Source: Nitriliruptorales bacterium (GTDB taxonomy: Bacteria > Actinomycetota > Nitriliruptoria > Nitriliruptorales > JAHWKO01). Taken from it: 64,000 nt of DNA. A model generated the notes under the pieces. The model ran no database searches. It was not told the origin of the DNA and saw nothing but the letters and a program-made list of their open reading frames with translations. A program made the position numbers and the translations under genes. Positions 1-64,000 of this stretch are shown here, one piece after another; positions within the stretch are counted from its first letter, which is position 1; each line of letters starts with the position of its first letter. The stretch is taken from the NCBI GenBank assembly GCA_046263195.1, contig JBHELG010000033.1:4364-68363 (forward strand), written 5' to 3'.

Positions 1-438
1 CGTCGTCGTCTGCCACCGCACGCTCCGGGGGCCCGGCCGACCATGCACCCGCGTGCTGCAATCAGCTGCTCTGGCGTGCTCGACCTGGCTCGAGCAGCGG
101 AGCAGGGAGTCGGGTCCGGAGCCGTGGTGGAGCTGCTCGGCGGACTGCCGGACGACGCCCCGGAGCGGTACGAACTCGTCTCACCCGCGGCGCGCGTCCC
201 GATCGGCGTTCCGACCGTCGTGCTCCACGGGGAGGACGACAACATCGTTCCCCCGTCACAGAGCCGGACGTACGCCGAACTTGCCATCAGCGCTGGTGAC
301 CCTGTCCAACTCGTCGAGTTGCCGGGGATCGGCCACTTCGACTTCCTCGATCCCGCCTCCATGGCATGGCAGTCGGTAGTCGATCGGCTGCCCGAATTGC
401 TGCAAGCCCCTGGACGGGCCGAAGGCCGCTTCCGCTGA
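1..438 (+). CDS. alpha/beta-fold hydrolase, C-terminal fragment (gene begins upstream of the window)
   Basis: ORF track 43..438; the frame is open back to nt 1. 'VVLHGEDDNIVPP...LPGIGHFDF' looks like the acid/His end of an alpha/beta hydrolase catalytic triad. Confidence 0.5.
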   Translation, partial: RRRLPPHAPGARPTMHPRAAISCSGVLDLARAAEQGVGSGAVVELLGGLPDDAPERYELVSPAARVPIGVPTVVLHGEDDNIVPPSQSRTYAELAISAGDPVQLVELPGIGHFDFLDPASMAWQSVVDRLPELLQAPGRAEGRFR

Positions 439-1210
439 ACTCTTGCAGGGCGCTGCGGACCACAGGATGCCGAGGCACGGTCAGGTCGAGAGCACGGATG
501 AGGGCCTGCACCGCGGGACGCACAAGCGCCGTGGCAGGAGGCGGCCAGCGCAATCCATAGAGCTCGCGGGCTCGTGGGGGCAGGATACCTACCGCCGCAG
601 CCACCACGACCGCCCACAGGGGCCGTAGCAAGGGAGGCATCGGGGGGGCGAGGAGCGTGCGCATGGCGTCACGGGTCGTCTCGGAGACGCACAGCCCCCG
701 AACCTCGCGCAGGTACCTCTGGAGCTGCGCGACGGAGGCAGGTACCTCGTCAGCCGCCAATCCAACCAACTCGCCTGCCCGCACCATCTCGGCGACGTAG
801 CGGTCGGCGTCCGCCGCCGAGAGCCGTCCCCCGTAGACCTGATAGGCGGTGAGGAACGAGTCGACTTCGACTGTGTGCACCCACAGCAGCAACTCGGGGT
901 CGTCGGCCCGGTAGGGTCGCCCGCTGATCGGGTCGACTCCCGCAACCTTGGCGTGCACCGCCCGTACCCGTGCCCCGGCCGTCTCGGCCGCCTCGGTGTC
1001 CCCGAATGTGGTGGTGATCAGATACTCGCTCGTGCGCCCGAGGCGGGCCCAAGGGTCGCGACGAAACGTGCTGTGCTGGTCCACCGCGGCCATCGCACGG
1101 GGCTCGAGCGCCTGCACGAGCAGGGCTCGCAGCCCTCCGATGATCATGCTGCGGTGGGCATGAATCCGCCAGGTCACGCTGTGGGGACCAAACAGGCCGT
1201 AGTCGCGCAT
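287..1210 (-). CDS. DUF2236 / MpaB-family oxygenase-like protein
   Basis: Inside ORF 287..1462(-). I start it at the ATG on complement 1208..1210 ('MRDYGLFGPHSVTWRIH...LLVQALEP...DPELLLWVH'). The 84 upstream codons are R/S/T-rich and look non-coding. The 3' end overlaps the convergent hydrolase ORF by ~150 nt, so one C-terminus may be shorter. Confidence 0.65.
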   Translation of the reverse strand: MRDYGLFGPHSVTWRIHAHRSMIIGGLRALLVQALEPRAMAAVDQHSTFRRDPWARLGRTSEYLITTTFGDTEAAETAGARVRAVHAKVAGVDPISGRPYRADDPELLLWVHTVEVDSFLTAYQVYGGRLSAADADRYVAEMVRAGELVGLAADEVPASVAQLQRYLREVRGLCVSETTRDAMRTLLAPPMPPLLRPLWAVVVAAAVGILPPRARELYGLRWPPPATALVRPAVQALIRALDLTVPRHPVVRSALQEFSGSGLRPVQGLAAIRAADRLPTAMPWRRDRGSRSGRSPATRRVGQGHQR

Positions 1211-1259
1211 CCTCCGCAGATTACGCGCAGGCGGCCACCCTGGCGGTACGCTTCCGAAA

Positions 1260-1637
1260 ATGGGCAAGCTGCGGGAATTCGTCCACCGCCTCGTCACCCC
1301 CGTCGACGAGATCCAGCGGGAGGAGTTGGCGGCCTTCTGTGAGCAGATGCCCACGACATCAATCGTCGACGTGCGCCCGCGGCAGCGGGTCCGGGTCGTA
1401 GGTGAAATCGAATATGTTCGCACCGTCCCCCGCTCAGGCGCCCCGAGCCTCGAGGTGGGCATGACCGACGGGCACCACCGGGTCCTGGCGGAGTTCCTGG
1501 GACGCCGGAGCGTTCCGGGAATTCAGGTGGGGCGCAGGCTCATCATCTCCGGGGTGGCAGCGCCGGAGGGACGCATCTACCGCATCGTGAACCCGGAGTA
1601 CGAGCTGTTGCCGACGCCGGGACGCCGGGACGTCTGA
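1260..1637 (+). CDS. small OB-fold nucleic-acid-binding-like protein (trkA-neighbour family)
   Basis: ORF track, 125 aa, 'RVRVVGEIEYVRTVPRSGAPSLEVGMTDG'. It resembles the OB-fold protein usually found next to trkA/ceoBC in actinobacteria. Family recalled from memory, not searched. Confidence 0.55.
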   Translation: MGKLREFVHRLVTPVDEIQREELAAFCEQMPTTSIVDVRPRQRVRVVGEIEYVRTVPRSGAPSLEVGMTDGHHRVLAEFLGRRSVPGIQVGRRLIISGVAAPEGRIYRIVNPEYELLPTPGRRDV

Positions 1638-1641
1638 CGCC

Positions 1642-2301
1642 TCAACGGCCGGTCAGCAGCCGTCGCACATCATCCTCCGTCTCAGGGGTGACGAGCGCGA
1701 GCACTTCGTCACCAGGCGCGAAGACCGTGTCGCCGCGCGGCACGAAGACGTGGTCGTGACGCACGACCGCGACGAAGGTCGCGTCGCGGGGCGTGTCGAG
1801 ATCCATGATCCGTCGATCCACGACCGGCGCGTCCTCCGCCAACGTCACCTCCACGAGACGGATCTTGCCGCCTTCGAGCATGAGGAGGCGGACGAGGTCA
1901 CCAACGGTCAGTGCCTCCTGTACGAGCGACGTGACCAGGTGGGGGGTCGAGACGGACACGTCGACGCCCCAGGCCTCCGTGAACAGCCAGGAGTTCTCGG
2001 GATGGTTCACGCGAGCGATGACCCGTGGCACCGCGAACTCCTGCTTCGCGAGCAGGGATATGACGAGGTTGTCCTCGTCGTCGCCCGTGACGGCAACCAT
2101 CACGTCGACGCTGTCGAGGCGGGCTGCGGCGAGTGAGGAGAACTCGCACGCATCCGCCACGTGCCACTCGACATGGCTCAGGTGCGCCCGCTCGACCACC
2201 TCCGGGTCCTGCTCGATGAGCAGAACCTCGAAGCCGCTCGCCTCTAGCGTGCGAGCCACGTACTGTCCCACGTTCCCCGCGCCGGCGATCGCCACGCGCA
2301 T
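1642..2301 (-). CDS. trkA: Trk system potassium uptake protein TrkA (RCK: TrkA-N + TrkA-C)
   Basis: Last 219 codons of ORF 1642..2964(-), from the ATG on complement 2299..2301. 'MRVAIAGAGNVGQYVA' is a Rossmann GxGxxG. The upstream half of the 440-aa ORF is an out-of-frame read of the neighbouring trkA. Confidence 0.9.
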   Translation of the reverse strand: MRVAIAGAGNVGQYVARTLEASGFEVLLIEQDPEVVERAHLSHVEWHVADACEFSSLAAARLDSVDVMVAVTGDDEDNLVISLLAKQEFAVPRVIARVNHPENSWLFTEAWGVDVSVSTPHLVTSLVQEALTVGDLVRLLMLEGGKIRLVEVTLAEDAPVVDRRIMDLDTPRDATFVAVVRHDHVFVPRGDTVFAPGDEVLALVTPETEDDVRRLLTGR

Positions 2302-2957
2302 CAGCGCCGCCCCGCCTCGAGCCGGGCCTGCAAGTCCCCGAGTGCAGCGACGGCGACGACAAGATGGATGATGTCGTTCTCCTGGCCGATGAGATCCTCG
2401 GAAGCCACGTGCGCCTCCCCGAAACGGCTGACCGAGGCCAGGCGAATGCGGCCCGGCTCCTCCAGGGAGGTGAGTCGACGGCCTACCCAGGCGACGGGCA
2501 GGTCCCGTTCGACGAGGCAGACCCGTCCGGTCGGATCCACCCAATCCTGGCTCGTGTCCCCTGGAAAGAGGCGCCGCAGTACCTGATCGGTGGTCCACGC
2601 CACCGTCGGCACTGTCGGGATCCCCAGGCGCTGGTAGATGACGGCCCGTCGAGGGTCGTAGATGCGGGCGACCACCCGTTCCACCCCGTAGGTCTCCCGC
2701 CCGATCCGAGCCGACAAGATGTTCGAGTTGTCCCCGTTCGTGACGGCGGCAAGACCTCCGGCTTCCTCGATGCCGGCTGCGGCGAGTGCGTCGCGGTCGA
2801 AGCCGAGGCCTGTGACGCGCTGTCCGCGGAAGGTCTCGGGCAGCCGCCGAAACGCCTGCGGGGCCTTGTCGATGACCGACACCGTGTGTCCGCCGTCCTC
2901 CAGACGTTGGGCCAAGCCGCTGCCCACCCGCCCGCAGCCGATCACCACGACATGCAC
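2301..2957 (-). CDS. trkA: Trk system potassium uptake protein TrkA, second paralogue
   Basis: ORF track 218 aa, GTG start, 'VVVIGCGRVGSGLAQRL' GxGxxG plus a TrkA-C region. Its TGA shares one base with the ATG of the downstream trkA (TGATG). Confidence 0.9.
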   Translation of the reverse strand: MHVVVIGCGRVGSGLAQRLEDGGHTVSVIDKAPQAFRRLPETFRGQRVTGLGFDRDALAAAGIEEAGGLAAVTNGDNSNILSARIGRETYGVERVVARIYDPRRAVIYQRLGIPTVPTVAWTTDQVLRRLFPGDTSQDWVDPTGRVCLVERDLPVAWVGRRLTSLEEPGRIRLASVSRFGEAHVASEDLIGQENDIIHLVVAVAALGDLQARLEAGRR

Positions 2958-2980
2958 GCCCCACTCCTATGCCACACGTG

Positions 2981-4153
2981 TCACCAGCGGAGGAGCGCCG
3001 CGACTCCCCCGTGCACCCGCAGCGCCTCGGCGGCTTCCTCCTCGACCGGAGTGACCTGGGCGCCCGTTGCCACCGCCCGCTGGATCATGCGCTCCAAGAG
3101 GAGCGGCTCCTCGACGGTCTCCTGCACCGTGGGCATCTGATCGCTCGTGTAGAGCAGGCCCTCGGGAGTGCGGTAACCGGAGAACGAGGCGTCAACGTCG
3201 AACAGCAGCCGTTCGACCCGCCCCTCGTTCAGGGAGGCGAGCACGTCGTCCAGGCCGAGCGCGCCGGCCCCGCCTGCCAGGGTGCGATTCTTCGCCTCGT
3301 CGACGAGGTTGAGCTCGCGCTCCCGGCGCACCGACTTCAGCAGGTCCCAGGCCGACTCGGCGATGTTGTTGGGGGCTTCATCACCCCATGACAGGTCGAA
3401 GACGAGAAGGTGTTCACCCGGAGACGGGTGCAACTCCTCCGAGAAGGGCTTCGTGAGTCGAGGATCACCGGCTACTACGAGCCGATCCCATCTGCGACGG
3501 TTGGCGATGTCTGCGATCACACCGGCCTGCTCCCGCAGGAAGCGGTTACGGTTCTCGTCGACCCGCTCTTCGTAGCGGTCACGTCGATGGCCTCCGGGTC
3601 GCGTGTCGAGCGGCTGTGCGGGGGCAGGCCCGCTGTGCTCGCGCCAATCACGCCCTCCGACCGTGAACATCTCGTGAAAGAGCTCTTCAGCCTCGCCGAC
3701 ACGCCATTCGAGCAGCCGGACCCCCCGGTTGTGGACGACCGCGATCCCGGCAGGACGCCCTTCGTCGTAGACAGCCACGAGCGGACGAACGTAGGCGCTC
3801 CCGTCGAATACCACCCGATCCTGGAAGGGGGTTTGGACCGCGACGGTCTCGGTCCGGTCATCCGCCACCGTGGCGAACAAGGCCCGGCCGCGCCCGTAGC
3901 GGGAGGCGTCGAGCAGCCGCTCGAGGTCAGGTTCAAGCTTTTCCATGCGTTCCGACAAGGCGACCCAGTGGTCGTGTGGGCCGGTTTCCTTCACGCGCTG
4001 ACGGAGATTTCGTAGCTCGTTACGAATCGCGATCGGCCATCCCGGTCGGGGCTCGGCCGCACGCTCTGGCGTGATTCCGACGAAGACCGACAGCACACCC
4101 ACGTCGTCGCGCAGGTTGATGAGGTCGAGGATCGTCTGCTCGTCAAGACCCAT
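2981..4153 (-). CDS. bacterial aeRF1-like protein (baeRF / Vms1-ANKZF1-type release-factor/peptidyl-tRNA-hydrolase superfamily), function unknown
   Basis: ORF track 390 aa. Three-part architecture ending in an eRF1/Pelota domain-3-like tail ('ALGLDDVLASLNEGRVERLLFD...AEALRVHGGVAALLRW'), with a central 'TVGGRDW' loop. Assignment by remembered family features only. Confidence 0.55.
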   Translation of the reverse strand: MGLDEQTILDLINLRDDVGVLSVFVGITPERAAEPRPGWPIAIRNELRNLRQRVKETGPHDHWVALSERMEKLEPDLERLLDASRYGRGRALFATVADDRTETVAVQTPFQDRVVFDGSAYVRPLVAVYDEGRPAGIAVVHNRGVRLLEWRVGEAEELFHEMFTVGGRDWREHSGPAPAQPLDTRPGGHRRDRYEERVDENRNRFLREQAGVIADIANRRRWDRLVVAGDPRLTKPFSEELHPSPGEHLLVFDLSWGDEAPNNIAESAWDLLKSVRRERELNLVDEAKNRTLAGGAGALGLDDVLASLNEGRVERLLFDVDASFSGYRTPEGLLYTSDQMPTVQETVEEPLLLERMIQRAVATGAQVTPVEEEAAEALRVHGGVAALLRW

Positions 4154-4309
4154 GCCATCACCCTAGCAACGGTCCGGCAGCCCGAATGACCGGCTCGGGC
4201 GAGGTCACACTGGTAGCGTTGCCGGCCTTTGGCACAACTCGAGGATCGTGGCTTCCATCATCGTCTGCGAGCCCTGCCCGGGGAGCGCCGTCGTGCATGA
4301 GGCAGCTGT

Positions 4310-5290
4310 GTGAGAAAGCTCTTCTACGCTGTCTCGGCCCTCCTCATCGGTTTGGCCCTTTGGGTCGTGCCATTGCCCTTCTACGTCGTCCAGCCGGAAC
4401 CGGCCGTTCCGGTACTGGATGCCGTGCGGGTCACGGGCGCGCCCGACAGGTTGACCGGGGACCTGATGATCACGACGGTCAATCTCGTGCCTGCGAGCAC
4501 CTTCAAGGCGGTGGACGCCCAGTTCTTCGATTCCAACGCCGAGCTCCTCCCCGCCGATGCGGTCATACCAGAGGGCGTCCGCGAGCAGGAGTTCCTGGAG
4601 GCGCAGGCGCACCTGTTCGACGAGAGCGTGCGGGTAGCCACAACGGTGGGGTTACGCCTCACCGGCCGCGAGGTGTCGCTGTCGGGGGAGGGCGCCGAGG
4701 TGCTGCAGGTGACGCCGGGCAGCCAGGCGGAGGGGTTACTGCAGCCGGGCGATGTCGTCGTGGCCGTCAACGGTGAGCCTGTCAGTCTCGCGACCGATCT
4801 TGCGGTGCGAACCATGCGCGCGGCTCCCGGCGAGCAGCTCCGGCTTGGGGTGCGACGCGGAGACGCCGAGCTCGACGTGGAGGTGGCGGTCGGAGCGATC
4901 CCAGGCACGTCACAGACGGGACTCGGCGTCGCGGTCAGGACGGCGAACGAGCAGATCGCGCTACCGCCGGGTATCGCCGTCGAAGACGTCTCCAAGATCG
5001 GGGGCCCCTCCGCAGGGCTCGTGCTTGCGCTCGCCGTCTACGACCTCTTCGACCCGGTGGATCTCACCCGGGGACGGCGCATCGCGGGCACGGGCACAGT
5101 GAGCCTGTCGGGAGTGGTGGGACCCATCGGCGGGGTGGAGGAGAAGGTTCGGGGCGCCGAACTCGCGCAGGCGACCGTGTTCCTCGCCCCTGCCGAGCAG
5201 GCGGCGCGGGCGCGGGAAGTTTCACCCGAAGGACTCGAGGTGGTTGGGATATCCACGGTCGAAGAAGCCATCGAGGCGTTGAGACGCTGA
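4310..5290 (+). CDS. PDZ-domain Lon-like (S16) serine protease, YlbL/SdrC-type, N-terminal membrane anchor
   Basis: ORF track 326 aa, GTG start. It has an N-terminal TM segment, a PDZ-like '[17 protein letters not shown]', and the Lon catalytic motif '[15 protein letters not shown]'. Confidence 0.8.
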
Positions 5291-5884
5291 TGGGGGGTGG
5301 TCGGCGTCACGACCGCAACGGGCGAGGAAGTTCGCGAGCAGGTGAGGACCGACCGTGGTCAAGATCGACTCGGGATGGAACTGAACCCCTTCGACATCGA
5401 ATCGGCGGTGCCGCAAGCCCATCACGAGTCCACCGGCGGTCTCTGCCGTGATCTTCAGATCGCCGGGGAAGGTCTCGCGCTCGACGATGAGGGAATGGTA
5501 ACGGGTGGCCTCGAACGGCACGGGCAGGCCCGTGAGCACCCCTTCCCCCCGGTGGTAGATCTGGCTCGTCTTGCCATGCACGAGCTCGGGCGCGCGCACT
5601 ATCCGGCCGCCGTAGACCTCACCGATGCACTGGTGACCCAGGCAGACGCCCAGCAGAGGCGTTTTGCCGGCGACTGCCCGTACCACTTCGCACGACAAGC
5701 CAGCGTCAGCTGGGCTGCCGGGGCCGGGGCTGATCACCACCCCATCGGGCAGTTCAGTCAGCAGCTCTTCGATGGTGAAGGCGTCGTTGCGAGCCACCTC
5801 CACCTCTGCTCCGAGCTCGCCAAGCTGCTGAACGAGGTTGAACGTGAATGAGTCGTAATTGTCGATGACAAGGACACTGGTCAT
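5222..5884 (-). CDS. trpG: glutamine amidotransferase of anthranilate/aminodeoxychorismate synthase (TrpG/PabA)
   Basis: ORF track 220 aa. '[16 protein letters not shown]', 'GVCLGHQ' (catalytic Cys) and 'FHPES' are all present. Synteny with sortase and crgA matches actinobacteria. The last ~23 codons overlap the convergent protease gene. Confidence 0.9.
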
Positions 5885-5968
5885 TCACGTTCCTTGAAGA
5901 CATCCGCGAAGCTGGAACGCTACCGTTCCGTGCGGCGTCTCTGCACCAGTCGACGAAAGAGCGCCCAC

Positions 5969-7030
5969 ATGCGGAATCTGCCCCCCGCGGTGGCGCTCCT
6001 GCGAGAACGCCTGGAAGCGGCCCTCACGGACGAGGTCAACCGCCTGTGGTCTCGGCTCGTCGGTCTACACCCCTACCTCGCCCCGCTAGCCGATGAACTC
6101 CGCGCCTTCGTGCTTCGCGGCGGGAAACGACTACGACCGCTGTTCGTACTCCTCGGCTTCCAAGCCGCGGGAGGGGGGGATCCGCAGGCGGTCATGGGTC
6201 CTGCGCTGGCCCTCGAGCTTCTCCACACCTGCGCTCTTGTCCATGATGATGTCATTGACCGTTCGGCTCTGCGCCGAGGTCATCCCGCTGTCCACGCTGC
6301 CTTTGCTGGGCGCCACCCGGTGCAAGGGTGCCGCGATCGCTATGGGGAGGCGGTCGCGATTCTGCTCGGAGACCTGGCGTTCGTACAGGCCGACGAGCTC
6401 TTTCTTCGCAGCGAGGTCCCGTCATCGCGGCTGCTCGCCGCCTTTCGCGTGTTCACGACGATGCGAGAAGAGCTCACCGCCGGTCAGTTTCTCGACGTGG
6501 AGGCGTCGCGGAGCGGGGCGACCTCGATCGAGCTCGCGCTGGCGGTAGCGCGCTACAAGTCAGGCAGCTATTCCGTCGCCCGACCGCTCGAGATCGGCGC
6601 GCGACTTGCCGACGGCGGTGACGGTCTCTCGCATAGGCTCGCGGCGGCTGGCCTGCCGCTCGGACAGGCCTTCCAGCTGCGCGACGACGTTCTGAGCGTG
6701 TTCGGGGCGGAAGCGGAAACGGGCAAGCCCACTCTGTCAGACCTCGCCGAGGGCAAGCGGACCTTGCTCGTCGCTCTCACCGCCGAGCGGCTCGACGCCG
6801 CGTCCCGAGCTCGTTTCGATGCCCTCCTCGGCCGTTCCGACCTTTCCGACGAGCAGGCCGACGAACTGCGCGGGCTCATGCGAGCCTCCGGAGGTCTGGC
6901 TGCGACGGAACGCTGGACCGACGAGCTGTTCAACCAGGCGATGGAGCAGCTGGAAGCAATCCCGATCGCCGAAGGGACGCGAGACGAACTGAGGGACCTC
7001 GCCCTCTACCTCGTCTCGCGGCACGCTTGA
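5969..7030 (+). CDS. polyprenyl (geranylgeranyl-type) diphosphate synthase
   Basis: ORF 5894..7030 begins with TTG; I prefer the ATG at 5969. First DDxxD is 'LVHDDVIDRS', second is 'FQLRDDVLSVFG'. Confidence 0.85.
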   Translation: MRNLPPAVALLRERLEAALTDEVNRLWSRLVGLHPYLAPLADELRAFVLRGGKRLRPLFVLLGFQAAGGGDPQAVMGPALALELLHTCALVHDDVIDRSALRRGHPAVHAAFAGRHPVQGCRDRYGEAVAILLGDLAFVQADELFLRSEVPSSRLLAAFRVFTTMREELTAGQFLDVEASRSGATSIELALAVARYKSGSYSVARPLEIGARLADGGDGLSHRLAAAGLPLGQAFQLRDDVLSVFGAEAETGKPTLSDLAEGKRTLLVALTAERLDAASRARFDALLGRSDLSDEQADELRGLMRASGGLAATERWTDELFNQAMEQLEAIPIAEGTRDELRDLALYLVSRHA

Positions 7031-7043
7031 CCGGATGCCGCCG

Positions 7044-7193
7044 CTACAGACCAGCATGCCGTGGTCCCAACGAGGCGGAGATGCTCGGGTTCTCCATGTA
7101 GGACTCGACCCAGGGGAAGACCACGGTGAACAACAGCCACAGCGTGGCCACGACGACGAACACGACGATCACGACCCGGATGAAGCGTTTCAC
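7044..7193 (-). CDS. unlisted 49-codon membrane peptide, translationally coupled to the sortase gene
   Basis: Read by hand; below the ORF-track size cut-off. A GTG on complement 7191..7193 overlaps the sortase TGA (GTGA). It encodes 'VKRFIRVVIVVFVVVATLWLLFTVVFPWVESYMENPSISASLGPRHAGL*', one TM helix. About 44 of 48 codons end in G/C. Confidence 0.45.
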   Translation of the reverse strand: MKRFIRVVIVVFVVVATLWLLFTVVFPWVESYMENPSISASLGPRHAGL

Positions 7194-7816
7194 AGCAGCA
7201 CGGAGAACACGACGAGCCGTCTGGCCGCGCTGAACCGCGGGTGGCAGGTCGTCATGGTCATGGTCGGCTCACCGGTACCAAGGGGGTCATGACCCAAGAC
7301 CCACACGTCACCCGGATCCACGATCCGACTGGTCCTGACGACATAGATCCACTCGCGTCCCTGGCGGTCGACGACGTGCACCCGGTCGCCCGGACCGAGT
7401 TGGTCGAGATGGTAGAAGGGGGCGCCGTAGGTCGTGCGATGTCCGGCGACGGCAAAGTTGCCCACGCTGCCCGGGGAAGCGGTGGCAGGGTAGTGGCCAG
7501 GGCCACGCTTCAGGCGCTCTTTTTCGATGCCATCCACGATGAACAGGGGTCCCTCGCGCACGATCGGCGCCGCGCTGCCCGGACGCTTGAACCAGAGAGC
7601 AGCGTAAGCATCACCGTCTCTTGCAAGGGCGTCAGGGGCAGCGCCCGGTGCGGGCAATGGCAGTGCGCCGACCTTCGCCTGCCAGGTGGCGAGCAGGTCC
7701 TCCTGAGCTCTCTCCGTCGTGATGTTCGTGAAAGCAAGCAGGTAGACCACGTAGAGCAGCACGAGCGTGCCCCCGGCGATGAGCGTCCAACCCACTGCGC
7801 GGAGGATCCGCGCCAT
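7190..7816 (-). CDS. class E-like sortase
   Basis: Inside ORF 7190..7909(-). Start taken at the ATG on complement 7814..7816 ('MARILRAVGWTLIAGGTLVLL', signal-anchor); an alternative ATG is at 7861. 'VAGHRTTYGAPF' and 'TMTTCHP' (TLxTC-type active site) are present. Confidence 0.85.
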   Translation of the reverse strand: MARILRAVGWTLIAGGTLVLLYVVYLLAFTNITTERAQEDLLATWQAKVGALPLPAPGAAPDALARDGDAYAALWFKRPGSAAPIVREGPLFIVDGIEKERLKRGPGHYPATASPGSVGNFAVAGHRTTYGAPFYHLDQLGPGDRVHVVDRQGREWIYVVRTSRIVDPGDVWVLGHDPLGTGEPTMTMTTCHPRFSAARRLVVFSVLL

Positions 7817-7872
7817 GCGCACCTCCTCGTCGCCGCTACCATCCGCGGGTCGTCGATACATCTGGACCGAAG

Positions 7873-8118
7873 GTGCCGAGGAGCAGACACCGCCGCAAGG
7901 GCAAGTCACGTCCTCGACCGCAACTGGCTGCCGGCCCGGTTGTGAAGCCGAGACCGAGTCCGCGCTGGGTTCCGGTCGTCGGACTCTCGCTGATCGGACT
8001 CGGGCTCCTCGTCGTCCTGGTCAACTACCTGCCCGGTCTGTTCGAGACGAACTGGCTTCTGCTCGCGGGGCTAGTCCTCATGACCGGAGGGTTCGTTCTG
8101 CTGACGACCTGGCGCTAG
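7873..8118 (+). CDS. crgA: cell division protein CrgA
   Basis: ORF track 81 aa. Basic N-terminus 'MPRSRHRRKGKSRPRP' followed by two TM helices. The position next to sortase and trpG is the conserved actinobacterial arrangement. Confidence 0.8.
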   Translation: MPRSRHRRKGKSRPRPQLAAGPVVKPRPSPRWVPVVGLSLIGLGLLVVLVNYLPGLFETNWLLLAGLVLMTGGFVLLTTWR

Positions 8119-8322
8119 CAAGCCTGTAGTAACAGGCGTGTGATTCGTCCCCAGGTTTGTCAACAGCTGTGGGTGGCCCTCCTCATGGTCGTTCACCGCA
8201 GCTCGGGAGTGGCCTCCTGTTGCCGCGCGTCGCACTCGGATCCAGGTTCCCGTTCCCAGTCCACCGACCACGACGACGATGAGCACGACTCCGAAGAGCA
8301 GCAGCAATTCGTTCAGACCCAT
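8071..8322 (-). CDS. small single-pass membrane protein (hypothetical)
   Basis: ORF track 83 aa. The ATG at 8320..8322 is preceded by a near-ideal AAGGAG-5nt spacer directly after the stop of the upstream small gene. N-terminal TM 'LLLLFGVVLIVVVVGGLG'. The 3' third has weaker codon bias, crosses the crgA hairpin and overlaps crgA. Confidence 0.4.
   Translation of the reverse strand: MGLNELLLLFGVVLIVVVVGGLGTGTWIRVRRAATGGHSRAAVNDHEEGHPQLLTNLGTNHTPVTTGLLAPGRQQNEPSGHED
8122..8137 (+). terminator. short hairpin just after the crgA stop (GCCTGT-AGTA-ACAGGC)
   Basis: Perfect 6-bp stem with a 4-nt loop, 4 nt after the crgA TAG at 8116..8118. No U-tract. It lies inside the 8071..8322(-) ORF. Confidence 0.3.
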
Positions 8323-8331
8323 GTCAACTCC

Positions 8332-8637
8332 TTATTCGCGCATGAGCTCGATGCGTTCGTGCATGCGTTCGCCGCAGTGACGCGGAGGGGCCTGCGCGCC
8401 GCGTACGAGCAGCAAGAGTTCAGCCCCGCACGGTTCGCACCAGTAGAGAGTTCGTTCGGGCCGGTTCAACACGGGCTCGGGCTTGTCGACCCTGGCAGGA
8501 GCGCCCGCTGCCATACTGCGAAGAGTCGCCGTCCCGACCCGGAAGATCGCATAGCCGAGCAGGGGCGCGAGGACCCACTTCGGGTCGAAGACGACAGCAA
8601 TGACGAGAGCCGCGGCTGCGACGAGGATCCAGATCAC
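8332..8637 (-). CDS. hypothetical membrane protein with C-terminal CxxC...HC zinc-ribbon-like motif
   Basis: ORF track 101 aa, GTG start, strong third-position GC bias. Two N-terminal hydrophobic segments, then 'YWCEPCGAELLLLVRGAQAPPRHCGERM'. Confidence 0.55.
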   Translation of the reverse strand: MIWILVAAAALVIAVVFDPKWVLAPLLGYAIFRVGTATLRSMAAGAPARVDKPEPVLNRPERTLYWCEPCGAELLLLVRGAQAPPRHCGERMHERIELMRE

Positions 8638-8686
8638 GTCGAAAGGCTACGAGGTTTCCGTCCCGATCGCTGTGAAAGACGTGGCC

Positions 8687-9649
8687 ATGCCAGCACGGAT
8701 CCTCGTGACCCGCCCGTTGCCGGGTGGGCTCGAGGTCCTCCGAGACCACGAGCTGCTGGTTCGTGACGATGGACCGCTTGACCACGGCCAACTGGTGTCC
8801 GCGGTAGCGGACTGCGACGCCCTGGTCTGCCTCCTCTACGACCGCATCGATGCCGAGGTCATCACTGCGGCGCCTCGGCTCAAGGCTGTGGCTACCGTCG
8901 CCACCGGTTACGACAACATCGACGTCGACGCCGCCACCGATGCCGGAGTGTTGGTCTGCAACGCGCCGGGTGTGCTTGACGACACCGTGGCAGATCTCAC
9001 GGTAGGACTCCTCATCGCCGCGGCGAGACGCTTCTCGGAGGCAGAGCGCGACCTCCGAGCCGGCCGCTGGCAGGGCTGGGACATCGACCAGTACCACGGG
9101 TATGACCTGCACGGTTCGACGCTCGGGCTCATCGGCTACGGGCAAATAGGCCGGACAGTGGCCCGACGAGTCTCAGGCTTCGATATGACCGTGCTCCACC
9201 ATTGCCGTACCCCTACTGGGGAGGGGGGCTACGTCGACGAGCTGGTTGAGCTGCTCGCTCAATCCGACTTCGTAAGCCTGCACGTGCCGCTGACGGATTC
9301 CACCCATCATCTCATCGGGGCGCGAGAGCTGGACCGGATGAAGCCCACGGCCATACTCGTCAACACCTCGCGGGGGCCGGTGGTTGACGAGGAGGCCCTC
9401 GCCTCCGCGCTCGAGGAGGGCAGCATCTTCGCGGCCGGACTCGACGTGTTCGAACGGGAACCCGACGTCCACCCGGGGCTGGTTGCCTCGCCCCGTGCCG
9501 TGCTGCTGCCCCATATCGGTTCGGCGAGTACTGCCACCCGCACTAGAATGGTGCGAACAGCCGCGAGCGGGCTGGCCGCAGCTCTGTCTGGGGACGTGCC
9601 CGACAACGCCGTCAACCCCGAGGCCTGGTCCCAGGCTCGCCGGGATTAG
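8687..9649 (+). CDS. D-isomer-specific 2-hydroxyacid dehydrogenase (glyoxylate/hydroxypyruvate reductase-like)
   Basis: Inside ORF 8600..9649. ATG at 8687 ('MPARILVTRPLP'). NAD motif 'LGLIGYGQIGRTVARR'; catalytic region 'LVNTSRGPVVDE...PHIGSAS'. Confidence 0.9.
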   Translation: MPARILVTRPLPGGLEVLRDHELLVRDDGPLDHGQLVSAVADCDALVCLLYDRIDAEVITAAPRLKAVATVATGYDNIDVDAATDAGVLVCNAPGVLDDTVADLTVGLLIAAARRFSEAERDLRAGRWQGWDIDQYHGYDLHGSTLGLIGYGQIGRTVARRVSGFDMTVLHHCRTPTGEGGYVDELVELLAQSDFVSLHVPLTDSTHHLIGARELDRMKPTAILVNTSRGPVVDEEALASALEEGSIFAAGLDVFEREPDVHPGLVASPRAVLLPHIGSASTATRTRMVRTAASGLAAALSGDVPDNAVNPEAWSQARRD

Positions 9650-9655
9650 GCGTCC

Positions 9656-10024
9656 TCACCGGCCTCGTTTGGGGTAGCGCTTGCGGTCGGGGTGGCCGCG
9701 CAGGATGCGGTGAAACACCTTCGGCAGCCCGGCTCGTGGAAGCAACTCGTGGCGGCGGACGATGCGGTCGTCCGCGTCTATGTCGACCTGGCCAGCCCGC
9801 GTTGCCGCGACTCCACGGCCGCGCGCCTCGGCGTACCAGATCGCCGGCCACGTACCTTCAGGTGTGGCGGGCTCGGTTCCCTTCCTGGGTTCGTCGTCAT
9901 ACTCATCCACGGGATCAAGCCACTCCAACTCGATGGCGAACACCCATGGCTCGGGGAGGTGGTGCGACTCGTCGCAAACCATTTCGGCCAGCCATTCCGG
10001 CTCACAGCAGCGTCGCCGTGCCAT
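9656..10024 (-). CDS. hypothetical acidic protein; either an independent ORF or the 3' part of a frameshifted gene
   Basis: Inside ORF 9656..10084(-). ATG on complement 10022..10024. 'MARRRCCEPEWLAEMVCDESHHLPEPWVFAIELEWLDPVDEYDDEP...' has good third-position GC bias. No family recognised. Confidence 0.4.
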   Translation of the reverse strand: MARRRCCEPEWLAEMVCDESHHLPEPWVFAIELEWLDPVDEYDDEPRKGTEPATPEGTWPAIWYAEARGRGVAATRAGQVDIDADDRIVRRHELLPRAGLPKVFHRILRGHPDRKRYPKRGR

Positions 10025-10308
10025 CTCCAGCGGATGCCGTCGGCCCCTTCGACGATGACGTAGCGGATGGGACGACCGCCCCACGCGTACCGCTCGGTCG
10101 GCGCCTCTTGGAGCCGCTGCTCGACCCAGTGGTCGAATGCGGCCGCTCCTACCGGCCGTGCGTCCACGATCTCGACGCGGTAGGCGGTGTGCTGTCGCGT
10201 GAAGGCTTCGGGTACCAGGCGCTGGGCGAAGTCGTGGATAACGCGGTCGTCGAGCAAGGGTCGCTCCTTCCAGGCATAGAGAATCGCTCGAGCGGCGCTG
10301 CTATCCAC
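9778..10308 (-). CDS. hypothetical protein downstream of the HNH gene; coding signal is convincing only for ~10025..10308
   Basis: Inside ORF 9778..10446(-). A GTG on complement 10306..10308 shares one base with the HNH gene TAG (TAGTG). 'ARAILYAWKERPLLDDRVIHDFAQRLVPEAF...IRYVIVEGADGIRWRW' looks protein-like. After ~10024 this frame turns S/R/P-rich while the 9656..10024 frame becomes protein-like. Confidence 0.35.
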   Translation of the reverse strand: MDSSAARAILYAWKERPLLDDRVIHDFAQRLVPEAFTRQHTAYRVEIVDARPVGAAAFDHWVEQRLQEAPTERYAWGGRPIRYVIVEGADGIRWRWHGDAAVSRNGWPKWFATSRTTSPSHGCSPSSWSGLIPWMSMTTNPGREPSPPHLKVRGRRSGTPRRAAVESRQRGLARST

Positions 10309-11510
10309 TACGGCGGGTCGGGTCCGAAGATGAGGCCGGCCTGGGCGTCCCGTTGTGTCTTGTCGCGGTGGTGGGGGCGGCAGCGGGGTCTGAGGTTGTG
10401 GTAGGCGGTGGGACCGCGGTGGGCGAGGGGCTCGTCGTGGTCCCACTCGAGCCCGTGGCGGCGTGCGCAGCCCTCCTCGACGCAGGTCGCCCCGTCCAGG
10501 TCGGGGGATGGGCCCAGTTCCAGGGCGGTGCGCATCTCGGCGGGGATGTGGCGACCGAAGTGCTTGACCTTGCGGATCTCACAGCCCTCCACGAGCACCG
10601 CTTTGAGGAAGGCCTCGTCGGCGATGCGGCGGGCCACGCGGACCGGCAGGGGGCCAACACCTGGGATCTGGCAGCGCTCGCCGTCGTGGGTGTGGCCACG
10701 GCGCAGTGCGTCGAGGTCGACCACCACAACCAGGTCGGCCCGTGGAGCGCTGCCCGCGCCCGGCCCCGAAAGCAGCTTCACTAGGGCGTCCGCGGCGTAG
10801 GCGCCCCGCGACTCGCGCCCTCCCTGCCGCCACGCTTGGCGGTACTCGCGGTCGGTCTGGGCGTCGATGCGGTGGACCAGCGGGACGCCCACCTCGGGGG
10901 GCAGTCGGAAACGGCCCGCGACCATGCCCTCGTCGTCGACCCAGTGATGGAACTCCCGCGCCCGCTGCTGACGCTCGTGCAGGGCGTCGCGGTCGACTTC
11001 GGCGTTGAGACGTACCCGCCGAACCTGCTCTTTCAAGCCGCGCCAGTCCTCCCACTCCGCAGTGCGTAGCAGGTCGGCCTCGGCGGACGGGTCGACGGCT
11101 GCCGCCTTGGCAACCTCGGCCGCTTGGGCTTCGGAGATGCGCCCCGCTGCGAAGGCCTGCCTCGTGGCCTCAAGACCCTCGATGGCCTTGGCGGCCTCGA
11201 TGGATGCAGCCGCCTGCCTTGGGCTGGTGCCCATGGTCCTGGCCAGCCACTGCGCCCCCGACCCATGCCCCCTGACCCGATGCGCCCCGCACTCCTCCAC
11301 TCGGGCAGCAGCCCGCGCCCGGGCCGCCGCACACACCTTCTCCCCCCGGGTCAGCGCCTCGACGACCTCGACCGCCTCCGATCCGGAGACGTATCCTGGA
11401 TCAAAGTCCCCCAGCGCGTGTACGAGGGTCTCAACCGCCTCGACGATCCTCTGCATGACCCGAACATACATTCGGGGTGGGACATCGAGGTCCCCCAGTG
11501 GACGACTCAC
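10308..11510 (-). CDS. DUF222 + HNH endonuclease (13E12-repeat-type, mobile-element-like protein)
   Basis: ORF track 400 aa, GTG start. N-terminal DUF222-like helical region; C-terminal HNH 'CVEEGCARRHGLEWDHDEPLAHRGPTAYHNLRPRCRPHH'. Confidence 0.85.
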   Translation of the reverse strand: MSRPLGDLDVPPRMYVRVMQRIVEAVETLVHALGDFDPGYVSGSEAVEVVEALTRGEKVCAAARARAAARVEECGAHRVRGHGSGAQWLARTMGTSPRQAAASIEAAKAIEGLEATRQAFAAGRISEAQAAEVAKAAAVDPSAEADLLRTAEWEDWRGLKEQVRRVRLNAEVDRDALHERQQRAREFHHWVDDEGMVAGRFRLPPEVGVPLVHRIDAQTDREYRQAWRQGGRESRGAYAADALVKLLSGPGAGSAPRADLVVVVDLDALRRGHTHDGERCQIPGVGPLPVRVARRIADEAFLKAVLVEGCEIRKVKHFGRHIPAEMRTALELGPSPDLDGATCVEEGCARRHGLEWDHDEPLAHRGPTAYHNLRPRCRPHHRDKTQRDAQAGLIFGPDPP

Positions 11511-11571
11511 CGTGGATAAGTCGCCTGCCGGCTACCCGAAGGTCCTAAGCCCTCCCACGCAGAAGGTGGCG

Positions 11572-11958
11572 GTGGGCACCGTTGACCGAGTGAGCCGGAA
11601 ACTCGATTCTTGGCGGAAGACCGTCACCGATCTGGCCGGTGCTCGATCGGAAGAATTCGGGGCCGCTCGGCGACGTGAAGCGGTGACACGGGAGCGGACC
11701 TGGTTACAGCAGACGCCGGAAGGTCCCCTGGAGATCGTGGTCATGGAGACGGACGACCCAGCGAGGACGTTCCAGTCGATCGCTACCTCACAGGAACCGT
11801 TCGACGACTGGTTCCGGCAGTTCGTGCTGGAGCTCGCCGGTGTCGATCTCTCGCAGCCAGCGCCCCTCGTCGCTGCCCGAGCAGGTCCTGGACTGGTCGA
11901 CCGACGAGTAGCTCCGGGAGGTAGATGCTCGCAAGCTCAGGATGCGCGACGCCCCTGA
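11572..11958 (+). CDS. small hypothetical protein (possibly ABM/dimeric alpha-beta-barrel-like); C-terminus ambiguous
   Basis: 3' part of ORF 11005..11958, whose 5' part is antisense to the HNH gene. GTG at 11572 has GAAGG 5 nt upstream. 'WRKTVTDLAGARSEEFGAARRREAVTRERTWLQQTPEGPLEIVVMETDDP...PFDDWFRQFVLELAGVDLSQP'. A +1 frame from the C-run at 11863..11866 gives a more natural end with a stop at 11909..11911. Confidence 0.4.
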   Translation: MGTVDRVSRKLDSWRKTVTDLAGARSEEFGAARRREAVTRERTWLQQTPEGPLEIVVMETDDPARTFQSIATSQEPFDDWFRQFVLELAGVDLSQPAPLVAARAGPGLVDRRVAPGGRCSQAQDARRP

Positions 11959-12000
11959 CAGGCACGTGGAGCAAACCGCGCACACTGCGCGCCCCACCCC

Positions 12001-12029
12001 TTGGCAACCGAACCTGCCCCTCCTAGGGT
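12001..12029 (+). promoter_or_regulatory. candidate SigA-type promoter of the B12 operon
   Basis: TTGGCA (12001..12006), 17-nt spacer, TAGGGT (12024..12029), directly upstream of the riboswitch. Confidence 0.35.
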
Positions 12030-12230
12030 TCGCGCGTCACGGCGACGCCACCAGGAACGCGGTCGGATTCCGCGGCGGTCCCGCCACTGTGACCGGGGAG
12101 TGAGCCTCCGGGGCGTACCTAGACGTCCGACGCAATCAAGCGGCCACCGGTGGGGTCCGGGAAGGCCGGAGGCGGAAGCTTTGATCCGGGAGCCAGGAGA
12201 CTGGGGCGTCGTCACGGGCCAGCGGGCCGG
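12030..12230 (+). promoter_or_regulatory. cobalamin (AdoCbl) riboswitch
   Basis: The core 'CCAGGAACGCGGTCGGATTCCGCGGCGGTCCCGCCACTGT' (12051..12090) matches the conserved GGGAA...GGTG.GAATCC...CCCGCCACTGT region. The B12-box-like 'AGCCAGGAGACTGG' is at 12191..12204. It sits directly upstream of cbtB. Boundaries are approximate. Confidence 0.85.
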
Positions 12231-12252
12231 GGAGCCCGAGAAAGGCGCGCGC

Positions 12253-12426
12253 ATGCATGTGATCCTGCGGCTGCCAGGTCACCTGCAAGTCTCTCTGTTC
12301 GTTGTCGGGGCGCTGCTCGTGGCCTACGCCGTGCTGTTCGACCAGGGGCGTCTCACGGCGGGCCAAGGGCTGTTTCACGAGGTGTTCCACGACGCCCGCC
12401 ATCTGCTCGGGATTCCCTGCCACTAG
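12253..12426 (+). CDS. cbtB: cobalt transporter subunit CbtB
   Basis: Last 57 codons of ORF 12001..12426 from the ATG at 12253. One TM segment and the family-typical C-terminus 'HEVFHDARHLLGIPCH'. Confidence 0.85.
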   Translation: MHVILRLPGHLQVSLFVVGALLVAYAVLFDQGRLTAGQGLFHEVFHDARHLLGIPCH

Positions 12427-12441
12427 CACGCGGATAGACGG

Positions 12442-13194
12442 GTGACCCACCAGACGCTCGCGTCCTGCTTGCGGCGGGGACTTCTTGCCGGCCTGCTCGG
12501 GGGGCTCCTCGCCGGGTTCTTCGCCCTCGTGATCGGGGAGAAGCCACTCGAGCAGGCGATCCGCTTGGAAGCAGTCGCAGCGTCGAGCGGAGTGGCCAAC
12601 ACACAAGCGCCCGCGGACCCCGAAGGGGACGGCACCGGGGTGGTCGTTTCCCGTCGCACTCAACGCCTCGGCCTGCTCGCCGCCACCGGTGTCGTCGGCG
12701 TCGCACTCGGTGGCCTGTTCGGCGCCGTGTTCGCCATGGTGGGCGGAGGAGTAACCACGGACGGTCCATGGCTGGCGAGCGTGAAGCTCGGAGTGGCGGC
12801 TTGGCTAGCGGTCGCGGTCCTGCCCTCCCTGAAGTATCCGGCCAACCCTCCCGGTGTGGGCGACCCCGCCACGGTGGGTTCGCGCAGCGTCTGGTATCTC
12901 ACCGCGATCCTCCTGTCTGTCGTCACGGCCCTGGCCGTCTGGGGGTTGAACGGTCGGCTGAAGCACGTCGGGGTCTCCGTTGCGCAGCGGCACCTGCTCG
13001 CCGGCGCCGCTGCGGTGGCGGGAGTCGTCCTCGTCGCGGCGCTGCCCGCCAATTCGGACCCGATCAGGATTCCTGCGGACCTGCTCTGGAACTTCCGCCT
13101 CAACGCGTTCGCTACGACGGCCACCTTGTGGTTCACGCTCGTGGTCGTTTTCGGCCTGCTCGGCGTCCGTGGGGCTCACCGGGGGGCCAGGTGA
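12442..13194 (+). CDS. cbtA: cobalt transporter subunit CbtA
   Basis: ORF track 250 aa, GTG start, multi-TM. 'GLLAGLLGGLLAGFFALVIGEKPLEQAIRLE' is typical of the CbtA N-terminus. Paired with cbtB behind the riboswitch. Confidence 0.8.
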   Translation: MTHQTLASCLRRGLLAGLLGGLLAGFFALVIGEKPLEQAIRLEAVAASSGVANTQAPADPEGDGTGVVVSRRTQRLGLLAATGVVGVALGGLFGAVFAMVGGGVTTDGPWLASVKLGVAAWLAVAVLPSLKYPANPPGVGDPATVGSRSVWYLTAILLSVVTALAVWGLNGRLKHVGVSVAQRHLLAGAAAVAGVVLVAALPANSDPIRIPADLLWNFRLNAFATTATLWFTLVVVFGLLGVRGAHRGAR

Positions 13195-13796
13195 CGAAGA
13201 CGACCCGCGTCCTGCTCGTGCGTCACGCACCCACCTCCTCGACTCGTCGCGCAAGCTTTCCCTCCGACGAGGAACTCGACGCGCGGGGTCGCGTCGAGGC
13301 CGCCACCCTTCGCGGCACGTTGCCGCGGGTGACTGCGCTCACAAGTCCGGCGGAAAGAGCGGTTGAGACGGCGACCCTTGCCGGCTTCCGGGAGGCGACC
13401 ATAGAGCCGGCGCTCGCCGAGTGCGGCTTCGGGCGCTGGTCCGGACGCACGTTCGGCGAAGTTCAGCGGGAGGACCCCGAGCGGTTCGCTGCCTGGCTCG
13501 CCGACCCACAGGCGTGCCCGCCGGGCGGTGAATCGATCGGCAGGCTCGTCGGACGCGTGGCCGGCCTGCTCGAACGTGTGCGTGCCGGTCCTCCCGTCCT
13601 CTGCTTCACGCACGGGGGGCCGATCAAGGCCGCGGTCGTATACGCGCTCGAGGCACCGCTGACGGCGGTATGGCGAGTCGACGTGGCGCCCTGTTCCGTG
13701 ACCGAGCTTCACGCACGCCCGGAAGGGGGCTGGACGCTGACCCGTTTGAACGTGCCGGCCGCCGCCTTCGTCACGGCGGGGAGGATATCGGCGTGA
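13191..13796 (+). CDS. cobC: histidine-phosphatase family protein, probable alpha-ribazole-5'-phosphate phosphatase
   Basis: 3' part of ORF 12768..13796. The GTG at 13191 overlaps the cbtA TGA (GTGA). 'VLLVRHAPT' is an RHG-type motif and 'CFTHGGPIKA' follows later. Function inferred from operon context. Confidence 0.7.
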   Translation: MTKTTRVLLVRHAPTSSTRRASFPSDEELDARGRVEAATLRGTLPRVTALTSPAERAVETATLAGFREATIEPALAECGFGRWSGRTFGEVQREDPERFAAWLADPQACPPGGESIGRLVGRVAGLLERVRAGPPVLCFTHGGPIKAAVVYALEAPLTAVWRVDVAPCSVTELHARPEGGWTLTRLNVPAAAFVTAGRISA

Positions 13797-14878
13797 TGCC
13801 TGCATCGGCGCCTCCTCGTGGCGGCGCGTCAACCGCGTCGATGCCCCCTCGGGACGCAAGTGGCGGCGTCCTGGCGGCTGGCATCGCAGCCGGCTACCTG
13901 GGTGACCTCCTACTGGGAGACCCTGCCCGTGGCCATCCGGTGGCCGGCTTCGGACGGCTCGCTCTGGCGTTCGAACGCCTCGCCTATCGCCCCACGCGGC
14001 TGGCCGGTGCCGTTTATGCCGGTGTGCTCGTCTCGGCGGTCACGGTTGCGGTCGCCGCCATCGATCGGGCGGTGGCCGCAAGAGCCCCGGTACGCGTGGG
14101 TTTCACTGCGGTCGTGACCTGGGCCGCGCTGGGCGGCCGTAGCCTGCGTCGCGAAGGCCGTGCGGTCGCGGCGCTGATCGAAGCCGGCGACCTGGACGCG
14201 GCACGTCGTCGTCTACCGTCGCTCTGCAGCCGCGACCCTGGGTCGCTCGACGAGAAGGGACTGGTGCGCGCGGCGATCGAGTCGCTCGCCGAGAACACCT
14301 CCGATGCAATCGTCGCCCCCCTCGTGTGGGGGACTCTGGCGGGGCCAGCCGGGACCGCCGCTCACCGTGCCGCGAACACGCTCGACGCGATGGTCGGCTA
14401 CCGAACTCCTCGCTACCTGCGCTTCGGCACCGCAGCCGCTCGTCTGGACGACGTCCTCAACCTCCTGCCGGCTCGGATCACGAGCGTGCTCGCGGCCGTG
14501 CTCGCCCCCGCGGTAGGCGGCTCTCCGGCTCGCACCTTCGCCACCATCCGGCGCGACGGCGGCCACCATCCCAGTCCCAACGCTGGGCGTACCGAGGCGG
14601 CCTTCGCTGGCGCCCTCGAGGTGCGGCTCGGCGACGACGAGGTCTCCTACCACGGTCGCGTCCTTCGCCGCCCCCCGGTCGGGGACGGACCGCCCCCCTC
14701 CCCGGTCGACGTGGAGCGGGCTGCACGTCTCTCCGCCCTGGTCGGTCTGATCGCTATCGCGCTGACGGTTGGCGCTTGTCTCAGGAGTGCGAGGAACAGC
14801 CCGGGCAGCGCCGCAGGCGCGGGCGGGTGGGCCTGGCAGGGCAGCGCCGCCGGCGCGGGCGGGTGGGCGCGCAGATGA
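13796..14878 (+). CDS. cbiB: adenosylcobinamide-phosphate synthase CbiB/CobD
   Basis: Inside ORF 13670..14878. The ATG at 13796 shares one base with the upstream TGA. 'ENTSDAIVAPLVWG' and 'HHPSPNAGRTEAAFAGAL' are present. The C-terminus carries a duplicated 'GSAAGAGGWA' tail. Confidence 0.9.
   Translation: MPASAPPRGGASTASMPPRDASGGVLAAGIAAGYLGDLLLGDPARGHPVAGFGRLALAFERLAYRPTRLAGAVYAGVLVSAVTVAVAAIDRAVAARAPVRVGFTAVVTWAALGGRSLRREGRAVAALIEAGDLDAARRRLPSLCSRDPGSLDEKGLVRAAIESLAENTSDAIVAPLVWGTLAGPAGTAAHRAANTLDAMVGYRTPRYLRFGTAAARLDDVLNLLPARITSVLAAVLAPAVGGSPARTFATIRRDGGHHPSPNAGRTEAAFAGALEVRLGDDEVSYHGRVLRRPPVGDGPPPSPVDVERAARLSALVGLIAIALTVGACLRSARNSPGSAAGAGGWAWQGSAAGAGGWARR
14803..14874 (+). repeat. 36-bp tandem duplication (2 copies) at the cbiB 3' end, directly abutting the cobQ ATG
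   Basis: 14803..14838 and 14839..14874. The first 30 nt of each copy differ at a single position (gggcagcgccgc[a/c]ggcgcgggcgggtgggc). In frame (12 codons). Confidence 0.9.
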
Positions 14879-16407
14879 AAGGGGCGATCCTCCTGGGAGG
14901 AACGGGGTCGGACGTCGGCAAGAGCGTGCTCGTCGCTGGCCTGTGTCGCTGGCTGTCCCGCTGCGGCGTCAAGGTGGCGCCGTTCAAGGCTCAGAACATG
15001 GCGTTGAACTCGGTCGTGACTCCCGACGGCGGTGAGATCGGACGGGCGCAGGCGGCTCAGGCTGCAGCGGCAGGCGTGGCCCCCGAGGTCGCCATGAACC
15101 CCGTGCTCATCAAGCCGACCGGCGAGCGCCACAGCCAGGTTGTCGTCATGGGTCGGGCCGCCTTCAACGCCAGCGCACGCTCGTACCGCGACCACGGCGC
15201 AGAGCTCCTCCCGGTCGTCATCGAAGCGTTCTCGGACCTGTCCTCGCGATTCGACGTCGTCGTCTGCGAGGGTGCCGGGAGCATCGCCGAGATGAACCTC
15301 CGCCGCGGCGACCTCGCCAACCTCGGACTGGCCAGGGCCTTGGACCTGCCCGTCGTCGTCGTCGGAGACATCGACCGGGGCGGGGTCTTCGCCGCCTTCT
15401 ACGGCAGCCTCGCCCTGCTCGAGGCCGCCGACCAGGCGCACGTAGCCGGGTTCATCGTCAACCGCTTTCGCGGCGACCGGGGCGTGCTCGCGCCCGGACT
15501 GCGGCAGCTCGCAGCGCTCACCGGCCGCCCGGTGCTCGGCGTGCTGCCCCACCAGGACGGGTTGTGGCTCGACGCCGAGGACAGCCTGTCCTTGGACGTG
15601 GGTGGCTGGGACCGCGGCGGAGGCGGAACCATCGACGCACTGGATGTTGTCGTGGTGCGCCTGCCACGAATCAGCAACTTCACCGACGTTGACGCCCTGA
15701 CCGTCGAACCAGGCGTGTCCGTGCGCTTCTCGACGAGTCCGGCCGCGATCGCGCGCGCCGATCTCGCGATCCTGCCCGGTTCGAAGTCGACGGTAGACGA
15801 CCTGTCCTGGCTGCGGCGTATGGGAATCGCAGGCGCCCTACTTGAGCGGGCTGCGGCCTGCAGACCGATTCTCGCAGTCTGTGGCGGCTACCAGATGCTC
15901 GGACGTCGTATCGTCGACGAGTTCGAATCCGGCGCCGGTGAGGTCGACGGGATCGGGCTCCTGCCGGTCGAGACCCGTTTCGAGCCCACCAAGCACCTCG
16001 ACCGTCCCATGGGTGTGTGCCCGTTCCTGGGCTGGGTGGACGCAAGCGGCTATGAAATTCGTCATGGACGAACTCGGGTGGCGGGTGACACCCCCTTCCT
16101 CGTTGCCGTTGACGGCTCTCCTGAGGGTTGCGTCGTCGGCAGTGTGATCGGCACGTCGTGGCACGGGTTGCTCGAGGGGGACGTCCTGCGCCGTGCCCTG
16201 CTCAGGTGGGTGGCGGATACGACGGGACGTGACTGGCGGCCCGGCATCCGACCATTCGAGGCGGTGCGCGAGGAACGGCTCGATCGCCTCGGTGACCTCG
16301 TCGCAGCGCACCTAGACACGGAGGCGTTGACGGCGCTCATCGATAGGGGGCCCGCGAGCGGTCTGCCGCTCGTCCCGCCCGCCGGCGTGCCGGAGGTGGG
16401 TAGATGA
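14875..16407 (+). CDS. cobQ: cobyric acid synthase CobQ/CbiP
   Basis: 3' 510 codons of ORF 14326..16407. The ATG at 14875 overlaps the cbiB TGA (ATGA). 'GTGSDVGKSVLVAGLCR', 'FKAQNMALNS', and a GATase-3 region 'AVCGGYQMLG'. Confidence 0.95.
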   Translation: MKGAILLGGTGSDVGKSVLVAGLCRWLSRCGVKVAPFKAQNMALNSVVTPDGGEIGRAQAAQAAAAGVAPEVAMNPVLIKPTGERHSQVVVMGRAAFNASARSYRDHGAELLPVVIEAFSDLSSRFDVVVCEGAGSIAEMNLRRGDLANLGLARALDLPVVVVGDIDRGGVFAAFYGSLALLEAADQAHVAGFIVNRFRGDRGVLAPGLRQLAALTGRPVLGVLPHQDGLWLDAEDSLSLDVGGWDRGGGGTIDALDVVVVRLPRISNFTDVDALTVEPGVSVRFSTSPAAIARADLAILPGSKSTVDDLSWLRRMGIAGALLERAAACRPILAVCGGYQMLGRRIVDEFESGAGEVDGIGLLPVETRFEPTKHLDRPMGVCPFLGWVDASGYEIRHGRTRVAGDTPFLVAVDGSPEGCVVGSVIGTSWHGLLEGDVLRRALLRWVADTTGRDWRPGIRPFEAVREERLDRLGDLVAAHLDTEALTALIDRGPASGLPLVPPAGVPEVGR

Positions 16408-19400
16408 GCAGCGCCAAGGTCGAGCGTCCGATGATCCTGTTCCTCACCACGGCCGACACCGAAGTGCTTGCGGCTGCGGAAGCCGGGGAACGCCTACCAG
16501 CCGGCTTCCCGCACGTACGCCCAGTCAACCCTGTCGACGCCCCGGATGACTCCGGGGAGCTCAGTCGCTGGCTCGACGAGGTTCTGAAGGGAGTGGTGGT
16601 CGTACTCGTCCGCCTTCTCGGCGGACGTCGTGCCTGGCCGGCAGGTTTCGACCTCGTCCGTGAGCTCTGCCAGGCACGAAACCTGCCGCTCCTGGCCTTC
16701 GGGGGAGAGGACGTGGTGGATGCTGAGCTCACCGCGGCCTCGACCGTCCCCTCCGGCGTCATCAGGCACGGTTTCGAGTACCTGCGTCACGGCGGTGTAG
16801 AAAACACCGTCGAACTGCTGCGCTTCGTGGCAGACACCGTGCTGTTCGGGGGGTTCGGGTTCGGGCCACCCACGGAGATACCGCGCTGCGGCTGGTACCG
16901 ACCCGAGCTCAAGGACCGCTTGGACCGGGAAAAGCCGACCATCGGCGTGATCTTCTACCGGGCTCACTTCGTGGCCGGCAACATGGGCTTCATCGATGCC
17001 CTGCTCGAAGCCATCGAGGCCTCGGGGGCCAACCCTCTCGCCGTGTACGCCTATTCGCTCCGGCCGGAGGCCGACGGGCGTGTCCCGGCACTAGAGCTCC
17101 TCGCTGACGGGTGGGAGGGCGGTCGCAAGACCGCCGATGGGACATTTCAGGTCGACGCCCTCGTGCTCACGGTGCTGGCGATGGGCGGGTCGAATGCAGC
17201 TGATGCGGAGAGCTGGGAGGTACCGGCGCTGCAGGCGCTCGACGTCCCGGTGGTGCAAGCCCTGTGTGCCACGAGCAGCCGCGAACGCTGGGCCGCCTCC
17301 GACGCGGGCCTGTCGCCACTCGACGTTGCGATGCAGGTCGCGATGCCGGAGTTCGATGGACGCATCGTCACGGTTCCCTGCTCGTTCAAGGAGGAGGTCA
17401 CCACCGCTCACACCTCGGTGTACCGCTACGTCCCCGACCCGGAACGTGCCGCACGGGTGGCCGGCACCGTCGTCCGCCACGCCCTGCTGCGCAGGACTGC
17501 GAACGCGGACAAGAAAGTCGCCATCCTCCTGTCGAACTATCCGACCCGCCACAGCCGGGTCGGCAACGCGGTCGGGCTCGACACCCCCGCCTCGGCCATC
17601 GTCCTGCTCGAGTCTCTACGCGAGGCGGGGTTTCGGGTGGAGGGAGTCCCTCCCGATGGGGACTCGCTCGTTCACGCGCTCATCGCGTCGGGAGGCCACG
17701 ACCAAGAATTCCTCACCGAAGCTCAGCTCGCGGGGGCCAGCGGCCGTCTCGAGGCCGAACGCTACGCAGCCTGGTTCCAGCGCCTGCCCGTCAGTCTCCG
17801 GGAGGCCGTGGAGCGCCACTGGGGGCCACCACCCGGCGAGCTCTACCTCAGCCCAGACCGACGGGCCTTCGTCGTGTCGGGTCTCGTGTTCGGCCACGTG
17901 TTCGTCGGCATCCAGCCGCCCCGGGGCTTCGGCGAGAACCCGATCGCCATCTACCACGACCCCCATCTGCCGCCCACCCACCACTATCTGGCTGCCTACT
18001 GCTGGCTGAGGGAGGAGTTCGGCGCCCACGCCGTCGTACACCTCGGAAAGCATGGGACGCTCGAGTGGCTACCAGGTAAGGGACTTGGCCTCTCGGCGGG
18101 GTGCGCCCCGGACGCTGCCCTCGGAGACCTTCCCCTCTTCTACCCCTTCGTCGTCAACGATCCAGGCGAGGGGACCCAGGCGAAGCGCCGCGCCCACGCC
18201 ACCATCGTCGACCACCTCGTAGCGCCGATGATGCGCGCCGAGACCTATGACGACCTCGCGCGCCTGGAACAGCTGCTCGACGAGCACGCCCAGGTCGAGA
18301 GCCTCGACCCCTCGAAGCTACCGGCCATACGAGCCCAGATCTGGGAGGTGCTCACCCGGGCCGAGCTCCACCGCGACCTCAGCCTGAGCGAGCCGCCCGA
18401 GGACTTCGGTGAACTCGTCCTCCAGGTGGACGGCTACCTGTGCGAGATCAAAGACCTCCAGGTCCGCGATGGCCTTCACGTGCTCGGGGTTCCCCCGGAG
18501 GGTGAGCAGCTGCGCGGTCTCGCCAAAGCGATCCTCCGCCTGCCGCAGCGTGCCGGCCTCCCTGGGCTGCGATCAGCGGTCGGGCAGGTGTTCGGGCTCG
18601 ATGAGCGTTGGCTGCTGGAGGAGCCTGGGCAGCCGTCAGCCGCACCGCCGGCCCTGCTTGCCATCGCACCCGGGGCCGCGCGGACCCGCGCTGACCTGCT
18701 CGATCGCCTCGAGGAGCTCGTGGACCGGCTACTCGAGGCCCTCGACGCGAAGGGCTGGGACGCCAGCGCCGCCGAGGCCGTCGTCCAGGACGTCCTGCTT
18801 GACCCGCCCCGCCCGGCCCCCGCCGAGCATGGGCCGGGTGGGGGCAGGAGCAGTCCCGTCATAGAGGTGTTGCGGCTCGCCTGCGCTGAGGTGGTCCCAC
18901 GCCTGCGGGCATCCAGCCGTGAGGTCGAGGCGCTCCTGGCCGGCCTCGATGGGCGTTTCGTGCCGCCAGGACCATCCGGGTCACCGACCCGGGGACGCCT
19001 CGACGTCCTACCGACCGGCAAGAACTTCTACTCCGTCGACCCCAAGGGGCTCCCCTCGCGGCTCGCATGGGAGGTCGGCCAGCGCATGGCCTGCGACCTT
19101 CTGGCCCGCTACCAGAGGGACGAGGGTGCCCTGCCCGAATCGATCGGCATCGTCGTGTGGGGGACGGCGAACATGCGCACGAACGGGGACGACATCGCGG
19201 AGGTTCTCGCCCTGCTCGGGGTACGTCCCCTTTGGAGTGACGAGTCACGACGGGTGATCGGACTCGAGGTCACGCCCCTCGAAGAGCTCGGCCGTCCCCG
19301 GGTCGACGTGACGGTCCGCATCAGCGGCTTCTTCCGGGACGCCTTCCCCCACCTCGTCGAGCTCGTCGACCGGGCCGTGGAGATGGTCGCCTCGCTCGAC

Positions 19401-20225
19401 GAGCCCGACGAGTGGAACTTCGTCGCCAAGCATGCTCGCACCGACCAGGCCCGTCACCGGAGCAGTGGCGTTGCCGAGGACATCGCCTGGCGGCGGGCAA
19501 CGACACGCATCTTCGGCTCGAAGCCGGGCGCCTACGGGGCGGGTCTCCTGCCGCTGCTCGACGCACGCAACTGGCGCAGCGACGACGACCTGGCCGAGGT
19601 CTACGCCGTGTGGGGCGGTTACGCCTACGGGCGTGACCTGGACGGCGTCCAGGCCCGCGAGGAGATGGAGACGAACTTCCGGCGCATGGCCGTGGCGGTG
19701 AAGAATCAGGACACCCGCGAGCACGACCTCTTCGATTCGGACGACTACTTCCAGTACCACGGCGGAATGGTCGCCGCGGTCCGAGCCTTGACCGGAGCCA
19801 ACCCAAAGGCCTATGTCGGGGACTCTGCCGACCCTTCCCGCCTCCACACCCGATCCCTTCAGGAGGAGACTCACCGGGTCTTCCGTGCGCGAGTCGTGAA
19901 CCCGCGCTGGATCGCGTCGATGCGCCGCCATGGGTACAAGGGGGCTTTCGAGCTGTCCGCCACGGTCGACTATCTCTTCGGTTACGACGCCACCGCGGGC
20001 GTCGTCGACGACTGGATGTACGAAGCCCTCGCATCCCGCTACGTGTTCGACCCCGAGACCCGAGCCTTCCTCGAGCGGTCGAACCCCTGGGCGCTGAAGG
20101 CCATGGTGGAGCGCCTGCTCGAGGCGGCCGAGCGCGGATTGTGGGCCGAACCGGGCGACGGAACGCTGGATGCCCTCCGTGCCGCCTACCTCGACGTGGA
20201 CGGCGAGCTGGAGGGAAGGACGTGA
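16404..20225 (+). CDS. cobN: cobaltochelatase large subunit CobN
   Basis: ORF track 1273 aa, ATGA overlap with cobQ. CobN/Mg-chelatase H-family length and motifs ('[14 protein letters not shown]', 'DNPRWI'-like '[19 protein letters not shown]'). Confidence 0.95.
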
Positions 20226-20232
20226 GGGTCAC

Positions 20233-22173
20233 GTGAGCGTTCCCTACCCGTTCCCTGCGATCGTGGCGCAGGAGCAGCTGAAGCTCGCTCTCCTCCTGAA
20301 CGCCGTGGATCCCACCATCGGCGGGGTACTCGTACGCGGCGAGAAGGGCACGGCGAAGTCGACCGCCGTACGGGCCCTTGCTGCCCTCCTGCCTGAGCTC
20401 ACGATGGTCGTCGACTGTCCCTTCATCTGCGACCCCGCCGCGCCCAACCCGACCTGCCCAGCCGGCCCTCACAACGGCACCGAGGGCGTCCGGCGCCCGA
20501 CCCGGCTCGTCGAGCTACCGGTCGGGGCCACCGAGGACCGCGTGTCCGGCTCCATCGACATCGAACGCGCCCTGACGGAAGGAGCGCGCGCATTCGAGCC
20601 TGGCCTACTCGCCGCCGCCCACCGCGGGATCCTCTACGTCGACGAGGTGAACCTCCTTGCCGACCACCTCGTCGACCTCCTCCTCGACGCCGCCGCGATG
20701 GGCACGAACCATGTGGAGCGAGAAGGCATTTCTGTGCGCCACCCGGCGCGTTTTCTTCTCGTCGGCACGATGAATCCCGAGGAGGGCGAACTTCGGCCGC
20801 AGCTGCTCGACCGCTTCGGTCTCACCGTGGAGATCACGGCGCCGCGTGACCCCGTCCTGCGGAGCGAGGTCGTCCGTCGCCGTCTGGCCTATGAAGCCGA
20901 TCCCCTGCGCTTCGCCTTCCGCTTCGTGGCGGAGGAGACCCGGCTCGCAGAGGGGATCCTCGCGGCCCGTGGGCTGCTGGACCGGGTCGAACTGCCGGAG
21001 AGGGAGCTCGACCGCATAGTCGCCGTCTGTTCCGCCTTCGAGGTGGACGGACTGCGTGCCGACATCATCATGGCCAAGGCCGCTCGTGCCCTGGCCGCCT
21101 GGGAGGGTCGAAGGACGGTCGAGCGGGACGACGTCCGCCGGACTGCGCTCCTGACCCTGCCTCACCGTCGCCGCCGCCAGCCCTTCGAGTCCCCAGGGAT
21201 GGACGAGGACATGCTCGAGCGCGTCCTCGGTGACGATGACAGGCCCCAGCCACCCCCCCGCGGTTCCACCTCCGCCGACGAGCCCACGCAAGGCTCCGGG
21301 CGAGGCGAGGCGCACGCTGCTCCCCCGCCGACAGAGCATGCGAAGGCGGAGGCACCGGAACGTCTGCTCGACGCAGGGGAGGTGTTCCGCCCGGCCGTCC
21401 TCACCGTGCCCGGTGTCGGTGCCGGGGCCTATGGCCGGCGCAGCCCCAGCGAATCGAGCCTCGGCCGCGAGGTAGGCGTGGGAGATCCCAGCGGCGGCAG
21501 ACTCGCTCTGGCCGCGACCGTGAGGGTCGCTGCCCCGCACCAAGCGGTCCGAGGCCGCATCCCAGGCGAACCTCTCCAGCTCCGACCAGAGGACCTGCGC
21601 GGCCGGATCCGTCAGGGACGAGAAGGCAATCTCATCGTCTTCGTCCTCGATGCCTCAGGCTCCATGGGAGCGCAAAGCCGCATGACCGCGGTGAAGGGTG
21701 CCGTCCGGTCGCTGCTGCTGGACGCCTACCAACGGCGCGACAAGGTCTCCCTCGTCGCCTTCCGCGGTGACGGTGCCGAGCTTGTCCTGCCACCCACATC
21801 CTCGGTGGAACTCGCCGACCGGCGTCTCCTCGGACTGCGCACCGGGGGGCGTACACCTCTTGCCGCCGGGCTCGTCCGGGCCCATGAGCTCCTCGCCGCC
21901 GAGTCGGTCCGCGAACCACAACGCCGTCCCCTGCTCGTCCTGCTCACCGACGGCCGTGCCAACTCGAGCGGGGGACTGGAAGCGGCGCAGCGGACCGCCG
22001 CGGCTCTCGCGCGGCGCCGAGTCGCAGCCGCAGTCGTCGACACGGAGGAGGGCTATGTTCGCCTCGGGCTCGCCGCCGCAGTGGCCCGCCAGCTTCGTGC
22101 CCCCTGCCTACGACTCGAGGAGCTCGCCGCCGCTCATCTTGCCGACGCCGTCCGCAGCCTGAGCGCGGCGTAG
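20233..22173 (+). CDS. ChlI/ChlD-type fused chelatase ATPase (AAA+ N-terminus, vWA C-terminus), presumed CobN partner
   Basis: Inside ORF 20170..22173. GTG at 20233 ('[22 protein letters not shown]'). Walker A 'GEKGTAKST', Walker B '[10 protein letters not shown]', and C-terminal MIDAS '[10 protein letters not shown]'. Confidence 0.85.
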
Positions 22174-22192
22174 AGGCGTGCGAGGAGGGGGC

Positions 22193-22792
22193 ATGGAAAG
22201 GACGGTCCAGCCAGAGAGCGCTCCCGCGGGACAGGCAGACAGAGCTCCTCAAGAGCGTCGCCGTCGCAGACGTGAGCGTCCGCTGCTCGTCGTCCACACC
22301 GGTCAAGGCAAAGGCAAGTCCACGGCCGCGTTCGGACTCATGCTCCGGGCCTGGAACCAGGGCTGGCGCATCGGCGTGTTCCAGTTCATCAAGTCCGGAA
22401 AGTGGAAGGTCGGGGAGGAGGCCGCGGCTCGAGCCCTCGGCAACATCGACTGGTTCAAGATGGGTGACGGCTGGACATGGACCTCGCGTGACCTCGAGGA
22501 CTCCGCGGAACTTGCCCGCGAAGGCTGGGAGGAGGTCAAGCGCTGCCTGATCGACCAGCGCTATGAGTTCCTCCTCCTCGACGAGTTCACCTACCCCATG
22601 AAGTTCGGCTGGGTGGCCACCCCCGACGTCGTCACGGCTCTCGTGACCAGGCCGGGGTTCCAACACGTCGTCATCACCGGTCGCGACGCCCCGACCGAGC
22701 TCGTAGACGCAGCGGATCTCGTTACCGAGATGCGCAAGATCCGCCACCCCTTCGACCACGGTCACCGCGGCCAGAAGGGCATCGAGTGGTAG
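22193..22792 (+). CDS. cobO: cob(I)yrinic acid a,c-diamide adenosyltransferase
   Basis: Inside ORF 22178..22792. The ATG at 22193 is preceded by GAGGAGGGGG. 'VHTGQGKGKSTAAFGL' and 'LLLDEFTYP' are present. Confidence 0.9.
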   Translation: MERTVQPESAPAGQADRAPQERRRRRRERPLLVVHTGQGKGKSTAAFGLMLRAWNQGWRIGVFQFIKSGKWKVGEEAAARALGNIDWFKMGDGWTWTSRDLEDSAELAREGWEEVKRCLIDQRYEFLLLDEFTYPMKFGWVATPDVVTALVTRPGFQHVVITGRDAPTELVDAADLVTEMRKIRHPFDHGHRGQKGIEW

Positions 22793-24171
22793 CACGCCTC
22801 GTCGTGGCCGGCACTCGCTCGGGTGTGGGCAAGACAACCGTCGCGGTGGGGCTCATGGCCGCCCTGCGCGCGCGTGGTCTGATGGTGTCCGGGCACAAGA
22901 TCGGCCCCGACTTCATCGACCCGAGCTACCACGCCCTCGCCAGCGGTCGTCCGCCCCGCAACCTGGACGCGTTCCTCGTCGGTTCGGACCTCATCGGGCC
23001 CCTCTTCGCACACGGCGCGGAAGGCGCTGACGTCGCCATCATCGAAGGTGTCATGGGCCTGTTCGATGGGCGGGCCGGCGGCGACGAGGCCTCCACGGCC
23101 CACGTCTCCCGCCTCCTCGCCGCACCCGTGCTGCTCGTGGTCGATGCGGCCGCCGTTTCCCGTTCGGTAGCCGCAGAAGTGCTTGGCTTTGTCACCTTCG
23201 ACCGGAGTGTGCGCGTCGCCGGGGTCGTGCTGAACCGCGTCGGATCCGACGGGCACGAGCGGCTGCTGCGTGAAGCGCTGGCGCCCCTCGGACTGCCGGT
23301 CGTCGGAGCACTGCGACGCGACGATCGCCTCGCCACCCCCTCCCGACACCTCGGGCTCATTCCGAGCTCAGAACGCGAATCAGAGGCTCGGGCCACGGTC
23401 TCAGCGGCTGGGGCAGCGGTCCTCGAGCGGGTCGACCTCGACGCTGTGCTTCCTCTCGCCCGCTCGGCTCCGTCGTTCGACGTCGAACCGTGGTCACCAC
23501 AACGTGCGCTCGGGCTGACCGAGCCGGCCCGACCAGCCGCGCTCGTAGCCGTCGCCGGCGGTCCTGCCTTCACCTTCGTCTACACCGAGCACCGGGAACT
23601 GCTTGCCGCCGCCGGTGCCGACCTCGTCACCGTCGATCCCACCTGCGACGAATCCTTGCCACAGGGCACGGCCGCGCTCTACCTCGGCGGCGGCTTCCCC
23701 GAGGAGCACACAGCCGAGCTCGCGGGAAACGCCGCCATGCGAGCGGCTGTCACCGCCTTCCGCGGCCCCATCGTGGCCGAGTGCGGCGGGCTGCTCTACC
23801 TGTGCCGGCGTCTGTCCGGCGAGCCCATGTGCGGAATCGTCGCGGCCGACGCCACCTGGGGGCGTCAGCTCGTGCTCGCATACCGGGAAGCGAGGACGGC
23901 CTCTCCTTCGCCTCTCGGTCCGACCGGCACGCCGGCCCGCGCTCACGAGTTCCACCGTACGACGTTGACGCCGCGGGCCGGCCCGGGAAGGACCGTAGGC
24001 CCGGGCGGGCGGATCGGTGTGCGTCCGGCGTGGCGTCTGGAGGACGGCAGCGTGGAAGGGTTCGCGGACCGGCGTCTGCACGCGAGCTACCTCCATCCCC
24101 ACTGGGCGGCGGCCCCGCGCCTGGCTGGGGCCCTCGTGACAGCCGCCACATCCGGCGTGGTGGCGACGTGA
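22786..24171 (+). CDS. cobB: cobyrinic acid a,c-diamide synthase CobB/CbiA
   Basis: ORF track 461 aa. The GTG overlaps the cobO end by 7 nt. 'GTRSGVGKTTVAVGL', 'GPDFIDPSYH', and the amidotransferase Cys 'AECGGLLYL'. Confidence 0.9.
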   Translation: MVARLVVAGTRSGVGKTTVAVGLMAALRARGLMVSGHKIGPDFIDPSYHALASGRPPRNLDAFLVGSDLIGPLFAHGAEGADVAIIEGVMGLFDGRAGGDEASTAHVSRLLAAPVLLVVDAAAVSRSVAAEVLGFVTFDRSVRVAGVVLNRVGSDGHERLLREALAPLGLPVVGALRRDDRLATPSRHLGLIPSSERESEARATVSAAGAAVLERVDLDAVLPLARSAPSFDVEPWSPQRALGLTEPARPAALVAVAGGPAFTFVYTEHRELLAAAGADLVTVDPTCDESLPQGTAALYLGGGFPEEHTAELAGNAAMRAAVTAFRGPIVAECGGLLYLCRRLSGEPMCGIVAADATWGRQLVLAYREARTASPSPLGPTGTPARAHEFHRTTLTPRAGPGRTVGPGGRIGVRPAWRLEDGSVEGFADRRLHASYLHPHWAAAPRLAGALVTAATSGVVAT

Positions 24172-24899
24172 GCGGGAGACTCGTCGGCGTCGGCGTCGGG
24201 CCTGGCGACCCTGCCCTTCTCACCATCAAGGGCCGGGAGGTGCTGCTCCGAGCGGACGTCGTGTTCGTTCCCGTCGCAAGGGAGAGCGGGCCACGTGATG
24301 ACGGCGAGCTCGGCTATGCAGAGCGGGTCGTGCTCGCCCACGTGTCCAAGCCACCGCGGCGGCTCGCCTTCGACCTCGACCCGTCGCAGCGGGAGGCGGT
24401 CTGGAGCGAGGCCGGGAAAGAGGTCGCCGCAGTCGTAGCTGGCGGAGGCACGGCAGCATTTGCCACCATCGGAGACCCCAACGTCTACTCGACGTTCTCT
24501 CGCATCACACGCGTGGTACGAACCCTCGTACCCGGCACGACCATCGAGACCGTGCCAGGCATCACGGCGATGCAGGACCTCGCGTCCCGCTCCGGGACCA
24601 TCCTCGTGGAAGGCGACGAGCGATTGGCGCTGCTGCCGTTCACGTCCGGGGAGAACGCCCTGCGGGAGGCGCTCGACCGCTTCGACACGGTCGTCTGCTA
24701 CAAGGGAGGTCGCCGGCTGCCGGACGTCGTCCGGGTGGTCCAAGAAGCCGGCCGTGCCGACGAGCTCGTCTACGGCGCACGTCTCGGCCTGGCGGGGGAG
24801 GAGATCCGCCGCTTCCCCATGGCCGACCCTGCGGGGGAAACCCCCGCACCCCCTGGGGCCGGCCCCTATCTGTCGACCATCATCGTCACCCGCTCGTGA
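24168..24899 (+). CDS. cobI: precorrin-2 / cobalt-factor-II C20-methyltransferase CobI/CbiL
   Basis: 3' 243 codons of ORF 23490..24899. GTGA overlap with cobB. 'LVGVGVGPGDPALLTIKG' and 'ATIGDPNVYSTF' are present. Confidence 0.85.
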   Translation: MSGRLVGVGVGPGDPALLTIKGREVLLRADVVFVPVARESGPRDDGELGYAERVVLAHVSKPPRRLAFDLDPSQREAVWSEAGKEVAAVVAGGGTAAFATIGDPNVYSTFSRITRVVRTLVPGTTIETVPGITAMQDLASRSGTILVEGDERLALLPFTSGENALREALDRFDTVVCYKGGRRLPDVVRVVQEAGRADELVYGARLGLAGEEIRRFPMADPAGETPAPPGAGPYLSTIIVTRS

Positions 24900-26488
24900 C
24901 TCCCTTCCAAGGCCTCGGAGGACCGCCGGCGGTGAGGGGCACCGTCTACGTCGTCGGCGGCGGGCCGGGCGATCCCGGACTCATCACGCTGCGGGCCGCC
25001 GTGCTCCTGACCACCTGCGACGTCGTGGCCTACGACCGACTGGCCCCACCGGACGCTCTGCGTCTCATCCCCGAGGACGCCGAGCAACTGTGCGTCGGTA
25101 AGCGCTCCGGCGAGGCCGGTGCGAGCCGTGACGATGTCCACGATCTGCTCGTAGCACGCGCGAGGTCAGGCAAGGCGGTGGTGCGCCTGAAGGGCGGCGA
25201 CCCGTTCATCTTCGGACGGGGCGGTGAGGAAGTGGCGGCCTGCCGTGCCGCCGGAGTGCCGGTCGAGGTCGTGTCCGGAGTGAGCGCGGCGGTGGCCGTG
25301 CCCGCCGCGGCCGGCATCCCCCTCACCCACCGGGCCGTCGCCTCTGGCTTCGCGGTCGTCACCGGACACGAGGACCCCGGCAAGAACGGAGGGCATCTCG
25401 ACTGGGACGCGCTCGCCGGCTTCCCCGGCACGCTCGTGTTCCTCATGCCCCTCGAGAACATCGGGCGGATCGCTGACCGGCTCATCGCCAGTGGTCGCCA
25501 GCCCGACACACCCGTCGCGCTCGTGTGTCGGGGGACGACCTCACATCAGGAGACCGTGGCAGGAACGCTCGCGACCATCCGCGGGCAGGTGAAGCACCTC
25601 CAGCTCGTCCCACCCGCCGTCGCGATCGTCGGCGACGTCGTCCGCCTCCGTGCTGCCGTCGCGTGGAGGGAGCGCCTGCCGCTCCTGGGCATCACCGTGC
25701 TCATCCTGCGCACGCTCGCGCGCTCGTCCGCGCTGGCCGCCCAGATACGCGCACTGGGGGGCGAAGCGCTCGAGGCGCACGTCATGCACACGCGCCCCGG
25801 GGACGTCGCCCTTCTCGCCTCGTCCCTGGCTGGCCCGTCCCAGGTCCAGGCGCTCGTCGTCTCCTCCCCGCCGGCGGTCGACGCACTCGCTGACGCCCTC
25901 GCCGCCGTCGGTCGCGACGCTCGAGCTCTGGCCGGCGTCCGCCTCCTCGCAGTGGGATCGGGGGCGGCCCGCGCTGTGCGTGCTCGTCTTGCCCTCCGTC
26001 CCGACGACTCCGCCCCCACCCTGCGCGACCTCGCGACCGCGCTCGAGCCGGGCGAGGGCACGGTACTCGTCCTCGCACAGGATGGCGGCGACGACGCCTT
26101 CACGGCCGCCGTCGCCGCCAAGGGCTACGTCCCGACCGTCGTCACCGCGTACCGCACCGAGTCCGTGGAGCGGCTGCCCGACGCGATCACCGAGCGCCTC
26201 CAACGGGGGGACATCGACTTCGTCGTGGCCGCCTCGTCGTCGAGCGCACGTCACTTCGCGGCCCTCGCAGCCGACCTGCCCTGGCGTTCCCGTGTCGTCT
26301 CCATCGGACCACGCACGAGCGCTGCGTGCCGTCAGGCCGGGCTCGACGTCCACGTCGAGGCCGCACCCCACGACTACGCGGGAATCGTCGAAGCGCTCGT
26401 CACACAGGCGGCGCTCGTGGAGGCGGGCAACGTGATGCAAGGCTCGAAAGCTTCCACGCCTCTTCCCGCCGTGGAAGAGGGACCATGA
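24896..26488 (+). CDS. cobA: uroporphyrinogen-III C-methyltransferase fused to uroporphyrinogen-III synthase (CobA-HemD)
   Basis: ORF track 530 aa, GTGA overlap. N-terminal 'VYVVGGGPGDPGLITLRA...RLKGGDPFIFGRGGEE'. The C-terminal ~260 aa are HemD-like ('VLILRTLARS...VVSIGPRTSAACRQAGL'). Confidence 0.85.
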   Translation: MTPFQGLGGPPAVRGTVYVVGGGPGDPGLITLRAAVLLTTCDVVAYDRLAPPDALRLIPEDAEQLCVGKRSGEAGASRDDVHDLLVARARSGKAVVRLKGGDPFIFGRGGEEVAACRAAGVPVEVVSGVSAAVAVPAAAGIPLTHRAVASGFAVVTGHEDPGKNGGHLDWDALAGFPGTLVFLMPLENIGRIADRLIASGRQPDTPVALVCRGTTSHQETVAGTLATIRGQVKHLQLVPPAVAIVGDVVRLRAAVAWRERLPLLGITVLILRTLARSSALAAQIRALGGEALEAHVMHTRPGDVALLASSLAGPSQVQALVVSSPPAVDALADALAAVGRDARALAGVRLLAVGSGAARAVRARLALRPDDSAPTLRDLATALEPGEGTVLVLAQDGGDDAFTAAVAAKGYVPTVVTAYRTESVERLPDAITERLQRGDIDFVVAASSSSARHFAALAADLPWRSRVVSIGPRTSAACRQAGLDVHVEAAPHDYAGIVEALVTQAALVEAGNVMQGSKASTPLPAVEEGP

Positions 26489-27255
26489 CCCGGCGCGGCA
26501 AGGTCTGGTTCGTCGGTGCCGGGCCCGGCGCGGCCGACCTCATCACGGTGCGGGGGGCTCGGGTCATCGGCCAAGCTGACGTCGTGATGTGGGCGGCGAG
26601 CCTCGTCCACCCCGACATCCTCACCTACGCCCCCCCCGAGGCAGAGGTGCTCGACTCCTCCCGCCTCACCCTCGAGCAGGTCCTCAGCCGCTACACGGAA
26701 GCCGCCGAACGGGGCGAGAGGGTCGCGCGTATCCACTCGGGTGACCCCGGCCTCTACGGAGCGATCCAAGAGCAGATCGATGCGCTCGACGGTCTCGACC
26801 TGGACTGGGAGATCGTCCCGGGCGTGTCGTCGCTGGGAGCCGCCGCCGCCGTGCTCGGTCGGGAACTGACCGTCCCCGAGGTCGCCCAGTCGGTCATCCT
26901 CACGCGTCTGGCCACCTCCACGCCCATGCCAGCCGGAGAAGACCTGCGCTCATTCGCCGGACATGGCACCACCATGGCGCTGTTCCTGTCGGCTTCGCGA
27001 CCCCGGAAGCTCCAAGACGAACTGCTGGCCGGCGGATACCCGCCCCACACCCCGTGCGCGGTGGTCTACCGCGCATCCTGGCCCGAGCAGCTCGTGTTGC
27101 GCTGTTCGCTTGGGGAGCTCGCTGCGGCCATCCGCAGCGCCCGGCTTCGGCAGCACACGCTCGTCCTCGTCGGCCCTGCGCTTGCCGGCAGCGGCACGCG
27201 CAGCCAGCTCTATTCGCCCGGCTTCAGTCACCAGTACCGGCTGGCGAAGGCATGA
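26485..27255 (+). CDS. cobM: precorrin-4 / cobalt-precorrin-4 C11-methyltransferase CobM/CbiF
   Basis: 3' 256 codons of ORF 26326..27255. ATGA overlap. 'VWFVGAGPGAADLITVRG' and 'RIHSGDPGLYGA' are present. Confidence 0.9.
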   Translation: MTRRGKVWFVGAGPGAADLITVRGARVIGQADVVMWAASLVHPDILTYAPPEAEVLDSSRLTLEQVLSRYTEAAERGERVARIHSGDPGLYGAIQEQIDALDGLDLDWEIVPGVSSLGAAAAVLGRELTVPEVAQSVILTRLATSTPMPAGEDLRSFAGHGTTMALFLSASRPRKLQDELLAGGYPPHTPCAVVYRASWPEQLVLRCSLGELAAAIRSARLRQHTLVLVGPALAGSGTRSQLYSPGFSHQYRLAKA

Positions 27256-28412
27256 CGAAGCTTCGCGAACCGGACCTGCCTCGAACGGCGAAGGTGCGCA
27301 CCGGTCCGATGCGCACCGGCTGGACCACAGGGACATGCGCCTCGGCCGCTGCGAAGGCGGCGCTGACCGCGCTCGTCAGCGGCGAACGGCAAAGCACGAT
27401 CGAGGTGGCCCTGCCTTCCGGGAGGCGCGTGAGCTTCCCCGTGCTGAGCTGCGAGCCGGCGGCACACGGCGCGTGGGAGGCGGTGGTGGTCAAAGACGCC
27501 GGCGATGATCCCGACTGCACGCACGGAGCCCACCTGACCGCCAGGGTGAGTTGGGCCGCTGACCCGGGCGTCCGCCTCGAGCGGGGTGAGGGCGTGGGGG
27601 TGGTGACGAAGCCCGGGCTCGGGCTCGAGATCGGCGCACCCGCCATCAACCCCGTCCCACGTCGCATGATCACTCACGCCCTCGGCGAGGTCGTCTCCCT
27701 CGTCCCGGGTGGGGTCGAGGTGACGATTCGTGTGCCGGGCGGGGAGCAGATGGCCAAGAAGACCACCAACCGCCGTCTCGGCATCCTCGGGGGCATCTCG
27801 GTCCTCGGGACCAGCGGAATCGTGCGACCTTTCTCGACCGCATCCTGGAGGGCCTCCGTACTGCAAGCTGTTGACGTCATGGCGGCTCAGGGCGAGGTCA
27901 CGTGCGTGCTCAGCACCGGGGGACGGACGGAGCGTGCAGCCCGTCGCCTACTGCCCGCCCTCCCGGAGATCTGCTTCGTGGAGGTGGGTGACTTCTCCGG
28001 AGCCGCCATCGAGCGGGCAGCTCGCCTGGGACTCACCCGGGTGATCTTCGTGGGTATGGCCGGGAAGCTGGCGAAGCTCGGTGCCGGCGTCATGATGACC
28101 CACTGGACGCGCTCAAAGGTCAGTGGGGGCTACCTCGGCCAGCTCACCCATCGAGCAGGGGGTGACCCTCGACTCGTCGCCGCGGTGGCGGCGTCCAACA
28201 CCGCTCGGCACGCCTACGAGCTGTGGACCCAGGCCGGCCTGGCCTCCGAGGCGGCGCAGCTGCTCTGCGGCGACGTGGCACGCAACCTGGCGCGGTGGAG
28301 CGAGAGACGGCTCGAGGTGGACGTCGTGCTCGTCGACTTCGACACGCTCGAGCCCGTCGCCATGTCCGGGGGGAGGAAGCCGGGCGGGCGGGGAACAGGT
28401 GGTGCGTGTTGA
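27252..28412 (+). CDS. cbiD: cobalt-precorrin-5B C1-methyltransferase CbiD
   Basis: 3' 386 codons of ORF 27054..28412. ATGA overlap. Hallmark 'RTGWTTGTCASAAAKAAL' and 'LGILGGISVLGTSGIVRPFS'. Confidence 0.85.
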   Translation: MTKLREPDLPRTAKVRTGPMRTGWTTGTCASAAAKAALTALVSGERQSTIEVALPSGRRVSFPVLSCEPAAHGAWEAVVVKDAGDDPDCTHGAHLTARVSWAADPGVRLERGEGVGVVTKPGLGLEIGAPAINPVPRRMITHALGEVVSLVPGGVEVTIRVPGGEQMAKKTTNRRLGILGGISVLGTSGIVRPFSTASWRASVLQAVDVMAAQGEVTCVLSTGGRTERAARRLLPALPEICFVEVGDFSGAAIERAARLGLTRVIFVGMAGKLAKLGAGVMMTHWTRSKVSGGYLGQLTHRAGGDPRLVAAVAASNTARHAYELWTQAGLASEAAQLLCGDVARNLARWSERRLEVDVVLVDFDTLEPVAMSGGRKPGGRGTGGAC

Positions 28413-29671
28413 ACCCTGCCCGCATCACGGTGATCGGAGTCGGCGCATACGGGCTCCCTCCCTCGGGGCGGGAGGCCCTCGTCGAGGCGGACCTCGTGGT
28501 CGGCGGCCGGCGCCTGCTCTCCCTCTGCCATGACGAGATTCCTCGAGGCGCCGCCACCGTCGTCATCGGGGGCGACCTCACGCCGGCTCTGGACGCGATC
28601 GAAGCGGCGAACGGGGACGTGGTGGTGCTCGCCTCGGGCGATCCGGGTTTCTTCGGCATCGTCCGTGCCCTCTCGGAACGTCTCGGCCGTCGTCGTCTCC
28701 GCGTCCTGCCGGGCGTATCGGCGGTAGCGACCGCCTTCGCTGCCGCCGGCTTGTCCTGGGACGATGCGATCGTCGTGAGCGCCCACGGTCGCGATCCCGC
28801 CACCGCCGTTCACGCCTGCCTGGCCCATCCGAAGGTGGCCGTGCTCACAGCTCCGGGATTCGGACCGGTCGATCTCGCCCAGGCATTGAGGCGGGCTGGT
28901 TGCGACGAGCGCACCTTCATCGTGGCGGAGCGCCTTGGCGAGCCCGGATCGCGCATCGTCGAGTCGGGGCTCGATGAGGTCGCCGGTCGGGTCTTCGGGC
29001 ATCCGAACGCTGTCGTCGTCCTCGACGAGCGGGCCGCGATGCGCGCGAGCGGAGCAAGCTCTCCCCGCAGACACGTTCCCGATGGGTGGGCCCTGGACCC
29101 GACGGAGTTCGCTCACCGTGCCGGCATGATCTCGAAGCGCGAGGTACGCGCGTTCGCCCTTGCCACGCTCGGTCCCGGCCTGGGGGACCTCGTCTGGGAC
29201 GTGGGGGCGGGCAGCGGCTCGGTGGCGGTCGAATGTGCCCGCTTCGGCGCCGCCGTCGTCGCCATCGAACGCGATGCGGAGGCGTGTGCCCTCATCGAGA
29301 AGAACGCCGCAGCCCACGATGTCGCCCTACGGGTCGTTCACGGCAGGGCCCCTGCGGCGCTGAAGGGCCTGCCCGACCCCGATGCCACCTTCGTCGGTGG
29401 CGGAGGCCCCGACCTCGAGAAGATCCTCGTCGAAGTCCTGGCCCGCACCTCTCGAGCGGTCGTCGTAGCCCTCGCCACCGTCGAACGGGTCGGGCCGACG
29501 CTCGCCGCATGCAACAGCGGGGGCTGGGAGGCATCGGCACGGATGCTGCACGTCTCGGACCTCGCTCCTCTCCCCGGTGGTCGTACCCAGGGCGACGCCG
29601 CGCACCGCCTCGCGGCGCACAACCCGATCTTCATCATCGAAGGGAGTCGCATCCGAGAGCAGCGCTCGTGA
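28406..29671 (+). CDS. cobL: precorrin-6Y C5,15-methyltransferase (decarboxylating) CobL (CbiE+CbiT)
   Basis: 3' 421 codons of ORF 28223..29671. The GTG at 28406 overlaps cbiD by 7 nt. 'VLASGDPGFFGI' is the CbiE part; 'VWDVGAGSGSVAVE' is the CbiT SAM motif. Confidence 0.85.
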   Translation: MLNPARITVIGVGAYGLPPSGREALVEADLVVGGRRLLSLCHDEIPRGAATVVIGGDLTPALDAIEAANGDVVVLASGDPGFFGIVRALSERLGRRRLRVLPGVSAVATAFAAAGLSWDDAIVVSAHGRDPATAVHACLAHPKVAVLTAPGFGPVDLAQALRRAGCDERTFIVAERLGEPGSRIVESGLDEVAGRVFGHPNAVVVLDERAAMRASGASSPRRHVPDGWALDPTEFAHRAGMISKREVRAFALATLGPGLGDLVWDVGAGSGSVAVECARFGAAVVAIERDAEACALIEKNAAAHDVALRVVHGRAPAALKGLPDPDATFVGGGGPDLEKILVEVLARTSRAVVVALATVERVGPTLAACNSGGWEASARMLHVSDLAPLPGGRTQGDAAHRLAAHNPIFIIEGSRIREQRS

Positions 29672-31350
29672 CGCGCATCGTGTTGGCCGCCGCCACCGCC
29701 GCGGGGCGGCGCCTCGCTGCCGACCTCGCCAGCCACCTCGGCGGGCACCTCCACCCGGGGACGATCAGGGACGCCATATCCGCGGCATGGCAGCGGGCCG
29801 ACCAACTCGTCCTGGTCATGGCCACCGGCGCGGCCGTTCGCCTCCTCGCCGACCACCTCCGCGACAAGGACACCGACCCGGGAGTCGTCTGCGTTGACGA
29901 CGCGGGCCGCTTCGCGGTCGCCCTGGTCGGTGGGCACGAGCGCGGCGCGAATGCGTTGGCGCAACGGGTCGCGGTCCACCTCGGCGCCACCCCTGTGATC
30001 ACGACCGCCTCCGAGTCGCATGACCTGCCAGCACTGAGCGCTCTCGGCTCCCACTTCGGCCTCCGTGTCGACCCCGACAGTGACCTCCCCGCCGTTGGAG
30101 GGGCACTCCTCGGCGGTGGGCCCGTGCACCTCCTGAGAGAGCGGCCGTGGCCGCTCGGTCCCCTCCCCGATGTCATCGAGGTCGACACCCCGGTCCCCCC
30201 TCTGCTCTGGGTGACCGACAGGAGCGTCGTGTCGCCCCGCCCCGCAGTCGTCTACCGGCCTCCGACCCTCGTCGTCGGTGTCGGCGCAAGCAGCGGCGTC
30301 ACGGCTGAGGAGGTCATCGCCCTCATCGACTCGGCCTTGGCCGACGCGGGCCTGTCACCGGGTTCGGTCGCGTGCCTCTCCACGCTCGACCTGAAGGCCG
30401 ACGAGGAAGGGATCGTCGAGGCCGCCGCCACTCGAGGTTGGCCCCTGCGCACCCTGCCGGCCGAGCGGCTCGCGGCCATCCCGGTTCCAAACCCATCGGC
30501 CGTCGTGGCGGCCGCCGTGGGCACGCCGAGTGTGGCCGAGGCCGCCGCACTCCATCTCGGGGGAGAGTTGCTCATCGAGAAGCGGCGTGGCCCCATGGCG
30601 ACCGTCGCGATCGCTCGCCGCCCCACCCGGGGCCATCTCGCCCTCGTCTCGCTCGGACCCGGCGCCGACGACCTCCTCCCGCCCCGTGCCCGCGTCGCCC
30701 TGGCCCGTGCCGAGATCGTCGTCGGCTACCACGGCTACCTCGAGCTCGCCCGTCCCCACCTCGCCCGCGGGGCCCGGCTCGAAGCCTTTCCCCTCGGCGA
30801 TGAGACGGCACGTGCACAGCGCTGCCTCGAGCTCGCCCGGACCGGACACGCAGTCGCTCTCGTGTCGAGTGGCGACGTGGGCGTCTACGCGATGGCATCC
30901 CCGACTCTCGAACGGGCCGAGCCCGACGTCGACGTGGAGATTGTGCCGGGCGTCACCGCGGCACAGGCCGCCGCGGCCCTACTCGGGGCGCCCCTCGGCC
31001 ACGATCACTGCGCCATCTCACTCTCGGACCTGCTCACTCCCTGGGACGTCATCCGTCACCGCGTGACCGCGGCGGCCATCGCCGACTTTGTCGTCGCCAT
31101 CTACAACCCACGCAGCCCCGCACGCCACTGGCAGCTCGACGAAGCCCGACGCATCCTGCTCGACCACCGCGAGCCAGACACTCCCACCGGAGTCGTCCAC
31201 GACGCCTTCCGCCCCCGCCAGCGTGTCGGGCTCACCACGCTGGGCAAGCTCGACGTCAGCGACGTCGATATGACCACCGTCGTGCTCGTCGGCAGCTCGC
31301 GGACTCGTGTTGTGGGCGGCCGCATGGTGACTCCGCGGGGATACACGTAG
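29668..31350 (+). CDS. cbiG/cobJ: CbiG (cobalt-precorrin-5A hydrolase) fused to precorrin-3B/cobalt-factor-III C17-methyltransferase (CobJ/CbiH)
   Basis: 3' 560 codons of ORF 29086..31350. GTGA overlap. The N-terminal ~320 aa are CbiG-like ('VLVMATGAAVRLLA...VCVDDAGRFAVALVGGHERGAN', 'VVGVGASSGV...LDLKADEEG'). The C-terminal part is 'LALVSLGPGADDLLPPRA...VSSGDVGVYAMA'. Confidence 0.85.
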   Translation: MTRIVLAAATAAGRRLAADLASHLGGHLHPGTIRDAISAAWQRADQLVLVMATGAAVRLLADHLRDKDTDPGVVCVDDAGRFAVALVGGHERGANALAQRVAVHLGATPVITTASESHDLPALSALGSHFGLRVDPDSDLPAVGGALLGGGPVHLLRERPWPLGPLPDVIEVDTPVPPLLWVTDRSVVSPRPAVVYRPPTLVVGVGASSGVTAEEVIALIDSALADAGLSPGSVACLSTLDLKADEEGIVEAAATRGWPLRTLPAERLAAIPVPNPSAVVAAAVGTPSVAEAAALHLGGELLIEKRRGPMATVAIARRPTRGHLALVSLGPGADDLLPPRARVALARAEIVVGYHGYLELARPHLARGARLEAFPLGDETARAQRCLELARTGHAVALVSSGDVGVYAMASPTLERAEPDVDVEIVPGVTAAQAAAALLGAPLGHDHCAISLSDLLTPWDVIRHRVTAAAIADFVVAIYNPRSPARHWQLDEARRILLDHREPDTPTGVVHDAFRPRQRVGLTTLGKLDVSDVDMTTVVLVGSSRTRVVGGRMVTPRGYT

Positions 31351-31611
31351 ATGACGCTGACCAGGAGCGACCCGCCAGGAGCTGCCGTCGGTCACCTCGG
31401 ACGCAGGAGGACCTGTGAAACCCCCCTCTACACCGTCACCGTCGACTGCACCGCATGCGGTGCCTGCCTGCGCACCTGCCCGGAACGCTCCATCCGCCCC
31501 GCCGTCCCAGGCTCCCCTGCCCCGCTCGTCGTGCTCGACACCTGCAGCGGATGTGGCGAGTGCGCCGAGATCTGCCCGGTCGAGGCCTGCGTGGAGGTGA
31601 CGCGGTCATGA
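31351..31611 (+). CDS. 2x[4Fe-4S]-type ferredoxin embedded in the corrin operon
   Basis: ORF track 86 aa. The ATG directly abuts the cobJ TAG. Two cluster motifs: 'CTACGACLRTCP' and 'CSGCGECAEICP'. Confidence 0.75.
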   Translation: MTLTRSDPPGAAVGHLGRRRTCETPLYTVTVDCTACGACLRTCPERSIRPAVPGSPAPLVVLDTCSGCGECAEICPVEACVEVTRS

Positions 31612-32183
31612 GACATCCCATCGAGGCGGAGAGCTACGCGATCCTGCGTGGCCTGCTCGACCTGTCGCACCTGCCCCCACTTGGGCGCGCGGTCGTCGAA
31701 CGCGTGGTGCACGCGAGCGCCGACCTCGACTACGTCAGCGACCTCGTCCTCGACGAGGAGGCACTCAGCCGGGGACAGGCCGCGCTACGAGCCGGCGCTC
31801 CCATCGTCGCCGACGTCGACATGGTCGCCGTGGGGATCACGGGCCGCAGGGTGCGCAACTTCGTCTCCGACGTTCGCGCCAGCCGCCTGGCGGCGGAGGT
31901 CGGAGGGACCCGCAGTTCGGCCGCCGTCAAGGTCGCCCGGGACGAGGTCGGTCCGGGGGCGGTGTGGGTCGTGGGCTGCGCCCCCACCGCCCTCGTCACC
32001 CTGCTCGAGATCGACGCCGCTCCCGCCTTCGTCGTCGGCCTGCCGGTCGGGTTCGTCGGCGCGGTCGAAGCCAAGGCTGCGCTGCGCGCCTCCGGTCTTC
32101 CCGCCGTGTCCAACCTCGGACCGAAGGGTGGGTCCGCGGTCGCGGCCGCCGCCGTCAACGCCCTGCTCGAGGATGTCTCATGA
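31608..32183 (+). CDS. cobH: precorrin-8X / cobalt-precorrin-8 methylmutase CobH/CbiC
   Basis: 3' 191 codons of ORF 31455..32183. ATGA overlap. 'VVHASADLDY' and 'VVGCAPTAL...GFVGAVEAK' are present. Confidence 0.9.
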   Translation: MRHPIEAESYAILRGLLDLSHLPPLGRAVVERVVHASADLDYVSDLVLDEEALSRGQAALRAGAPIVADVDMVAVGITGRRVRNFVSDVRASRLAAEVGGTRSSAAVKVARDEVGPGAVWVVGCAPTALVTLLEIDAAPAFVVGLPVGFVGAVEAKAALRASGLPAVSNLGPKGGSAVAAAAVNALLEDVS

Positions 32184-33133
32184 GCTCCCGCGCACACCGT
32201 CGGCCGCCAACCAACCTGCCGCTCGGCGTCCAACGATCGCCAGCCCCGTACAGCTCCACAGCCCCAGGCGATGCCCTCCTCGTCGCCGGGCACGGATCAC
32301 GGGACGACGACGGGGTGGTCGAGTGCGCCGCGCTCGTACAGCAACTGCGGCTGCTGCGCCCCGACCTGCCCGTCGCTCTCGGCTTCATCGAGTTCGCCCC
32401 TCCACCGCTCCGTGAGGCCGTCGCCGGGCTCGTCGCAGGGGGGGCCACCAGCATCACCGTCATCCCACTCGTGCTGCTCGGTGCCGGCCATGCGAAGACC
32501 GACGTTCCCGCCGCCATGCAGCGGGCACGTGACGCCCACCCCGACGTGACCTTCCACTACGGTGCGCCGCTGGGCGTCCACCCCGATCTCCTCACCGTCG
32601 TCGACCAGCGGCTCGACGCCGCCCTTCCCCCAGCCGCTCGTGTCGACACCGCGGTTCTGCTCGTCGGACGGGGGTCGTCGGACCCGGACGCGAATGCCGA
32701 CCTTGCCAAGGTCGCCCGGCTGCTGTGGGAGGGTCGTCCGCACGAAACGGTCGAGTTCGCCTTCGTAGGCATCACCGCTCCGTTGGTCCGAGCCGGACTC
32801 GATCGGTGCCGACGGCTCGGTGCCCGTCGCATCGCCGTGGTGCCCTACTTCCTGTTCACGGGAGTTCTGCTGCACCGCATCAAGTCCGAAGCAGACGCAT
32901 TCGCCGCCGCCAATCCCGGTCTCGACGTCGTCGTCACCGCCCACCTCGGCGCCGATCCCCGCATCGCGCGGCTGGTGCTCGACCGCTTCGACGATGCCCG
33001 GGACGGCCGCGCCCAGCCGAACTGCGACGTGTGCCAGTACCGCATCCCGCTGCCCGGCTTCGAACAGCGGGTCGGAGCCCCACAGACGCTCCACTTCCAC
33101 CCTCACGACCCTTGCCCAGAGGGGCTCAGGTGA
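32180..33133 (+). CDS. cbiX: sirohydrochlorin cobaltochelatase, long-form CbiX (two CbiX domains)
   Basis: 3' 317 codons of ORF 31964..33133. ATGA overlap. 'LLVAGHGSRDDDG' and a second domain 'LLVGRGSSDPDAN'. C-terminal Cys pair 'NCDVCQYR'. A SirB-type ferrochelatase role cannot be excluded from sequence alone. Confidence 0.75.
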   Translation: MSSRAHRRPPTNLPLGVQRSPAPYSSTAPGDALLVAGHGSRDDDGVVECAALVQQLRLLRPDLPVALGFIEFAPPPLREAVAGLVAGGATSITVIPLVLLGAGHAKTDVPAAMQRARDAHPDVTFHYGAPLGVHPDLLTVVDQRLDAALPPAARVDTAVLLVGRGSSDPDANADLAKVARLLWEGRPHETVEFAFVGITAPLVRAGLDRCRRLGARRIAVVPYFLFTGVLLHRIKSEADAFAAANPGLDVVVTAHLGADPRIARLVLDRFDDARDGRAQPNCDVCQYRIPLPGFEQRVGAPQTLHFHPHDPCPEGLR

Positions 33134-34761
33134 CCCGCATCCTCGTCCTCGGCGGTACGAAGTCGGGCAAGACCACGCTTGCCGAGCAACTTGCCGCCGC
33201 ACCGGGTCGTCCCGTCGCCGTCGTCGCGACCGCCCAGGTGACCGACCCGGAGATGGCGGAGCGGATCAGCCGCCATCGCGAACGTCGCCCCTCCAGCTGG
33301 ACGACCATCGAAGACGTCGACCTGAGGGATGCCCTCGACATGGTCGGCCCCCACGACAGCGTGATCGTCGACGCACTCGACACGTGGCTGGCCCGCCGCA
33401 TGGGGGCGGCTGGGCTGTGGACCGACCAGGCGACCGCCCCGCTGGGTGCGAGCGGCACGAGGGTTGTCGAGGCCATCCTCGCCGAGCTCGCCGCATTCTG
33501 GGCAGCCGCCGGGAGCCGGAGCGGACTCAGCGTGGTCGTCGCCGGGCAGCCCGGCTGGGCTCCCGTGCCAGCCGACGCTTCTACCCGTCGCTTCCTCGAT
33601 GTGCACGGGACCGCGATCCAGGGGCTGTCCGCCAGCGCGGACCGCGTGATGATGGCGGTGGCCGGTCGCGCCCTCGAGCTGACTGCCGCCCCCACCCGGT
33701 TCGAGTCACAAGAGGCGCAAAACGTGCCGGAACTGCGTGAGCACGGCGACACCCAAGCCCCGCCCGGCACCCTCGACCTCGCGGTCAACGTCCAGTCCGA
33801 CCTGCCCCGCTGGCTGCGGCAACGTCTGGCCGAGACGCTCGAGCGGGTGACGAGCTATCCCGACACCACCCGTGCCCGCGCGGCCGCCGCAACCCGACAC
33901 GACCGGCCCCCGGCGGAGTGCCTGCCGCTCGACGGCGCAGCCGAGGCTTTCTGGTTGCTCGCTTCCACGCTGCGGCCAGGCCGGGCGGTATGTGTCCACC
34001 CTTCCTTCACCGAACCCGAAGCGGCCCTGCGCGCGCATGGCCACCGGGTGACGCGCGTCTTCCGCGACCGTGAGCGAAATTGGGGACTCGACCCCGACGC
34101 CGTACCCCCCGAGGCAGATCTCGTCGTCCTCGGTCGTCCCGACAACCCCACCGGAGCACTCGACCCCTTGGACGACATCGCGGCGCTCACCCGAGAGGGT
34201 CGCACCCTCGTCGTCGACGAGTCGTTCGCCGAATTCCTGCCCGACGAGCGCCTCACCCTCGCCGCTCGTCGCGACCTTCCCGGCCTCGTCGTCATACGCA
34301 GCCTCACGAAGCTGTGGGGTCTTGCGGGCCTTCGAGTCGGCTATCTGCTCGCCGCGGCCGACCTCGTCGCCCGACTCGACTCGAAGCGGCAGCCGTGGTC
34401 GGTCAACGCGCTCGCCGCTGAGGCCCTCGTCGCCTGCGTCGCGGCTGAGGACGAGCGCCAGGCACGCGCCCGCCGGGTCGCCACGGAACGTGAGCGGCTC
34501 GAGGCGGTTCTGCGCACCGTCCCCGGCCTCGTCGTGTGGCCCTCCGCGGCCAACTTCCTCCTGCTTGCGGCCCCCGGCGTCAGCGACCTGCGCCAACGCC
34601 TACTCCGACGGGGGGTGGCGGTACGGCGCGGCGAGACATTTCCCGGGCTCGGCCCCGACCACGTTCGTGTCGCCGTTCGCGAGCCTGCCGACAGTGATCA
34701 ACTCGTCGCCGCCGTGCGCGAATCGCTGGGTGTCGAGAGCCCGCGCCTGTGCGCGACGTGA
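33130..34761 (+). CDS. cobU: fusion of adenosylcobinamide kinase/guanylyltransferase (CobU/CobP) with an L-threonine-phosphate decarboxylase-type aminotransferase (CobD/CobC)
   Basis: 3' 543 codons of ORF 32725..34761. GTGA overlap. N-terminal P-loop 'ILVLGGTKSGKTTLAE'. C-terminal class-I/II aminotransferase fold with the PLP lysine context 'VVIRSLTKLWGLAGLRVGY'. No stop codon between the halves. Confidence 0.8.
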   Translation: MTRILVLGGTKSGKTTLAEQLAAAPGRPVAVVATAQVTDPEMAERISRHRERRPSSWTTIEDVDLRDALDMVGPHDSVIVDALDTWLARRMGAAGLWTDQATAPLGASGTRVVEAILAELAAFWAAAGSRSGLSVVVAGQPGWAPVPADASTRRFLDVHGTAIQGLSASADRVMMAVAGRALELTAAPTRFESQEAQNVPELREHGDTQAPPGTLDLAVNVQSDLPRWLRQRLAETLERVTSYPDTTRARAAAATRHDRPPAECLPLDGAAEAFWLLASTLRPGRAVCVHPSFTEPEAALRAHGHRVTRVFRDRERNWGLDPDAVPPEADLVVLGRPDNPTGALDPLDDIAALTREGRTLVVDESFAEFLPDERLTLAARRDLPGLVVIRSLTKLWGLAGLRVGYLLAAADLVARLDSKRQPWSVNALAAEALVACVAAEDERQARARRVATERERLEAVLRTVPGLVVWPSAANFLLLAAPGVSDLRQRLLRRGVAVRRGETFPGLGPDHVRVAVREPADSDQLVAAVRESLGVESPRLCAT

Positions 34762-35819
34762 CCCTCTCCGACCGCGTCCGAGAGCTCGCCGCCGACGTCG
34801 TCGCCGTCGACCGCGAGGCCGCTGCGGCCGCAGAGGCCCGCCAGTTGCAACTCGCGAAGCCTCCGGGCAGCCTCGGCGCCCTCGAGCCTCTCGGCGCGCA
34901 GCTGTGCGCGATCGCCGGAGACTGTCCACCCCCGATGCCGACACAGGCGGCGCTCCTGCTCGCCGCTGCCGATCACGGCGTCCACGCATCGGGGGTCACT
35001 CCCTGGCCGCAGGACGTCACCCGACGCCTGGTCGAGGCGCTTTGCCGCGGAGGAGGGACGGCGAACGTCCTCGCCGACCTGGTGGGCTGCCGCGTGTGCG
35101 TCCTGGATGTCGGCGTCGCTGGGGAGCTGGGAGGTCATCCGCGCCTACGACGCGCCCGAGTTCGGCTCGGTACCGCTGATCTTCGTACCACGGAGGCGAT
35201 GAGGGAGGAGGAGGCGGCCCGCGGCGTGCTGGCGGGTGCCGGAGTCGCCGAGGAGCTCGTCGGCGCCGGCGCCGATCTTCTCGTCACAGGCGAGGTGGGC
35301 ATGGCGAACACTACCGCAGGCGCCTGTCTCGTGGCCGCCCTCACAGGCGCCGATCCTGTCAGCGTGACGGGGCGCGGCTCCGGCGTGGACGACCACGGGC
35401 TCGCCCGTAAACGCGCCGTTGTCGCCGAGGCACTGGCCCGTCACGGGAACGACACTCGTCCACTGCGGGTCCTCGCGTCCCTTGGCGGGCTCGAGCATGC
35501 CGCCCTCGTCGGTCTCATCCTCACCGCTGCCGCCGAGGGCCTTCCTGTCCTTCTCGACGGGCTGGCAGCGCTGGCCGCGGCGCTGGTCGCCACATCGCTC
35601 GCCCCGGACGTGGTCGGCTACCTCATCGCCGGCCACCGCCCGGCCGAGCCGGGAGCGAGCGTCGCGCTGGACCACCTCGGCCTCGAGCCCCTGCTCGACC
35701 TCGGGCTGCGGCTCGGAGAGGGCACCGGAGCGCTGCTCGCCATCCCGCTCGTCCAAGCTGCGGCCCGCGTCCTGCGCGACGTCGCCACACTCGCAGACGT
35801 CGGAATCGTGCCACCGTGA
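34749..35819 (+). CDS. cobT: nicotinate-nucleotide--dimethylbenzimidazole phosphoribosyltransferase
   Basis: ORF track 356 aa. An alternative GTG at 34758 would give a GTGA overlap. 'LAKPPGSLGALEPL', 'GEVGMANTTAGA' and 'LGEGTGALLA' are present. Confidence 0.85.
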   Translation: MRDVTLSDRVRELAADVVAVDREAAAAAEARQLQLAKPPGSLGALEPLGAQLCAIAGDCPPPMPTQAALLLAAADHGVHASGVTPWPQDVTRRLVEALCRGGGTANVLADLVGCRVCVLDVGVAGELGGHPRLRRARVRLGTADLRTTEAMREEEAARGVLAGAGVAEELVGAGADLLVTGEVGMANTTAGACLVAALTGADPVSVTGRGSGVDDHGLARKRAVVAEALARHGNDTRPLRVLASLGGLEHAALVGLILTAAAEGLPVLLDGLAALAAALVATSLAPDVVGYLIAGHRPAEPGASVALDHLGLEPLLDLGLRLGEGTGALLAIPLVQAAARVLRDVATLADVGIVPP

Positions 35820-36625
35820 GAGCCGCGCTCGGCTTTCTCACCCTGCTACCCGTCGGGGAGCCCGAGCCACCCGGACCCGGCAACCTGGCGGTCTTCCCCC
35901 TCGTCGGAGGGTTGCTCGGCCTCGTGTGGGTAGCAGCCGGCATGGGAGGGGAGGCGCTGGGGGGCCCGCCCGTGGGGGCGGGAATGGTGCTCGTCGTCGA
36001 CCTTCTCGCGACCGGGGCGCTGCACCTCGATGGTCTCGCGGACGTGGCCGACGGTGCCGCCTCGCGTCTTCCTCCCCACGAAGCCCAGACTGTCATGCGC
36101 GACCCCCGGATCGGCGCGGTGGGGGCTGCCACCCTCTGCACCGCGCTGCTCGTCCGCTTCGCCCTCATCGCCGCCGCGCTCCCCACCCCTGCCATCCTCA
36201 TCGCGGCCCCCGCAGCGGGGCGAGCGGCGATGGTGTGGACACTCGGTCGGCTGCCGCACACCTCGGGTGCCAGCGCAGGCGGCGGGCAGGCGGGACAACT
36301 CGGGGCCTCCGGAGGCGGCGGGCAGGCAGGCGGGCCTTCCGGCTCGCTCGGTACCGCGTTGGCCCATCGTGCCGGGCTGGCGGTTCGGGCGGCAGCCGTG
36401 GCTCTCGTCGCCGTCGTGACCGCGGGCGCATTCGCCCTCGCCCGACATTCCCCGGCGACTGTGGTCGCCGCGACGGCGGTCGCTCCGGCACTCATCGTGC
36501 TCGTCAGCGAACCAGCTGCTAGATGGTGGTCCCGCCGCTTCGGGTTCCTCTCCGGCGACGCCGTCGGCGCCGTGGGTGTCGTGACAGAACTCGTCGTCGT
36601 GGCCGGATTGCTCCTCGCCACGTGA
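35816..36625 (+). CDS. cobS: adenosylcobinamide-GDP ribazoletransferase (cobalamin synthase)
   Basis: ORF track 269 aa. GTGA overlap. Polytopic, with 'HLDGLADVADG'. It contains a Gly/Gln-rich insert encoded by an imperfect 36-nt duplication. Confidence 0.85.
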   Translation: MRAALGFLTLLPVGEPEPPGPGNLAVFPLVGGLLGLVWVAAGMGGEALGGPPVGAGMVLVVDLLATGALHLDGLADVADGAASRLPPHEAQTVMRDPRIGAVGAATLCTALLVRFALIAAALPTPAILIAAPAAGRAAMVWTLGRLPHTSGASAGGGQAGQLGASGGGGQAGGPSGSLGTALAHRAGLAVRAAAVALVAVVTAGAFALARHSPATVVAATAVAPALIVLVSEPAARWWSRRFGFLSGDAVGAVGVVTELVVVAGLLLAT

Positions 36626-36766
36626 CGCACGGGGGGCGGCTTCTGGCACGGTCTCAGGAAGGGGGGCGTAGGGTGAGCCGACCGGGCGCGGAGCAGGAGG
36701 GACGCCCCAGTTCATCCTCGGGCCGCCGGGCCGCGGCCGCGCCGGCGGCGATCACCGGAGGAGACG

Positions 36767-37504
36767 ATGGCCGGGTGGACGACGCGCCAGCTCGTACGCC
36801 ATGCCCCCTCCTTGGAGAAGGAGATGCTCGCGCTGCCGGCTCTTGTCGACCACGGCGACGTCTGCCTCGACGTGGGAGCCAGCTTCGGCACGTACACGGT
36901 CCTCCTTGCCCGGCTGGTCGGACCCGGGGGCCGCGTTCACGCCGTCGAACCTCGTCCCCGGTCGCGGCGCGTCCTCGCCCTCGTTCGGAGCCTGCTCACA
37001 CCCGGCAACGTTGAGATCCATCCCGTAGCCCTCAGTGACCAGGCCGGGGAGGAGGTGATCGTCACGCCACGGCGGCGCTGGCTCCTGCCCGTACCCGGCC
37101 GGACCTTCCTGAAAGGCTCCCTGCAAGGCGGACCAGGTGGCTACTACCCCGGGTGGAGCGAGGAGTTCGGGGGTGCGGCGGAACGCCTGGTCGCCACTCA
37201 GACCCTCGACGGGCTCGCCGCCGAGCAGGGCATCGATCGCCTGGACTTCGTCAAGCTCGATGTGGAGGGGGCCGAGCTGCGCGTGCTCGTCGGAGCTGAC
37301 GGGACTCTCCGCCGTCACCGACCGGTCGTCCTGTGCGAGATCGAGGACCGCCACACGAACAAGTACGGACACCGGGCCAGCGAAGTCTTCGCCTGGTTCG
37401 CGTTCCGCGACTTCAAGCCTCACGTCTTCGACAGCCCCAGGTTGCGGCAGGTCGACGGCCCCGAGCCGGGCGAGAACAACTACCTCTTCCTCCCCGGAGA
37501 CTGA
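36767..37504 (+). CDS. FkbM-family SAM-dependent methyltransferase
   Basis: ORF track 245 aa. The ATG is preceded by GGAGGAGACG. 'VCLDVGASFGTYT' and 'DFVKLDVEGAELRVL' are present. Confidence 0.8.
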   Translation: MAGWTTRQLVRHAPSLEKEMLALPALVDHGDVCLDVGASFGTYTVLLARLVGPGGRVHAVEPRPRSRRVLALVRSLLTPGNVEIHPVALSDQAGEEVIVTPRRRWLLPVPGRTFLKGSLQGGPGGYYPGWSEEFGGAAERLVATQTLDGLAAEQGIDRLDFVKLDVEGAELRVLVGADGTLRRHRPVVLCEIEDRHTNKYGHRASEVFAWFAFRDFKPHVFDSPRLRQVDGPEPGENNYLFLPGD

Positions 37505-37719
37505 GGAGGCCGCTGGAACACGGCCGAGCCTCGACCCCGCCCATCTGGTAACCCAATCACCCCGGCCCCGTAGGGAGGTGGAAGGCCTGCTCGTCAAACC
37601 GCAGTTTCGTATCCGTTCGAGCGGGGGAGGAGGAAAACCGCGGGTAGACGGCGAAGCACCTCTTGATACCGTGCGACGGACTCGTTGCATGTTCCGACGG
37701 GGGGAAACAGGAGGGGTTG

Positions 37720-38883
37720 GTGGCTTTGAGCTGGCCGCGACGGCGCGGAGGGATGCGCCAACCCGGACGGCCCTTACGGCCGAGGGACACGTCCGCGCAA
37801 GGGCAGCCGCCACAGCCGCACGACAGCACTGCCGGCCGGCGGGCGCCCTCTACCGAAACCACAGCGCGACTCGCCGGTGCGGTAGGAGGCGAGCTTGAAC
37901 GCTTGCGTGCCGAAGTTTCAGAGGAACTCGTGCTCGTCCGTCTCCTGCTCGACGTCGGCCACGTCGAGGCGGCGAAACGCCTCATCGACGAGCGCTCGGC
38001 GCGTCTCCGTCACTTCCAGGACCACGTCGAAGCAGCAATCGCCTCTGCCGTGGTGGAACGGACGGCCGAGGAGATCCTCGCCGCGGCTGCCGAAGCTCCC
38101 GACAGCCCCGATCGCACCACCCGGTGCCCAGCTGTGGAAGGCGGACGAGAGGCGGCCACCGCCCGCGCGAAAAGGGTGGTCACAGAAGGGACTGCCCGGC
38201 CGTATCTCCGGCCGCTGGTCGCCGCGGCCAGCCTCGTCATCCTCGTTGCACTGTTCGTGACCGGCGGGCCTCTTCCCGGCCTGTACGAACTCGTGTCCGG
38301 GGAGTCGAACAGCTCCCCCCATTCTCAGAGGGGCGGCGCCCCCGGTGGGGACAGGAAGGTGACGGCCGGGGATGACGGCGCCAGTGAGGCCGATGATGCG
38401 CTGCCAGACCCCGCGGGTGGTGTGCTCGACCACTCCGCCGAGCCACCCGAGATCCTGCTGCTACTCGGCCGGCTCGCTCGCTTCGCCGAGGGCACAGGAA
38501 ATGGGCCCGTCGCTGCCCTGCTCGACGTGGACCGACTCGTGGCCCGGCTCGTCACCGAAGTCGCCCCACTGCTGGCCCCGTTGCCTGCTGACCTGCCGCA
38601 GGGAGAGGCCACGTCGCCACCCCAGCACCCAGCGCAGCCGAACGCCGCCCCCCAGCCGCAACCGAACTCCCAGCAGCCACCATCTAGTGGCGGCGAGCCG
38701 GTGGACCAGACGCAGCCAGGTGGACCACCGTCGCCCGACGCGCCTTTGGTGAACCAGCAGGCGCCGCGGATCGACGAGGGTGCAGAGGGCGATTCCATGG
38801 AGGAACGGTGGCGCAAGCGGAGAGAGCAGGGCGGGACGGAGCAGGCGCCTGACATCCCCGACGAGCTCGCGCCGCGCGACTGA
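37720..38883 (+). CDS. hypothetical single-pass membrane protein with helical N-domain and Pro/Gln-rich C-terminal region
   Basis: Inside ORF 37663..38883. The GTG at 37720 has AGGAGG 5 nt upstream. Helical 'ELERLRAEVSEELVLVRLLLDVGHVEAAKRLIDERSARL', TM 'LVAAASLVILVALFVTGG', then 'PPQHPAQPNAAPQPQPNSQQPPSSGG'. No family recognised. Confidence 0.5.
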   Translation: MALSWPRRRGGMRQPGRPLRPRDTSAQGQPPQPHDSTAGRRAPSTETTARLAGAVGGELERLRAEVSEELVLVRLLLDVGHVEAAKRLIDERSARLRHFQDHVEAAIASAVVERTAEEILAAAAEAPDSPDRTTRCPAVEGGREAATARAKRVVTEGTARPYLRPLVAAASLVILVALFVTGGPLPGLYELVSGESNSSPHSQRGGAPGGDRKVTAGDDGASEADDALPDPAGGVLDHSAEPPEILLLLGRLARFAEGTGNGPVAALLDVDRLVARLVTEVAPLLAPLPADLPQGEATSPPQHPAQPNAAPQPQPNSQQPPSSGGEPVDQTQPGGPPSPDAPLVNQQAPRIDEGAEGDSMEERWRKRREQGGTEQAPDIPDELAPRD

Positions 38884-38909
38884 CCAACCCTCACCGGCAA
38901 AGGTAGGCT

Positions 38910-38937
38910 GGCCGACCGACGAGGAAAGCGGTCGGCC
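38910..38937 (+). terminator. stem-loop after the 37720..38883 gene (GGCCGACCG-10nt-CGGTCGGCC)
   Basis: Perfect 9-bp GC-rich stem, 27 nt after the TGA. No U-tract. Confidence 0.4.
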
Positions 38938-38972
38938 GGTATGACCTGGCGGAAAGGGCTCCCGAGATCACG

Positions 38973-39296
38973 TTGCCTCTTCGGATCCTTGCGCCAGTCC
39001 TCGCCGCGATCGTCCTGTTTCAGGGCGAGACTGCCGATGCGTCTCAGGCCGCCAGGCAGACCAGAGATGAGGAGGCGGTCGTGCTCGCCGTCGAAGGCCC
39101 CAGTGAGGAAGAGGGGGGACTACCCGGGCCGGAACCAAATCTCAAGAACAGCTTCGCCCCTGAGGAGTACGAGGCGCCTTGGACCTGGTGGCTCGGCGTC
39201 ATCCTCACGGCCGTCAGCGTCGTGATCATCGTGGGATTCGGCCTCGCCTACTACATCCTCATCCACCGCCCGCGGCAACGAACCCCGCAGCCTTGA
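38973..39296 (+). CDS. small hypothetical protein with N-terminal signal-like segment and C-terminal TM anchor
   Basis: ORF track 107 aa, TTG start. 'LRILAPVLAAIVLFQGETADA', an acidic middle, and 'WWLGVILTAVSVVIIVGFGLAYYIL'. The overlapping 38941 ORF is Arg-rich junk. Confidence 0.5.
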   Translation: MPLRILAPVLAAIVLFQGETADASQAARQTRDEEAVVLAVEGPSEEEGGLPGPEPNLKNSFAPEEYEAPWTWWLGVILTAVSVVIIVGFGLAYYILIHRPRQRTPQP

Positions 39297-39337
39297 ACGA
39301 CAACCCCCCTGGCCCGAGGAACCGCACCCTCCCGCCC

Positions 39338-40348
39338 TTGATTGACGAAGCCATGGCGCTGCGAACCGCCACGCTCGTCACTCCCCGACAACGAGACAGC
39401 CCGGCCGAAGCGGCCCGGTTGAGAGCGAGGGTGGCTGCGGACGTGGCCGCCGCCGACGAGTCCGCCCGGTCCTGGACAGGACTCGGAAGGGACCTACCGC
39501 CCACGACCGTGCGTGTGGTCAGCCGCTCCGGCTGGGTGAAGGCGAATCTCATCGGTCTTCGCGGTGCCTTCGATCCGCTGGCTTACCGCCTGGCCGACCG
39601 ACCTGGCGCCGCGCGTGTCGTGGGGTGGCAGGTGGGGATGCTTCTCGGCCTGCTGTCGACGAAAGTGCTCGGTCAGTACATCCTTCCGCTCGGCGGACCT
39701 GGACAGGCCCAGCTCGTTCTGGTCGGCCCGAACCTGCTCGAGTTGTCGCGACGACTCGGCCCCCTCGCCGACGACGTGCGTAGGGTCGTCCTCATCCACG
39801 AACTCGCCCACCGGCTGCAGTTCGACGGGGTGCCATGGCTCGGAGACCACCTTCGGGGCCTGCTCGGCCGCTACCTCGCATCGGCCCGCCTGGACCCCGG
39901 AGCCGTGCTGGAGGCACTCTCCCGCCTCCCCGACGCGCTGCGGGCGCTACGAGAAGAACGCAGCATCACTCCACTCCTCCAGGCTGTCTTGAGCGAGGAG
40001 CAGCGGGCGGTCGTCGACGAGGCGCAGGCCCTCATGAGCCTGCTCGAAGGCCACGGCAATGCGACGATGTACAGCGCAGCGCGCGGTTTCGTCCACGACC
40101 CCGATCGAGTGAGGGAGGCGCTCGAGCGTCGCCACTCGGACCTCTTCGCGCGGCTGCTGACCGCTGTCGCCGGGCTCGACCTCAAACGACGCCAATACCG
40201 CGAAGGCGAGGCCTTTGTGCGCACGGTCGTCGAGCGGGTGGGGACCGCAGGGCTCAACGCCGCCTTCACCGGTCCCTCGTCGCTGCCGACTCTCGACGAG
40301 ATCTCCGCCCCGGAGAGGTGGCTCGCACGCCTGCACGGGAGCGACTGA
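39338..40348 (+). CDS. zinc-dependent metalloprotease, DUF2342 family
   Basis: Inside ORF 39179..40348. I prefer the TTG at 39338 ('LIDEAMALRTATLV', matching the usual family N-terminus); an ATG lies at 39353. 'VVLIHELAHRLQF' is HExxH. The position upstream of tilS is conserved in actinobacteria. Confidence 0.8.
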   Translation: MIDEAMALRTATLVTPRQRDSPAEAARLRARVAADVAAADESARSWTGLGRDLPPTTVRVVSRSGWVKANLIGLRGAFDPLAYRLADRPGAARVVGWQVGMLLGLLSTKVLGQYILPLGGPGQAQLVLVGPNLLELSRRLGPLADDVRRVVLIHELAHRLQFDGVPWLGDHLRGLLGRYLASARLDPGAVLEALSRLPDALRALREERSITPLLQAVLSEEQRAVVDEAQALMSLLEGHGNATMYSAARGFVHDPDRVREALERRHSDLFARLLTAVAGLDLKRRQYREGEAFVRTVVERVGTAGLNAAFTGPSSLPTLDEISAPERWLARLHGSD

Positions 40349-40387
40349 ACACCAACTGAGAAATGCGAGCAACTGCGGAACCGTGCC

Positions 40388-41869
40388 ATGACCTTCCCCC
40401 CCGATCTCGGCCAGGAGTTCGACCCGGAGCCCGGCCACCGGCCTTTCCCGCCGCCCCGATGGCCAGGTCCGCTTCCTTCCGGCACGGACCGAGCGGGGCT
40501 GGTCGTGGAGGTGGCCCGTGCGCTCCAGCCCGTGCAGGGGGGCGCTCTCATCGCTCTTTCGGGAGGGCCCGATTCCACCTCGCTCACCTATCTCGTTCGT
40601 GAGGCACGGCCGGATTTGAAGCTCTTCCTCGGCCACGTCCGTCACGGCATGCGAGACGACGCCGCCGACCTCGCGACCGTGCAAAGTCACGCCCAGGCCT
40701 TGAATCTGCCGCTCGAGGTCGCGGAAGTCGAAGTGCGACCGAGCGGGGAAGGGCTCGAGGCAGCGGCCCGAACCGCCCGTTACGCCGCGCTGCGCCGTCT
40801 GGCCAAGGAGGCCGACGTCACCCGGATCCTGCTCGGCCATACCGCGGACGACCAGGCGGAGACCGTCCTCCTGCGTGTGGCCCGCGGCACGGGCATCAGG
40901 GGTCTGGCGGCAATGGCAGCCCTCAGTGGTGATCTCGTCCGCCCACTCCTGCGCATCCGCCGGGGCGACCTTCGCCGCTTCCTCGCTCTCGAAGGCCTCG
41001 ACACGGTCGAGGATCCCACCAACCTCGATCCGTCCTCACGACGGGTGCGGGTGCGTCAGACCGTCCTGCCGGCTTTCGAGGCGCTGACCCCCGACCCGGT
41101 GGGAGCACTGGCTCGGCTGGCCGACCTCGCTCGCTTGGACGCCACTCATCTGGAGGCTGAGGCGGCCAAGGTCGAGCTTGCTGCCGTTCGCCACTACGGC
41201 CCTGCCCGGGCCCTGGCGACGGAGGCACTTTCCGGCATCGACGCGGCCCTGGCATCCCGCGTCGTGCGCCGATTCCTCGCGGCCGTCCGCGGCAGCCCCA
41301 CTCCTGTCACCGCAGGGCACGTCCATGCCGTTCTGGCACTGCACTCGGGGCAGGCCGTGGACCTGCCGGGCGTGTCGGTCACGCGGGGAGGGAAGTGGCT
41401 GGCTGCCGCGCCGCATCAGCTGCCCGAAACCCGGCCGGTGACCCTCTCAGTGCCCGGCGTGACCGATTGGAAGCGGGCAGCCGTTTCCATCGTGGCGACC
41501 CTCGCCCCGCAAGACTTCGCCGACCAGGTTCGGCTACCCGGACGACTGCGCGAGGTCGTGTCGGAGGAGGCTCTGCCCCCCGGTGGGAATCCGGCCTTGG
41601 GGACGGTGACCCTCGGCGGACTGCAACTCTCAGGCCTCGTCGTGCGCTGCCGGCTGCCGGGAGATCGCGTGGCCACGCGGGCCGGAACGAGGAAGTTGCA
41701 GGATTTGTTCGTCGACGCAGGCATCCCCCGAGCGGTCCGCGACCTCGTACCGGTAGTCGCCGTCGGCGAACGCCTCCTATGGGTGCCCGGGGTCACCGTC
41801 GACGCTCGCGCCCAAGCGGCTGGCCATAGGTCTCCCACGCTTCGCTTAGCGGTCGAGAGCCGGGACTAG
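40388..41869 (+). CDS. tilS: tRNA(Ile)-lysidine synthase
   Basis: ORF track 493 aa. PP-loop 'LIALSGGPDSTSL'. The start is uncertain: the first ~40 codons are Pro-rich and a GTG at 40505 is an alternative. Confidence 0.8.
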   Translation: MTFPPDLGQEFDPEPGHRPFPPPRWPGPLPSGTDRAGLVVEVARALQPVQGGALIALSGGPDSTSLTYLVREARPDLKLFLGHVRHGMRDDAADLATVQSHAQALNLPLEVAEVEVRPSGEGLEAAARTARYAALRRLAKEADVTRILLGHTADDQAETVLLRVARGTGIRGLAAMAALSGDLVRPLLRIRRGDLRRFLALEGLDTVEDPTNLDPSSRRVRVRQTVLPAFEALTPDPVGALARLADLARLDATHLEAEAAKVELAAVRHYGPARALATEALSGIDAALASRVVRRFLAAVRGSPTPVTAGHVHAVLALHSGQAVDLPGVSVTRGGKWLAAAPHQLPETRPVTLSVPGVTDWKRAAVSIVATLAPQDFADQVRLPGRLREVVSEEALPPGGNPALGTVTLGGLQLSGLVVRCRLPGDRVATRAGTRKLQDLFVDAGIPRAVRDLVPVVAVGERLLWVPGVTVDARAQAAGHRSPTLRLAVESRD

Positions 41870-41986
41870 CACCTGCCGTCAGGCTGCGAAGTCGGTGATG
41901 GGCCGATAGCGTGCCCTCGCACGGCGTGCCGACGTAGCCTCGAGGTTTGAGCCCGCAGGCGACGCGGTCTTTTCCGGGAGGACGCC

Positions 41987-42583
41987 ATGGGGCCCCAACC
42001 GCTGGCCAACGTGCTGAGGCGGACGGGCCTGGATCTGGCTCCGCAAATGGCGGAGGCGATCGACGAGGTCCTGATCACGGACGAGCAGATCAGCGCGAAA
42101 CTCACCGAACTGGCCACGAGGCTCGACGCTGACTACGGGGGACGGGAACTGCTGCTCGTCGGCGTGCTGAAGGGAGCCTTCGTGCTCATCGCCGACCTCG
42201 CCCGTCACCTAACTGTGCCGGTGAGTATCGACTTCATGGCCGTATCGTCATACGGATCGTCCACACGCACCTCAGGGGTCGTGCGCATCCTGAAGGATCT
42301 GGATATCGATATAGAGGGCCGAAACGTCCTGCTCGTAGAGGACATCGTCGACTCGGGCCTGACTCTCAACTACCTGCTCCGCAACCTCCGCTCACGACGC
42401 CCCGCAAGCCTCGAGGTGCTCGCACTGCTCACGAAGCCAAGCCAGCAGCGCGTCGATCTTCCCATCCGCTACCAGGGCTTTGCGGTTCCGAACGTCTTCG
42501 TTGTCGGCTACGGCCTCGACTTTGCCGAGCTCTACCGCAACTTGCCGTTCATCGCGACCTTGAAGCCCGAGGTCTATGCCTGA
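41987..42583 (+). CDS. hpt: hypoxanthine phosphoribosyltransferase
   Basis: ORF track 198 aa. The ATG is preceded by GGGAGGA. 'LLVGVLKGAFVLIADL' and the PRPP motif 'VLLVEDIVDSGLTL' are present. Confidence 0.9.
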   Translation: MGPQPLANVLRRTGLDLAPQMAEAIDEVLITDEQISAKLTELATRLDADYGGRELLLVGVLKGAFVLIADLARHLTVPVSIDFMAVSSYGSSTRTSGVVRILKDLDIDIEGRNVLLVEDIVDSGLTLNYLLRNLRSRRPASLEVLALLTKPSQQRVDLPIRYQGFAVPNVFVVGYGLDFAELYRNLPFIATLKPEVYA

Positions 42584-42803
42584 GCCCCTCGCCACGTGGG
42601 AAAGGACTTGGAAGGGTATGAGCGGACCCGGGTCGGACCAGGAAGCGGGTGGTAGCATCTGAGAGCTCACGCGAGCGTCGCGCGGGACGTCGAGGTACCG
42701 CACCATCTTCCCCGGGATGCGGCGAAGCCGCCGGGCGGGCTGGGCGAGATGAGGTCACGTTCCAGACACCAGATGGGCGGTGACCGGAGGCTGTGAGGAG
42801 TAC

Positions 42804-44828
42804 GTGAACTTCCAACGCGTTTTTCGAGGGCCCTTCGTCTGGATCCTCGTGCTGCTCTTCGCGCTCTACGCCACTGTCAGCCTGGTGAACCGGGCCGCCG
42901 CCCCCCGCGTCCTCTCCTTCTCCGAGTGGGAGCAAGCAGCCGACGAAGGACGCGTGGTCAGCGTCGAGATCATGTCGCAGTCCTACGTGCTGCGAGGTGA
43001 ACTCCGTGATCCAGAGGCTCCCGACGCTGCCCCGATCCCGTATCGCACCACCTATGACGAGGCCATCCAGGCCGAACGCATCGCGGAGATCATCGAGCGC
43101 AACAACATCGAGCAGGTCGAAGTCGACTCGGAGCAGAGCTCGGCGCTGGTGAGACTCATCTTCGAGGTACTGCCGTTCGTGCTCATCTTCCTGCTGTTCA
43201 TCCTGTTCATGCAGCAGATGCAGGGCGGCGGCAACCGGGTGATGTCGTTCGGCAAGGCTCGAGCGAAGATGGTCTCGAAGGACCAGCCGAAGGTGACCTT
43301 CGCCGACGTGGCAGGGGCCGACGAGGCTGTCGAGGAATTGCGTGAGATCAAGGAGTTTCTCGAGAGCCCCCAGAAGTTCCAGGCGATGGGGGCGAAGATC
43401 CCCAAGGGTGTCCTGCTCTACGGGCCCCCAGGGACCGGCAAGACGCTGCTCGCGCGTGCGGTCGCCGGCGAGGCTGGCGTCCCCTTCTTCTCCATCTCCG
43501 GCTCCGACTTCGTCGAGATGTTCGTCGGAGTCGGCGCTTCCCGGGTCCGTGACCTGTTCGAGCAGGCGAAGTCGAACGCGCCGGCCATCATCTTCGTCGA
43601 CGAGATCGACGCCGTCGGTCGCCACCGCGGCGCCGGCCTCGGAGGGGGCCACGACGAACGCGAGCAGACACTGAACCAGTTGCTCGTCGAGATGGACGGC
43701 TTCGACATGCGTGCCGGGGTCATCCTCATCGCCGCGACCAACCGACCCGACATTCTCGACCCGGCCCTGTTGCGCCCGGGACGTTTCGACCGGCAGATCG
43801 TCGTCGACCGTCCCGACCTGGTCGGACGCAAAGCAATCCTGAAGGTCCACACTCGCGGCAAGCCCCTCGCCGAGGACGTCGACATCGACGTGCTCGCCCG
43901 CCAGACGCCGGGCTTCACCGGTGCTGATCTCGCCAACCTCGTGAACGAGGCCGCCCTGCTCTCCGCGCGCTTCGGCAAGAAGGAGATCACGATGGGCGAG
44001 ATGGAGGAGGCCATCGAGCGGGTCGTGGCCGGGCCGGAGCGGCGGACCCGGCTCATGTCGGAGAAGGAGAAGCGCACCGTCGCCTACCACGAGGCCGGCC
44101 ACGCCATCGTGGGCCACGCTCTGCCGAACGCCGACCCCGTCCACAAGATCTCGATCATCCCTCGCGGTCGGGCGCTCGGATTCACCATGCAGCTGCCGAC
44201 CGAGGACAAGTACCTCGTCGCTCGCGGTGAGCTCATTGACCGGCTCGCGGTCATGCTCGGCGGTCGAGTAGCCGAGGAGCTGAAGGTCGGTGACGTCACG
44301 ACCGGCGCGGGCGACGACATCCAGCGTGCCACCGCCACGGCCCGTGAGATGGTTACGCAGTATGGAATGAGCGAACGGCTCGGACCCGTCGTGCTCGGCC
44401 AGAAGGACCACCAGCCCTTCCTCGGCCGAGATCTCGGCACCCACCAGGACTACTCGCACGAGGTCGCCTACGAGATCGACGAGGAGGTGCGGCGTCTCAT
44501 CGACGAGGCGCACGACGAGGCTCTCGAGATCCTGGTCGAGAACGGTGCCGTGCTCCAGGCGGTCGCGACCCGTCTGCTCGAGGTCGAGACGGTCGACCGC
44601 AACGAGATCGAGGAGCTGTTCGCCCCCATCAAGGTGCGTCCGAGTCGGGCAGTAACCGCGCCCGCGGGCAAGAGCTCGGCCAACGTGCTGAAGGCCTTAC
44701 GCCGACTCGACACGAACGGGTACGGCAACGGCCAGGATGGCAGATCTCGCAGAACCTCACCGACAAGCACGCGCTCACGTCGCTCCCCAGCGTCGCGGTC
44801 GCGTGCCCCACGCGCGGCGGAGGAATAG
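42804..44828 (+). CDS. ftsH: ATP-dependent zinc metalloprotease FtsH
   Basis: Inside ORF 42780..44828. The GTG at 42804 gives the usual '[13 protein letters not shown]' N-terminus. Walker A '[11 protein letters not shown]', SRH region, and 'HEAGHAIVG'. Confidence 0.95.
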
Positions 44829-45057
44829 CAGCGCGCGACGGTGTCCGCTTGCTCTGCCGTCCCTCGTCGGCTTCGCCCGCCAGGCCCGCCCTGCGTGCCC
44901 GGTGCCCTGGTGACGCGCCCCGCCAGGCCCAGACCCGCCACGACCCCGCACGAGCTCCCGCAGGCACGCGATGCCAGCGAGGAAGGCGGGAACGCGTGAG
45001 CGGTGCTCCATGGAGCGCCGTGAGAGGAGCTGTGCCACGACAGCAACGGAGATGGCC

Positions 45058-45714
45058 ATGAGCGAGTACGAGCCGATCCTGCCAGGTGAGCGCTCCCGGT
45101 CGCGCGTCCGTCACATCACCGGAGTGAGCCCAACGACTCTGTTCGACCACGACAAGATCAAGCGTGGCGTGCGTCTCATCCTCGAAGGCATCGGTGAGGA
45201 CCCCGACCGCGAAGGTCTGCGTGACACCCCCGAGCGAGTCGCCCGCGAATACGACGAGATATTCGCCGGCCTGCTCGTCGACCCTCGGGACGTGCTGGCA
45301 GTCGTCTTCGAGGAGGACCACGATGAGATGGTCATGATCCGGGACATCCCGATTCACTCCATCTGCGAGCACCACCTGCTGCCGTTCGTGGGGCGGGCCC
45401 ACGTCGCTTACGTCCCGAACACACGGGGACAGATCACCGGCCTGTCGAAGCTTGCCCGCCTGGTCGACGTCGTCGCGAAGCGCCCCACCCTCCAGGAGCG
45501 CATGACGACCAACATCGCTGACACGCTCGTCGAAATGCTCGAGCCGCGCGGGGTCCTCGTGGTCGTCGAGGCGCGCCACTACTGCATGGAGATGCGGGGG
45601 GTGCGGAAGCCCGGTTCCCAGACCGTGACGAGTGCGGTACGTGGCCTCTTCCGGGACGATCCTCGCACCCGCGCCGAGGCCATGGCCTTCATCGGCTCGC
45701 CCCGGGTCTCCTGA
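45058..45714 (+). CDS. folE: GTP cyclohydrolase I
   Basis: Inside ORF 44971..45714. The ATG at 45058 has GGAGA 5 nt upstream; 45052 is also possible. '[10 protein letters not shown]' and 'HYCMEMRGV' are present. Confidence 0.9.
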
Positions 45715-45733
45715 CCCGCACGAGTTCCGAGCC

Positions 45734-46885
45734 GTGGCCAGCGAAAAGATCCTCGAGGCGCCACTCGTCCGCGTCCTCGACGCCACCCTCGCCCCAGCCG
45801 GTGGACCCGTCAGGGTCAGCATCAGCCGCTTGCATGCGCCTGAACGTCTCGCCCCGGCCATGTCCGCGGCAGGCGGGCCGGTCGAGGTCAGCGACGGGCG
45901 CATCACCGCGATGGGCCTCCCATCCCGCCTCGTCGACTGCAGCGCGGTTGAGCTCGGGTGGGCGGGCGCTCAGGCCCTCGCCGCCGCTCTCGAGAAGGCC
46001 GTCTCGGCCTGGCTCGGCGCGCCGCCCGAGCTCGTCACCCGCGCTCGAATGCTTGACTGTTCCCGGCGGCCGGTCGTCATGGGGATCCTCAACGTCACTC
46101 CCGACTCTTTCTCCGACGGAGGTCGCTACTACGACCCGTCGCGTCATCCCCGGGCCGCGATCGAGCGGGGGCGGGAACTCGCAGCAGCCGGTGCCGACCT
46201 CGTCGACGTAGGTGGGGAATCGACCCGGCCCGGCGCGGACCCGGTGGGTGAGAAGGAGGAGCTGCGACGGGTGCTGCCGGTCGTCGAGGCACTCGCCGTC
46301 GATGGGCTCGTCATCTCGATCGACACGAGCAAGGCCCTCGTGGCGCGGGCTGCGGTCGAGGCGGGAGCGGCGATCGTCAACGACGTGACCGCCGGCAGGC
46401 ACGACGCTTCGTTGCTGCCGACAGTCGCCGAACTGGGGGCGGCGTACGTGCTGATGCACATGCAGGGCACCCCTCGGACGATGCAGCGCAACCCCCTCTA
46501 CAGCGACGTCGTGGCCGAGGTGTTCGATTTTCTGGGTGCGGGTCTCGAGCGGTGCGCCGGGGCCGGCATAGACCCGGTGAGGGTCGTGGTGGATCCCGGC
46601 ATCGGGTTCGGCAAGACGGTCGAGCACAACCTGCGGCTGCTACGCCATGTCAGGGAGCTCACCTCCCTCGGCCGTCCGGTGCTCGTCGGCACCTCCCGCA
46701 AAAGCTTCCTCAGTCGGCTCGGCGGAGGACTAGGGGAGCACGAGCGCCTGGAAGGATCGCTCGCCACGGCGGCACTCGCCGTCGCGAATGGCGTGGCGAT
46801 CGTGCGGGTCCACGACGTGCCCGAGACCGTGCAGGCGGTGCGGGTCGCCCATGCCATCGCGACCGGCACATGGTCGGACGCGTAG
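45734..46885 (+). CDS. folP: dihydropteroate synthase with ~105-aa N-terminal extension
   Basis: Inside ORF 45632..46885. The canonical domain starts near 46049 ('VVMGILNVTPDSFSDGG', 'DVGGESTRPG'). The in-frame upstream 315 nt have very high third-position GC and reach a GTG at 45734, 20 nt after the folE stop. Confidence 0.75.
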   Translation: MASEKILEAPLVRVLDATLAPAGGPVRVSISRLHAPERLAPAMSAAGGPVEVSDGRITAMGLPSRLVDCSAVELGWAGAQALAAALEKAVSAWLGAPPELVTRARMLDCSRRPVVMGILNVTPDSFSDGGRYYDPSRHPRAAIERGRELAAAGADLVDVGGESTRPGADPVGEKEELRRVLPVVEALAVDGLVISIDTSKALVARAAVEAGAAIVNDVTAGRHDASLLPTVAELGAAYVLMHMQGTPRTMQRNPLYSDVVAEVFDFLGAGLERCAGAGIDPVRVVVDPGIGFGKTVEHNLRLLRHVRELTSLGRPVLVGTSRKSFLSRLGGGLGEHERLEGSLATAALAVANGVAIVRVHDVPETVQAVRVAHAIATGTWSDA

Positions 46886-46947
46886 GTCCAGGGGTAGCCG
46901 GATCAGGTCAGCAGCTGAAAGAGGACCGGCTGGCCGCGGTACCGAGG

Positions 46948-47148
46948 ATGATGGTGGGCACGGAGACGTCCCGGCACCTCACGCAGCCGAGCGAGGCGCG
47001 CTTCGAGCTGGACGCCGGCGTGCCATTCCTCCTGACCGCCCCCTTGCACGTCGAGGCGCTCCCGCATTCCCTGTCCGTCCAAGGCGTACGATGCGGTCCA
47101 CCCGAACAGCGGACAGCACCTTGGGCCGCATCACACTGCACGGCATAG
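46948..47148 (+). CDS. candidate small ORF in the folP-folB gap (hypothetical)
   Basis: 3' part of ORF 46552..47148. ATG at 46948 and 46951, GTG at 46954. 'MMVGTETSRHLTQPSEARFELDAGVPFLLTAPLHVEALPHSLSVQG' has ~43 of 45 codons ending in G/C. The same third positions are shared with a Cys/Ser/Arg-rich minus ORF (46908..47165) that I consider less likely. The 3' end overlaps the folB start. Confidence 0.3.
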   Translation: MMVGTETSRHLTQPSEARFELDAGVPFLLTAPLHVEALPHSLSVQGVRCGPPEQRTAPWAASHCTA

Positions 47149-47483
47149 AAGTCTGGGCCAACCATGGCATTCAGCCCGAGGAGCGCCTACGCGGCCAGCC
47201 ATTCCTCATCCACGTGACCATTGAGATGGACCTGTCCCAAGCGGCCGCCAGTGATGATCTGACCGCGACCATCGACTACGGGGTGCTCGCCGGGGAGATA
47301 GCCACCGCCGCCACTTCCGGCCCCTATCACCTGCTCGAGACCGTCGCCAGTCGCGTGCTCGACGTGGTACTCGCACACCCTCGCGTGACCGCGGCGGAGG
47401 TGACGATCGACAAGCCACATGCACCGCTCGATGTGCCCATCGCCGGCGTGAGCGTCACCATGCAACGCGAACGCGAGGGTTAG
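47091..47483 (+). CDS. folB: dihydroneopterin aldolase
   Basis: 3' part of ORF 46788..47483. ATG at 47091, with a TTG near 47118 also possible. 'ITLHGIEVWANHGIQPEERLRGQPFLIHVTIEMD' and 'DYGVLAGEI' are present. Confidence 0.85.
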   Translation: MRSTRTADSTLGRITLHGIEVWANHGIQPEERLRGQPFLIHVTIEMDLSQAAASDDLTATIDYGVLAGEIATAATSGPYHLLETVASRVLDVVLAHPRVTAAEVTIDKPHAPLDVPIAGVSVTMQREREG

Positions 47484-47486
47484 TCC

Positions 47487-48152
47487 ATGCCATCGTGGCC
47501 CGTCAGGATGCCGGGGTGGCGCCGCCGCCACCCGGTGACCACCTTCCTCGGACTCGGAAGCAACCTCGGTGACCGCCTCTCGAACCTCCAAACGGCCATC
47601 CGCGAACTCGACGAGCACGAGAACGTCGCCGTCGAAGCGGTCTCGGCCGTCTACGAGACCACGCCCGTCACGGGTGACCGACCCGAGTCCGACGAGGCGC
47701 GCCAGGAGCCCTACCTCAATCTCGTCGCGAGCGTGACGACAACCTTGGCTCCACAGGAGTTGCTCCAACTCGCTCACAGAGTCGAAGCGCGACATGGCCG
47801 CAATCGGGAGCGTGAAGCGCGCTGGGGGCCGCGCACTATCGACATCGACATTCTCCTCTACGACGATCTCACACTCGACCATCCTGACCTCACCATCCCC
47901 CATCCTCGGCTCACCGAGCGCGCCTTCGTGCTCGTCCCACTCGCGGAGGTGATGCCACCGGGCGCGAGACTGCCGGATGACACGACGGTAACGGGTCACC
48001 TCGCCCGACTCGCCCCGATCACCGGCGTCGATTTCCACGTCCGTCTCGTCGAGGGGCCGGGTACGAGCGCTGAACCGCTGAGGAGACGACCAGGGGGCCC
48101 CGTAGGCGGCGCGCCTCGGCTTGGATCGATGCATGCGGGGGGAGAGCAATGA
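47487..48152 (+). CDS. folK: 2-amino-4-hydroxy-6-hydroxymethyldihydropteridine diphosphokinase
   Basis: ORF track 221 aa. 'FLGLGSNLGDR', 'WGPRTIDIDILLY' and 'LTIPHPRLTERAFVLVPL' are present. Confidence 0.85.
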   Translation: MPSWPVRMPGWRRRHPVTTFLGLGSNLGDRLSNLQTAIRELDEHENVAVEAVSAVYETTPVTGDRPESDEARQEPYLNLVASVTTTLAPQELLQLAHRVEARHGRNREREARWGPRTIDIDILLYDDLTLDHPDLTIPHPRLTERAFVLVPLAEVMPPGARLPDDTTVTGHLARLAPITGVDFHVRLVEGPGTSAEPLRRRPGGPVGGAPRLGSMHAGGEQ

Positions 48153-49144
48153 TCGCCCAGCGCAGGGGGGACCAGCCGGGCAGCTGCGGGCGCCAGGGGA
48201 GAGACGCTCGAGCCCCCGGGGGACTGCCACCGGGCCGGGTCGCAATCATCGGCCCTGGCCGGCTCGGCACGGTTCTCGCGGCTGGGCTCGCCGAGGCCGG
48301 GCATACGATCGGCTCGGCCGGCGGAGGTGGCGAGGCCGCCCGGGCCCGCTTCCGCTCGCGATTTCCCGCCGCTGTGACCGTCGCAGACCCGGCCGCCGCG
48401 GTAGTCGGGGCCGACCTCGTCGTTGTCTCAACCCCTGACGACGCGGTTGAGTCCGTCGTCACCGCCTTGGTCCGAGGCGGCGCGATACACGCGGGACAGC
48501 GGGTCGTACATGTGGCGGGGTCGTTGGGCCTCGGGCCGCTGCGCCGCGCCGAGCTTTCAGGGGCCCGTGTCGCCGCCTGCCATCCCGCCCAGACCGTCCC
48601 GAACGTCGACGCTGCCCCCGACGTACTTCTGGGGGCCTCGTGGGCCGTCACCGCCTCGCACGACAACCGCGGCTGGGCGCACGCCTTCGTCACTCACCTC
48701 GGTGGCATTCCTCACGACGTCGCAGACGGCCGGCGGGCGCTCTACCACGCTGCCCTGGTGGTGGGGTCGAATGCGGTCGGCGCCGCCGTGTCGGTCGCTC
48801 GTCAGCTTCTACTCGCGGCCGGTAGCGACGAACCTGCCATTTTCCTCGCCGGGCTCACGCGCGAGAGCGTCGACAACGTGCTGGCCCGCGGGGCGGCGGC
48901 GATCACGGGACCGGTCGCGCGAGCCGACGTTGAGACGCTGCGACGCCATCTGGAGGCGCTCGAGGCGGAGATGCCCCTGCTCGCCCCCGCTTACCGGGCG
49001 CTGAGCTTGGTCATCCTCGGCCAGGTCCGGGCCCGGCTCGATCTCGAGGAGGCCCAAGCCGTCGAGGCTGCCCTCGCCTCCGATAGCGCCTCGTCCTGCT
49101 CACGGCCCACCAACTCAGGCCACAGCCAAACGGGAGAAGGGTAG
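48149..49144 (+). CDS. Rossmann-fold + DUF2520 protein (putative ketopantoate-reductase-like oxidoreductase)
   Basis: ORF track 331 aa. ATGA overlap with folK. 'VAIIGPGRLGTVLAAGL' is GxGxxG. Its position between folK and panC matches the conserved actinobacterial DUF2520 gene. Function is an inference. Confidence 0.65.
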   Translation: MIAQRRGDQPGSCGRQGRDARAPGGLPPGRVAIIGPGRLGTVLAAGLAEAGHTIGSAGGGGEAARARFRSRFPAAVTVADPAAAVVGADLVVVSTPDDAVESVVTALVRGGAIHAGQRVVHVAGSLGLGPLRRAELSGARVAACHPAQTVPNVDAAPDVLLGASWAVTASHDNRGWAHAFVTHLGGIPHDVADGRRALYHAALVVGSNAVGAAVSVARQLLLAAGSDEPAIFLAGLTRESVDNVLARGAAAITGPVARADVETLRRHLEALEAEMPLLAPAYRALSLVILGQVRARLDLEEAQAVEAALASDSASSCSRPTNSGHSQTGEG

Positions 49145-49146
49145 TC

Positions 49147-50259
49147 GTGGAGCGCACCGCCTACGCCTACGACCCTCGCTTCCTCCTTCACGATACGGGC
49201 ATGGACGAGGTCCGCCTCCCTTCGGGCCACGTCCTCGACCCAGACCCTCACCCCTCGAGCATGCGCATCATCCGCCGAACCGCCCAGCTCGTCGCGCATT
49301 CGGGCCTGCTCAGCGACCTCATCGAGCTGCCGGCCCGTCCCGCCTCGGAGGAACAGCTCGTGTTGTGCCACAGCCCGGGATACGTCGCCGAGGTGCGGCG
49401 CATAACGGAGGGAGGCGGGGGCCTGCTGCCCGGACGCATCCCGGTCACCCGCGGCTCCTGGGATGCGGCCCTGCTCGCGGCTGGCACCGCCGTCGCCCTC
49501 ACGAACGCGGTGCTCGACGGCATCGTCCAGCATGCGTTCGGGCTGGTACGACCACCAGGCCACCACGCCACCGCGACGAGCCCCATGGGCTACTGCATCT
49601 TCAACAACGTGGCGATCGCAGCTCGTCATGCCCGCCAGGAACGACACGTCCGCCGCGTCGCCATCATCGACTGGGACGTGCATCACGGCAACGGGACGCA
49701 GGAAACCTTCTGGAACGAACCCGACGTGCTGTTCTTGTCCCTGCACCAGGAGAACTGGTTCCCGGTCGGTTCGGGCTCGGCGGAGGAGGTAGGGGGGCCC
49801 GGCGCCGAGGGCACCACGGTGAACGTTCCACTTCCAGCGGGCACCGGCGACCGCTGTTACGCACGGGCACTCGACGAAATCGTCGCGCCGATCGTGCGCC
49901 AGTTCCGCCCGGAGCTCATTCTCGTCTCGGCAGGACAAGACGCGAGCATCGTCGACCCGCTCGGACGCATGGTTGTCACGAGCCAGGGCTTCCGAGAGAT
50001 GGCGTGCCGGGTCCGTGAGCTGGCGATCGAGGTGTGTGGCGGGCGGCTCGTGGTTCTGCAGGAGGGCGGCTACTCGCCCGGCTACACCCCGTTTTGCACG
50101 CTCGCGGTTCTCGAAGGCATCGCCGACGTTCGCACCGAGGTGGTCGACCCTGTGGTCGGCGGACGGACGCTCAAGAAGGTCACAGTCGAGCTGCGACGCG
50201 AGCAGGAGGAGGCGGTGGAGCACGCGAAGGGGGTGCAGTCGCCTTACTGGGACCTGTGA
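49147..50259 (+). CDS. histone-deacetylase-family amidohydrolase (AcuC/HDAC class II-like)
   Basis: ORF track 370 aa, GTG start 2 nt after the upstream TAG. 'RPPGHHA', 'IIDWDVHHGNGTQ' and 'GGYSPGY'-type 'QEGGYSPGY' are present. Confidence 0.85.
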   Translation: MERTAYAYDPRFLLHDTGMDEVRLPSGHVLDPDPHPSSMRIIRRTAQLVAHSGLLSDLIELPARPASEEQLVLCHSPGYVAEVRRITEGGGGLLPGRIPVTRGSWDAALLAAGTAVALTNAVLDGIVQHAFGLVRPPGHHATATSPMGYCIFNNVAIAARHARQERHVRRVAIIDWDVHHGNGTQETFWNEPDVLFLSLHQENWFPVGSGSAEEVGGPGAEGTTVNVPLPAGTGDRCYARALDEIVAPIVRQFRPELILVSAGQDASIVDPLGRMVVTSQGFREMACRVRELAIEVCGGRLVVLQEGGYSPGYTPFCTLAVLEGIADVRTEVVDPVVGGRTLKKVTVELRREQEEAVEHAKGVQSPYWDL

Positions 50260-51314
50260 AAAGGGTCCACACCGTGGCGCAGCTGCGGGCGACGGTTGCA
50301 GGTGTCCGGTCGCAGGGCGGGAGCGTCGCCCTCGTCCCGACCATGGGTGCGCTTCATGCCGGCCATCTCGCTCTCGTGCGAAGTGCCCGCGAATACGTCG
50401 GCGAAAGTGTGCAACGACCCGCCGTGGTCCCCAGTGGCACGACCGGGACCGGGTACGTGGTGGTGTCGATCTTCGTGAACCCCCTGCAATTCGCGCCGCA
50501 CGAGGACTACGAGCTCTATCCACGGGACCTCCTGACGGACGAGGCGAGGCTGGAGAGTCTCGCGGAATCCGCGCCTGATCTCGTCTACGCCCCGAGTCTG
50601 TCCGAGATGTACCCTCGTGCGCCCCTCACCACCGTATCGGTCGCCCAGCTCGGGCAGCGGATGGAAGGTGCTGCCCGGCCAGGTCACTTCGAGGGCGTAT
50701 GCCTCGTCGTGAGCAAGTTGCTCCACCAGGTCGAACCTGATCTGGTCTTGTTCGGGCGCAAGGACTACCAACAGCTCCAGGTCGTACGCCGCATGACCGG
50801 CGACCTGGACCTGCGAGCGAAGGTGATCGGGGTCCATACCGTCCGCGAGCCGGACGGGCTCGCCATGAGCAGCCGAAACGCTTTTCTCTCCGGAGCTGAT
50901 CGTCAGGCGGCCCGCTGCCTGTCGCAGGCCCTCGCCGCAGCAGTGAGGTCGGCCCACGAGACACGTGCCACGAAACAGGCGCCTGACCCCGAGGTGCTGC
51001 GTGCTACGACGCTCGCTACCATCCGCGACGAGCCACGTGCGCGTGTCGACTATGTCGAGGTCGCCGACCCCGACACGTTGGCACCCCCCGACGAGGAACG
51101 CGGGGAGGTTTCCAGCGAAGCCGGCCACGCGCGGGGCCCGACCGCGCCCACGCCGGAGCTTCGCGGAGAGCCGCACCGAGGACAGGAGCTTGTGACAACC
51201 GACCACCAGCTTCTCGTTGCCGTCGCCGTCCACATCGGCCAGACCAGGCTGATCGACAACGTGGTGGTCGGAGACCTCGAAGACGAGCGGCGCCTTCTCG
51301 AGGCGACAAGCTGA
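50256..51314 (+). CDS. panC: pantoate--beta-alanine ligase
   Basis: 3' 352 codons of ORF 50034..51314. GTGA overlap with the HDAC-like gene. '[16 protein letters not shown]', '[10 protein letters not shown]' and 'GLAMSSRN' are present. It carries two insertions relative to typical ~290-aa PanC. Confidence 0.9.
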
Positions 51315-51387
51315 CGCGCGGGGAGCTGCCCCGCCGGTTGGAACCGTCCCTCCGGGATGCCCGGAGCCGGAACGACACGGAGAAGCC

Positions 51388-51846
51388 ATGCGCCGCACCA
51401 TGATGAAGTCGAAGATCCATCGTGCAACGGCGACGGAAGCGAACCTTCACTACATGGGCTCGGTTACCCTCGACGCTGCACTCATGGAACAGGCCGATCT
51501 CTTGGCCTATGAGAAGGTTCAGGTCGTCAATCTCTCGAACGGAGCGCGGTTCGAGACCTACGCCATCGAAGGGAAGCGCGGCTCGGGCACGCTGACCCTG
51601 AACGGCGCCGCCGCTCGCCTGGTCCACCCCGGGGACGAGCTCATCCTCATCAGCTACGCGGAGTTCGAGGACGAGGAGGCGCGGCGGCACAACCCGACGG
51701 TTGTGTTCGTCGACGAATACAACCGTGTGACCCGAATCGGCAGCGAGGCCTCTGGGAGTGTAAAGGCCTGGGATTGGTCCCCCCAAGACCGCGACATGCT
51801 CGCCCACCCCGACGGTATGAGAGCCCAAGAGCCCGACTTGGGGTAG
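51388..51846 (+). CDS. panD: aspartate 1-decarboxylase
   Basis: ORF track 152 aa. '[25 protein letters not shown]' contains the self-processing G-S site. '[10 protein letters not shown]' is also present. Confidence 0.9.
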
Positions 51847-51950
51847 AGGTCGTAGTAACAGCCTTGGGAGCTGGAAGTCGTAGCAACGATCTCGACCTCG
51901 CAAGGTGGAGACTGGGAGCTGGAGGACGTGGTAACGGTCTTGGGCCTGTA
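51837..51950 (+). repeat. degenerate ~26-28-nt direct repeats (3-4 units) in the panD-nadC spacer
   Basis: Units start at 51837, 51863, 51912 and 51939 (partial). Each opens with C(T)TGGG and contains G[T/A]CGT[A/G]G[T/C]AAC[A/G] (51849..51863, 51877..51891, 51925..51939). TGGGAGCTGGA occurs twice (51865, 51913). Locally lower GC. Confidence 0.6.
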
Positions 51951-52036
51951 TGGCGGGAGGGCCTGAATAGGTGCGGTGGCGTAGGGAACGACACGATCAG
52001 GCCGGGCCCGACGTTCCCGAGGAGACGGCTAACAGC

Positions 52037-53215
52037 GTGATCCCACCGCGGTCGGCCCCACCGCACGTGCCAATCCGCCTCGCCCCGGAACTTCTCGCCC
52101 GAGACTGTCGCCGGGCGGTCGCACGGGCGCTCGCCGAGGATCTCGGTTCGGACGGTGACATCACCTCACATGCGTGCGTACCCGCCGGGATGCAGGGGGC
52201 CGCGAACGTCATCGCGCGAGGTCGGGGCGTCATTGCGGGGCTCACCGCAGTCAACGAGACGTTCGCTCAGGTGGACGACCGCGTCGTGGTGGTCACCGAG
52301 GTTTCTGACGGGGATGAAGTAGAGGCGGGGGCGGTTGTCGCCCGGGTACAAGGGCCCCTCCGCTCGATCCTCACTGCTGAGCGGACCGTGCTGAACCTCC
52401 TCGGTCATCTCTCCGGCATAGCCACGGTCACCCGAGCCTTCGTTGACCTCGTGCGCGACACCGGCTGTATCGTGCGGGACACCCGCAAGACTCTGCCCGG
52501 ACTACGCCTGCTCGAGAAGGCCGCGGTCATCGCCGGCGGAGGAATGAGCCACAGGATCGGCCTCCACGACGCCGTGCTGGTCAAGGACAGCCACATCGTC
52601 GCCACCGGGGGAGTCGGGGCTGCAACACGAAGCGCCCTTGCCCGGGCTGGCGACCGCCCTGTGCAGGTGGAGGTCACGACACCACAGGAGGTTGACGAGG
52701 CGATCGCGGCTGGGGCGAGAGACCTGCTCATCGACAACGTCAGCCCGGAGGAGTTTGGGCAGGTGGTCGCCGTCGTGGCAGGCCGGGCCGGCATCGAAGC
52801 CTCGGGCGGCATCACCCTCGCCAATGTCCGGTCCTACGCCGAAGCAGGCGCCGACCGGGTCGCGGTCGGAGCACTGACACATTCCGCACCGTGGCTCGAT
52901 GTCGCTCTCGAGCTGGACGGGACCTCGCTGCGATCTGCCTTCTCCGGGCTTGCTACCCAGGAGACCGGGACAGAGTTCAACGCTGACGAGGAGGAGATCG
53001 AGACGATCCTTGTCCCCGACCTCCAACCGCGCGAGCACGACCTGGCTCCTGTGGCCCCTGAACCGGATCCGGCGGGTCCGGTCACCCTGGTGGAGGACAT
53101 ACGTGAGGTACCTCTATCCGATTTGGAGGATCTGGACGAGGAGGACGTCTACGACGAGGAGGAGCCCGAACGCACAGGCGAGGAGGCCGATGGTCCCAAC
53201 CAGACGGCGGGCTGA
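52037..53215 (+). CDS. nadC: nicotinate-nucleotide diphosphorylase (quinolinate phosphoribosyltransferase) with ~100-aa acidic C-terminal tail
   Basis: Inside ORF 51971..53215. The start is uncertain (GTG at 51971, 52037 or 52067). 'ALAEDLGSDGDIT', 'RDTRKTLPGLR' and 'IEASGGITL' are present. The tail 'EFNADEEEIETILVPDL...DLEDLDEEDVYDEEEPERTGEEADG' has no NadC counterpart. Confidence 0.85.
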   Translation: MIPPRSAPPHVPIRLAPELLARDCRRAVARALAEDLGSDGDITSHACVPAGMQGAANVIARGRGVIAGLTAVNETFAQVDDRVVVVTEVSDGDEVEAGAVVARVQGPLRSILTAERTVLNLLGHLSGIATVTRAFVDLVRDTGCIVRDTRKTLPGLRLLEKAAVIAGGGMSHRIGLHDAVLVKDSHIVATGGVGAATRSALARAGDRPVQVEVTTPQEVDEAIAAGARDLLIDNVSPEEFGQVVAVVAGRAGIEASGGITLANVRSYAEAGADRVAVGALTHSAPWLDVALELDGTSLRSAFSGLATQETGTEFNADEEEIETILVPDLQPREHDLAPVAPEPDPAGPVTLVEDIREVPLSDLEDLDEEDVYDEEEPERTGEEADGPNQTAG

Positions 53216-53217
53216 GC

Positions 53218-53991
53218 GTGCTTCTTGCACTTGATGTCGGCAACTCCGAGACAGTGCTCGGAGTGTTCGACGACTCCGAACTCGTCGAACACTGGCGGGT
53301 CTCTACCCAGGCCAGCAGAACGCAGGATGAGCTCGCCCTGCTGTTCGCTGGTCTGCTCGGCTTTCGTGGCCTGTCATTCCCGCAGCACATACGGGGCGTC
53401 GTGATAGCGAGCGTGGTTCCGAGCCTGACCGAAACGCTGCGTGACATGGTCCGCCGCTACTGCAGGTTCGAGCCGGTCATCGTGGAGCCAGGTACCCGTA
53501 CCGGCATCGCAATCCGCATGGACAACCCGAGGGAGGTCGGAGCCGACAGGATCGTCAACGCGGTGGCCGCCCATGCCTTCTATGGAGGTCCCGCCATCGT
53601 CGTCGACTTTGGAACCGCGACCTCGTTCGATGCGGTCGGTCGCGACGGGGAGTTCCTCGGTGGTGCCATCGCGCCCGGCATACAGAGCTCGACCGATGCG
53701 CTCGTGTCACGAGCCGCCCGGCTGCCGAAGGTCGAGATCGTGGCTCCCAAGGCAGTGATCGGCACCTCCACGGTGACCGCCCTGCAATCGGGCATCGTGT
53801 TCGGCTTCGCCGGACAGGTTGATTCGATCGTCAAGCGCATGTCCGAGTCACTCGGCCGGGGGGTCACGACCGTGGCGACGGGAGGTCTTGCTTTCGCCGT
53901 CTTGCAGGCCTGCACGACGATCGACCACCACGACCCCTGGCTGACCCTGAAGGGACTGCGCATCATCTGGGAGCGAAACACCCGTGATTGA
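53218..53991 (+). CDS. coaX: type III pantothenate kinase
   Basis: ORF track 257 aa, GTG start. 'LLALDVGNSETV', 'GADRIVNAVAA' and 'VDFGTATSFD' are present. Confidence 0.9.
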   Translation: MLLALDVGNSETVLGVFDDSELVEHWRVSTQASRTQDELALLFAGLLGFRGLSFPQHIRGVVIASVVPSLTETLRDMVRRYCRFEPVIVEPGTRTGIAIRMDNPREVGADRIVNAVAAHAFYGGPAIVVDFGTATSFDAVGRDGEFLGGAIAPGIQSSTDALVSRAARLPKVEIVAPKAVIGTSTVTALQSGIVFGFAGQVDSIVKRMSESLGRGVTTVATGGLAFAVLQACTTIDHHDPWLTLKGLRIIWERNTRD

Positions 53992-55615
53992 TCGCACTCC
54001 GTCACACGGTACTCCTTCCCCTCAGCGCGGTCCCGGTCAAGCCAGTACCGCTCCTTCGCTCTCTCCCCCTACGACGGTGGAGCGCGCTTCGGAGGATCAC
54101 CGCCCACCTGAGGAGCAGCTCTCCGACACGGAGGAGGTGTCACGCTTCGCCGAGCTCACCGCCGCGCGTCGCGCGAAGGTCGTACGCATGCGGGAGCGAG
54201 GCATCGACCCCTACCCTGCGCGCTTTGCAACCACCCACAGCCTGGCCGAGGTTCGCGGCCGCTGGGGGTACCTGGCGCCAGGCAGCGAGTCCGGTGAGGA
54301 CGTCACCGTGGCCGGCCGGCTCGTGGCGAAGCGCGGCCACGGCAAGCTCCACTTCGCTGTGCTCAGGGAGGCAGGTGTCGACCTTCAGCTGTTCTGCGAC
54401 TTGACGATGCTCGGCAGCAACGGAATCGCGTTCCTCGAGGAACTCGATCTCGGCGACTGGGTGGGCGCCGAAGGTGAAGTCATGACCACCAGGCGGGGCG
54501 AGCTTTCCGTTCGAGCCTCCCACATCGTGCTCCTCGGGAAGGCGGTGCGGCCGCTCCCCGAGAAATACCATGGTCTACGCGACGTCGAGCAGCGCTATCG
54601 GCAGCGCGAGCTCGACCTCATCACGAACCCCGACAGTCGGCATGCCTTCCTCATCCGCTCGAAGGTCATCTCGGCGCTACGCCGCGGGCTCGAGGCCAAA
54701 GGCTTCGTCGAGGTCGAGACCCCGATGCTCCACCCGACTCCAGGCGGGGCCGCCGCCCGACCGTTCGTAACCCACCACAACACGCTCGACCTCGACCTCT
54801 ATCTGCGCATCGCACCAGAGCTCTACCTCAAGCGTCTCATCGTTGCAGGCTTCCCCCGCGTCTATGAGCTGAACCGGAGCTTCCGCAACGAAGGCATAAG
54901 CCCGCGCCACAATCCCGAGTTCACCATGCTCGAGGCCTACCAGGCCTACGCGGACTACCACGACATGATGGAGTTGACCGAGGAAATCGTACGGGCGACC
55001 ACGCATGAGGCGGTGGGGACGCTCGAGCTGAGTCATAACGGACGCCCTGTTTCCCTTGCAGGTCCCTGGCCTCGGCGCGATCTACTCGACCTCGTACAAG
55101 AGGGCACCGGCCGCGACGACGTCAACTACGACACACCGGTCAGGGAGCTTCGCGAGCTCTGCAGCGCTCACGGTGTCGCCTTCGAGCCGGCCTGGGGCTC
55201 CGGCAAGCTCGTCTCCGAGCTCTACGACAAGGTGGTCGAGCCGCAGCTGTGGGATCCCGTCTTCGTCATCGACCATCCAGTCGAAACCTCCCCACTTGCC
55301 CGCCGCCACCGCTCCAAATCTCACGCGGTAGAGCGCTTCGAACTCGTCGCCGCCGGCCGCGAGCTCGCGAACGCGTTCAGTGAGCTGACAGATCCCGACG
55401 ACCAGCGCTCGCGCTTCGAGGCTCAAGCAGCAGCCAGGGCAGCCGGTGACGAGGAAGCCATGGCGATCGACGAAACCTACCTCGCAGCGCTCGAGGTCGG
55501 CCTGCCACCCACGGGCGGCCTGGGACTCGGGGTGGACCGGTTCGTCATGTTGCTCGCCGATGCCGCCAGCATCCGCGACGTCATCCTCTTTCCGACCCTG
55601 CGCCCGAGCAGGTAG
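53984..55615 (+). CDS. lysS: lysine--tRNA ligase (class II)
   Basis: ORF track 543 aa. The GTG overlaps the coaX end by 8 nt. OB anticodon-binding region, then class II motifs 'FVEVETPML', 'RVYELNRSFRNEG' and 'GLGLGVDRFVMLL'. Confidence 0.9.
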   Translation: MIDRTPSHGTPSPQRGPGQASTAPSLSPPTTVERASEDHRPPEEQLSDTEEVSRFAELTAARRAKVVRMRERGIDPYPARFATTHSLAEVRGRWGYLAPGSESGEDVTVAGRLVAKRGHGKLHFAVLREAGVDLQLFCDLTMLGSNGIAFLEELDLGDWVGAEGEVMTTRRGELSVRASHIVLLGKAVRPLPEKYHGLRDVEQRYRQRELDLITNPDSRHAFLIRSKVISALRRGLEAKGFVEVETPMLHPTPGGAAARPFVTHHNTLDLDLYLRIAPELYLKRLIVAGFPRVYELNRSFRNEGISPRHNPEFTMLEAYQAYADYHDMMELTEEIVRATTHEAVGTLELSHNGRPVSLAGPWPRRDLLDLVQEGTGRDDVNYDTPVRELRELCSAHGVAFEPAWGSGKLVSELYDKVVEPQLWDPVFVIDHPVETSPLARRHRSKSHAVERFELVAAGRELANAFSELTDPDDQRSRFEAQAAARAAGDEEAMAIDETYLAALEVGLPPTGGLGLGVDRFVMLLADAASIRDVILFPTLRPSR

Positions 55616-55675
55616 CACCCCTTCCGCTTGTGACCCCAGTTGCTGCATTATCCTCTAGTAATGAAGTGAGTGAAT

Positions 55676-55701
55676 CTTTCGCTTCCAAACGGGAGCGAAA
55701 G
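55676..55701 (+). terminator. stem-loop 60 nt after lysS (CTTTCGCTTCC-AAAC-GGGAGCGAAAG)
   Basis: 11-bp stem (one G-T pair) with an AAAC loop. No U-tract, as is common in GC-rich actinobacteria. Confidence 0.4.
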
Positions 55702-56313
55702 ACGGCACCTGCGCTCTGGACGAGGGCCTCCCGGCCAGGTGGGACCTTCTCACGAGTACTCCTACCCTCAAAGGAGAGGAGACGTCTCAACGAGGAGCAC
55801 ACGGCCTCCGACCTGGTTTCTCAGGCCGGTACTGGAGCCGGTTCGACAGGGCGAGCGAGTGGCCAGAACCGGGGTGCCCGCGGCGGAGCTGGTCGCCCCG
55901 TCCGATGCGCGGTGGGTACAACGAAGGGCATTCCTCCTGTCAACCGGGCACGTCGTTGTGCCGAGAAGACACAGGGAGAGCACGAGGTGGAAGGGCCTGT
56001 CTGAGCGGGGAATGGGAGGCGCACTCTTGGAGTTCACCGGGGTCTCGTGCCAGCCAGTACTCGCTCGCGGGGAGTTCAGCGGCCGACGACGCCGGAAGGC
56101 GGGAGCGACAGCTCGAGTGAGGTGGTGCGGATCGCGCCACGGGATACCCTCGGAGAGGAACATCCCGGCAGCCCGTCGCGTTGCAAAGGATGCCGGCGGG
56201 GCGACGGCAGCGCTCGCCGGCTTGTTGTGGAGACGTGGTGACGGCGCCTCGCCGTCGGTTCTGGGAGGCCACCGCGGTCGTGGCAACGACGGCGGAAGCC
56301 GGTCCGTAGAGGT

Positions 56314-56319
56314 TAGAAT
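56314..56319 (+). promoter_or_regulatory. candidate -10 hexamer (TAGAAT) for clpC
   Basis: TAGAAT lies 76 nt upstream of the clpC ATG. There is no convincing -35. The RBS GAGGTGGGAG is 9 nt before the ATG. Confidence 0.3.
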
Positions 56320-56394
56320 CCGTTTGGGGAATCCCGTCCTGCAAGGTCCAGCTTTCGGGACGGCATCACCCCAACGAGGTGGGAGTTCACACTG

Positions 56395-58911
<2,517 letters not shown>

Positions 58912-58931
58912 TCCCCGCTCGTAACGTGCTC

Positions 58932-58963
58932 CTCAAACCCCCGCGCTTCGGCGGGGGTTTGAG
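58932..58963. terminator. bidirectional intrinsic-terminator-like hairpin between convergent clpC and ridA
   Basis: Perfect 13-bp stem CTCAAACCCCCGC / GCGGGGGTTTGAG with a 6-nt loop, 21 nt after the clpC TAG and 24 nt from the ridA stop. Confidence 0.7.
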
Positions 58964-58986
58964 CATAGGGGGGCCGCGGGTAGGAC

Positions 58987-59466
58987 TCAGCGCCCTCCAA
59001 GTAGCTCCAGCACCGCCTCGACCTCGACGGGGCTGTCGAGGGGGAGGCAGGACACGCCCACTGCGGAGCGGGCATGGACCCCGGCGTCACCGAGTACCGC
59101 GCCGAGCAGCTGGCTGGCCCCGTTCGCCACGAGGTGCTGTTCGGTGAAACCAGGCTCGCTCGCCACGAACACCGTGACCTTGGCGACCCGGATCCGGGAC
59201 AGGGATCCGGCCGCGGCTTTCGCGACTGCGAGGAGATTGATGGCCGCGGCGCGGGCCTCTTCGACGCCCTCCTGCGTTGTGAGCTCAGCCCCCAGCTTGC
59301 CGGCACGCCGAAGACGACCATCTACAAGCGGGATCTGGCCCGCAGTGAAGACGAGCCCCCCCGTGGTCGTCCAGTGCACGTAGTCGGCTGCCGGTCTCGG
59401 CAGGCCCGGGAGCGTCACCCCGAGCTCGGCGAGGCGAGTCTCGGGATCGGGGGGCGGAGCCGTCAC
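58987..59466 (-). CDS. RidA/YjgF-family protein
   Basis: 3' 159 codons of ORF 58987..59646(-). The GTG on complement 59464..59466 overlaps the upstream TGA (GTGA). 'LVFTAGQIPLVDG' and 'RIRVAKVTVFV...ARSAVGVSCLPLDSPVEVEAV' are present. Confidence 0.8.
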   Translation of the reverse strand: MTAPPPDPETRLAELGVTLPGLPRPAADYVHWTTTGGLVFTAGQIPLVDGRLRRAGKLGAELTTQEGVEEARAAAINLLAVAKAAAGSLSRIRVAKVTVFVASEPGFTEQHLVANGASQLLGAVLGDAGVHARSAVGVSCLPLDSPVEVEAVLELLGGR

Positions 59467-59606
59467 GTAGCGGTCTTCGGCCGTTTGAAGTAGGCGACGT
59501 TGTCCACGACCGCGACTAGCTCCCAACCGTCCTCGCCCCACTGATTGAGGATCGCCTGGAGGGCATGACTGACGAGCGGCGCGGTCGCGTACTCCCAAAC
59601 GGTCAC
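59463..59606 (-). CDS. DUF4177-like small protein
   Basis: 3' 47 codons of ORF 59463..59681(-). The GTG at 59606 is preceded by GGAGGGAG-6nt. 'VTVWEYATAPLVSHALQAILNQWGEDGWELVAVVDNVAYFKRP'. The pairing with ridA mirrors the mycobacterial arrangement. Confidence 0.6.
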   Translation of the reverse strand: MTVWEYATAPLVSHALQAILNQWGEDGWELVAVVDNVAYFKRPKTAT

Positions 59607-59738
59607 TGTTCGCTCCCTCCCGCAGGTCGCGCCTCTGGCAGGGCAAGCAGGCCCAAGACCGTCACTACGACCTCTCCCCAAGTCAGTCTCTGCTGCATCC
59701 GTGACGCTTACCGGGCGGCGGCCTCGGTTGCCAGTCCT

Positions 59739-60008
59739 TCACACCGCCCGCGACGCTATCCGCGTGAGCAGGGTCCGTCGCTCCGTCTCACCGAGCCCTC
59801 CCCAGACCCCGTAGACCTCGCCGCGCGCCAACGACAGCTCGCGGCAAGGCTCTATGACGGGGCAAGTGGCACAAATCGACTTTGCAACCGCTTCCCGGGC
59901 CTCGCGGTCGCGCTTCGGCTCGAACCGGTTAGGGCCGAAGAAAAGGGACGTGTCCGTGCCCTTGCAGGCAGCCATGTCCTCCCAGTTGGCGCAATACACC
60001 TCGGCCAC
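59739..60008 (-). CDS. WhiB-family transcription factor
   Basis: 3' part of ORF 59739..60161(-). Start at the GTG at 60008 or 59999. Cys pattern 'AACKG...CATCPVIEPC' followed by 'GVWGGLGETERR'. An AT-richer segment with TTGACC lies upstream at 60085..60140. Confidence 0.8.
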   Translation of the reverse strand: MAEVYCANWEDMAACKGTDTSLFFGPNRFEPKRDREAREAVAKSICATCPVIEPCRELSLARGEVYGVWGGLGETERRTLLTRIASRAV

Positions 60009-60132
60009 GTTCTCCCCCTCGCGCAACCGCCAGGATCTGCAGCCGTCGAGCGCACGAGGAACGGTACGGGGCGACGTGTGCGGAAGTCCAGACCCAATTT
60101 CTAACTTAGAGCATCCAGAGAATAACGCTTGG

Positions 60133-61524
60133 TCAAGAATCAGGGGTAAGGTTGCCGTCACCGGGCGGTCTGGCCTCGCTTCCCAGGAGGGCTGCAGGTT
60201 CGACCGCGTCCACGAGCAGCACCGCCCCGTCCAGTCCTGCGACTCGGACCTCGGTACCGGCTTTGATCCGCCCTGTTTCCTCGCCTATCCAGCGAGCCCG
60301 CCATAGAGCTCCCGCCACGAACACGTGGCCCTCGGGGTTCAGCGCGGACCGGACCATGCCGACGCGGCCGGCGAGGTCTTCGCCGATGGCGCTCGGATCG
60401 GGGCCAGCCTGAGCGCGCAGGACGACTGTCATGATGATGACGAAGTAGACGACCACAACGGCCACGACCGCTCCTACGAGCCACGGCGACAGTCGCAGCC
60501 AGGGTGAATCGCCCGCGAACAGGCGCAAGGAGCCGATCGTGAGCGCGAGCGCGCCCGCTGCGGTTGGAACTCCGAGTCCGGCGATCGCCAGGTCGAGGGC
60601 AAGGGCGAGCACCCCGATGCCGATAAGCCCGAGGGCCCACCAACGCACCGGAAACACGACGAGTCCGTACAGCGTGAGAGGCGACAGTAGGACCGCAGCC
60701 ACCCCGGCCACCCCGAAACCGGGCTGAAAGACCTCGAACGCGGCCAGGAGCAGAACCCCGACCAGCAGGAAGTAGAGGACTGCGGGATCGAGGACGGCGT
60801 GAAGGGCCCGACGCAGGAGTCCAAGGTTGTGAAAGCGGACCGTAACCTCCTGGGGATTGACCTTGAGGGTCCTCGAGCCGGCGTCGGTTTCGAGGCTGCG
60901 ACCGTCCAGATCGACAAGCAGCGCCTCGAGACCGTCGACGACGAGCTCCACGACTCCGCCGTCCCCCCCGGCAGCCAAGTCCGCCGCCGCGGCAACATCC
61001 GACACGAGCGGATCAGCCACGAGGTCGGCGTTGTCTTCCGACTGGCCGCGCTCACGCAGCAAGGCCGCGAGCAGGCCGAGATCCTGCGGATCGCAGTATC
61101 TGGTGGCGGTTACCGGGCAGGCAGGACCAATGCTCGCGGTGCTTGACGCTGCCGGCAGGTCCGAGGCCATGAGGAGAAAGAGGGCGGCTCCGGCCGCCTG
61201 GGCGTTCCCCGGGCCTATCCACACCACGACCGGCACCTGTGAGCGGATCGCCTCTACGACTTCGTGCGGAGCGACGTCGACCGCACCAGGACCGTCGAGT
61301 TGGAGAACGACAGCCTCCGAGCCACGCTCTTCCGCGCGCTCCACGAGGTCTCGCACCGCGGCAAGGACCGGTGGGTCGAGCAGGCCGCTGACCTGGAGGA
61401 TCTCGACGGCAGGTTCGGCCGGAGCGGGAAGGGCGGCAAGTGCTGGAACAGCGGCACCACCTGACAGCAGGAGCACGAGGGCAAGGAGGGACAGGAGGCC
61501 GCGGAGCCTTGCAGGGAAGGTCAT
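60133..61524 (-). CDS. NfeD-family membrane-bound ClpP-class serine protease
   Basis: Inside ORF 60133..61578(-). ATG on complement 61522..61524 with signal peptide 'LLSLLALVLLLSGGAAVPALA'. ClpP-like domain 'VVLQLDGPGAVD...VVVWIGPGNAQAAGAALFL', a multi-TM middle, and a C-terminal OB domain 'GHVFVAGALWRARW...GTEVRVAGLDGAVLLV'. Confidence 0.8.
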   Translation of the reverse strand: MTFPARLRGLLSLLALVLLLSGGAAVPALAALPAPAEPAVEILQVSGLLDPPVLAAVRDLVERAEERGSEAVVLQLDGPGAVDVAPHEVVEAIRSQVPVVVWIGPGNAQAAGAALFLLMASDLPAASSTASIGPACPVTATRYCDPQDLGLLAALLRERGQSEDNADLVADPLVSDVAAAADLAAGGDGGVVELVVDGLEALLVDLDGRSLETDAGSRTLKVNPQEVTVRFHNLGLLRRALHAVLDPAVLYFLLVGVLLLAAFEVFQPGFGVAGVAAVLLSPLTLYGLVVFPVRWWALGLIGIGVLALALDLAIAGLGVPTAAGALALTIGSLRLFAGDSPWLRLSPWLVGAVVAVVVVYFVIIMTVVLRAQAGPDPSAIGEDLAGRVGMVRSALNPEGHVFVAGALWRARWIGEETGRIKAGTEVRVAGLDGAVLLVDAVEPAALLGSEARPPGDGNLTPDS

Positions 61525-61672
61525 CGGACGACAGGGTACTCCGAGCGTCATCTCATAGGTTCCCCCTGCATCCGGCACCTGCTTGCACCGAGCGTGGCGA
61601 AAGTGACCGACCGACGACGTCTGGGAGCCTGGCCGCTACCGCTTCGCTTCGTCCGCGACCTACCCTTTGCGC

Positions 61673-62722
61673 ATGTCTTCCGCGGCTGTCAGCACGATCT
61701 CGCCCGATGTGGTGCCCGAGGGGTTGGACGAGCTGTTCTCATCACGGCTTGCGATCGTGACCGGAAAGGGTGGTGTAGGCAAGACCACGGTCGCGGCGGC
61801 GTTCGGACTCGTTGCGGCGAACTCCGGACGGCGCACGCTCCTCGTGGAAGTCGAGGGGCGGCAGGCCTTCAGCCGCGTCTTCCGCACACAGCCCTGGGAC
61901 TACGTGGAGCGGGAGTTCCGTCCCGATCTCTTCGGGGTGGCCATCGATCCTCACGACGCGATGTATGAATACCTCGAGCTTTTCTACGGTCTCAAACGGG
62001 CTTCGTGGGTCATGTCCCGCGTGAATGCCCTCGACTTCGTCACGGCCGCCGCGCCGGGCTTGCGCGACCTCCTGCTCGTCGGCAAGGTCTACGAGATCGA
62101 GAAGCGTCGACGCAGGGACGGCCGTCCTGTCTACGACTTCATCCTGCTCGACGCTCCGCCGACGGGGCGGATCGTGCCGTTCCTTCAGGCTCCCGATGCG
62201 GTTACCGAGATCGTCCGGGTGGGCCCTGTCCGACGCCAGGCGGGGAACATCATCAGCATGCTCGAGGATCCCCGTCGGGCTCGCGTCGTCGTCGTCACCT
62301 TGCTCGAGGAGATGCCAGTCGTCGAGGGCATCCAGGCGGCGGGAGCGCTGCGAGACGCCGAGCTCTCGATTGGGCCGATTGTCGCGAACCAGGTTCTCAT
62401 GCCCCGGCTGAGCGAAGCCGAGCTCGATGCGCTCGTCGAGCTCGGTGCCGACGGGCTCGTTCGCCGGGCCCAGCAGGGCGGAGCTCGGCTGTCAGACGAT
62501 GCGGCGCAGCTTGCGATCGAGCAGGCCGTGGCCCACCGTGCCCGACTCGAGCTGCAGAATCGCATGCGGAAGCGGCTTCTCGACGAGACGGGGCTGCCGC
62601 TACTCGAACTTCCGCTCTTGACCGGCGCGACTTTCACTGCGGCCGATCTCGAAGTACTCGCCCAGACGATCGAGACGGGGGTTGCGGGAGACGATCTGCT
62701 TACCGGAGGCCGGCGAGCGTGA
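61673..62722 (+). CDS. ArsA/Get3-like P-loop ATPase (first of pair)
   Basis: ORF 61667..62722 (TTG); ATG at 61673. Deviant Walker A 'IVTGKGGVGKTTVAAA' and 'LLDAPPTG'. Confidence 0.85.
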   Translation: MSSAAVSTISPDVVPEGLDELFSSRLAIVTGKGGVGKTTVAAAFGLVAANSGRRTLLVEVEGRQAFSRVFRTQPWDYVEREFRPDLFGVAIDPHDAMYEYLELFYGLKRASWVMSRVNALDFVTAAAPGLRDLLLVGKVYEIEKRRRRDGRPVYDFILLDAPPTGRIVPFLQAPDAVTEIVRVGPVRRQAGNIISMLEDPRRARVVVVTLLEEMPVVEGIQAAGALRDAELSIGPIVANQVLMPRLSEAELDALVELGADGLVRRAQQGGARLSDDAAQLAIEQAVAHRARLELQNRMRKRLLDETGLPLLELPLLTGATFTAADLEVLAQTIETGVAGDDLLTGGRRA

Positions 62723-63867
62723 CTGCGAGAGCGGTCAGGGGAAGGCTAGCCCGAACCCTCGAAGACGACGTCGCCAAAGCCCACATCCTCGTGTGCACGG
62801 GGGCAGGTGGCGTAGGAAAGACGACGACGGCGGCAGCGTTGGGTCTGGCAGCCGCCAGCATGGGTCGGCGCGCACTCGTGCTGACGATCGATCCGGCCCG
62901 ACGGCTGGCCCAGTCGCTGGGTGTCGACGCGCTGGACAACACGCCGCGGCGGGTAGAGGGAGCCGCCGGCGAGCTGTGGGCGATGATGCTCGACATGAAG
63001 CGGACCTTCGATGAGGTCGTCGAGGAGCACGCCGCCAGCCGGGAAAGGGCCGCTGCGATCAAATCGAACCGCATCTACCAGACCCTGTCGTCAACCCTCT
63101 CCGGAACCCAGGAGTACATGGCCATGGAGAAGCTCCACGAGCTCCACATGACCGGAGACTGGGAGCTGCTCCTCATCGACACACCCCCGACCCGCAGTGC
63201 ACTGGACTTCCTTGATGCCCCCCGGCGGATGACCGACTTCCTGGAGGGCAGGCTGCTGAGAGCCCTGCTCCTGCCGGGGATGGCGGCAGGCAAGGGGCTG
63301 ACCCGCATGATCGGATTCGGGACGCAGGCTTTCATGCGGGTCGCGGGCAGGGTGACGGGCATGGAGCTCCTGGAGGACCTCGCCAATTTCTTCCGCAGTT
63401 TCGAGGGCCTCTACGACGGGTTCAAGCAACGTGCCGAGGAGGTGCGCACTCTGCTCGCCGCACCCGATTCTCGCTTCGTCGTCGTGGCCACACCCCAGCC
63501 CCCTCCCCTCCGGGAAGCTCGTTTCTTCTTGGAACGTCTGCAGCAGGAGGGTCTTCATACCGCCGGCGTGGTTGTCAACCGCGTCCATGTCGCGTGTGGC
63601 GACTGTCCCGGTGACGACCATCTACGGCGGGCGTCCCAGGCCCAGCCCGACGACGTGGAGGGGCGGGCTGCCGCAGGGGCACTGCGCCTACTGGCGGATA
63701 TGCAGAACCTCGCGTTGCGCGAACGGCACGACGTCGCTGCAGCCCTGTACGGTCTGAGGCCACCTGCGCTTGTGGAGGTCCCTTTGCTGCGTTCGGATGT
63801 GCACAATCTGGAGACGCTTGGGGAGGTCGCAGATTTCCTCACCGGCGCGGGCAGGCCAGGCTTCTAG
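62719..63867 (+). CDS. ArsA/Get3-like P-loop ATPase (second of pair)
   Basis: 3' 382 codons of ORF 62005..63867. The GTG at 62719 overlaps the upstream TGA (GTGA). 'LVCTGAGGVGKTTTAAAL' and 'LLIDTPPTRSALDFL' are present. Confidence 0.85.
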   Translation: MTARAVRGRLARTLEDDVAKAHILVCTGAGGVGKTTTAAALGLAAASMGRRALVLTIDPARRLAQSLGVDALDNTPRRVEGAAGELWAMMLDMKRTFDEVVEEHAASRERAAAIKSNRIYQTLSSTLSGTQEYMAMEKLHELHMTGDWELLLIDTPPTRSALDFLDAPRRMTDFLEGRLLRALLLPGMAAGKGLTRMIGFGTQAFMRVAGRVTGMELLEDLANFFRSFEGLYDGFKQRAEEVRTLLAAPDSRFVVVATPQPPPLREARFFLERLQQEGLHTAGVVVNRVHVACGDCPGDDHLRRASQAQPDDVEGRAAAGALRLLADMQNLALRERHDVAAALYGLRPPALVEVPLLRSDVHNLETLGEVADFLTGAGRPGF

Positions 63868-63904
63868 CTCATTCCCAGCGGGCGACTGCCGTCGACGGTT
63901 GGGG

Positions 63905-64000
63905 TTAGACGGCGGCCGCAGCTCGCTCGGTTGCCTGTGCGCGTAGTAGGCGCCGCCGCTGCCGCTCGGTCAGTCCCCCCCAGATCCCAAGGTCGATCTC
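63905..64000 (-). CDS. WhiB-family protein, C-terminal fragment (gene continues beyond the window)
   Basis: Read by hand; not in the ORF track. The reverse complement of 63905..64000 translates to 'EIDLGIWGGLTERQRRRLLRAQATERAAAAV*', the conserved WhiB G[IV]WGG turn plus a basic tail. It is convergent with the ArsA-like pair, as whiB4 is in mycobacteria. Confidence 0.7.
   Translation of the reverse strand, partial: EIDLGIWGGLTERQRRRLLRAQATERAAAAV

Follow-up and report, generated by a model that had tools for sequence, protein, structure and literature searches.

A probable member of the Balon/MSMEG_1130 family with a clade-specific GG[Q/H] loop in a Nitriliruptorales genome

The DNA analyzed here (the window) is a stretch of 64,000 nucleotides from a Nitriliruptorales bacterium (GenBank assembly GCA_046263195.1, contig JBHELG010000033.1, positions 4,364 to 68,363 of the forward strand). 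On its minus strand it carries an open reading frame for a protein of 390 residues with coding-like GC content at the codon positions (GC3 0.80, GC2 0.45). An identical protein (P0001) from a Nitriliruptorales metagenome-assembled genome has already been deposited and is named 'VLRF1 family aeRF1-type release factor' by NCBI. Both peptides quoted in the original prediction, which had been made from the sequence alone, are found in the translation. The window contains neither a paralog of this gene nor any tRNA, and its sole Rfam match is a cobalamin riboswitch unrelated to the gene. Genes were called with a GC3-based caller that misses some, for example trkA2, mpaB and GATase, which were identified from the list of open reading frames together with Pfam matches or similarity instead. 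The features of the locus are as follows:

2981..4153, minus strand: gene of the aeRF1-fold protein assigned to the Balon/MSMEG_1130 family (390 aa, ATG-to-stop open reading frame, stop codon 2981-2983)
3794..4153, minus strand: N-terminal domain, residues ~1-120, equivalent of the domain binding the decoding centre (from AF2 secondary structure; boundary approximate)
3299..3793, minus strand: middle domain, residues ~121-285, with an RNase-H-like core, the baeRF_family10 match (121-244) and invariant DEGRPAG, R197, R204 and R224
3587..3664, minus strand: long loop, residues 164-189, connecting strand 154-162 to helix 188-220, starting with TVGGRDWREHSGP and ending with GGH
3587..3595, minus strand: G187-G188-H189, aligned with the catalytic GGQ of eRF1 and translated as GGH
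2984..3298, minus strand: C-terminal eRF1_3/Pelota-type domain, residues ~286-390 (from Pfam eRF1_3, Pelota/eRF1 alignments and DSSP of the model)
2958..2980, minus strand: spacer of 23 nt between the stop of the Balon-like gene and the trkA1 start, containing GGAG
2301..2957, minus strand: trkA1, TrkA-N protein of 218 aa (Pfam TrkA_N, E 1.9e-23; GTG start at 2957)
1642..2301, minus strand: trkA2, TrkA-N and TrkA-C protein of about 219 aa (Pfam), its start overlapping the trkA1 stop (TGATG)
4154..4309, between divergent genes: intergenic region of 156 nt shared with the S16-PDZ protease gene
4310..5290, plus strand: divergent membrane-anchored protease with PDZ and Lon_C (S16) domains (Pfam PDZ_2, Lon_C)

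Is the gene transcribed on its own? The original prediction had named the flanking genes correctly, the TrkA-N and TrkA-N/TrkA-C proteins downstream and the PDZ-Lon_C protease on the divergent side, and had described the gene between them as standing alone and monocistronic. This description is not supported: only 23 nt separate the stop codon from the trkA1 start, a GGAG precedes this start, and the scan for terminator-like sites found none between the two genes, either here or in L001, the closest relative. The trkA1 and trkA2 genes, which encode K+ uptake regulators, are probably co-transcribed with the Balon-like gene. In L001 the spacer measures about 217 nt, as compared to 23 nt here, and its structure does not exceed that of shuffled sequence (z +1.39). 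The promoter of the Balon-like gene is presumed to lie in the divergent intergenic region; a consensus scan for sigma-70-like promoters was negative in the window and in L001, and the Shine-Dalgarno-like AGGGTGA just 5′ of the ATG is kept in L001. The divergent protease itself reaches 121.6 bits with the SepM-family S16 model, below the cutoff of 200.

The gene lies in a core chromosomal region of flat GC content, its neighbours in the window being the trkA pair, the S16-PDZ protease, trpG/pabA, a polyprenyl synthase, a sortase and crgA, and synteny with trpG/pabA, the S16 protease, the polyprenyl synthase and crgA extends across Nitriliruptoria. Comparison of 20 loci indicates that the adjacency to the S16-PDZ protease is conserved across Nitriliruptoria; adjacency to M50 and S16 proteases is confined to this class and reads as inherited synteny. 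The trkA adjacency is limited to the window and L001, and this linkage is recent and not conserved, while in more distant lineages the gene lies next to unrelated PALP, PNPOx, CBS, DAGK and TerC genes. None of the neighbours was accepted as a conserved partner. Balon genes are reported to lie typically in stress operons, and RaiA is their most frequent neighbour (PMC10901736). Such a neighbourhood, which is typical of Balon genes and not obligatory, was not encountered here, as no HPF/RaiA gene and no obvious stress gene is present among the window genes scanned. The original prediction was also right, within this window, in that the partner genes reported for some baeRF families are absent.

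To which family does the protein belong? Its membership in the bacterial aeRF1 superfamily, the core of the original prediction, is strongly upheld, as it matches the Pfam family baeRF_family10 (PF18854) at residues 121-244 with an E-value of 8.9e-23 and 81.6 bits against a gathering threshold of 27.1, and as its predicted fold matches aRF1/eRF1 and Pelota with a Foldseek probability of 1.0. Of the other profile comparisons that had been proposed, eRF1_3 gave a weak match (residues 282-390, E 0.0048), and the host-attachment family Host_attach (PF10116) was rejected at 15.7 bits versus 26.7 (E 0.024). Among relatives with a solved structure the closest is Msmeg1130 (MSMEG_1130), the Balon homolog of Mycobacterium smegmatis, which is the best phmmer match among PDB sequences (8v9j_z/8v9l_z, E 1.3e-45, query residues 3-390 versus chain residues 7-375). 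A profile built from 35 family sequences matches all three solved Balons, Msmeg1130 with 1.6e-73, the Balon of P. urativorans (8rd8_B) with 4.8e-7 and Rv2629 (8v9k_z) with 5.4e-4. In agreement with this order, the AF2 model (pLDDT 87, pTM 0.80) has a three-domain aeRF1-like fold nearest to the solved Balon structures, with Msmeg1130 at the top of the Foldseek matches (8v9j_z/8v9l_z, E 6e-33, TM 0.78-0.84), followed by P. urativorans Balon (8rd8/8rdw/8rdv, TM 0.62-0.69), aRF1/eRF1 (TM about 0.45-0.5) and Pelota ranking lower. On these grounds the 390-residue protein is likely to belong to the MSMEG_1130 lineage of Balon-type ribosome hibernation factors.

Consistent with this assignment, the NCBIfam model NF052288, 'MSMEG_1130 family ribosome hibernation factor', covers residues 3-390 with profile positions 3-387 of 387 (E 2.9e-96), and the runners-up score just 47 and 39 bits. 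The protein nevertheless fails the strict cutoff of NF052288 with 322.8 versus 480 bits, as do nine of ten relatives (238-370 bits), eight of these nine being closer homologs; only the homolog of Egicoccus halophilus, which is 45% identical and is named accordingly by NCBI, exceeds it with 499 bits. With its full-length match below the cutoff the protein is a member of the broader homologous family and not a certified equivalog, and this score together with an identity to Msmeg1130 of ~30% means that orthology and identical function are not guaranteed. The relationship to Msmeg1130 (PDB 8v9j/8v9l) is collinear over the full length and all three domains. Both proteins are actinobacterial and have neither NIKS nor a literal GGQ; they share the invariant family motifs GRGRALF (GRGR) and DEGRPAG, the arginines R197, R204 and R224 and the C-terminal LRW. 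They differ in the middle-domain loop, which is 14 residues longer in the Nitriliruptorales protein (51 versus 37 residues from R146 to R197) and has GGH where Msmeg1130 has AGQ, and in their setting, since Msmeg1130 is reported to be induced by hypoxia, whereas the gene described here is flanked by trkA and the S16 protease genes.

The other two solved Balons are more distant. P. urativorans Balon (AOC03_06830; 8rd8/8rdv/8rdw; NF052287) shares the aeRF1-like architecture (Foldseek E about 5e-18) and the lack of NIKS and GGQ, and a common mode of action, binding to the A site with EF-Tu(GDP) independently of mRNA, would be expected; however, identity is only ~15%, NF052287 gives 47 bits versus a cutoff of 330, and no RaiA was found beside the gene in the window. 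Rv2629 of M. tuberculosis (8v9k; NF052289), likewise an A-site binder of the Balon family, has the same fold (TM 0.60-0.64), but scores 39 bits versus a cutoff of 320 and is matched by the family profile in the C-terminal half only.

A motif search found neither NIKS nor YxCxxxF nor a literal GGQ in the 390-residue protein, and the first two are thus missing from the N-terminal domain. All three are also reported to be absent from Balon, Msmeg1130 and Rv2629 (PMC10901736). In P. urativorans Balon an HP motif contacts A1492/A1913, and the loop that bears it is aligned with residues 26-46, GITPERAAEPRPGWPIAIRNE, of the 390-residue protein. This motif is not conserved, since HP of 8rd8_B falls on R31-A32 in the profile alignment. 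Msmeg1130 has Q-N at the aligned position and nevertheless binds to the A site, so that HP is no defining feature of the actinobacterial lineage. The C-terminal domain aligns with domain 3 of eRF1 and Pelota, as the original prediction had proposed from its signature; the family profile finds Pelota (3j15_A) with 1.4e-8 and eRF1 with 4.3e-7. This domain ends with the invariant LRW and has a small two-strand insert at about 326-335 (short strands 326-328 and ~334-335 by DSSP of the AF2 model), a segment that aligns with VRYVGTVGADGSLY of Msmeg1130. [quoted passage not shown] In Balon the domain equivalent to the C-terminal one faces EF-Tu, and the middle domain, in Balon as in aeRF1, is the part that approaches the peptidyl-transferase centre.

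How might such a protein act on the ribosome? In 2024 ribosome hibernation through A-site occupancy was shown for the Balon/MSMEG_1130 family. For Msmeg1130 and Rv2629 the evidence includes A-site binding in cryo-EM, an in vitro GFP translation assay, co-sedimentation with ribosomes and recruitment of EF-Tu(GDP), and mRNA-independent A-site binding, EF-Tu(GDP) recruitment and translation inhibition are established for Msmeg1130, Rv2629 and Balon (PMC10901736). The statement of the original prediction that bacterial members of the superfamily lack experimental function is therefore outdated. By homology with Msmeg1130 and P. urativorans Balon, the 390-residue protein would be expected to bind to the A site of 70S ribosomes once growth stops, with the N-terminal domain occupying the decoding centre without reading mRNA and the C-terminal domain pointing towards the GTPase centre, where EF-Tu(GDP) could dock. 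The ribosome would thereby be silenced and protected until conditions improve. That the protein binds ribosomes, recruits EF-Tu and is induced by stress is predicted from the solved Balons, and the housekeeping quality-control role that had been considered conceivable is better replaced by a putative stress-induced ribosome hibernation.

A peculiarity of the protein lies in the long loop of residues 164-189. This loop is conserved, is modelled with low confidence (pLDDT below 50 at 178-183) and has a position suitable for the Balon lasso loop around A2602 and the bL27-trap loop. It is the probable counterpart of the Balon lasso loop and the eRF1 GGQ loop. The original prediction had placed TVGGRDWREHSGP ('TVGGRDW') in the position of GGQ; this segment opens the same loop ~20 residues upstream, and it is G187-G188-H189 that aligns with GGQ. 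HMMER pairs GGQSALRF of eRF1 (3e20_C) with GGHRRDRY without gaps, irrespective of whether the single sequence or the family profile is used, and GGH directly precedes an arginine-rich helix. Since plain MAFFT columns are unreliable within the loop, with Msmeg1130 gapped, the column was read out across 252 sequences in a register anchored on the invariant R197. In the protein's own clade GG is found in 31 of 31 sequences (GGQ 16, GGH 14, GGM 1) versus 0 of 221 sequences examined from the rest of the family, and the length from R146 to R197 is 51 in all 31 versus 37-72 in the remaining family. When conservation is ranked over segments of 20 residues, the one that begins at residue 173 comes second in the whole protein. 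Three distant members have xGQ; otherwise, in the relatives sampled, only the GGQ/GGH/GGM clade keeps anything resembling the Gln column. A rough neighbour-joining tree has eight successive sister groups without the motif, so that GG[Q/H/M] resembles a local gain.

It is unlikely, albeit conceivable, that this monophyletic Nitriliruptorales clade has acquired or re-acquired GG[Q/H] and that its proteins are hibernation factors that also hydrolyze peptidyl-tRNA, or true bacterial release or rescue factors of the aeRF1 type; in both cases the clade would have regained the catalytic release activity that Balon has lost. For the 390-residue protein itself, an active aeRF1-type peptidyl-tRNA hydrolase, the GG[Q/H] loop of which would enter the peptidyl-transferase centre and free the nascent chain from ribosomes that are stalled or about to enter hibernation, likewise appears improbable. 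The gap-free alignment with GGQ followed by the arginine-rich helix, the literal GGQ in sixteen close relatives, the GG pair throughout the clade and a loop of fixed length among the most conserved segments would fit such an activity, and Burroughs and Aravind tie this kind of pattern to catalytically active families and flagged family 10 of baeRF-1 as possibly hydrolytic (PMC6514570). However, the protein has His instead of Gln, and the third position varies between Q, H and M (16/14/1) in close relatives, whereas Gln is conserved in families regarded as active (PMC6514570). Moreover, the motif looks like a local gain given the eight sister groups in the rough tree, Msmeg1130 as the nearest solved relative carries AGQ here and is described as lacking GGQ and as hibernating ribosomes from the A site, P. 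urativorans Balon does not enter the catalytic centre and leaves the nascent chain intact, and no stop-codon recognition motif is present. Although baeRF_family10, a part of the baeRF-1 clade of Burroughs and Aravind (2019), is matched well above threshold and noted for the Gln of the catalytic loop, this Gln is mostly absent in the relatives sampled. A class-I release factor of the aRF1/eRF1 type, with which the protein shares the three-domain fold, the GGQ column with its arginine-rich helix and the C-terminal signature, was rejected because of GGH instead of GGQ, the lack of the stop-codon motifs NIKS and YxCxxxF and a score of 21.8 bits versus a cutoff of 234.7 with TIGR03676. Conversely, GG[Q/H] at the catalytic position of eRF1 in a conserved loop counts against the hibernation assignment, in that it leaves some room for hydrolysis, an activity that Balon is described as lacking.

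Three further readings have also to be weighed. A non-catalytic Pelota/Dom34-like rescue factor that senses stalled ribosomes with an empty A site and promotes subunit splitting, with no role in storage, would be in line with the profile match to 3j15_A, with the Foldseek probability and with the Dom34-like non-catalytic relief of stalled ribosomes proposed for baeRF-1 by Burroughs and Aravind (PMC6514570). It is nonetheless quite improbable, and membership in Pelota/Dom34 was rejected, as the TM scores for Pelota (0.22-0.44) are far below those for Balons (0.62-0.84) and the sequence match comprises only the middle and C-terminal domains; furthermore, no Hbs1- or ABCE1-like partner was noticed nearby, and Balon, which has no equivalent of loop A of Pelota, keeps clear of the mRNA channel. 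The deposited name would imply a factor of the Vms1/VLRF1 type, the substrate of which would be peptidyl-tRNA on the 50S subunit, as part of an RQC-like pathway in bacteria. Apart from this name, a weak match to Pfam acVLRF1 (PF18859, E 1.9e-4) points in this direction, but it reaches 22.1 bits versus a cutoff of 27.1, and members of the acVLRF-1 family have GGxSQ but no N-terminal domain (PMC6514570), whereas the protein has three domains and neither GSQ nor any GxuQ/GGxSQ motif. The genes scanned around it also included no RqcH or RqcP. Such a function is therefore very unlikely; membership in Vms1/VLRF1 was rejected, and with it the label 'Vms1-type' of the original prediction, and the Pfam scores suggest a placement within family 10 of baeRF-1 and not VLRF-1. 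Finally, Burroughs and Aravind suggested baeRF-1 pathways to be innovations in response to biological conflicts (PMC6514570), and the protein might be imagined as an anti-phage component that targets or rescues ribosomes. This reading is poorly supported and extremely unlikely, given that PADLOC yields no match for the protein and just marginal Rossmann-type matches for its neighbours, that core-genome synteny is conserved across Nitriliruptoria, that GC content is flat across the region, and that no defence gene was found near the Balon-like gene and the nearby genes scanned included none of mobile elements.

If the protein is indeed a hibernation factor of the MSMEG_1130 type, the Balon family extends into Nitriliruptoria, an actinomycetotal class for which most of the genomes used here are metagenome-assembled, and the deposited name indicates the wrong functional analogue. 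What is new here is the family member; the family itself and the identical deposited protein are already known. Real potential for research lies only in the clade-specific GG[Q/H] loop, with which nature offers a way to ask whether a catalytic loop like that of release factors can exist in Balon-type proteins, and which also bears on the role of the loop near the peptidyl-transferase centre in hibernation. The practical value lies mainly in annotation, as nine of ten tested relatives fall below the curated NCBIfam cutoff.

The original prediction placed an aeRF1-like protein in the following reading frame, and translation confirms both the position and the two peptides quoted from it.

2981-4153, minus strand: Balon-like gene, ATG start, 390 aa

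The frame is a real gene, as its GC3 of 0.80 and GC2 of 0.45 show in a genome of roughly 67% GC, and the N-terminus is collinear with that of all homologs, so the ATG start call is right.

The predicted aeRF1 fold is borne out. Of the Pfam profiles proposed for comparison, baeRF_family10 (E 8.9e-23, 81.6 bits, gathering score 27.1) and baeRF_family5 (E 2.6e-15) match the protein, eRF1_3 matches residues 282-390 only weakly (E 0.0048), and the host-attachment family does not, Host_attach scoring under its threshold, as does acVLRF1. A family profile of 35 sequences (A1), used for remote matching, finds all three Balons of solved structure, Msmeg1130 (1.6e-73), the P. urativorans Balon (8rd8_B, 4.8e-7) and Rv2629 (5.4e-4), and also Pelota (1.4e-8) and eRF1 (4.3e-7). 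From A1, AlphaFold2 produces a confident model (pLDDT 87, pTM 0.80), whose best match in a Foldseek search of the PDB is Msmeg1130 (E 6e-33, TM 0.78-0.84), the second the P. urativorans Balon (TM 0.62-0.69), after which come aRF1/eRF1 (TM about 0.45-0.5), Rv2629 (TM 0.60-0.64) and Pelota. Profile and structural similarity to the aeRF1 fold, whose absence had been named as grounds for abandoning the prediction, are both found.

In a phmmer search of PDB sequences the protein matches "Ribosome hibernation factor Balon (MSMEG_1130)" over its full length (8v9j/8v9l, E 1.3e-45), and NCBIfam NF052288, "MSMEG_1130 family ribosome hibernation factor", aligns residues 3-390 with profile positions 3-387 of 387 (E 2.9e-96, 322.8 bits), short of the strict equivalog cutoff of 480 bits. 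This shortfall reflects a tight cutoff, not a different family. Nine of ten relatives tested (P0007, P0013, P0034, P0060, P0079, P0096, P0101, P0115 and P0167) are excluded by it as well, with 238-370 bits over full-length alignments; the sole passer, the Egicoccus halophilus homolog (499 bits), is named a hibernation factor by NCBI. Many of these relatives therefore go by "VLRF1 family aeRF1-type release factor", a generic and arguably misleading label under which P0001, a protein from a Nitriliruptorales MAG identical to this one, is also deposited. The 390-aa protein, already deposited and generically annotated, thus adds a somewhat divergent member to a known family, and a large one (4,416 cluster representatives at E ≤ 1e-3, 351 at E ≤ 1e-30).

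The earlier statement that such proteins lack experimental function has been overtaken by the characterisation of Balon, Msmeg1130 and Rv2629 on ribosomes (Helena-Bueno et al., 2024; PMC10901736). In cold shock and in stationary phase, Balon is found in the A site of ribosomes both vacant and translating, together with EF-Tu(GDP), and its binding does not depend on mRNA. It has neither NIKS nor GGQ. Its HP motif lies at the decoding centre and its lasso loop passes round A2602; it also has a bL27 trap, and its C-terminal domain bears a beta-hairpin insertion. Msmeg1130 and Rv2629, its homologs in mycobacteria, are A-site bound in cryo-EM structures, co-sediment with ribosomes and were put through an in vitro GFP translation assay (PMC10901736). 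A motif search of the 390-aa protein found no NIKS, YxCxxxF or GGQ, and the protein shares with Msmeg1130 the invariant family columns GRGRALF, DEGRPAG, R146, R197, R204, R224 and the C-terminal LRW. Opposite the HP motif of the P. urativorans Balon stand R31-A32 in this protein and Q-N in Msmeg1130; the motif is not kept in the actinobacterial lineage and therefore cannot be used there to judge membership. The protein is quite probably a Balon-type hibernation factor, which would sit in the A site once growth stops and keep tRNAs out, neither reading mRNA nor releasing the nascent chain, presumably stabilised by EF-Tu(GDP) and regulated by stress.

Could it be an active peptidyl-tRNA hydrolase? 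The GGQ equivalent had been sought in "TVGGRDWREHSGP" (residues 164-176), the start of a long loop, but HMMER puts it elsewhere in this loop, pairing eRF1 "GGQSALRFARLR" with "GGHRRDRYEERV" for single sequence and family profile alike.

3587-3595, minus strand: G187-G188-H189, aligned by HMMER to eRF1 GGQ

The cross-family register at this position is anchored on the invariant R197, with a gap-free offset in both alignments, and in the AlphaFold2 model the triplet lies immediately before a long arginine-rich helix (188-220). All 31 members of the protein's own clade (at least 58% identity) carry GG (GGQ 16, GGH 14, GGM 1), GGx occurs in none of the 221 other family members examined, and xGQ only in three distant ones, among them Msmeg1130 (AGQ). 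R146 and R197 are 51 residues apart in 31/31 clade members as against 37-72 elsewhere in the family, and the GGH loop holds the second most conserved 20-residue window of the protein within the clade. The GG-bearing clade is monophyletic in a rough, midpoint-rooted NJ tree and the motif is missing in eight successive sister groups, so that a local gain of GG(Q/H) appears more parsimonious. In our reading, the exchange of Q, H and M at the third position, His in this protein, speaks against a catalytic Gln and for a structural glycine turn in a loop touching the ribosome. Residual hydrolase activity through this loop, a modest curiosity of the clade, is unlikely, and an active hydrolase equally so.

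A non-catalytic, Pelota-like rescue factor, to which the Pelota matches might point, is slightly less likely still, and Msmeg1130 leads both searches. A Vms1/VLRF1-type factor, as the database name would have it, is very improbable beside the sub-threshold acVLRF1 score. Least probable is a conflict-system component: the protein has no defence-system match, and the window is core chromosome with crgA, sortase and 2-hydroxyacid dehydrogenase, its gene orders at 5222-8118 (trpG/pabA, polyprenyl synthase, sortase-like, crgA) and 40388-58911 (tilS, hpt, ftsH, folE, folP, panD, lysS, clpC) being typical of conserved actinobacterial core regions, which supports a chromosomal, non-mobile setting. Neither HPF/RaiA among the window genes scanned nor a Balon paralog within the 64 kb was found.

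The gene is not isolated, and its description as monocistronic lacks support. Only 23 nt past its stop codon trkA1 begins with a GTG (2957), preceded by GGAG, a scan of the spacer found no terminator-like site, and trkA1 and trkA2 overlap at TGATG, so that co-transcription of the three genes would be the simplest reading. Downstream trkA is found elsewhere only in L001, the locus of the closest relative (87% identity), with a longer spacer, and the linkage is therefore recent.

2958-2980: Balon-like/trkA1 spacer, 23 nt
L001, 2918-3134: the same spacer, about 217 nt

The difference indicates that about 195 nt were lost or gained recently; both loci retain ATAGGAG, the ribosome-binding site of trkA. 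The window's lineage has an mpaB-ORF-trkA2-trkA1 block downstream of the Balon-like gene. A coding-like ORF of 125 aa (1260-1637, plus strand, GC3 0.85), for which Pfam gave no match, lies beside trkA2 in L001 too (84% identity).

Upstream, the order of divergent S16-PDZ protease, trpG/pabA and polyprenyl synthase is kept in 20 loci, mostly of Nitriliruptoria, 18 of which have an M50 (site-2-type) metalloprotease, divergent from the Balon-like gene, between the latter and the S16-PDZ protease.

L002, 4722-5897: M50 metalloprotease with CBS domain
L014, 4669-5946: M50 metalloprotease
16 further Nitriliruptoria loci: M50 metalloprotease

No tblastn match to it was found in the whole 64-kb window, nor in L001 at the same position; the window's lineage has lost it at this locus. 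The S16-PDZ protease (4310-5290, plus strand; PDZ and Lon_C) has an N-terminal hydrophobic segment, and its best NCBIfam match is the SepM family of pheromone-processing S16 proteases (121.6 bits, under the cutoff of 200). More distant lineages have unrelated neighbours (PALP, PNPOx, CBS, DAGK, TerC). In several 'uncultured Actinomycetes' MAGs a distant Balon-family gene (about 345 aa) has a neighbour that overlaps its start or ends only a few nt from it.

L029, 4992-5981: abutting gene
L035, 4997-5974: abutting gene
L040, 5078-6004: abutting gene
L033, 5078-6004: abutting gene

In L029 and L040, the two scanned with Pfam, it encodes a TerC-family membrane protein, which suggests a putative TerC-Balon operon in that lineage.

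Elsewhere in the window a cobalamin riboswitch lies ahead of cbtA, after which comes a large cobalamin biosynthesis cluster (genes from 12442 to about 35819 in all).

12052-12203, plus strand: cobalamin riboswitch (Rfam RF00174, 58 bits)
12442-13194: cbtA
16404-20225: CobN
20170-22173: chelatase subunit
22178-22792: CobO
22786-24171: CobB/CobQ-type
24896-26488: CobA-HemD fusion
31455-32183: CbiC
34749-35819: CobT

Follow-up and report, generated by a model that had tools for sequence, protein, structure and literature searches.

The cob operon of Salmonella (cbiA..cobT) holds 20 B12 genes in one operon and is regulated by a cobalamin riboswitch (PMC5282855). Most of the B12 biosynthesis genes of Mycobacterium tuberculosis are not riboswitch-controlled (PMC3766115). 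In Streptomyces lividans, the riboswitch of a cluster homologous to the one described here has been validated by RNA-seq (PMC8079986). The 21 genes of the present locus recur, identical in set and order and behind an RF00174 riboswitch, on contig JAHWKW010000003.1 of GCA_019347675.1 (loci L081 and L085), an independent assembly whose CobN and CobU-CobD, the two proteins compared, share about 61-64% identity with those of the present locus.

Gene content and packing

The locus lies in a window of 64,000 nucleotides, the whole stretch of DNA that was analysed, from a MAG of an uncultured Nitriliruptorales actinobacterium. Downstream of a riboswitch, 21 + strand genes occupy positions 12253-36625:

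12253..12426, +, cbtB, small subunit of putative cobalt transporter, 57 aa (Pfam PF09489, E 5.7e-8)
12442..13194, +, cbtA, putative cobalt transporter, 250 aa (Pfam PF09490, E 4e-50)
13191..13796, +, histidine-phosphatase family, CobC-like alpha-ribazole phosphatase, 201 aa (TIGR03162, E 4e-29, below curated cut-off)
13796..14878, +, cbiB/cobD, adenosylcobinamide-phosphate synthase (NF002276, 405.7 bits, above cut-off)
14875..16407, +, cobQ/cbiP, cobyric acid synthase (NF001989, 578 bits)
16404..20225, +, cobN, late-type cobaltochelatase large subunit, 1273 aa (TIGR02257, 1240 bits)
20233..22173, +, chlID, fused ChlI/ChlD-type chelatase ATPase subunit, 646 aa (TIGR02442, 780.9 bits, above cut-off)
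22178..22792, +, cobO/btuR, corrinoid adenosyltransferase (NF004637, 249.6 bits)
22786..24171, +, cobB/cbiA, a,c-diamide synthase (NF002204, 465.6 bits)
24168..24899, +, cbiL/cobI, C20-methyltransferase (TIGR01467, 193.9 bits)
24896..26488, +, cobA-hemD fusion, uroporphyrinogen-III methyltransferase plus uroporphyrinogen-III synthase domain, 530 aa (NF004790, 278.9 bits)
26485..27255, +, cbiF/cobM, C11-methyltransferase (TIGR01465, 321.8 bits)
27252..28412, +, cbiD (NF000849, 453.6 bits)
28406..29671, +, cbiE-cbiT fusion, cobL-like (TIGR02467 residues 9-204, TIGR02469 residues 242-354, both above cut-off)
29668..31350, +, cbiG-cbiH fusion, 560 aa (CbiG models residues 8-317; TIGR01466, 286.6 bits, residues 324-560)
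31351..31611, +, small 2x[4Fe-4S] ferredoxin, 86 aa (Pfam Fer4 families)
31608..32183, +, cbiC/cobH, precorrin-8 methylmutase (NF006136, E 6.6e-44, below curated cut-off)
32180..33133, +, two-domain CbiX chelatase, early-type, 317 aa (Pfam PF01903, two stretches, E 5e-56)
33130..34761, +, cobU fused to Rv2231c-type CobC/CobD PLP enzyme, 543 aa (NF005915, 391.5 bits)
34758..35819, +, cobT, NaMN:DMB phosphoribosyltransferase (NF000996, 366 bits)
35816..36625, +, cobS, cobalamin-5'-phosphate synthase (Pfam PF02654, E 2e-38, full length; NCBIfam score below cut-off)

Profile searches against NCBIfam and Pfam gave B12-related family matches for all 21 products, with HMM matches beginning at profile positions 1-8 in most genes. 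All 21 starts claimed in an earlier sequence-only reading are in-frame start codons and the ORFs end at the claimed stops; its run of co-directional B12 genes from cbtB to cobS is thus confirmed in ORFs and families. The cbtB start (ATG 12253) aligns with the starts in relatives, and cobO begins at GTG 22178 or at ATG 22193, the latter with a stronger SD. CobN and CobU-CobD have the lengths of deposited proteins (1273 and 543 aa), CobN being 100% identical to a deposited Nitriliruptorales MAG protein. In the CobA-HemD fusion, NF004790 covers residues 14-259 and HemD models cover 268-503; the L081 homologue matches Pfam TP_methylase and HEM4. The CobU-CobD fusion, which is common in Actinomycetota, matches CobU NF004469 at residues 2-185 and NF005915 at 202-529. 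A CobC-like phosphatase gene occupies the same position in L081, and the gene at the cbiC position in relatives matches Pfam CbiC. In 4 lineages the ferredoxin gene always lies between cbiGH and cbiC, and both of its CxxCxxCxxxCP motifs are retained without change.

The products cover cobalt uptake (cbtBA), a cobalt-early corrin ring set (cobA/hemD, cbiX, cbiL, cbiGH, cbiF, cbiD, cbiET, cbiC and the ferredoxin), a CobN-ChlID chelatase, amidation (cobB, cobQ), adenosylation (cobO), and aminopropanol and nucleotide-loop assembly (cobU-cobD, cbiB, cobT, cobS and the CobC-like phosphatase). The operon does not hold the full B12 pathway: CbiJ/CobK and BluB were not found in it, and early heme-branch genes are absent from it except for the HemD domain. 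The combination in one operon of cobalt-early genes (CbiX, CbiG, CbiD) with the late chelatase CobN-ChlID is a puzzle already noted for haloarchaea.

Sixteen of the 20 junctions overlap, one abuts and the gaps do not exceed 19 nt. The earlier count of 15 omitted a GTGA at 34758 (cobT), which brings the NTGA overlaps to 13; the twelve listed (13191, 14875, 16404, 24168, 24896, 26485, 27252, 29668, 31608, 32180, 33130 and 35816) are all correct, as are the 1-nt overlap at 13796, the 7-nt overlaps at 22786 and 28406, and the abutment at 31350/31351. The gaps are 15 nt (cbtA), 7 nt (chlID) and, for cobO, 4 nt from the GTG or 19 nt from the ATG. Among the 13 NTGA starts, five are preceded by an SD that is weak (dG no stronger than -3.5 kcal/mol), namely those of cobA-hemD (+1.2), cobT (+0.9), cbiGH (-3.0), cbiD (-3.5) and cobS (-3.5), which fits with reinitiation. 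None of the next five same-strand junctions 3' of cobS overlaps even with the longest ORFs (gaps 39-295 nt), so that such packing is peculiar to the B12 genes.

Leader, promoter-like pair and 3' end

The features flanking the genes are:

12001..12006, +, -35-like hexamer TTGGCA, read directly
12024..12029, +, -10-like hexamer TAGGGT (TANNNT), 17 nt after the -35-like TTGGCA
12041..12213, +, cobalamin riboswitch aptamer (RF00174; Rfam core 12052-12203)
12223..12238, +, expression-platform hairpin CGGGC-CGGGGA-GCCCG, conserved in five lineages
36722..36749, +, perfect 8-bp G+C hairpin GCCGCCGG / CCGGCGGC with a 12-nt loop, in the 141-nt spacer after cobS

A single riboswitch had been proposed at the cluster head, with a cmsearch-type check against RF00174. 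The search gave a significant match on the + strand at 12052-12203 (58 bits, E 8.7e-12; gathering score 31.5), the sole Rfam match at gathering score in the whole 64-kb window and, within 11500-37700, the sole one even at E<=1. It covers the model locally, from position 45 to 169 of 189, and the P6 region of the aptamer carries a large insertion. In the MFE fold a 9-bp P1 is closed (arms 12041-12049/12205-12213), the B12 box AGCCAGGAGAC lies at 12191-12201, and the aptamer can be aligned with riboswitches from four relatives.

Only 39 nt separate P1 from the cbtB ATG, with no U-tract or terminator found between them. The platform hairpin is kept as GGGN-CGNGGA-NCCC in five lineages (92% of cells paired), and an SD-like purine-rich AGAAAGG (12239-12245) follows directly 3' of it. 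One pair covaries across these lineages (GC x3, AU, CG); with five sequences, 22 of 500 shuffles do equally well. MFE folds are no more stable than those of shuffled sequence (leader z +0.5, platform z +1.3), and no sequence clearly pairing with the SD was seen in the leader and platform folds.

The TTGGCA-17-TAGGGT pair is the sole match in 64 kb, on both strands, to a pattern of at least 5/6 of TTGACA, a spacer of 16 to 18 and TANNNT, for which chance predicts 0.38 matches per 24 kb per strand. It sits 12 nt before P1, and transcription is predicted to start near 12036, ~5 nt before P1, which would give a leader of ~217 nt. GCA_019347675.1 has the same TAGGGT -10, at equal distance from P1 in L081. 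Further upstream, a + strand ORF with no assigned function may end at 11958, and read-through into the leader is therefore possible.

The -35/-10 pattern scan found no consensus promoter inside the operon, nor was a consensus terminator found there, terminator-like sites being no commoner than in shuffled sequence. The claim that the leader holds the sole regulatory signals stands to this extent, and for the riboswitch; it does not extend to -10-only promoters. Actinobacterial promoters often require only a TANNNT -10 (PMC8079986), so promoters inside coding sequence are possible.

At the 3' end, the boundary at cobS matches that in two relatives, in both of which an opposite-strand gene follows. 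The hairpin at 36722..36749 has no U-tail and was not called by the consensus terminator scan; it is a possible operon end signal.

Proposed control and its alternatives

One transcript and one sensor for all 21 genes are plausible from the sequence. The operon is probably feedback-repressed by B12. Transcription from TTGGCA-17-TAGGGT would yield the leader, which would fold into the riboswitch. Upon corrinoid binding, the short platform, a conserved hairpin abutting the SD without an intrinsic terminator, would block ribosome access to cbtB. The OFF state may be relayed by termination-reinitiation at the NTGA overlaps, where several starts have no separate SD, and probably also by Rho-dependent polarity on untranslated mRNA. 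The full-length transcript would be the main source of expression, with a possible contribution from weak internal promoters.

It is possible, though doubtful, that the locus is divided into several transcription units, in which the riboswitch governs just the genes nearest the promoter (cbtBA and possibly those up to chlID) and the ring-synthesis and nucleotide-loop genes are expressed largely from B12-insensitive internal promoters. In the homologous cluster of S. lividans, the transcript that RNA-seq lists as affected comprises no more than riboswitch-cobD-cobQ-cobN-SLIV_28465, which shows that a long cob cluster of actinobacteria can be split into smaller units, and the -35 is weakly conserved in Streptomyces promoters (PMC8079986). 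Intergenic gaps in Streptomyces are larger than here, with ~900 nt between cbiL and cbiF in most mapped loci; the one such gap examined, that of L016, contains an opposite-strand ZIP transporter ORF and is not followed by a second riboswitch. Locus L083 divides the functions between two riboswitches. Even in GCA_019347675.1 only 12 of the 20 junctions overlap, compared with 16 here, and gaps of 282 nt (a 75-nt tandem repeat), 89 nt and 43 nt occur, the first two of which could hold promoters. In the present operon, however, junctions that have gaps in relatives are GTGA overlaps (24168, 29668), the intergenic space never exceeds 19 nt, no -35/-10 pair of leader quality occurs, and the several genes without an SD would depend on upstream translation.

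A mainly transcriptional riboswitch, with ligand causing premature termination in the leader or early cbtB (Rho-dependent or at a U-tail-less hairpin) rather than direct occlusion of the cbtB RBS, is unlikely. The lack of a clear anti-SD partner is consistent with it; control at the level of transcription, Rho-binding sites included, is described in reviews of B12 riboswitches (PMC5282855, PMC8123684), and Rho-dependent termination is dominant in mycobacteria (PMC11260477). The missing intrinsic terminator, the short distance from P1 to the ATG and the conserved hairpin adjoining the SD argue for translational control, the mode (translational OFF) of both experimentally tested M. tuberculosis B12 switches (PMC11260477). 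The two modes can act together, which makes this a partial rival only.

A chimeric contig joining separate B12 loci is conceivable for a MAG but very improbable, as the gene order is the same in the independent assembly, the complete genome of Rubrobacter marinus (CP045121) has the same core order, codon-position G+C is uniform over the 21 genes and the stop/start overlaps leave no room for a join between genes.

Comparison with known cobalamin operons

Among 80 actinobacterial ChlID-anchored loci, 69 carry one riboswitch-like hit and no more, immediately 5' of the gene that opens the cluster. The core order recurs in Rubrobacter marinus and in MAGs of a Solirubrobacteraceae member and a Nitriliruptor, including cbiD, the cbiGH fusion and the ferredoxin; R. 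marinus has no cobC-like gene or cbiB between cbtA and cobQ, and no chlID was called in the usual place. Clusters of the S. lividans/coelicolor type share the core order cbiB-cobQ-cobN-chlID-cobO-cobB-cbiL...cbiF-cbiET-cbiGH-cbiC-cbiX-cobU/D at 45-65% protein identity, with a single riboswitch-like hit 55-307 nt before cbiB in 65 loci. They differ in that their 5' end carries neither cbtBA nor a cobC-like gene and that cbiD is usually missing; the loci, ~22 kb long and extending to about cobU/D, showed no match to cobT, cobS or cobA-hemD.

The M. tuberculosis ppe2-cobQ-cobU operon likewise has an actinobacterial cobalamin riboswitch, which is translational OFF on a small first ORF and passes its signal to the next gene by termination-reinitiation at an AUGA overlap (Kipkorir et al. 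2024, PMC11260477); it differs in having three genes and an atypical class IIb variant aptamer. The archaeal Haloferax volcanii cluster HVO_B0048-B0062 also has a cobalt-early set (CbiX, CbiG, CbiH, CbiF, CbiL, CbiET, CbiC) with CobN and a fused ChlID, and likewise no recognisable CbiJ (EC 1.3.1.106) (PMC8305020); it lacks CbiD, which is present here.

The Salmonella enterica cob operon (cbiABCDETFGHJKLMNQOP-cobUST) also places ~20 co-directional B12 genes with a cobalamin riboswitch (PMC5282855), and has in common cobalt transport, cobalt-early ring synthesis, amidation and nucleotide-loop assembly. It differs in its CbiK chelatase, CbiMNQO cobalt uptake and CbiJ, lacks CobN-ChlID, the ferredoxin and the CobA-HemD and CobU-CobD fusions, and is further activated by PocR and global regulators (PMC8123684). 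The gene orders are unrelated; the architecture is therefore analogous, not shared synteny, and the present operon is a functional analogue of the 20-gene Salmonella operon. Comparison with related genomes, as had been proposed, found the 21-gene order again in one relative and an arrangement that is not unusual for the phylum. Given that relative and the 69 loci with one riboswitch-like hit at the head, this is the normal actinobacterial design: a single head riboswitch is the usual layout of the phylum, here in its most compact form, and the operon represents a known design, not a new one.

The leader element and the genes behind it

The B12 block opens with a predicted cobalamin riboswitch, which lies in the 5' leader of a B12/cobalt gene downstream of a promoter-like pair of hexamers. 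With 58.0 bits (E 8.7e-12), the Rfam covariance model RF00174 clears its gathering score of 31.5 at 12052-12203 (+), in a local alignment over model positions 45-169 of 189. The closing helix of the aptamer, P1 (9 bp, 12041-12049/12205-12213), closes in the minimum free energy (MFE) fold of 12036-12275, and the B12 box AGCCAGGAGAC at 12191 is kept in five lineages. Homologous riboswitches occupy the same position in relatives. This is the only Rfam match at gathering score in the whole 64-kb window. A second riboswitch inside the block was rejected, as no other Rfam match reached E<=1 in 11500-37700. The single riboswitch that the sequence-only reading had placed at the head of the block is thus upheld.

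That reading had also pointed to a promoter-like pair at the 5' end. The hexamers TTGGCA (12001-12006) and TAGGGT (12024-12029) are both present, separated by 17 nt and lying 12 nt upstream of P1. When a pattern of at least five of six positions of TTGACA, a spacer of 16-18 nt and TANNNT was searched, the pair was the sole match on both strands of the 64 kb (∼0.4 expected per 24 kb per strand). Transcription from it would start ∼5 nt before P1. The order is promoter-like element, aptamer, a 39-nt platform and the cbtB ATG.

Gene identities were assigned with NCBIfam and Pfam profiles, and starts were inferred from HMM coordinates, Shine-Dalgarno (SD) energies and the lengths of deposited proteins.

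Genes of the B12 block in order, all on the + strand
Gene 1: CbtB
Gene 2: CbtA
Gene 3: CobC-like histidine phosphatase
Gene 4: CbiB
Gene 5: CobQ
Gene 6: CobN
Gene 7: fused ChlI/ChlD subunit
Gene 8: CobO
Gene 9: CobB/CbiA
Gene 10: CbiL
Gene 11: CobA-HemD fusion
Gene 12: CbiF
Gene 13: CbiD
Gene 14: CbiE-CbiT fusion
Gene 15: CbiG-CbiH fusion
Gene 16: 31351-31611, +, 2x[4Fe-4S] ferredoxin of 86 aa
Gene 17: CbiC
Gene 18: 32180-33133, +, two-domain CbiX
Gene 19: 33130-34761, +, CobU-CobD (Rv2231c-type) fusion
Gene 20: CobT
Gene 21: CobS

As claimed from the sequence, 21 co-directional genes run from cbtB to cobS, and every start is an in-frame start codon. The start calls are supported because the profile matches of most genes begin at HMM positions 1-8 and because CobN (1273 aa) and CobU-CobD (543 aa) have the lengths of deposited proteins. 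Sixteen of the 20 junctions overlap, consisting of thirteen 4-nt stop/start overlaps (ATGA or GTGA, hereafter NTGA), one of 1 nt and two of 7 nt. The stitching listed in the sequence-only reading therefore stands, but its count of 15 omitted the GTGA overlap at 34758. One junction abuts and the gaps measure 15 nt, 7 nt and 4 or 19 nt, in agreement with the largest gap of 19 nt first reported. With this one correction the original observation is confirmed, while its interpretation is partly supported.

The product of gene 19 joins the CobU kinase/guanylyltransferase to an Rv2231c-type PLP enzyme (CobC/CobD). Such fusions are widespread in Actinomycetota, including Glycomyces, Jiangella and Nitriliruptor, and a metagenomic variant of 887 aa (P0139) carries an extra CobT domain.

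Gene order in relatives and the ends of the operon

The operon structure had been proposed for comparison with related genomes, and an RF00174 riboswitch followed by the same 21 genes in unchanged order is found in the independent metagenome-assembled genome (MAG) GCA_019347675.1 (loci L081 and L085), one of the grounds on which an assembly artefact was rejected. In this relative a TAGGGT -10 lies at the same distance from P1 as in the window. Twelve of its junctions overlap, and its gaps include 282, 89 and 43 nt. The cobB-cbiL junction, a GTGA overlap in the window, is by contrast a tandem-repeat spacer in L081 (18014-18229): the 282-nt gap holds 2.9 copies of a 75-nt repeat, each with the palindrome GGTCTTAGGTCTCCTAAGACC. 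CobN and CobU-CobD of the window are 100% identical to proteins of a Nitriliruptorales MAG on a 109-kb contig; the CobN proteins next in line share only 64-66% identity. The core order, with cbiD, the ferredoxin and the cbiGH fusion, recurs in Rubrobacter marinus, a Solirubrobacteraceae MAG and a Nitriliruptor MAG, where most junctions are 4-nt overlaps.

A wider survey covered 80 loci anchored on ChlID, mostly from Streptomyces, Kitasatospora and Amycolatopsis. Many share the order cbiB-cobQ-cobN-chlID-cobO-cobB-cbiL...cbiF-cbiET-cbiGH-cbiC-cbiX-cobU/D. Exactly one riboswitch-like nhmmer match is present in 69 of the 80 and two in none; it precedes the opening gene of the cluster by 55-307 nt (cbiB in 65 loci, chlID in 3, cbtA in 1), and Rfam confirms the match in both Streptomyces loci checked. 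The gene order of the window is the conserved actinobacterial one, and actinobacterial cobN-type clusters normally have a single riboswitch at the head. Most Streptomyces loci have ∼900 nt between cbiL and cbiF. In one of them (L016) this gap is occupied by a ZIP-family metal transporter ORF that reads the other way (14707-15435, -). The homologous cluster would thereby be split into two or more units, and its part past the gap has no riboswitch in front.

Another relative (L083) has two cobalamin riboswitches, at 7208-7414 and 19438-19660. One precedes cbtB-cbtA-cobQ-cobN... and the other a block of btuF-like, cobC-like, cobT, cobS and FecCD genes; a peripheral loop of the first aptamer holds a short insertion of repeated GCAGAGCCAGAG.

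Downstream of cobS lies a spacer of 141 nt. It includes a perfect, all-G+C inverted repeat of 8 bp with a 12-nt loop (36722-36749), 97 nt past the cobS stop and closely followed by the SD of a gene for an FkbM-type methyltransferase (36767-37504, +). The repeat has no U-tail and may be a terminator lacking one; co-transcription of the methyltransferase gene with the operon is possible. In relatives L085 and L086, cobS is followed by a gene of reverse orientation. A continuation of the operon past cobS was rejected: the next five same-strand junctions are spaced by 39-295 nt (longest ORFs used), and the genes that follow are an FkbM-type methyltransferase, an unknown ORF, Zincin_2, tilS, hpt, ftsH, folE, folP and folK.

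Flanking ORFs were annotated via Pfam because a GC3-based gene finder is too ambiguous at 69% G+C (window, 68.8%). The promoter is directly preceded by a 400-aa ORF (10308-11510, -) that has no Pfam match but resembles a DUF222/HNH (REP13E12-type) endonuclease at its C-terminus, and by a possible small ORF (11545-11958, +) with a faint DUF6176 match (E 0.05). The two long ORFs there overlap by ∼500 nt, and therefore one start is wrong. Further upstream, an ORF matching bacterial archaeo-eukaryotic release factor families (2981-4162, -; baeRF family 10, E 9e-23) adjoins a TrkA_N-domain ORF.

Transcription and the reach of the riboswitch signal

The block is probably a riboswitch-led, translationally coupled operon that is expressed mainly from a full-length mRNA. 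Its genes share one strand, their junctions are short or overlapping, and independent genomes conserve their order. Substantial B12-independent transcription from within the block is rather unlikely. It draws on Streptomyces lividans, in which the affected transcript reported from RNA-seq for the homologous cluster comprises only riboswitch-cobD-cobQ-cobN-SLIV_28465 (PMC8079986), and on the finding that Streptomyces promoters have a conserved TAnnnT -10 only, with a weak -35 (PMC8079986), so that internal promoters of this kind would be invisible to the scans used here. A consensus sigma-70 scan detected no sites inside the operon, and shuffled sequence contains as many terminator-like sites or more. 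These negative scans are weak evidence because both are ill-suited to high-GC actinobacteria. Promoters with a -10 only and Rho-dependent sites escape such scans. Against internal transcription also stand the lack of a second riboswitch in the block and its tight packing, as no spacer exceeds 19 nt and junctions that are open in relatives are closed in the window.

For the riboswitch-led operon, the platform between aptamer and cbtB ATG has neither a U-tract nor an intrinsic terminator. In five lineages a hairpin of the form GGGN-CGNGGA-NCCC directly precedes a purine-rich SD. Covariation is seen at the fourth pair (G-C, A-U, C-G), with 92% of cells paired; in this alignment of five sequences the score was reached by 22 of 500 shuffles, and the conservation is suggestive rather than decisive. 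The MFE folds of leader, platform and post-cobS spacer have energies no better than those of shuffled sequence, and MFE folding of leader plus platform identified no partner that sequesters the SD. An L5-L13 kissing loop is unsupported, as inspection of the alignments found the loop sequences to be non-complementary.

Ligand binding would block translation initiation at cbtB, and the block would be passed downstream via termination-reinitiation at the NTGA overlaps together with Rho polarity. The SD is weak to essentially absent at five of the thirteen NTGA starts, which fits a dependence on upstream translation. An experimental precedent is the B12 switch of Mycobacterium tuberculosis ppe2, which turns translation off and whose signal is passed on by termination-reinitiation at an AUGA overlap (PMC11260477).

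The corrin pathway and comparison with known systems

By its markers, the gene set is cobalt-early: CbiX (E 5e-56), a CbiG domain in the CbiGH fusion and CbiD (453.6 bits) are present. The cobalt-late combination of a CobG or CobZ monooxygenase with CobF was not found: none of the operon proteins or scanned flanking ORFs has CobG or CobF as its best match, and the CobF model hits CbiL alone, weakly and in second rank (43 bits, cut-off 196). The late-type chelatase subunits CobN (1240 bits) and fused ChlID (TIGR02442, 780.9 bits) both score above cut-off, and this CobN-ChlID pair (16404-22173) shares the operon with the early chelatase CbiX (32180-33133), CbiG and CbiD. The gene identities given in the sequence-only reading hold for all 21 genes, but the set is not a complete pathway. 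No CbiJ/CobK (cobalt-precorrin-6A reductase) matched among the 21 operon proteins or the scanned flanking ORFs (1-12000 and 36626-62722); CobG and a BluB/DMB synthase were likewise not found in operon or scanned flanks. CbiJ/CobK is also missing from the homologous blocks themselves in L081/L085, L082, L084 and L086. An Amycolatopsis ORF beside cobM (locus L009), considered as a CobK query, is a GFO/IDH/MocA oxidoreductase and was rejected.

The ferredoxin has two invariant CxxCxxCxxxCP motifs and is always located between the cbiG-cbiH fusion and cbiC in four loci.

Positions of the ferredoxin gene
Window: 31351-31611
L085: 8303-8533
L084: 15291-15497
L086: 8150-8353

It may act as electron donor for CbiH or for the reductase step that is missing. 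Taken together, the CbiJ gap, CobN-ChlID and the ferredoxin look like a lead rather than a finding. One joint reading, which is improbable as a whole, is a non-canonical cobalt-early route in which another member of the block would perform the CbiJ step with the ferredoxin as possible electron donor, CobN-ChlID would serve something other than late cobalt insertion, for instance salvage or re-metallation, and one riboswitch would tune all of this through translational coupling over 20 junctions. Such a route may be common to the window operon and the conserved related operons of Nitriliruptoria, Rubrobacteria and Thermoleophilia. In haloarchaea, CobN-ChlID in a cobalt-early set with a CbiJ gap is an open issue, and a salvage role for CobN-ChlID has been suggested (PMC8305020). 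The window shares both the combination and the gap with the haloarchaeal cluster (PMC8305020), and the puzzle of a late chelatase in a cobalt-early set with no recognizable CbiJ is now extended to bacteria.

With regard to regulation, a comparative survey found an average of 4.5 genes per cobalamin riboswitch (PMC3766115), placing 21 genes at the high end; riboswitches control <10% of B12 biosynthesis genes in Mycobacterium and none in Corynebacteriaceae (PMC3766115). The Lactobacillus reuteri cluster comprises 29 ORFs in two tandem operons (PMC8123684). Of the versions compared, the window operon is the most compact and comes closest to being self-contained, with 21 genes in ∼24.4 kb and no spacer >19 nt, and is hence a convenient natural cassette for heterologous work on the B12 pathway. 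It is also a good test case for the reach of a riboswitch signal through NTGA termination-reinitiation and Rho polarity. The regulatory design itself adds little, as long cob operons headed by a riboswitch have been known since Salmonella, whose cob operon (cbiABCDETFGHJKLMNQOP-cobUST) unites 20 B12 genes in one riboswitch-regulated unit (PMC5282855), compared with 21 in the window. The operon described here is an unusually compact example of this already known design.

Follow-up and report, generated by a model that had tools for sequence, protein, structure and literature searches.

The 64,000 nucleotides of Nitriliruptorales DNA analysed here, part of a MAG and referred to below as the window, carry a complete, riboswitch-controlled B12 operon of a design that is common in Actinomycetota; it is no new kind of system. 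The operon comprises 21–22 genes, almost all of them overlapping, and spans the functions from CbtAB cobalt uptake through ring synthesis to nucleotide-loop assembly. It encodes both the class I chelatase of the cobalt-late pathway (CobN, with ChlID rather than CobST as its partner) and the class II chelatase of the cobalt-early pathway (CbiX). Judged from its genes, the locus is probably a self-contained adenosylcobalamin operon that builds the ring by the oxygen-independent, cobalt-early route through a CbiX-L-type chelatase, with a ferredoxin in support and CobN-ChlID as an accessory.

Two gaps in our picture of B12 synthesis have been noted for years: the role of CobN in organisms that insert cobalt early, and the replacement for precorrin-6 reductase where CbiJ/CobK is missing. 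In many actinobacteria, every other step is packed into one coupled operon in which a small ferredoxin is the sole gene without an assigned step, and this compactness makes the operon a test bed for both. Culturable isolates are found among its carriers (Micromonospora, Saccharopolyspora, Actinomadura), and these may permit genetic tests.

Gene content and conservation

Genes were called by codon-usage score together with domain scans, since GC3-based calling is too unreliable at 70% G+C, and all plausible ORFs of the window were scanned against Pfam and NCBIfam (Table 1). The scans agree with the initial annotation on the identities of CobN, ChlI/ChlD, CbiD, CbiG (here fused to CbiH) and CbiX, and on the presence of two chelatase types in one operon. 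The translational coupling that it described is borne out as well: from cbtA to cobS, nearly all junctions are 4-nt ATGA/GTGA overlaps or gaps of 0–15 nt. It overlooked one gene, the ferredoxin ORF wedged between cbiGH and cbiC, whose start directly follows the cbiGH stop codon and whose last 4 nt are shared with cbiC; this overlap places the cbiC start at 31608, not 31455. The methylase domains of the window score over cut-off only for CobI, CobA, CobM, CbiE or CbiH.

Table 1. Features of the B12 operon, with positions in the window
Feature	Position	Strand	Evidence
Cobalamin riboswitch aptamer, operon head	12052..12203	+	Rfam RF00174, 58 bits vs gathering score 31.5, E 8.7e-12
cbtB, small cobalt transporter subunit	12253..12426	+	Pfam CbtB E 1e-7; candidate start
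cbtA, cobalt transporter subunit	12442..13194	+	Pfam CbtA E 4e-50
Histidine phosphatase, putative CobC-like alpha-ribazole phosphatase	13191..13796	+	Pfam His_Phos_1 E 9e-36; GTGA overlap with cbtA stop
cbiB/cobD, adenosylcobinamide-phosphate synthase	13793..14878	+	Pfam CobD_Cbib E 3e-86
cobQ/cbiP, cobyric acid synthase	14875..16407	+	Pfam GATase_3 + CbiA; ATGA overlap
cobN, class I (ATP-dependent) cobaltochelatase large subunit	16404..20225	+	Pfam CobN-Mg_chel E=0; TIGR02257 1240 bits vs cut-off 822
chlID, fused AAA+ (ChlI-like) + vWA (ChlD-like) chelatase partner	20233..22173	+	Pfam Mg_chelatase, AAA_lid_2, VWA; TIGR02442 780.9 vs 779.45
cobO, corrinoid adenosyltransferase	22178..22792	+	Pfam CobA_CobO_BtuR E 3e-60
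cobB/cbiA, a,c-diamide synthase	22786..24171	+	Pfam CbiA + GATase_3
cobI/cbiL, C20 methyltransferase	24168..24899	+	TIGR01467 192.5 bits vs 163; GTGA overlap start
cobA-hemD fusion, uroporphyrinogen-III methyltransferase + uroporphyrinogen-III synthase	24896..26488	+	Pfam TP_methylase + HEM4; NF004790 279 bits
cobM/cbiF, C11 methyltransferase	26485..27255	+	TIGR01465 321.9 bits vs 259.65
cbiD, C1 methyltransferase	27252..28412	+	Pfam CbiD E 8.5e-90, 300.9 bits; NF000849 453.6 bits vs 348
cbiE-cbiT fusion (CobL-like), C5/C15 methyltransferase + decarboxylase	28409..29671	+	TIGR02467 + TIGR02469, both over cut-off
cbiG-cbiH fusion, lactone hydrolase + C17 methyltransferase/ring contraction enzyme	29668..31350	+	Pfam CbiG_N, CbiG_mid, CbiG_C, TP_methylase; TIGR01466 286.6 bits
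Small 2x[4Fe-4S] ferredoxin	31351..31611	+	Two CxxCxxCxxxCP motifs; Pfam Fer4/Fer4_7 E 7e-9
cbiC/cobH, methylmutase	31608..32183	+	Pfam CbiC E 5e-56; start fixed by ATGA overlap with ferredoxin stop
cbiX, long two-domain class II chelatase, C-terminal CxxC + His-rich tail	32180..33133	+	Pfam CbiX, two stretches, E 1e-55
cobU fused to CobD-type aminotransferase-fold enzyme	33130..34761	+	Pfam CobU + Aminotran_1_2
cobT, DMB phosphoribosyltransferase	34749..35819	+	Pfam DBI_PRT E 3e-110
cobS, cobalamin synthase, last operon gene	35816..36625	+	Pfam CobS E 2e-38

We compared the operon with 80 related loci, gathered in two independent ways; they were picked by similarity to its CbiD, and hence speak of conservation, not prevalence. 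The order cobN-chlID-cobO-cobB-cobI-cobM-cbiD-cbiET-cbiGH-fdx-cbiC-cbiX is found in about 60 of the 80, in Micromonospora, Streptomyces, Actinomadura, Saccharopolyspora, Rubrobacter, Acidimicrobiia and others. CbiX is present in 56 of the 61 loci with sequence past cbiC, chlID/cobN in 41 of the 44 with sequence upstream of cobO, and the same ferredoxin gene, in the same place, in 60 of the 68 that span its junction by a strict motif test, with three more by weaker criteria. Among ten Micromonospora loci, cobN (dN/dS 0.19), chlID (0.14), cbiX (0.18) and the ferredoxin gene (0.26) are all under purifying selection; none is decaying. What the initial annotation regarded as a ‘chimeric’ oddity is, then, an operon design conserved in dozens of actinobacterial species, and the chelatase combination recurs in Ralstonia and Haloferax. 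Some Acidimicrobiia operons begin at cobO or cobB and have no adjacent cobN-chlID; most of these keep cbiX. In four related operons there is also an acquired NiCoT cobalt transporter, and other insertions in Acidimicrobiia operons resemble, by eye, ABC transporter or sigma-factor genes.

Comparison with known systems

The occurrence of both chelatase types in one genome has been noted in published work. Pfeiffer and Dyall-Smith (2021; PMC8305020) described CobN-ChlID in cobalt-early haloarchaea that are missing CbiJ, named a 4Fe-4S ferredoxin as a possible agent of the missing reduction, and suggested salvage as the role of CobN. The questions that the initial annotation raised—which chelatase acts, and which enzyme performs the reduction—are genuine, but they are not new; the puzzle was already in print. 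On pHV3 of Haloferax volcanii (HVO_B0048-B0062), as here, CbiX, CbiG and CbiH/L/F/T/E/C accompany CobN and a fused ChlID, a CbtB-CbtA transporter is encoded, cbiH is followed at once by the gene for a small ferredoxin, and there is no CbiJ. The gene order differs, however, CbiG is not fused to CbiH, CbiD is absent, CbiX carries a fused 2Fe-2S domain, and there are three extra genes, for DUF3209, a PQQ-repeat protein and HVO_B0055. The last of these was considered as a relative of the 160-aa ORF that follows cbiH in a Nitrospiraceae locus, and proved unrelated. The Haloferax ferredoxin (HVO_B0056) is of the single-cluster Fer4_15 type, and no convincing homology links it to the actinobacterial 2x[4Fe-4S] protein.

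Ralstonia solanacearum, an aerobic bacterium, also carries both chelatases in one cluster. Its megaplasmid groups CobN, ChlID, CbiX, CbiD, CbiG, CobO, CobB and a ferredoxin, without CobG, but there CbiX and CbiC form one fused protein, the canonical reductase is present, joined to the C17 methylase as CobJ-CobK, and the ferredoxin is a thioredoxin-like 2Fe-2S protein beside a transporter. Priestia (Bacillus) megaterium is likewise an aerobe that runs the oxygen-independent, cobalt-early route; its cbi operon, unlike this one, includes CbiJ and is not known to include CobN-ChlID. In both, the ring-contraction enzyme has an Fe-S centre associated with it, although that of CbiH60 from P. megaterium is reportedly a C-terminal extension and not a separate ferredoxin. 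The P. megaterium CbiX is also a long form, whose C-terminus bears an Fe-S motif and a His-rich tail (PMC8390425).

The CobG-type cluster on pSCAT of Streptantibioticus cattleyicolor is oxygen-dependent and cobalt-late. It shares with our operon an orthologous CobN (55% identical), CobI, CobM and CobH/CbiC, but has CobG and CobK, and has no CbiX, CbiG or ferredoxin. CbiD is there too, in place of CobF; its presence in a CobG + CobK + CobN cluster undoes the use of CbiD, in the initial annotation, as a marker of the anaerobic route. Pipelines that label genomes as ‘aerobic’ or ‘anaerobic’ producers by chelatase or CbiD calls call for caution.

Cobalt insertion and the two chelatases

From what is known of the families, the likely course of synthesis can be laid out. 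CobA-HemD would furnish precorrin-2, and the long CbiX would insert Co2+ at the sirohydrochlorin/precorrin-2 stage. CbiL, the CbiG-CbiH fusion, CbiF, CbiD, CbiET, CbiC and CbiA would carry the cobalt complex on to cobyrinic acid a,c-diamide, CobO would adenylate this, and the remaining genes would complete the cofactor; CobN-ChlID would be retained as a second, ATP-driven chelatase. Several features favour such a cobalt-early route. All three CbiG domains lie in the N-terminal half of the CbiG-CbiH fusion, and the step of this enzyme, cobalt-precorrin-5A hydrolase, is held to require cobalt (PMC8305020); the window contains no oxygenase, CobF or CobK; and where Acidimicrobiia operons are without adjacent cobN-chlID, cbiX is mostly still there. 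Counting against it, two enzymes that the route requires, precorrin-2 dehydrogenase and precorrin-6 reductase, are missing from the window, and sequence is no guide to the metal specificity of CbiX, whose nearest solved relative is a ferrochelatase.

CobN, too, sits awkwardly with early insertion. It passes TIGR02257 comfortably and scores below the cut-off of the BchH model, while its ChlI/ChlD partner passes TIGR02442, ‘putative cobaltochelatase’, narrowly. The order cobN-chlID-cobO-cobB is the reaction order of late insertion, and we infer that CobG-type actinobacteria employ this same module for that purpose. The identity of CobN to its late-insertion counterpart and its adjacency to cobB and cobO argue for an unchanged substrate, which the cobalt-early route would not produce. 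The best reading of the sequences is that selection maintains CobN-ChlID as an accessory chelatase beside CbiX; most likely it would metalate cobalt-free by-products or salvaged corrinoids, or insert cobalt when cobalt is scarce.

Were cobalt to enter late, by contrast, CobN-ChlID would be the sole cobalt chelatase, acting on hydrogenobyrinic acid a,c-diamide, CbiX would be a SirB-type siroheme ferrochelatase, and CobG/CobZ and CobK would be scattered elsewhere in the genome—an arrangement that we consider highly improbable. The character of CobN and the order of its block are what this explanation would predict, the operon is not strictly complete (precorrin-2 dehydrogenase, for one, also lies outside it), and in Paracoccus, an aerobic-pathway organism, CbiX is a ferrochelatase (PMC4063343). 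The solved structure nearest to our CbiX is, moreover, the sirohydrochlorin ferrochelatase SirB of Bacillus subtilis (E 7e-34), with which its GHGSR and HAK motifs align. The alignment stops at residue 272–274, however, short of the C-terminal tail NCDVCQYR...HFHPHDPC, which follows the second CbiX domain. Two CbiX domains, a C-terminal CxxC Fe-S motif and a His-rich tail are the features described for the CbiX-L cobaltochelatase (PMC8390425), and 118 of the 120 closest CbiX homologues have a CxxC within their last 100 residues. SirB has no such extension, and a SirB gene would be expected beside genes for siroheme synthesis or siroheme-dependent enzymes; this cbiX is translationally coupled to cbiC and cobU within a B12 riboswitch operon. 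CbiX travels with CbiG, CbiH and the ferredoxin (about 56 loci), is absent from the single CobG-type actinobacterial cluster examined, and in Ralstonia is fused to CbiC, which, with the tail, ties it to B12 synthesis. A SirB identity, which the initial annotation offered as its own refutation, is therefore unlikely. Late insertion would also leave CbiG, fused to CbiH, with no role in a metal-free route, and neither CobG nor CobK lies near any of the 80 loci. Cobalt might otherwise have two points of entry, with CbiX and CobN-ChlID both acting on an early intermediate, or at two stages, and the ATP-driven enzyme taking over when cobalt is scarce. The two chelatases are under similar purifying selection and are co-transcribed with the CbtAB importer behind one riboswitch, Actinomycetota, Ralstonia and haloarchaea all show the combination, and the acquisition of NiCoT by four operons suggests that cobalt supply matters to selection. 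But activity on sirohydrochlorin or cobalt-early intermediates is not known for any class I chelatase, some Acidimicrobiia operons built to this design do without adjacent cobN-chlID, and sequence lends no support to a particular substrate for either enzyme; we think a dual entry quite unlikely.

The missing reductase and the ferredoxin

The initial annotation saw no CobG/CobZ, CobF or CobK/CbiJ in the operon, and domain scans of all plausible ORFs extend this to the whole 64 kb: no PF02571 (CbiJ/CobK), CobG-type, CobZ-type or CobF protein was found, domain annotation being the whole basis for CobZ and CobF, and reference-sequence searches being confined to CobK and CobG. In tblastn searches of the window, CobK from Ralstonia and S. 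cattleyicolor and CobG from the latter gave chance matches (best E 0.05–9; 0.55 for actinobacterial CobG, which also had no match in the 80 loci at 1e-4). With filters off, a CobK profile HMM searched against all six-frame ORF pieces of the window gave a best E of 1.9, against 1e-142 and 1e-80 for positive controls. Within 10 kb of the operon, neither CobK nor CobG occurs in any of the 80 loci (∼1.4 Mb, many orders). Of the enzymes that the cobalt-late route calls for besides its class I chelatase—CobG/CobZ (precorrin-3B synthase), CobF or a CbiD substitute, and CobK—the window thus supplies CbiD, and it is likewise without the CbiJ (cobalt-precorrin-6A reductase) of the cobalt-early route. 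Precorrin-2 dehydrogenase, as SirC or a CysG N-terminal domain, is absent from all scanned ORFs of the window; the CobA-HemD fusion has TP_methylase and HEM4 domains only. Other clusters that lack CbiJ carry DUF3209, FNR-like, ChuX-like and PQQ genes; no equivalents of these occur in the window, and among the actinobacterial loci there is a single weak FNR-like match (L062). A protein search with actinobacterial CobK returned only Streptomyces clusters, a result with no bearing on the carriers of this operon, and a literature search for precorrin-6A reductase in the carrier genera gave only unrelated papers.

The ferredoxin could be the electron source within the cbiGH-cbiC segment. It may replace the [4Fe-4S] extension with which CbiH60 of P. 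megaterium reduces cobalt-factor III; instead, or additionally, it may serve the reduction of cobalt-precorrin-6A, for which this operon encodes no CbiJ/CobK. We infer these putative roles from its adjacency to cbiH and the likeness to CbiH60. It is a substantial possibility, just short of what we would call probable, that the ferredoxin has no part in the latter step and that the reductase alone is scattered, a canonical CbiJ/CobK serving the cobalt-early route from beyond the window. The window shows just 64 kb of the genome, the gene for precorrin-2 dehydrogenase is similarly unlinked, CobK is common in Streptomyces, and Ralstonia has its CobJ-CobK fusion within the same gene set. Yet none of the 80 loci has CobK nearby, though the operon holds every other ring step; CobG-type clusters keep cobK inside the cluster; and complete genomes of archaeal B12 producers are reported to be entirely without CbiJ (Doxey 2015; Duran-Viseras 2019). 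In this widespread operon design, C18-C19 of cobalt-precorrin-6A might even be reduced without any enzyme of the CbiJ/CobK family, electrons passing from the 2x[4Fe-4S] ferredoxin via an existing ring enzyme or the cobalt centre, and CobN-ChlID might act on something other than hydrogenobyrinic acid a,c-diamide. We advance this combination tentatively and think it unlikely as a whole. If reduction does proceed without CbiJ/CobK, the operon would be a minimal, single-transcript model of the archaeal ‘missing CbiJ’ problem. An extra gene that stands between the ferredoxin gene and cbiC in four loci was considered as a reductase candidate; by its signature motif, recognized by eye, it encodes a NiCoT-type cobalt/nickel transporter.

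Layout of the operon and its surroundings

Domain scans (Pfam and NCBIfam) find a continuous series of plus-strand genes in the window, the G+C content of which is ~70%: cbtB, cbtA, a histidine phosphatase gene, cbiB and cobQ, followed by cobN, a fused chlI/chlD gene, cobO, cobB and cobI; then a cobA-hemD fusion, cobM, cbiD, a cbiE-cbiT fusion and a cbiG-cbiH fusion; and at the end cbiC, a two-domain cbiX, a cobU-aminotransferase fusion, cobT and cobS. Nearly all of the junctions are 4-nt ATGA/GTGA overlaps or gaps of a few bases, and the gene coordinates and translational coupling described in the initial annotation are both borne out. With a cobalamin riboswitch at its head, the 24-kb operon is apparently under B12 feedback, and it appears to bring its own cobalt uptake, by way of cbtB and cbtA.

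All of the genes named in that annotation are present, but one was overlooked: a small ferredoxin gene that begins on the base right after the stop codon of cbiGH and overlaps, through an ATGA at its end, the true start of cbiC, at 31608. Its product has two CxxCxxCxxxCP motifs and matches 4Fe-4S dicluster families. Every gene of the operon except this one has an assigned step.

The fusion of CobA (uroporphyrinogen methyltransferase) to HemD occurs in the window and in its closest relative (L001/L002); in most related operons cobI is followed directly by cobM, unlike the window, where cobA-hemD lies between. CobU is fused to a CobD-type aminotransferase-fold enzyme. Next after cobS comes an FkbM-family methyltransferase gene, which, given the gap of ~140 nt, probably lies outside the operon. 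Two long ORFs flank the operon; their codon usage is coding-like, and neither has a Pfam match. The minus-strand one ends in a Cys/His-rich stretch and resembles, by eye, an HNH nuclease. Another ORF, adjoining a TrkA-N domain gene, matches the bacterial archaeo-eukaryotic release-factor-like families (baeRF family 10, E 9e-23). The other genes of the window are of the housekeeping kind, among them a run of tilS, hpt, ftsH, folE, folP, folB, folK, panC, panD, coaX and genes for quinolinate phosphoribosyltransferase, a DUF2520 Rossmann protein and a histone-deacetylase-family protein, together with putative lysS and clpC, identified by eye only. The order from tilS to clpC resembles the conserved actinobacterial ftsH-to-clpC region.

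Coordinates of features in the window and in related loci
Feature	Locus	Position	Strand	Remark
baeRF-like ORF	window	2984-4162	-
Flanking ORF	window	10308-11510	-	HNH-like by eye
Cobalamin riboswitch	window	12052-12203	+	directly 5' of cbtB
Riboswitch, cbtB, cbtA	window	12052-13194	+	cobalt transporter genes
cobA-hemD	window	24896-26488	+
Ferredoxin, 2x[4Fe-4S]	window	31351-31611	+	86 codons; between cbiGH and cbiC
cobU-aminotransferase	window	33130-34761	+
FkbM-family gene	window	36767-37504	+
Flanking ORF	window	37663-38883	+
Housekeeping run	window	40349-58911	+
Extra gene before cbiC	L010	14430-15515		putative NiCoT
Extra gene before cbiC	L039	14197-15309		putative NiCoT
Extra gene before cbiC	L047	14722-15786		putative NiCoT
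Extra gene before cbiC	L056	14349-15458		putative NiCoT
Last ORF of insertion	L066	7052-8080		just upstream of cobI
Nitrospiraceae/Myxococcales genes	L071	7235-9961; 15650-16132
Nitrospiraceae/Myxococcales genes	L084	4238-6823; 12507-13052
Nitrospiraceae/Myxococcales genes	L008	25466-27997

A conserved design

The arrangement had been called chimeric, and this does not hold: it is a conserved design. Three CbiX homologues (68%, 64% and 56% identical), one of them from Streptomyces polyrhachis, have the same gene order around them, ferredoxin included. A CbiD-anchored scan that took one genome for each species gave 80 loci which, having been picked by similarity to the window's CbiD, show how conserved the design is rather than how frequent it is among actinobacteria. 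They come from Micromonospora, Catellatospora, Streptomyces, Actinomadura, Microbispora, Nocardiopsis, Saccharopolyspora and Rubrobacter, and from MAGs of Pseudonocardiaceae, Frankiaceae, Kineosporiaceae, Acidimicrobiia and others. Closed genomes with this operon include those of Micromonospora sp. CA-246542 (NZ_CP192040.1, locus L019) and Micromonospora sp. WMMD736 (L018). With the window's proteins mapped onto them, the order is nearly invariant: cobN-chlID-cobO-cobB-cobI-cobM-cbiD-cbiET-cbiG/cbiH-fdx-cbiC-cbiX. CbiX is present in 56/61 loci with sequence past cbiC, and chlID or cobN in 41/44 with sequence upstream of cobO. A strict two-motif ferredoxin ORF follows cbiH (or cbiG) in 60 of the 68 loci that span this junction, and weaker criteria add three more; four of the eight without the strict ORF are the non-actinobacterial ones. 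Neither CobK nor CobG was found in any of the 80.

Small departures occur. Four related operons have an extra gene of ~350 codons, lying past the ferredoxin gene and ahead of cbiC; judged by eye, it encodes a putative NiCoT (HoxN-type) nickel/cobalt transporter. In L066, an Actinomycetota MAG, an insertion of 5.6 kb separates cobB from cobI, and its last ORF resembles, by eye, a luciferase-like (F420-dependent) oxidoreductase.

Other clusters share parts of the design. That of Streptantibioticus cattleyicolor pSCAT is oxygen-dependent (cobM, cbiD, cobK, cobJ, cobI, cobH, cobG, cobN) and, unlike the window, is without CbiX, CbiG and ferredoxin; its CobN is 55% identical to the window's. Since cbiD sits there with cobG and cobK, CbiD is no marker of the anaerobic route, contrary to what had been supposed. 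Within Actinomycetota, CobN is common to the window design and the CobG-type cluster seen here, with CobG and CobK of the latter swapped for CbiX, CbiG and ferredoxin. Ralstonia shares CobN, ChlID, CbiD and CbiG with the window, and has a CbiX-CbiC fusion, a CobJ-CobK fusion and a 2Fe-2S ferredoxin of its own. Haloferax volcanii pHV3 carries cbiT-cbiL-cbiF-cbiG-cbiH1-cbiH2-ferredoxin-B0055-cbiX-DUF3209-PQQ, chlID, cobN-cbiC-cbiE and cbtB-cbtA.

Two chelatases

Gene content cannot tell the two B12 pathways apart (Shelton et al. 2019), and in haloarchaea the presence of CobN-ChlID beside a cobalt-early pathway is already listed as an open issue (Pfeiffer and Dyall-Smith 2021; PMC8305020). The questions raised by the initial annotation are genuine but had been posed before; the lineage is new, the puzzle is not.

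Several observations make CbiX the likelier chelatase of the pathway. Its occurrence varies together with that of CbiG, CbiH and the ferredoxin, it is missing from the CobG-type cluster, and it is fused to CbiC in Ralstonia. The tail of the protein also argues for this: the C-terminus of the window CbiX has an NCDVCQY motif and a His-rich stretch, resembling the Fe-S and polyhistidine tail of the cobaltochelatase CbiX-L (PMC8390425), and 118 of the 120 closest homologues have CxxC within their last 100 residues. The nearest solved structure is that of B. subtilis SirB, with which alignment stops at the tail. In an aerobic-pathway organism, a CbiX was shown to be able to act as a siroheme ferrochelatase (Bali et al. 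2014). In some Acidimicrobiia, operons of the design have cobO or cobB as their first gene and cobN-chlID is not adjacent; most of these retain cbiX, which again favours CbiX. Against this reading, CobN looks ordinary and lies in the usual CobN neighbourhood. Neither chelatase shows decay. Across ten Micromonospora loci the median dN/dS comes to 0.19 (cobN), 0.14 (chlID), 0.18 (cbiX) and 0.26 (ferredoxin), with 0.17 for CbiD in comparison. The low values for cobN and chlID imply that CobN-ChlID has a selected function; for haloarchaea, Pfeiffer and Dyall-Smith (2021; PMC8305020) speculate that this is corrin salvage.

The missing reduction

CobG/CobZ, CobF and CobK/CbiJ had been reported absent from the operon, and the absence extends across the 64 kb. 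When the proteins of the operon and all other plausible ORFs in the window were scanned with Pfam and NCBIfam, there was no CbiJ/CobK domain, no CobG- or CobZ-like protein, and no methylase that scores as CobF. Only chance matches to the window were returned by tblastn with the Ralstonia megaplasmid CobJ-CobK fusion and the CobK and CobG of S. cattleyicolor pSCAT, all from annotated records. A CobK profile of 41 sequences, run unfiltered on all six-frame ORF pieces, gave a best E of 1.9 in the window, and recovers two controls at 1e-142 and 1e-80.

A canonical CobK might be encoded elsewhere in the genome, which we consider quite possible if somewhat doubtful. We lean towards another means of reduction, for which the ferredoxin is the one redox partner that the operon encodes. 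In 80 operons with genes for all the other ring steps CobK is uniformly absent, and genome-wide absence of CbiJ is reported for known archaeal cobalamin producers (Doxey et al. 2015; Duran-Viseras et al. 2019). For haloarchaea, gaps are listed at CbiD and CbiJ, and a 4Fe-4S ferredoxin of the cluster is put forward as an obvious candidate for the missing oxidoreductase (Pfeiffer and Dyall-Smith 2021; PMC8305020).

The ferredoxin could have a simpler role. Coupled as it is to cbiGH, it might be the stand-alone equivalent of the [4Fe-4S] centre that CbiH60 of P. megaterium reportedly has of its own, and is said to require in order to use cobalt-factor III. Roles in the CbiH step and in the reduction are compatible with each other. 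In this operon the missing-step problem comes in compact, single-transcript form, with only one gene lacking an assigned step, and the occurrence of the design in culturable actinobacteria gives it practical value.

In clusters of Nitrospiraceae and Myxococcales, neither CbiJ nor the actinobacterial ferredoxin is present, and other genes take their place, perhaps as a second and different solution for this step. They encode a fusion of CbiX with a thioredoxin-like 2Fe-2S domain and a DUF3209 protein, both in common with Haloferax, an FNR-like FAD-binding oxidoreductase, and, after cbiH, a 160-aa ORF of no named family. A ChuX-like protein is encoded in the Nitrospiraceae cluster.
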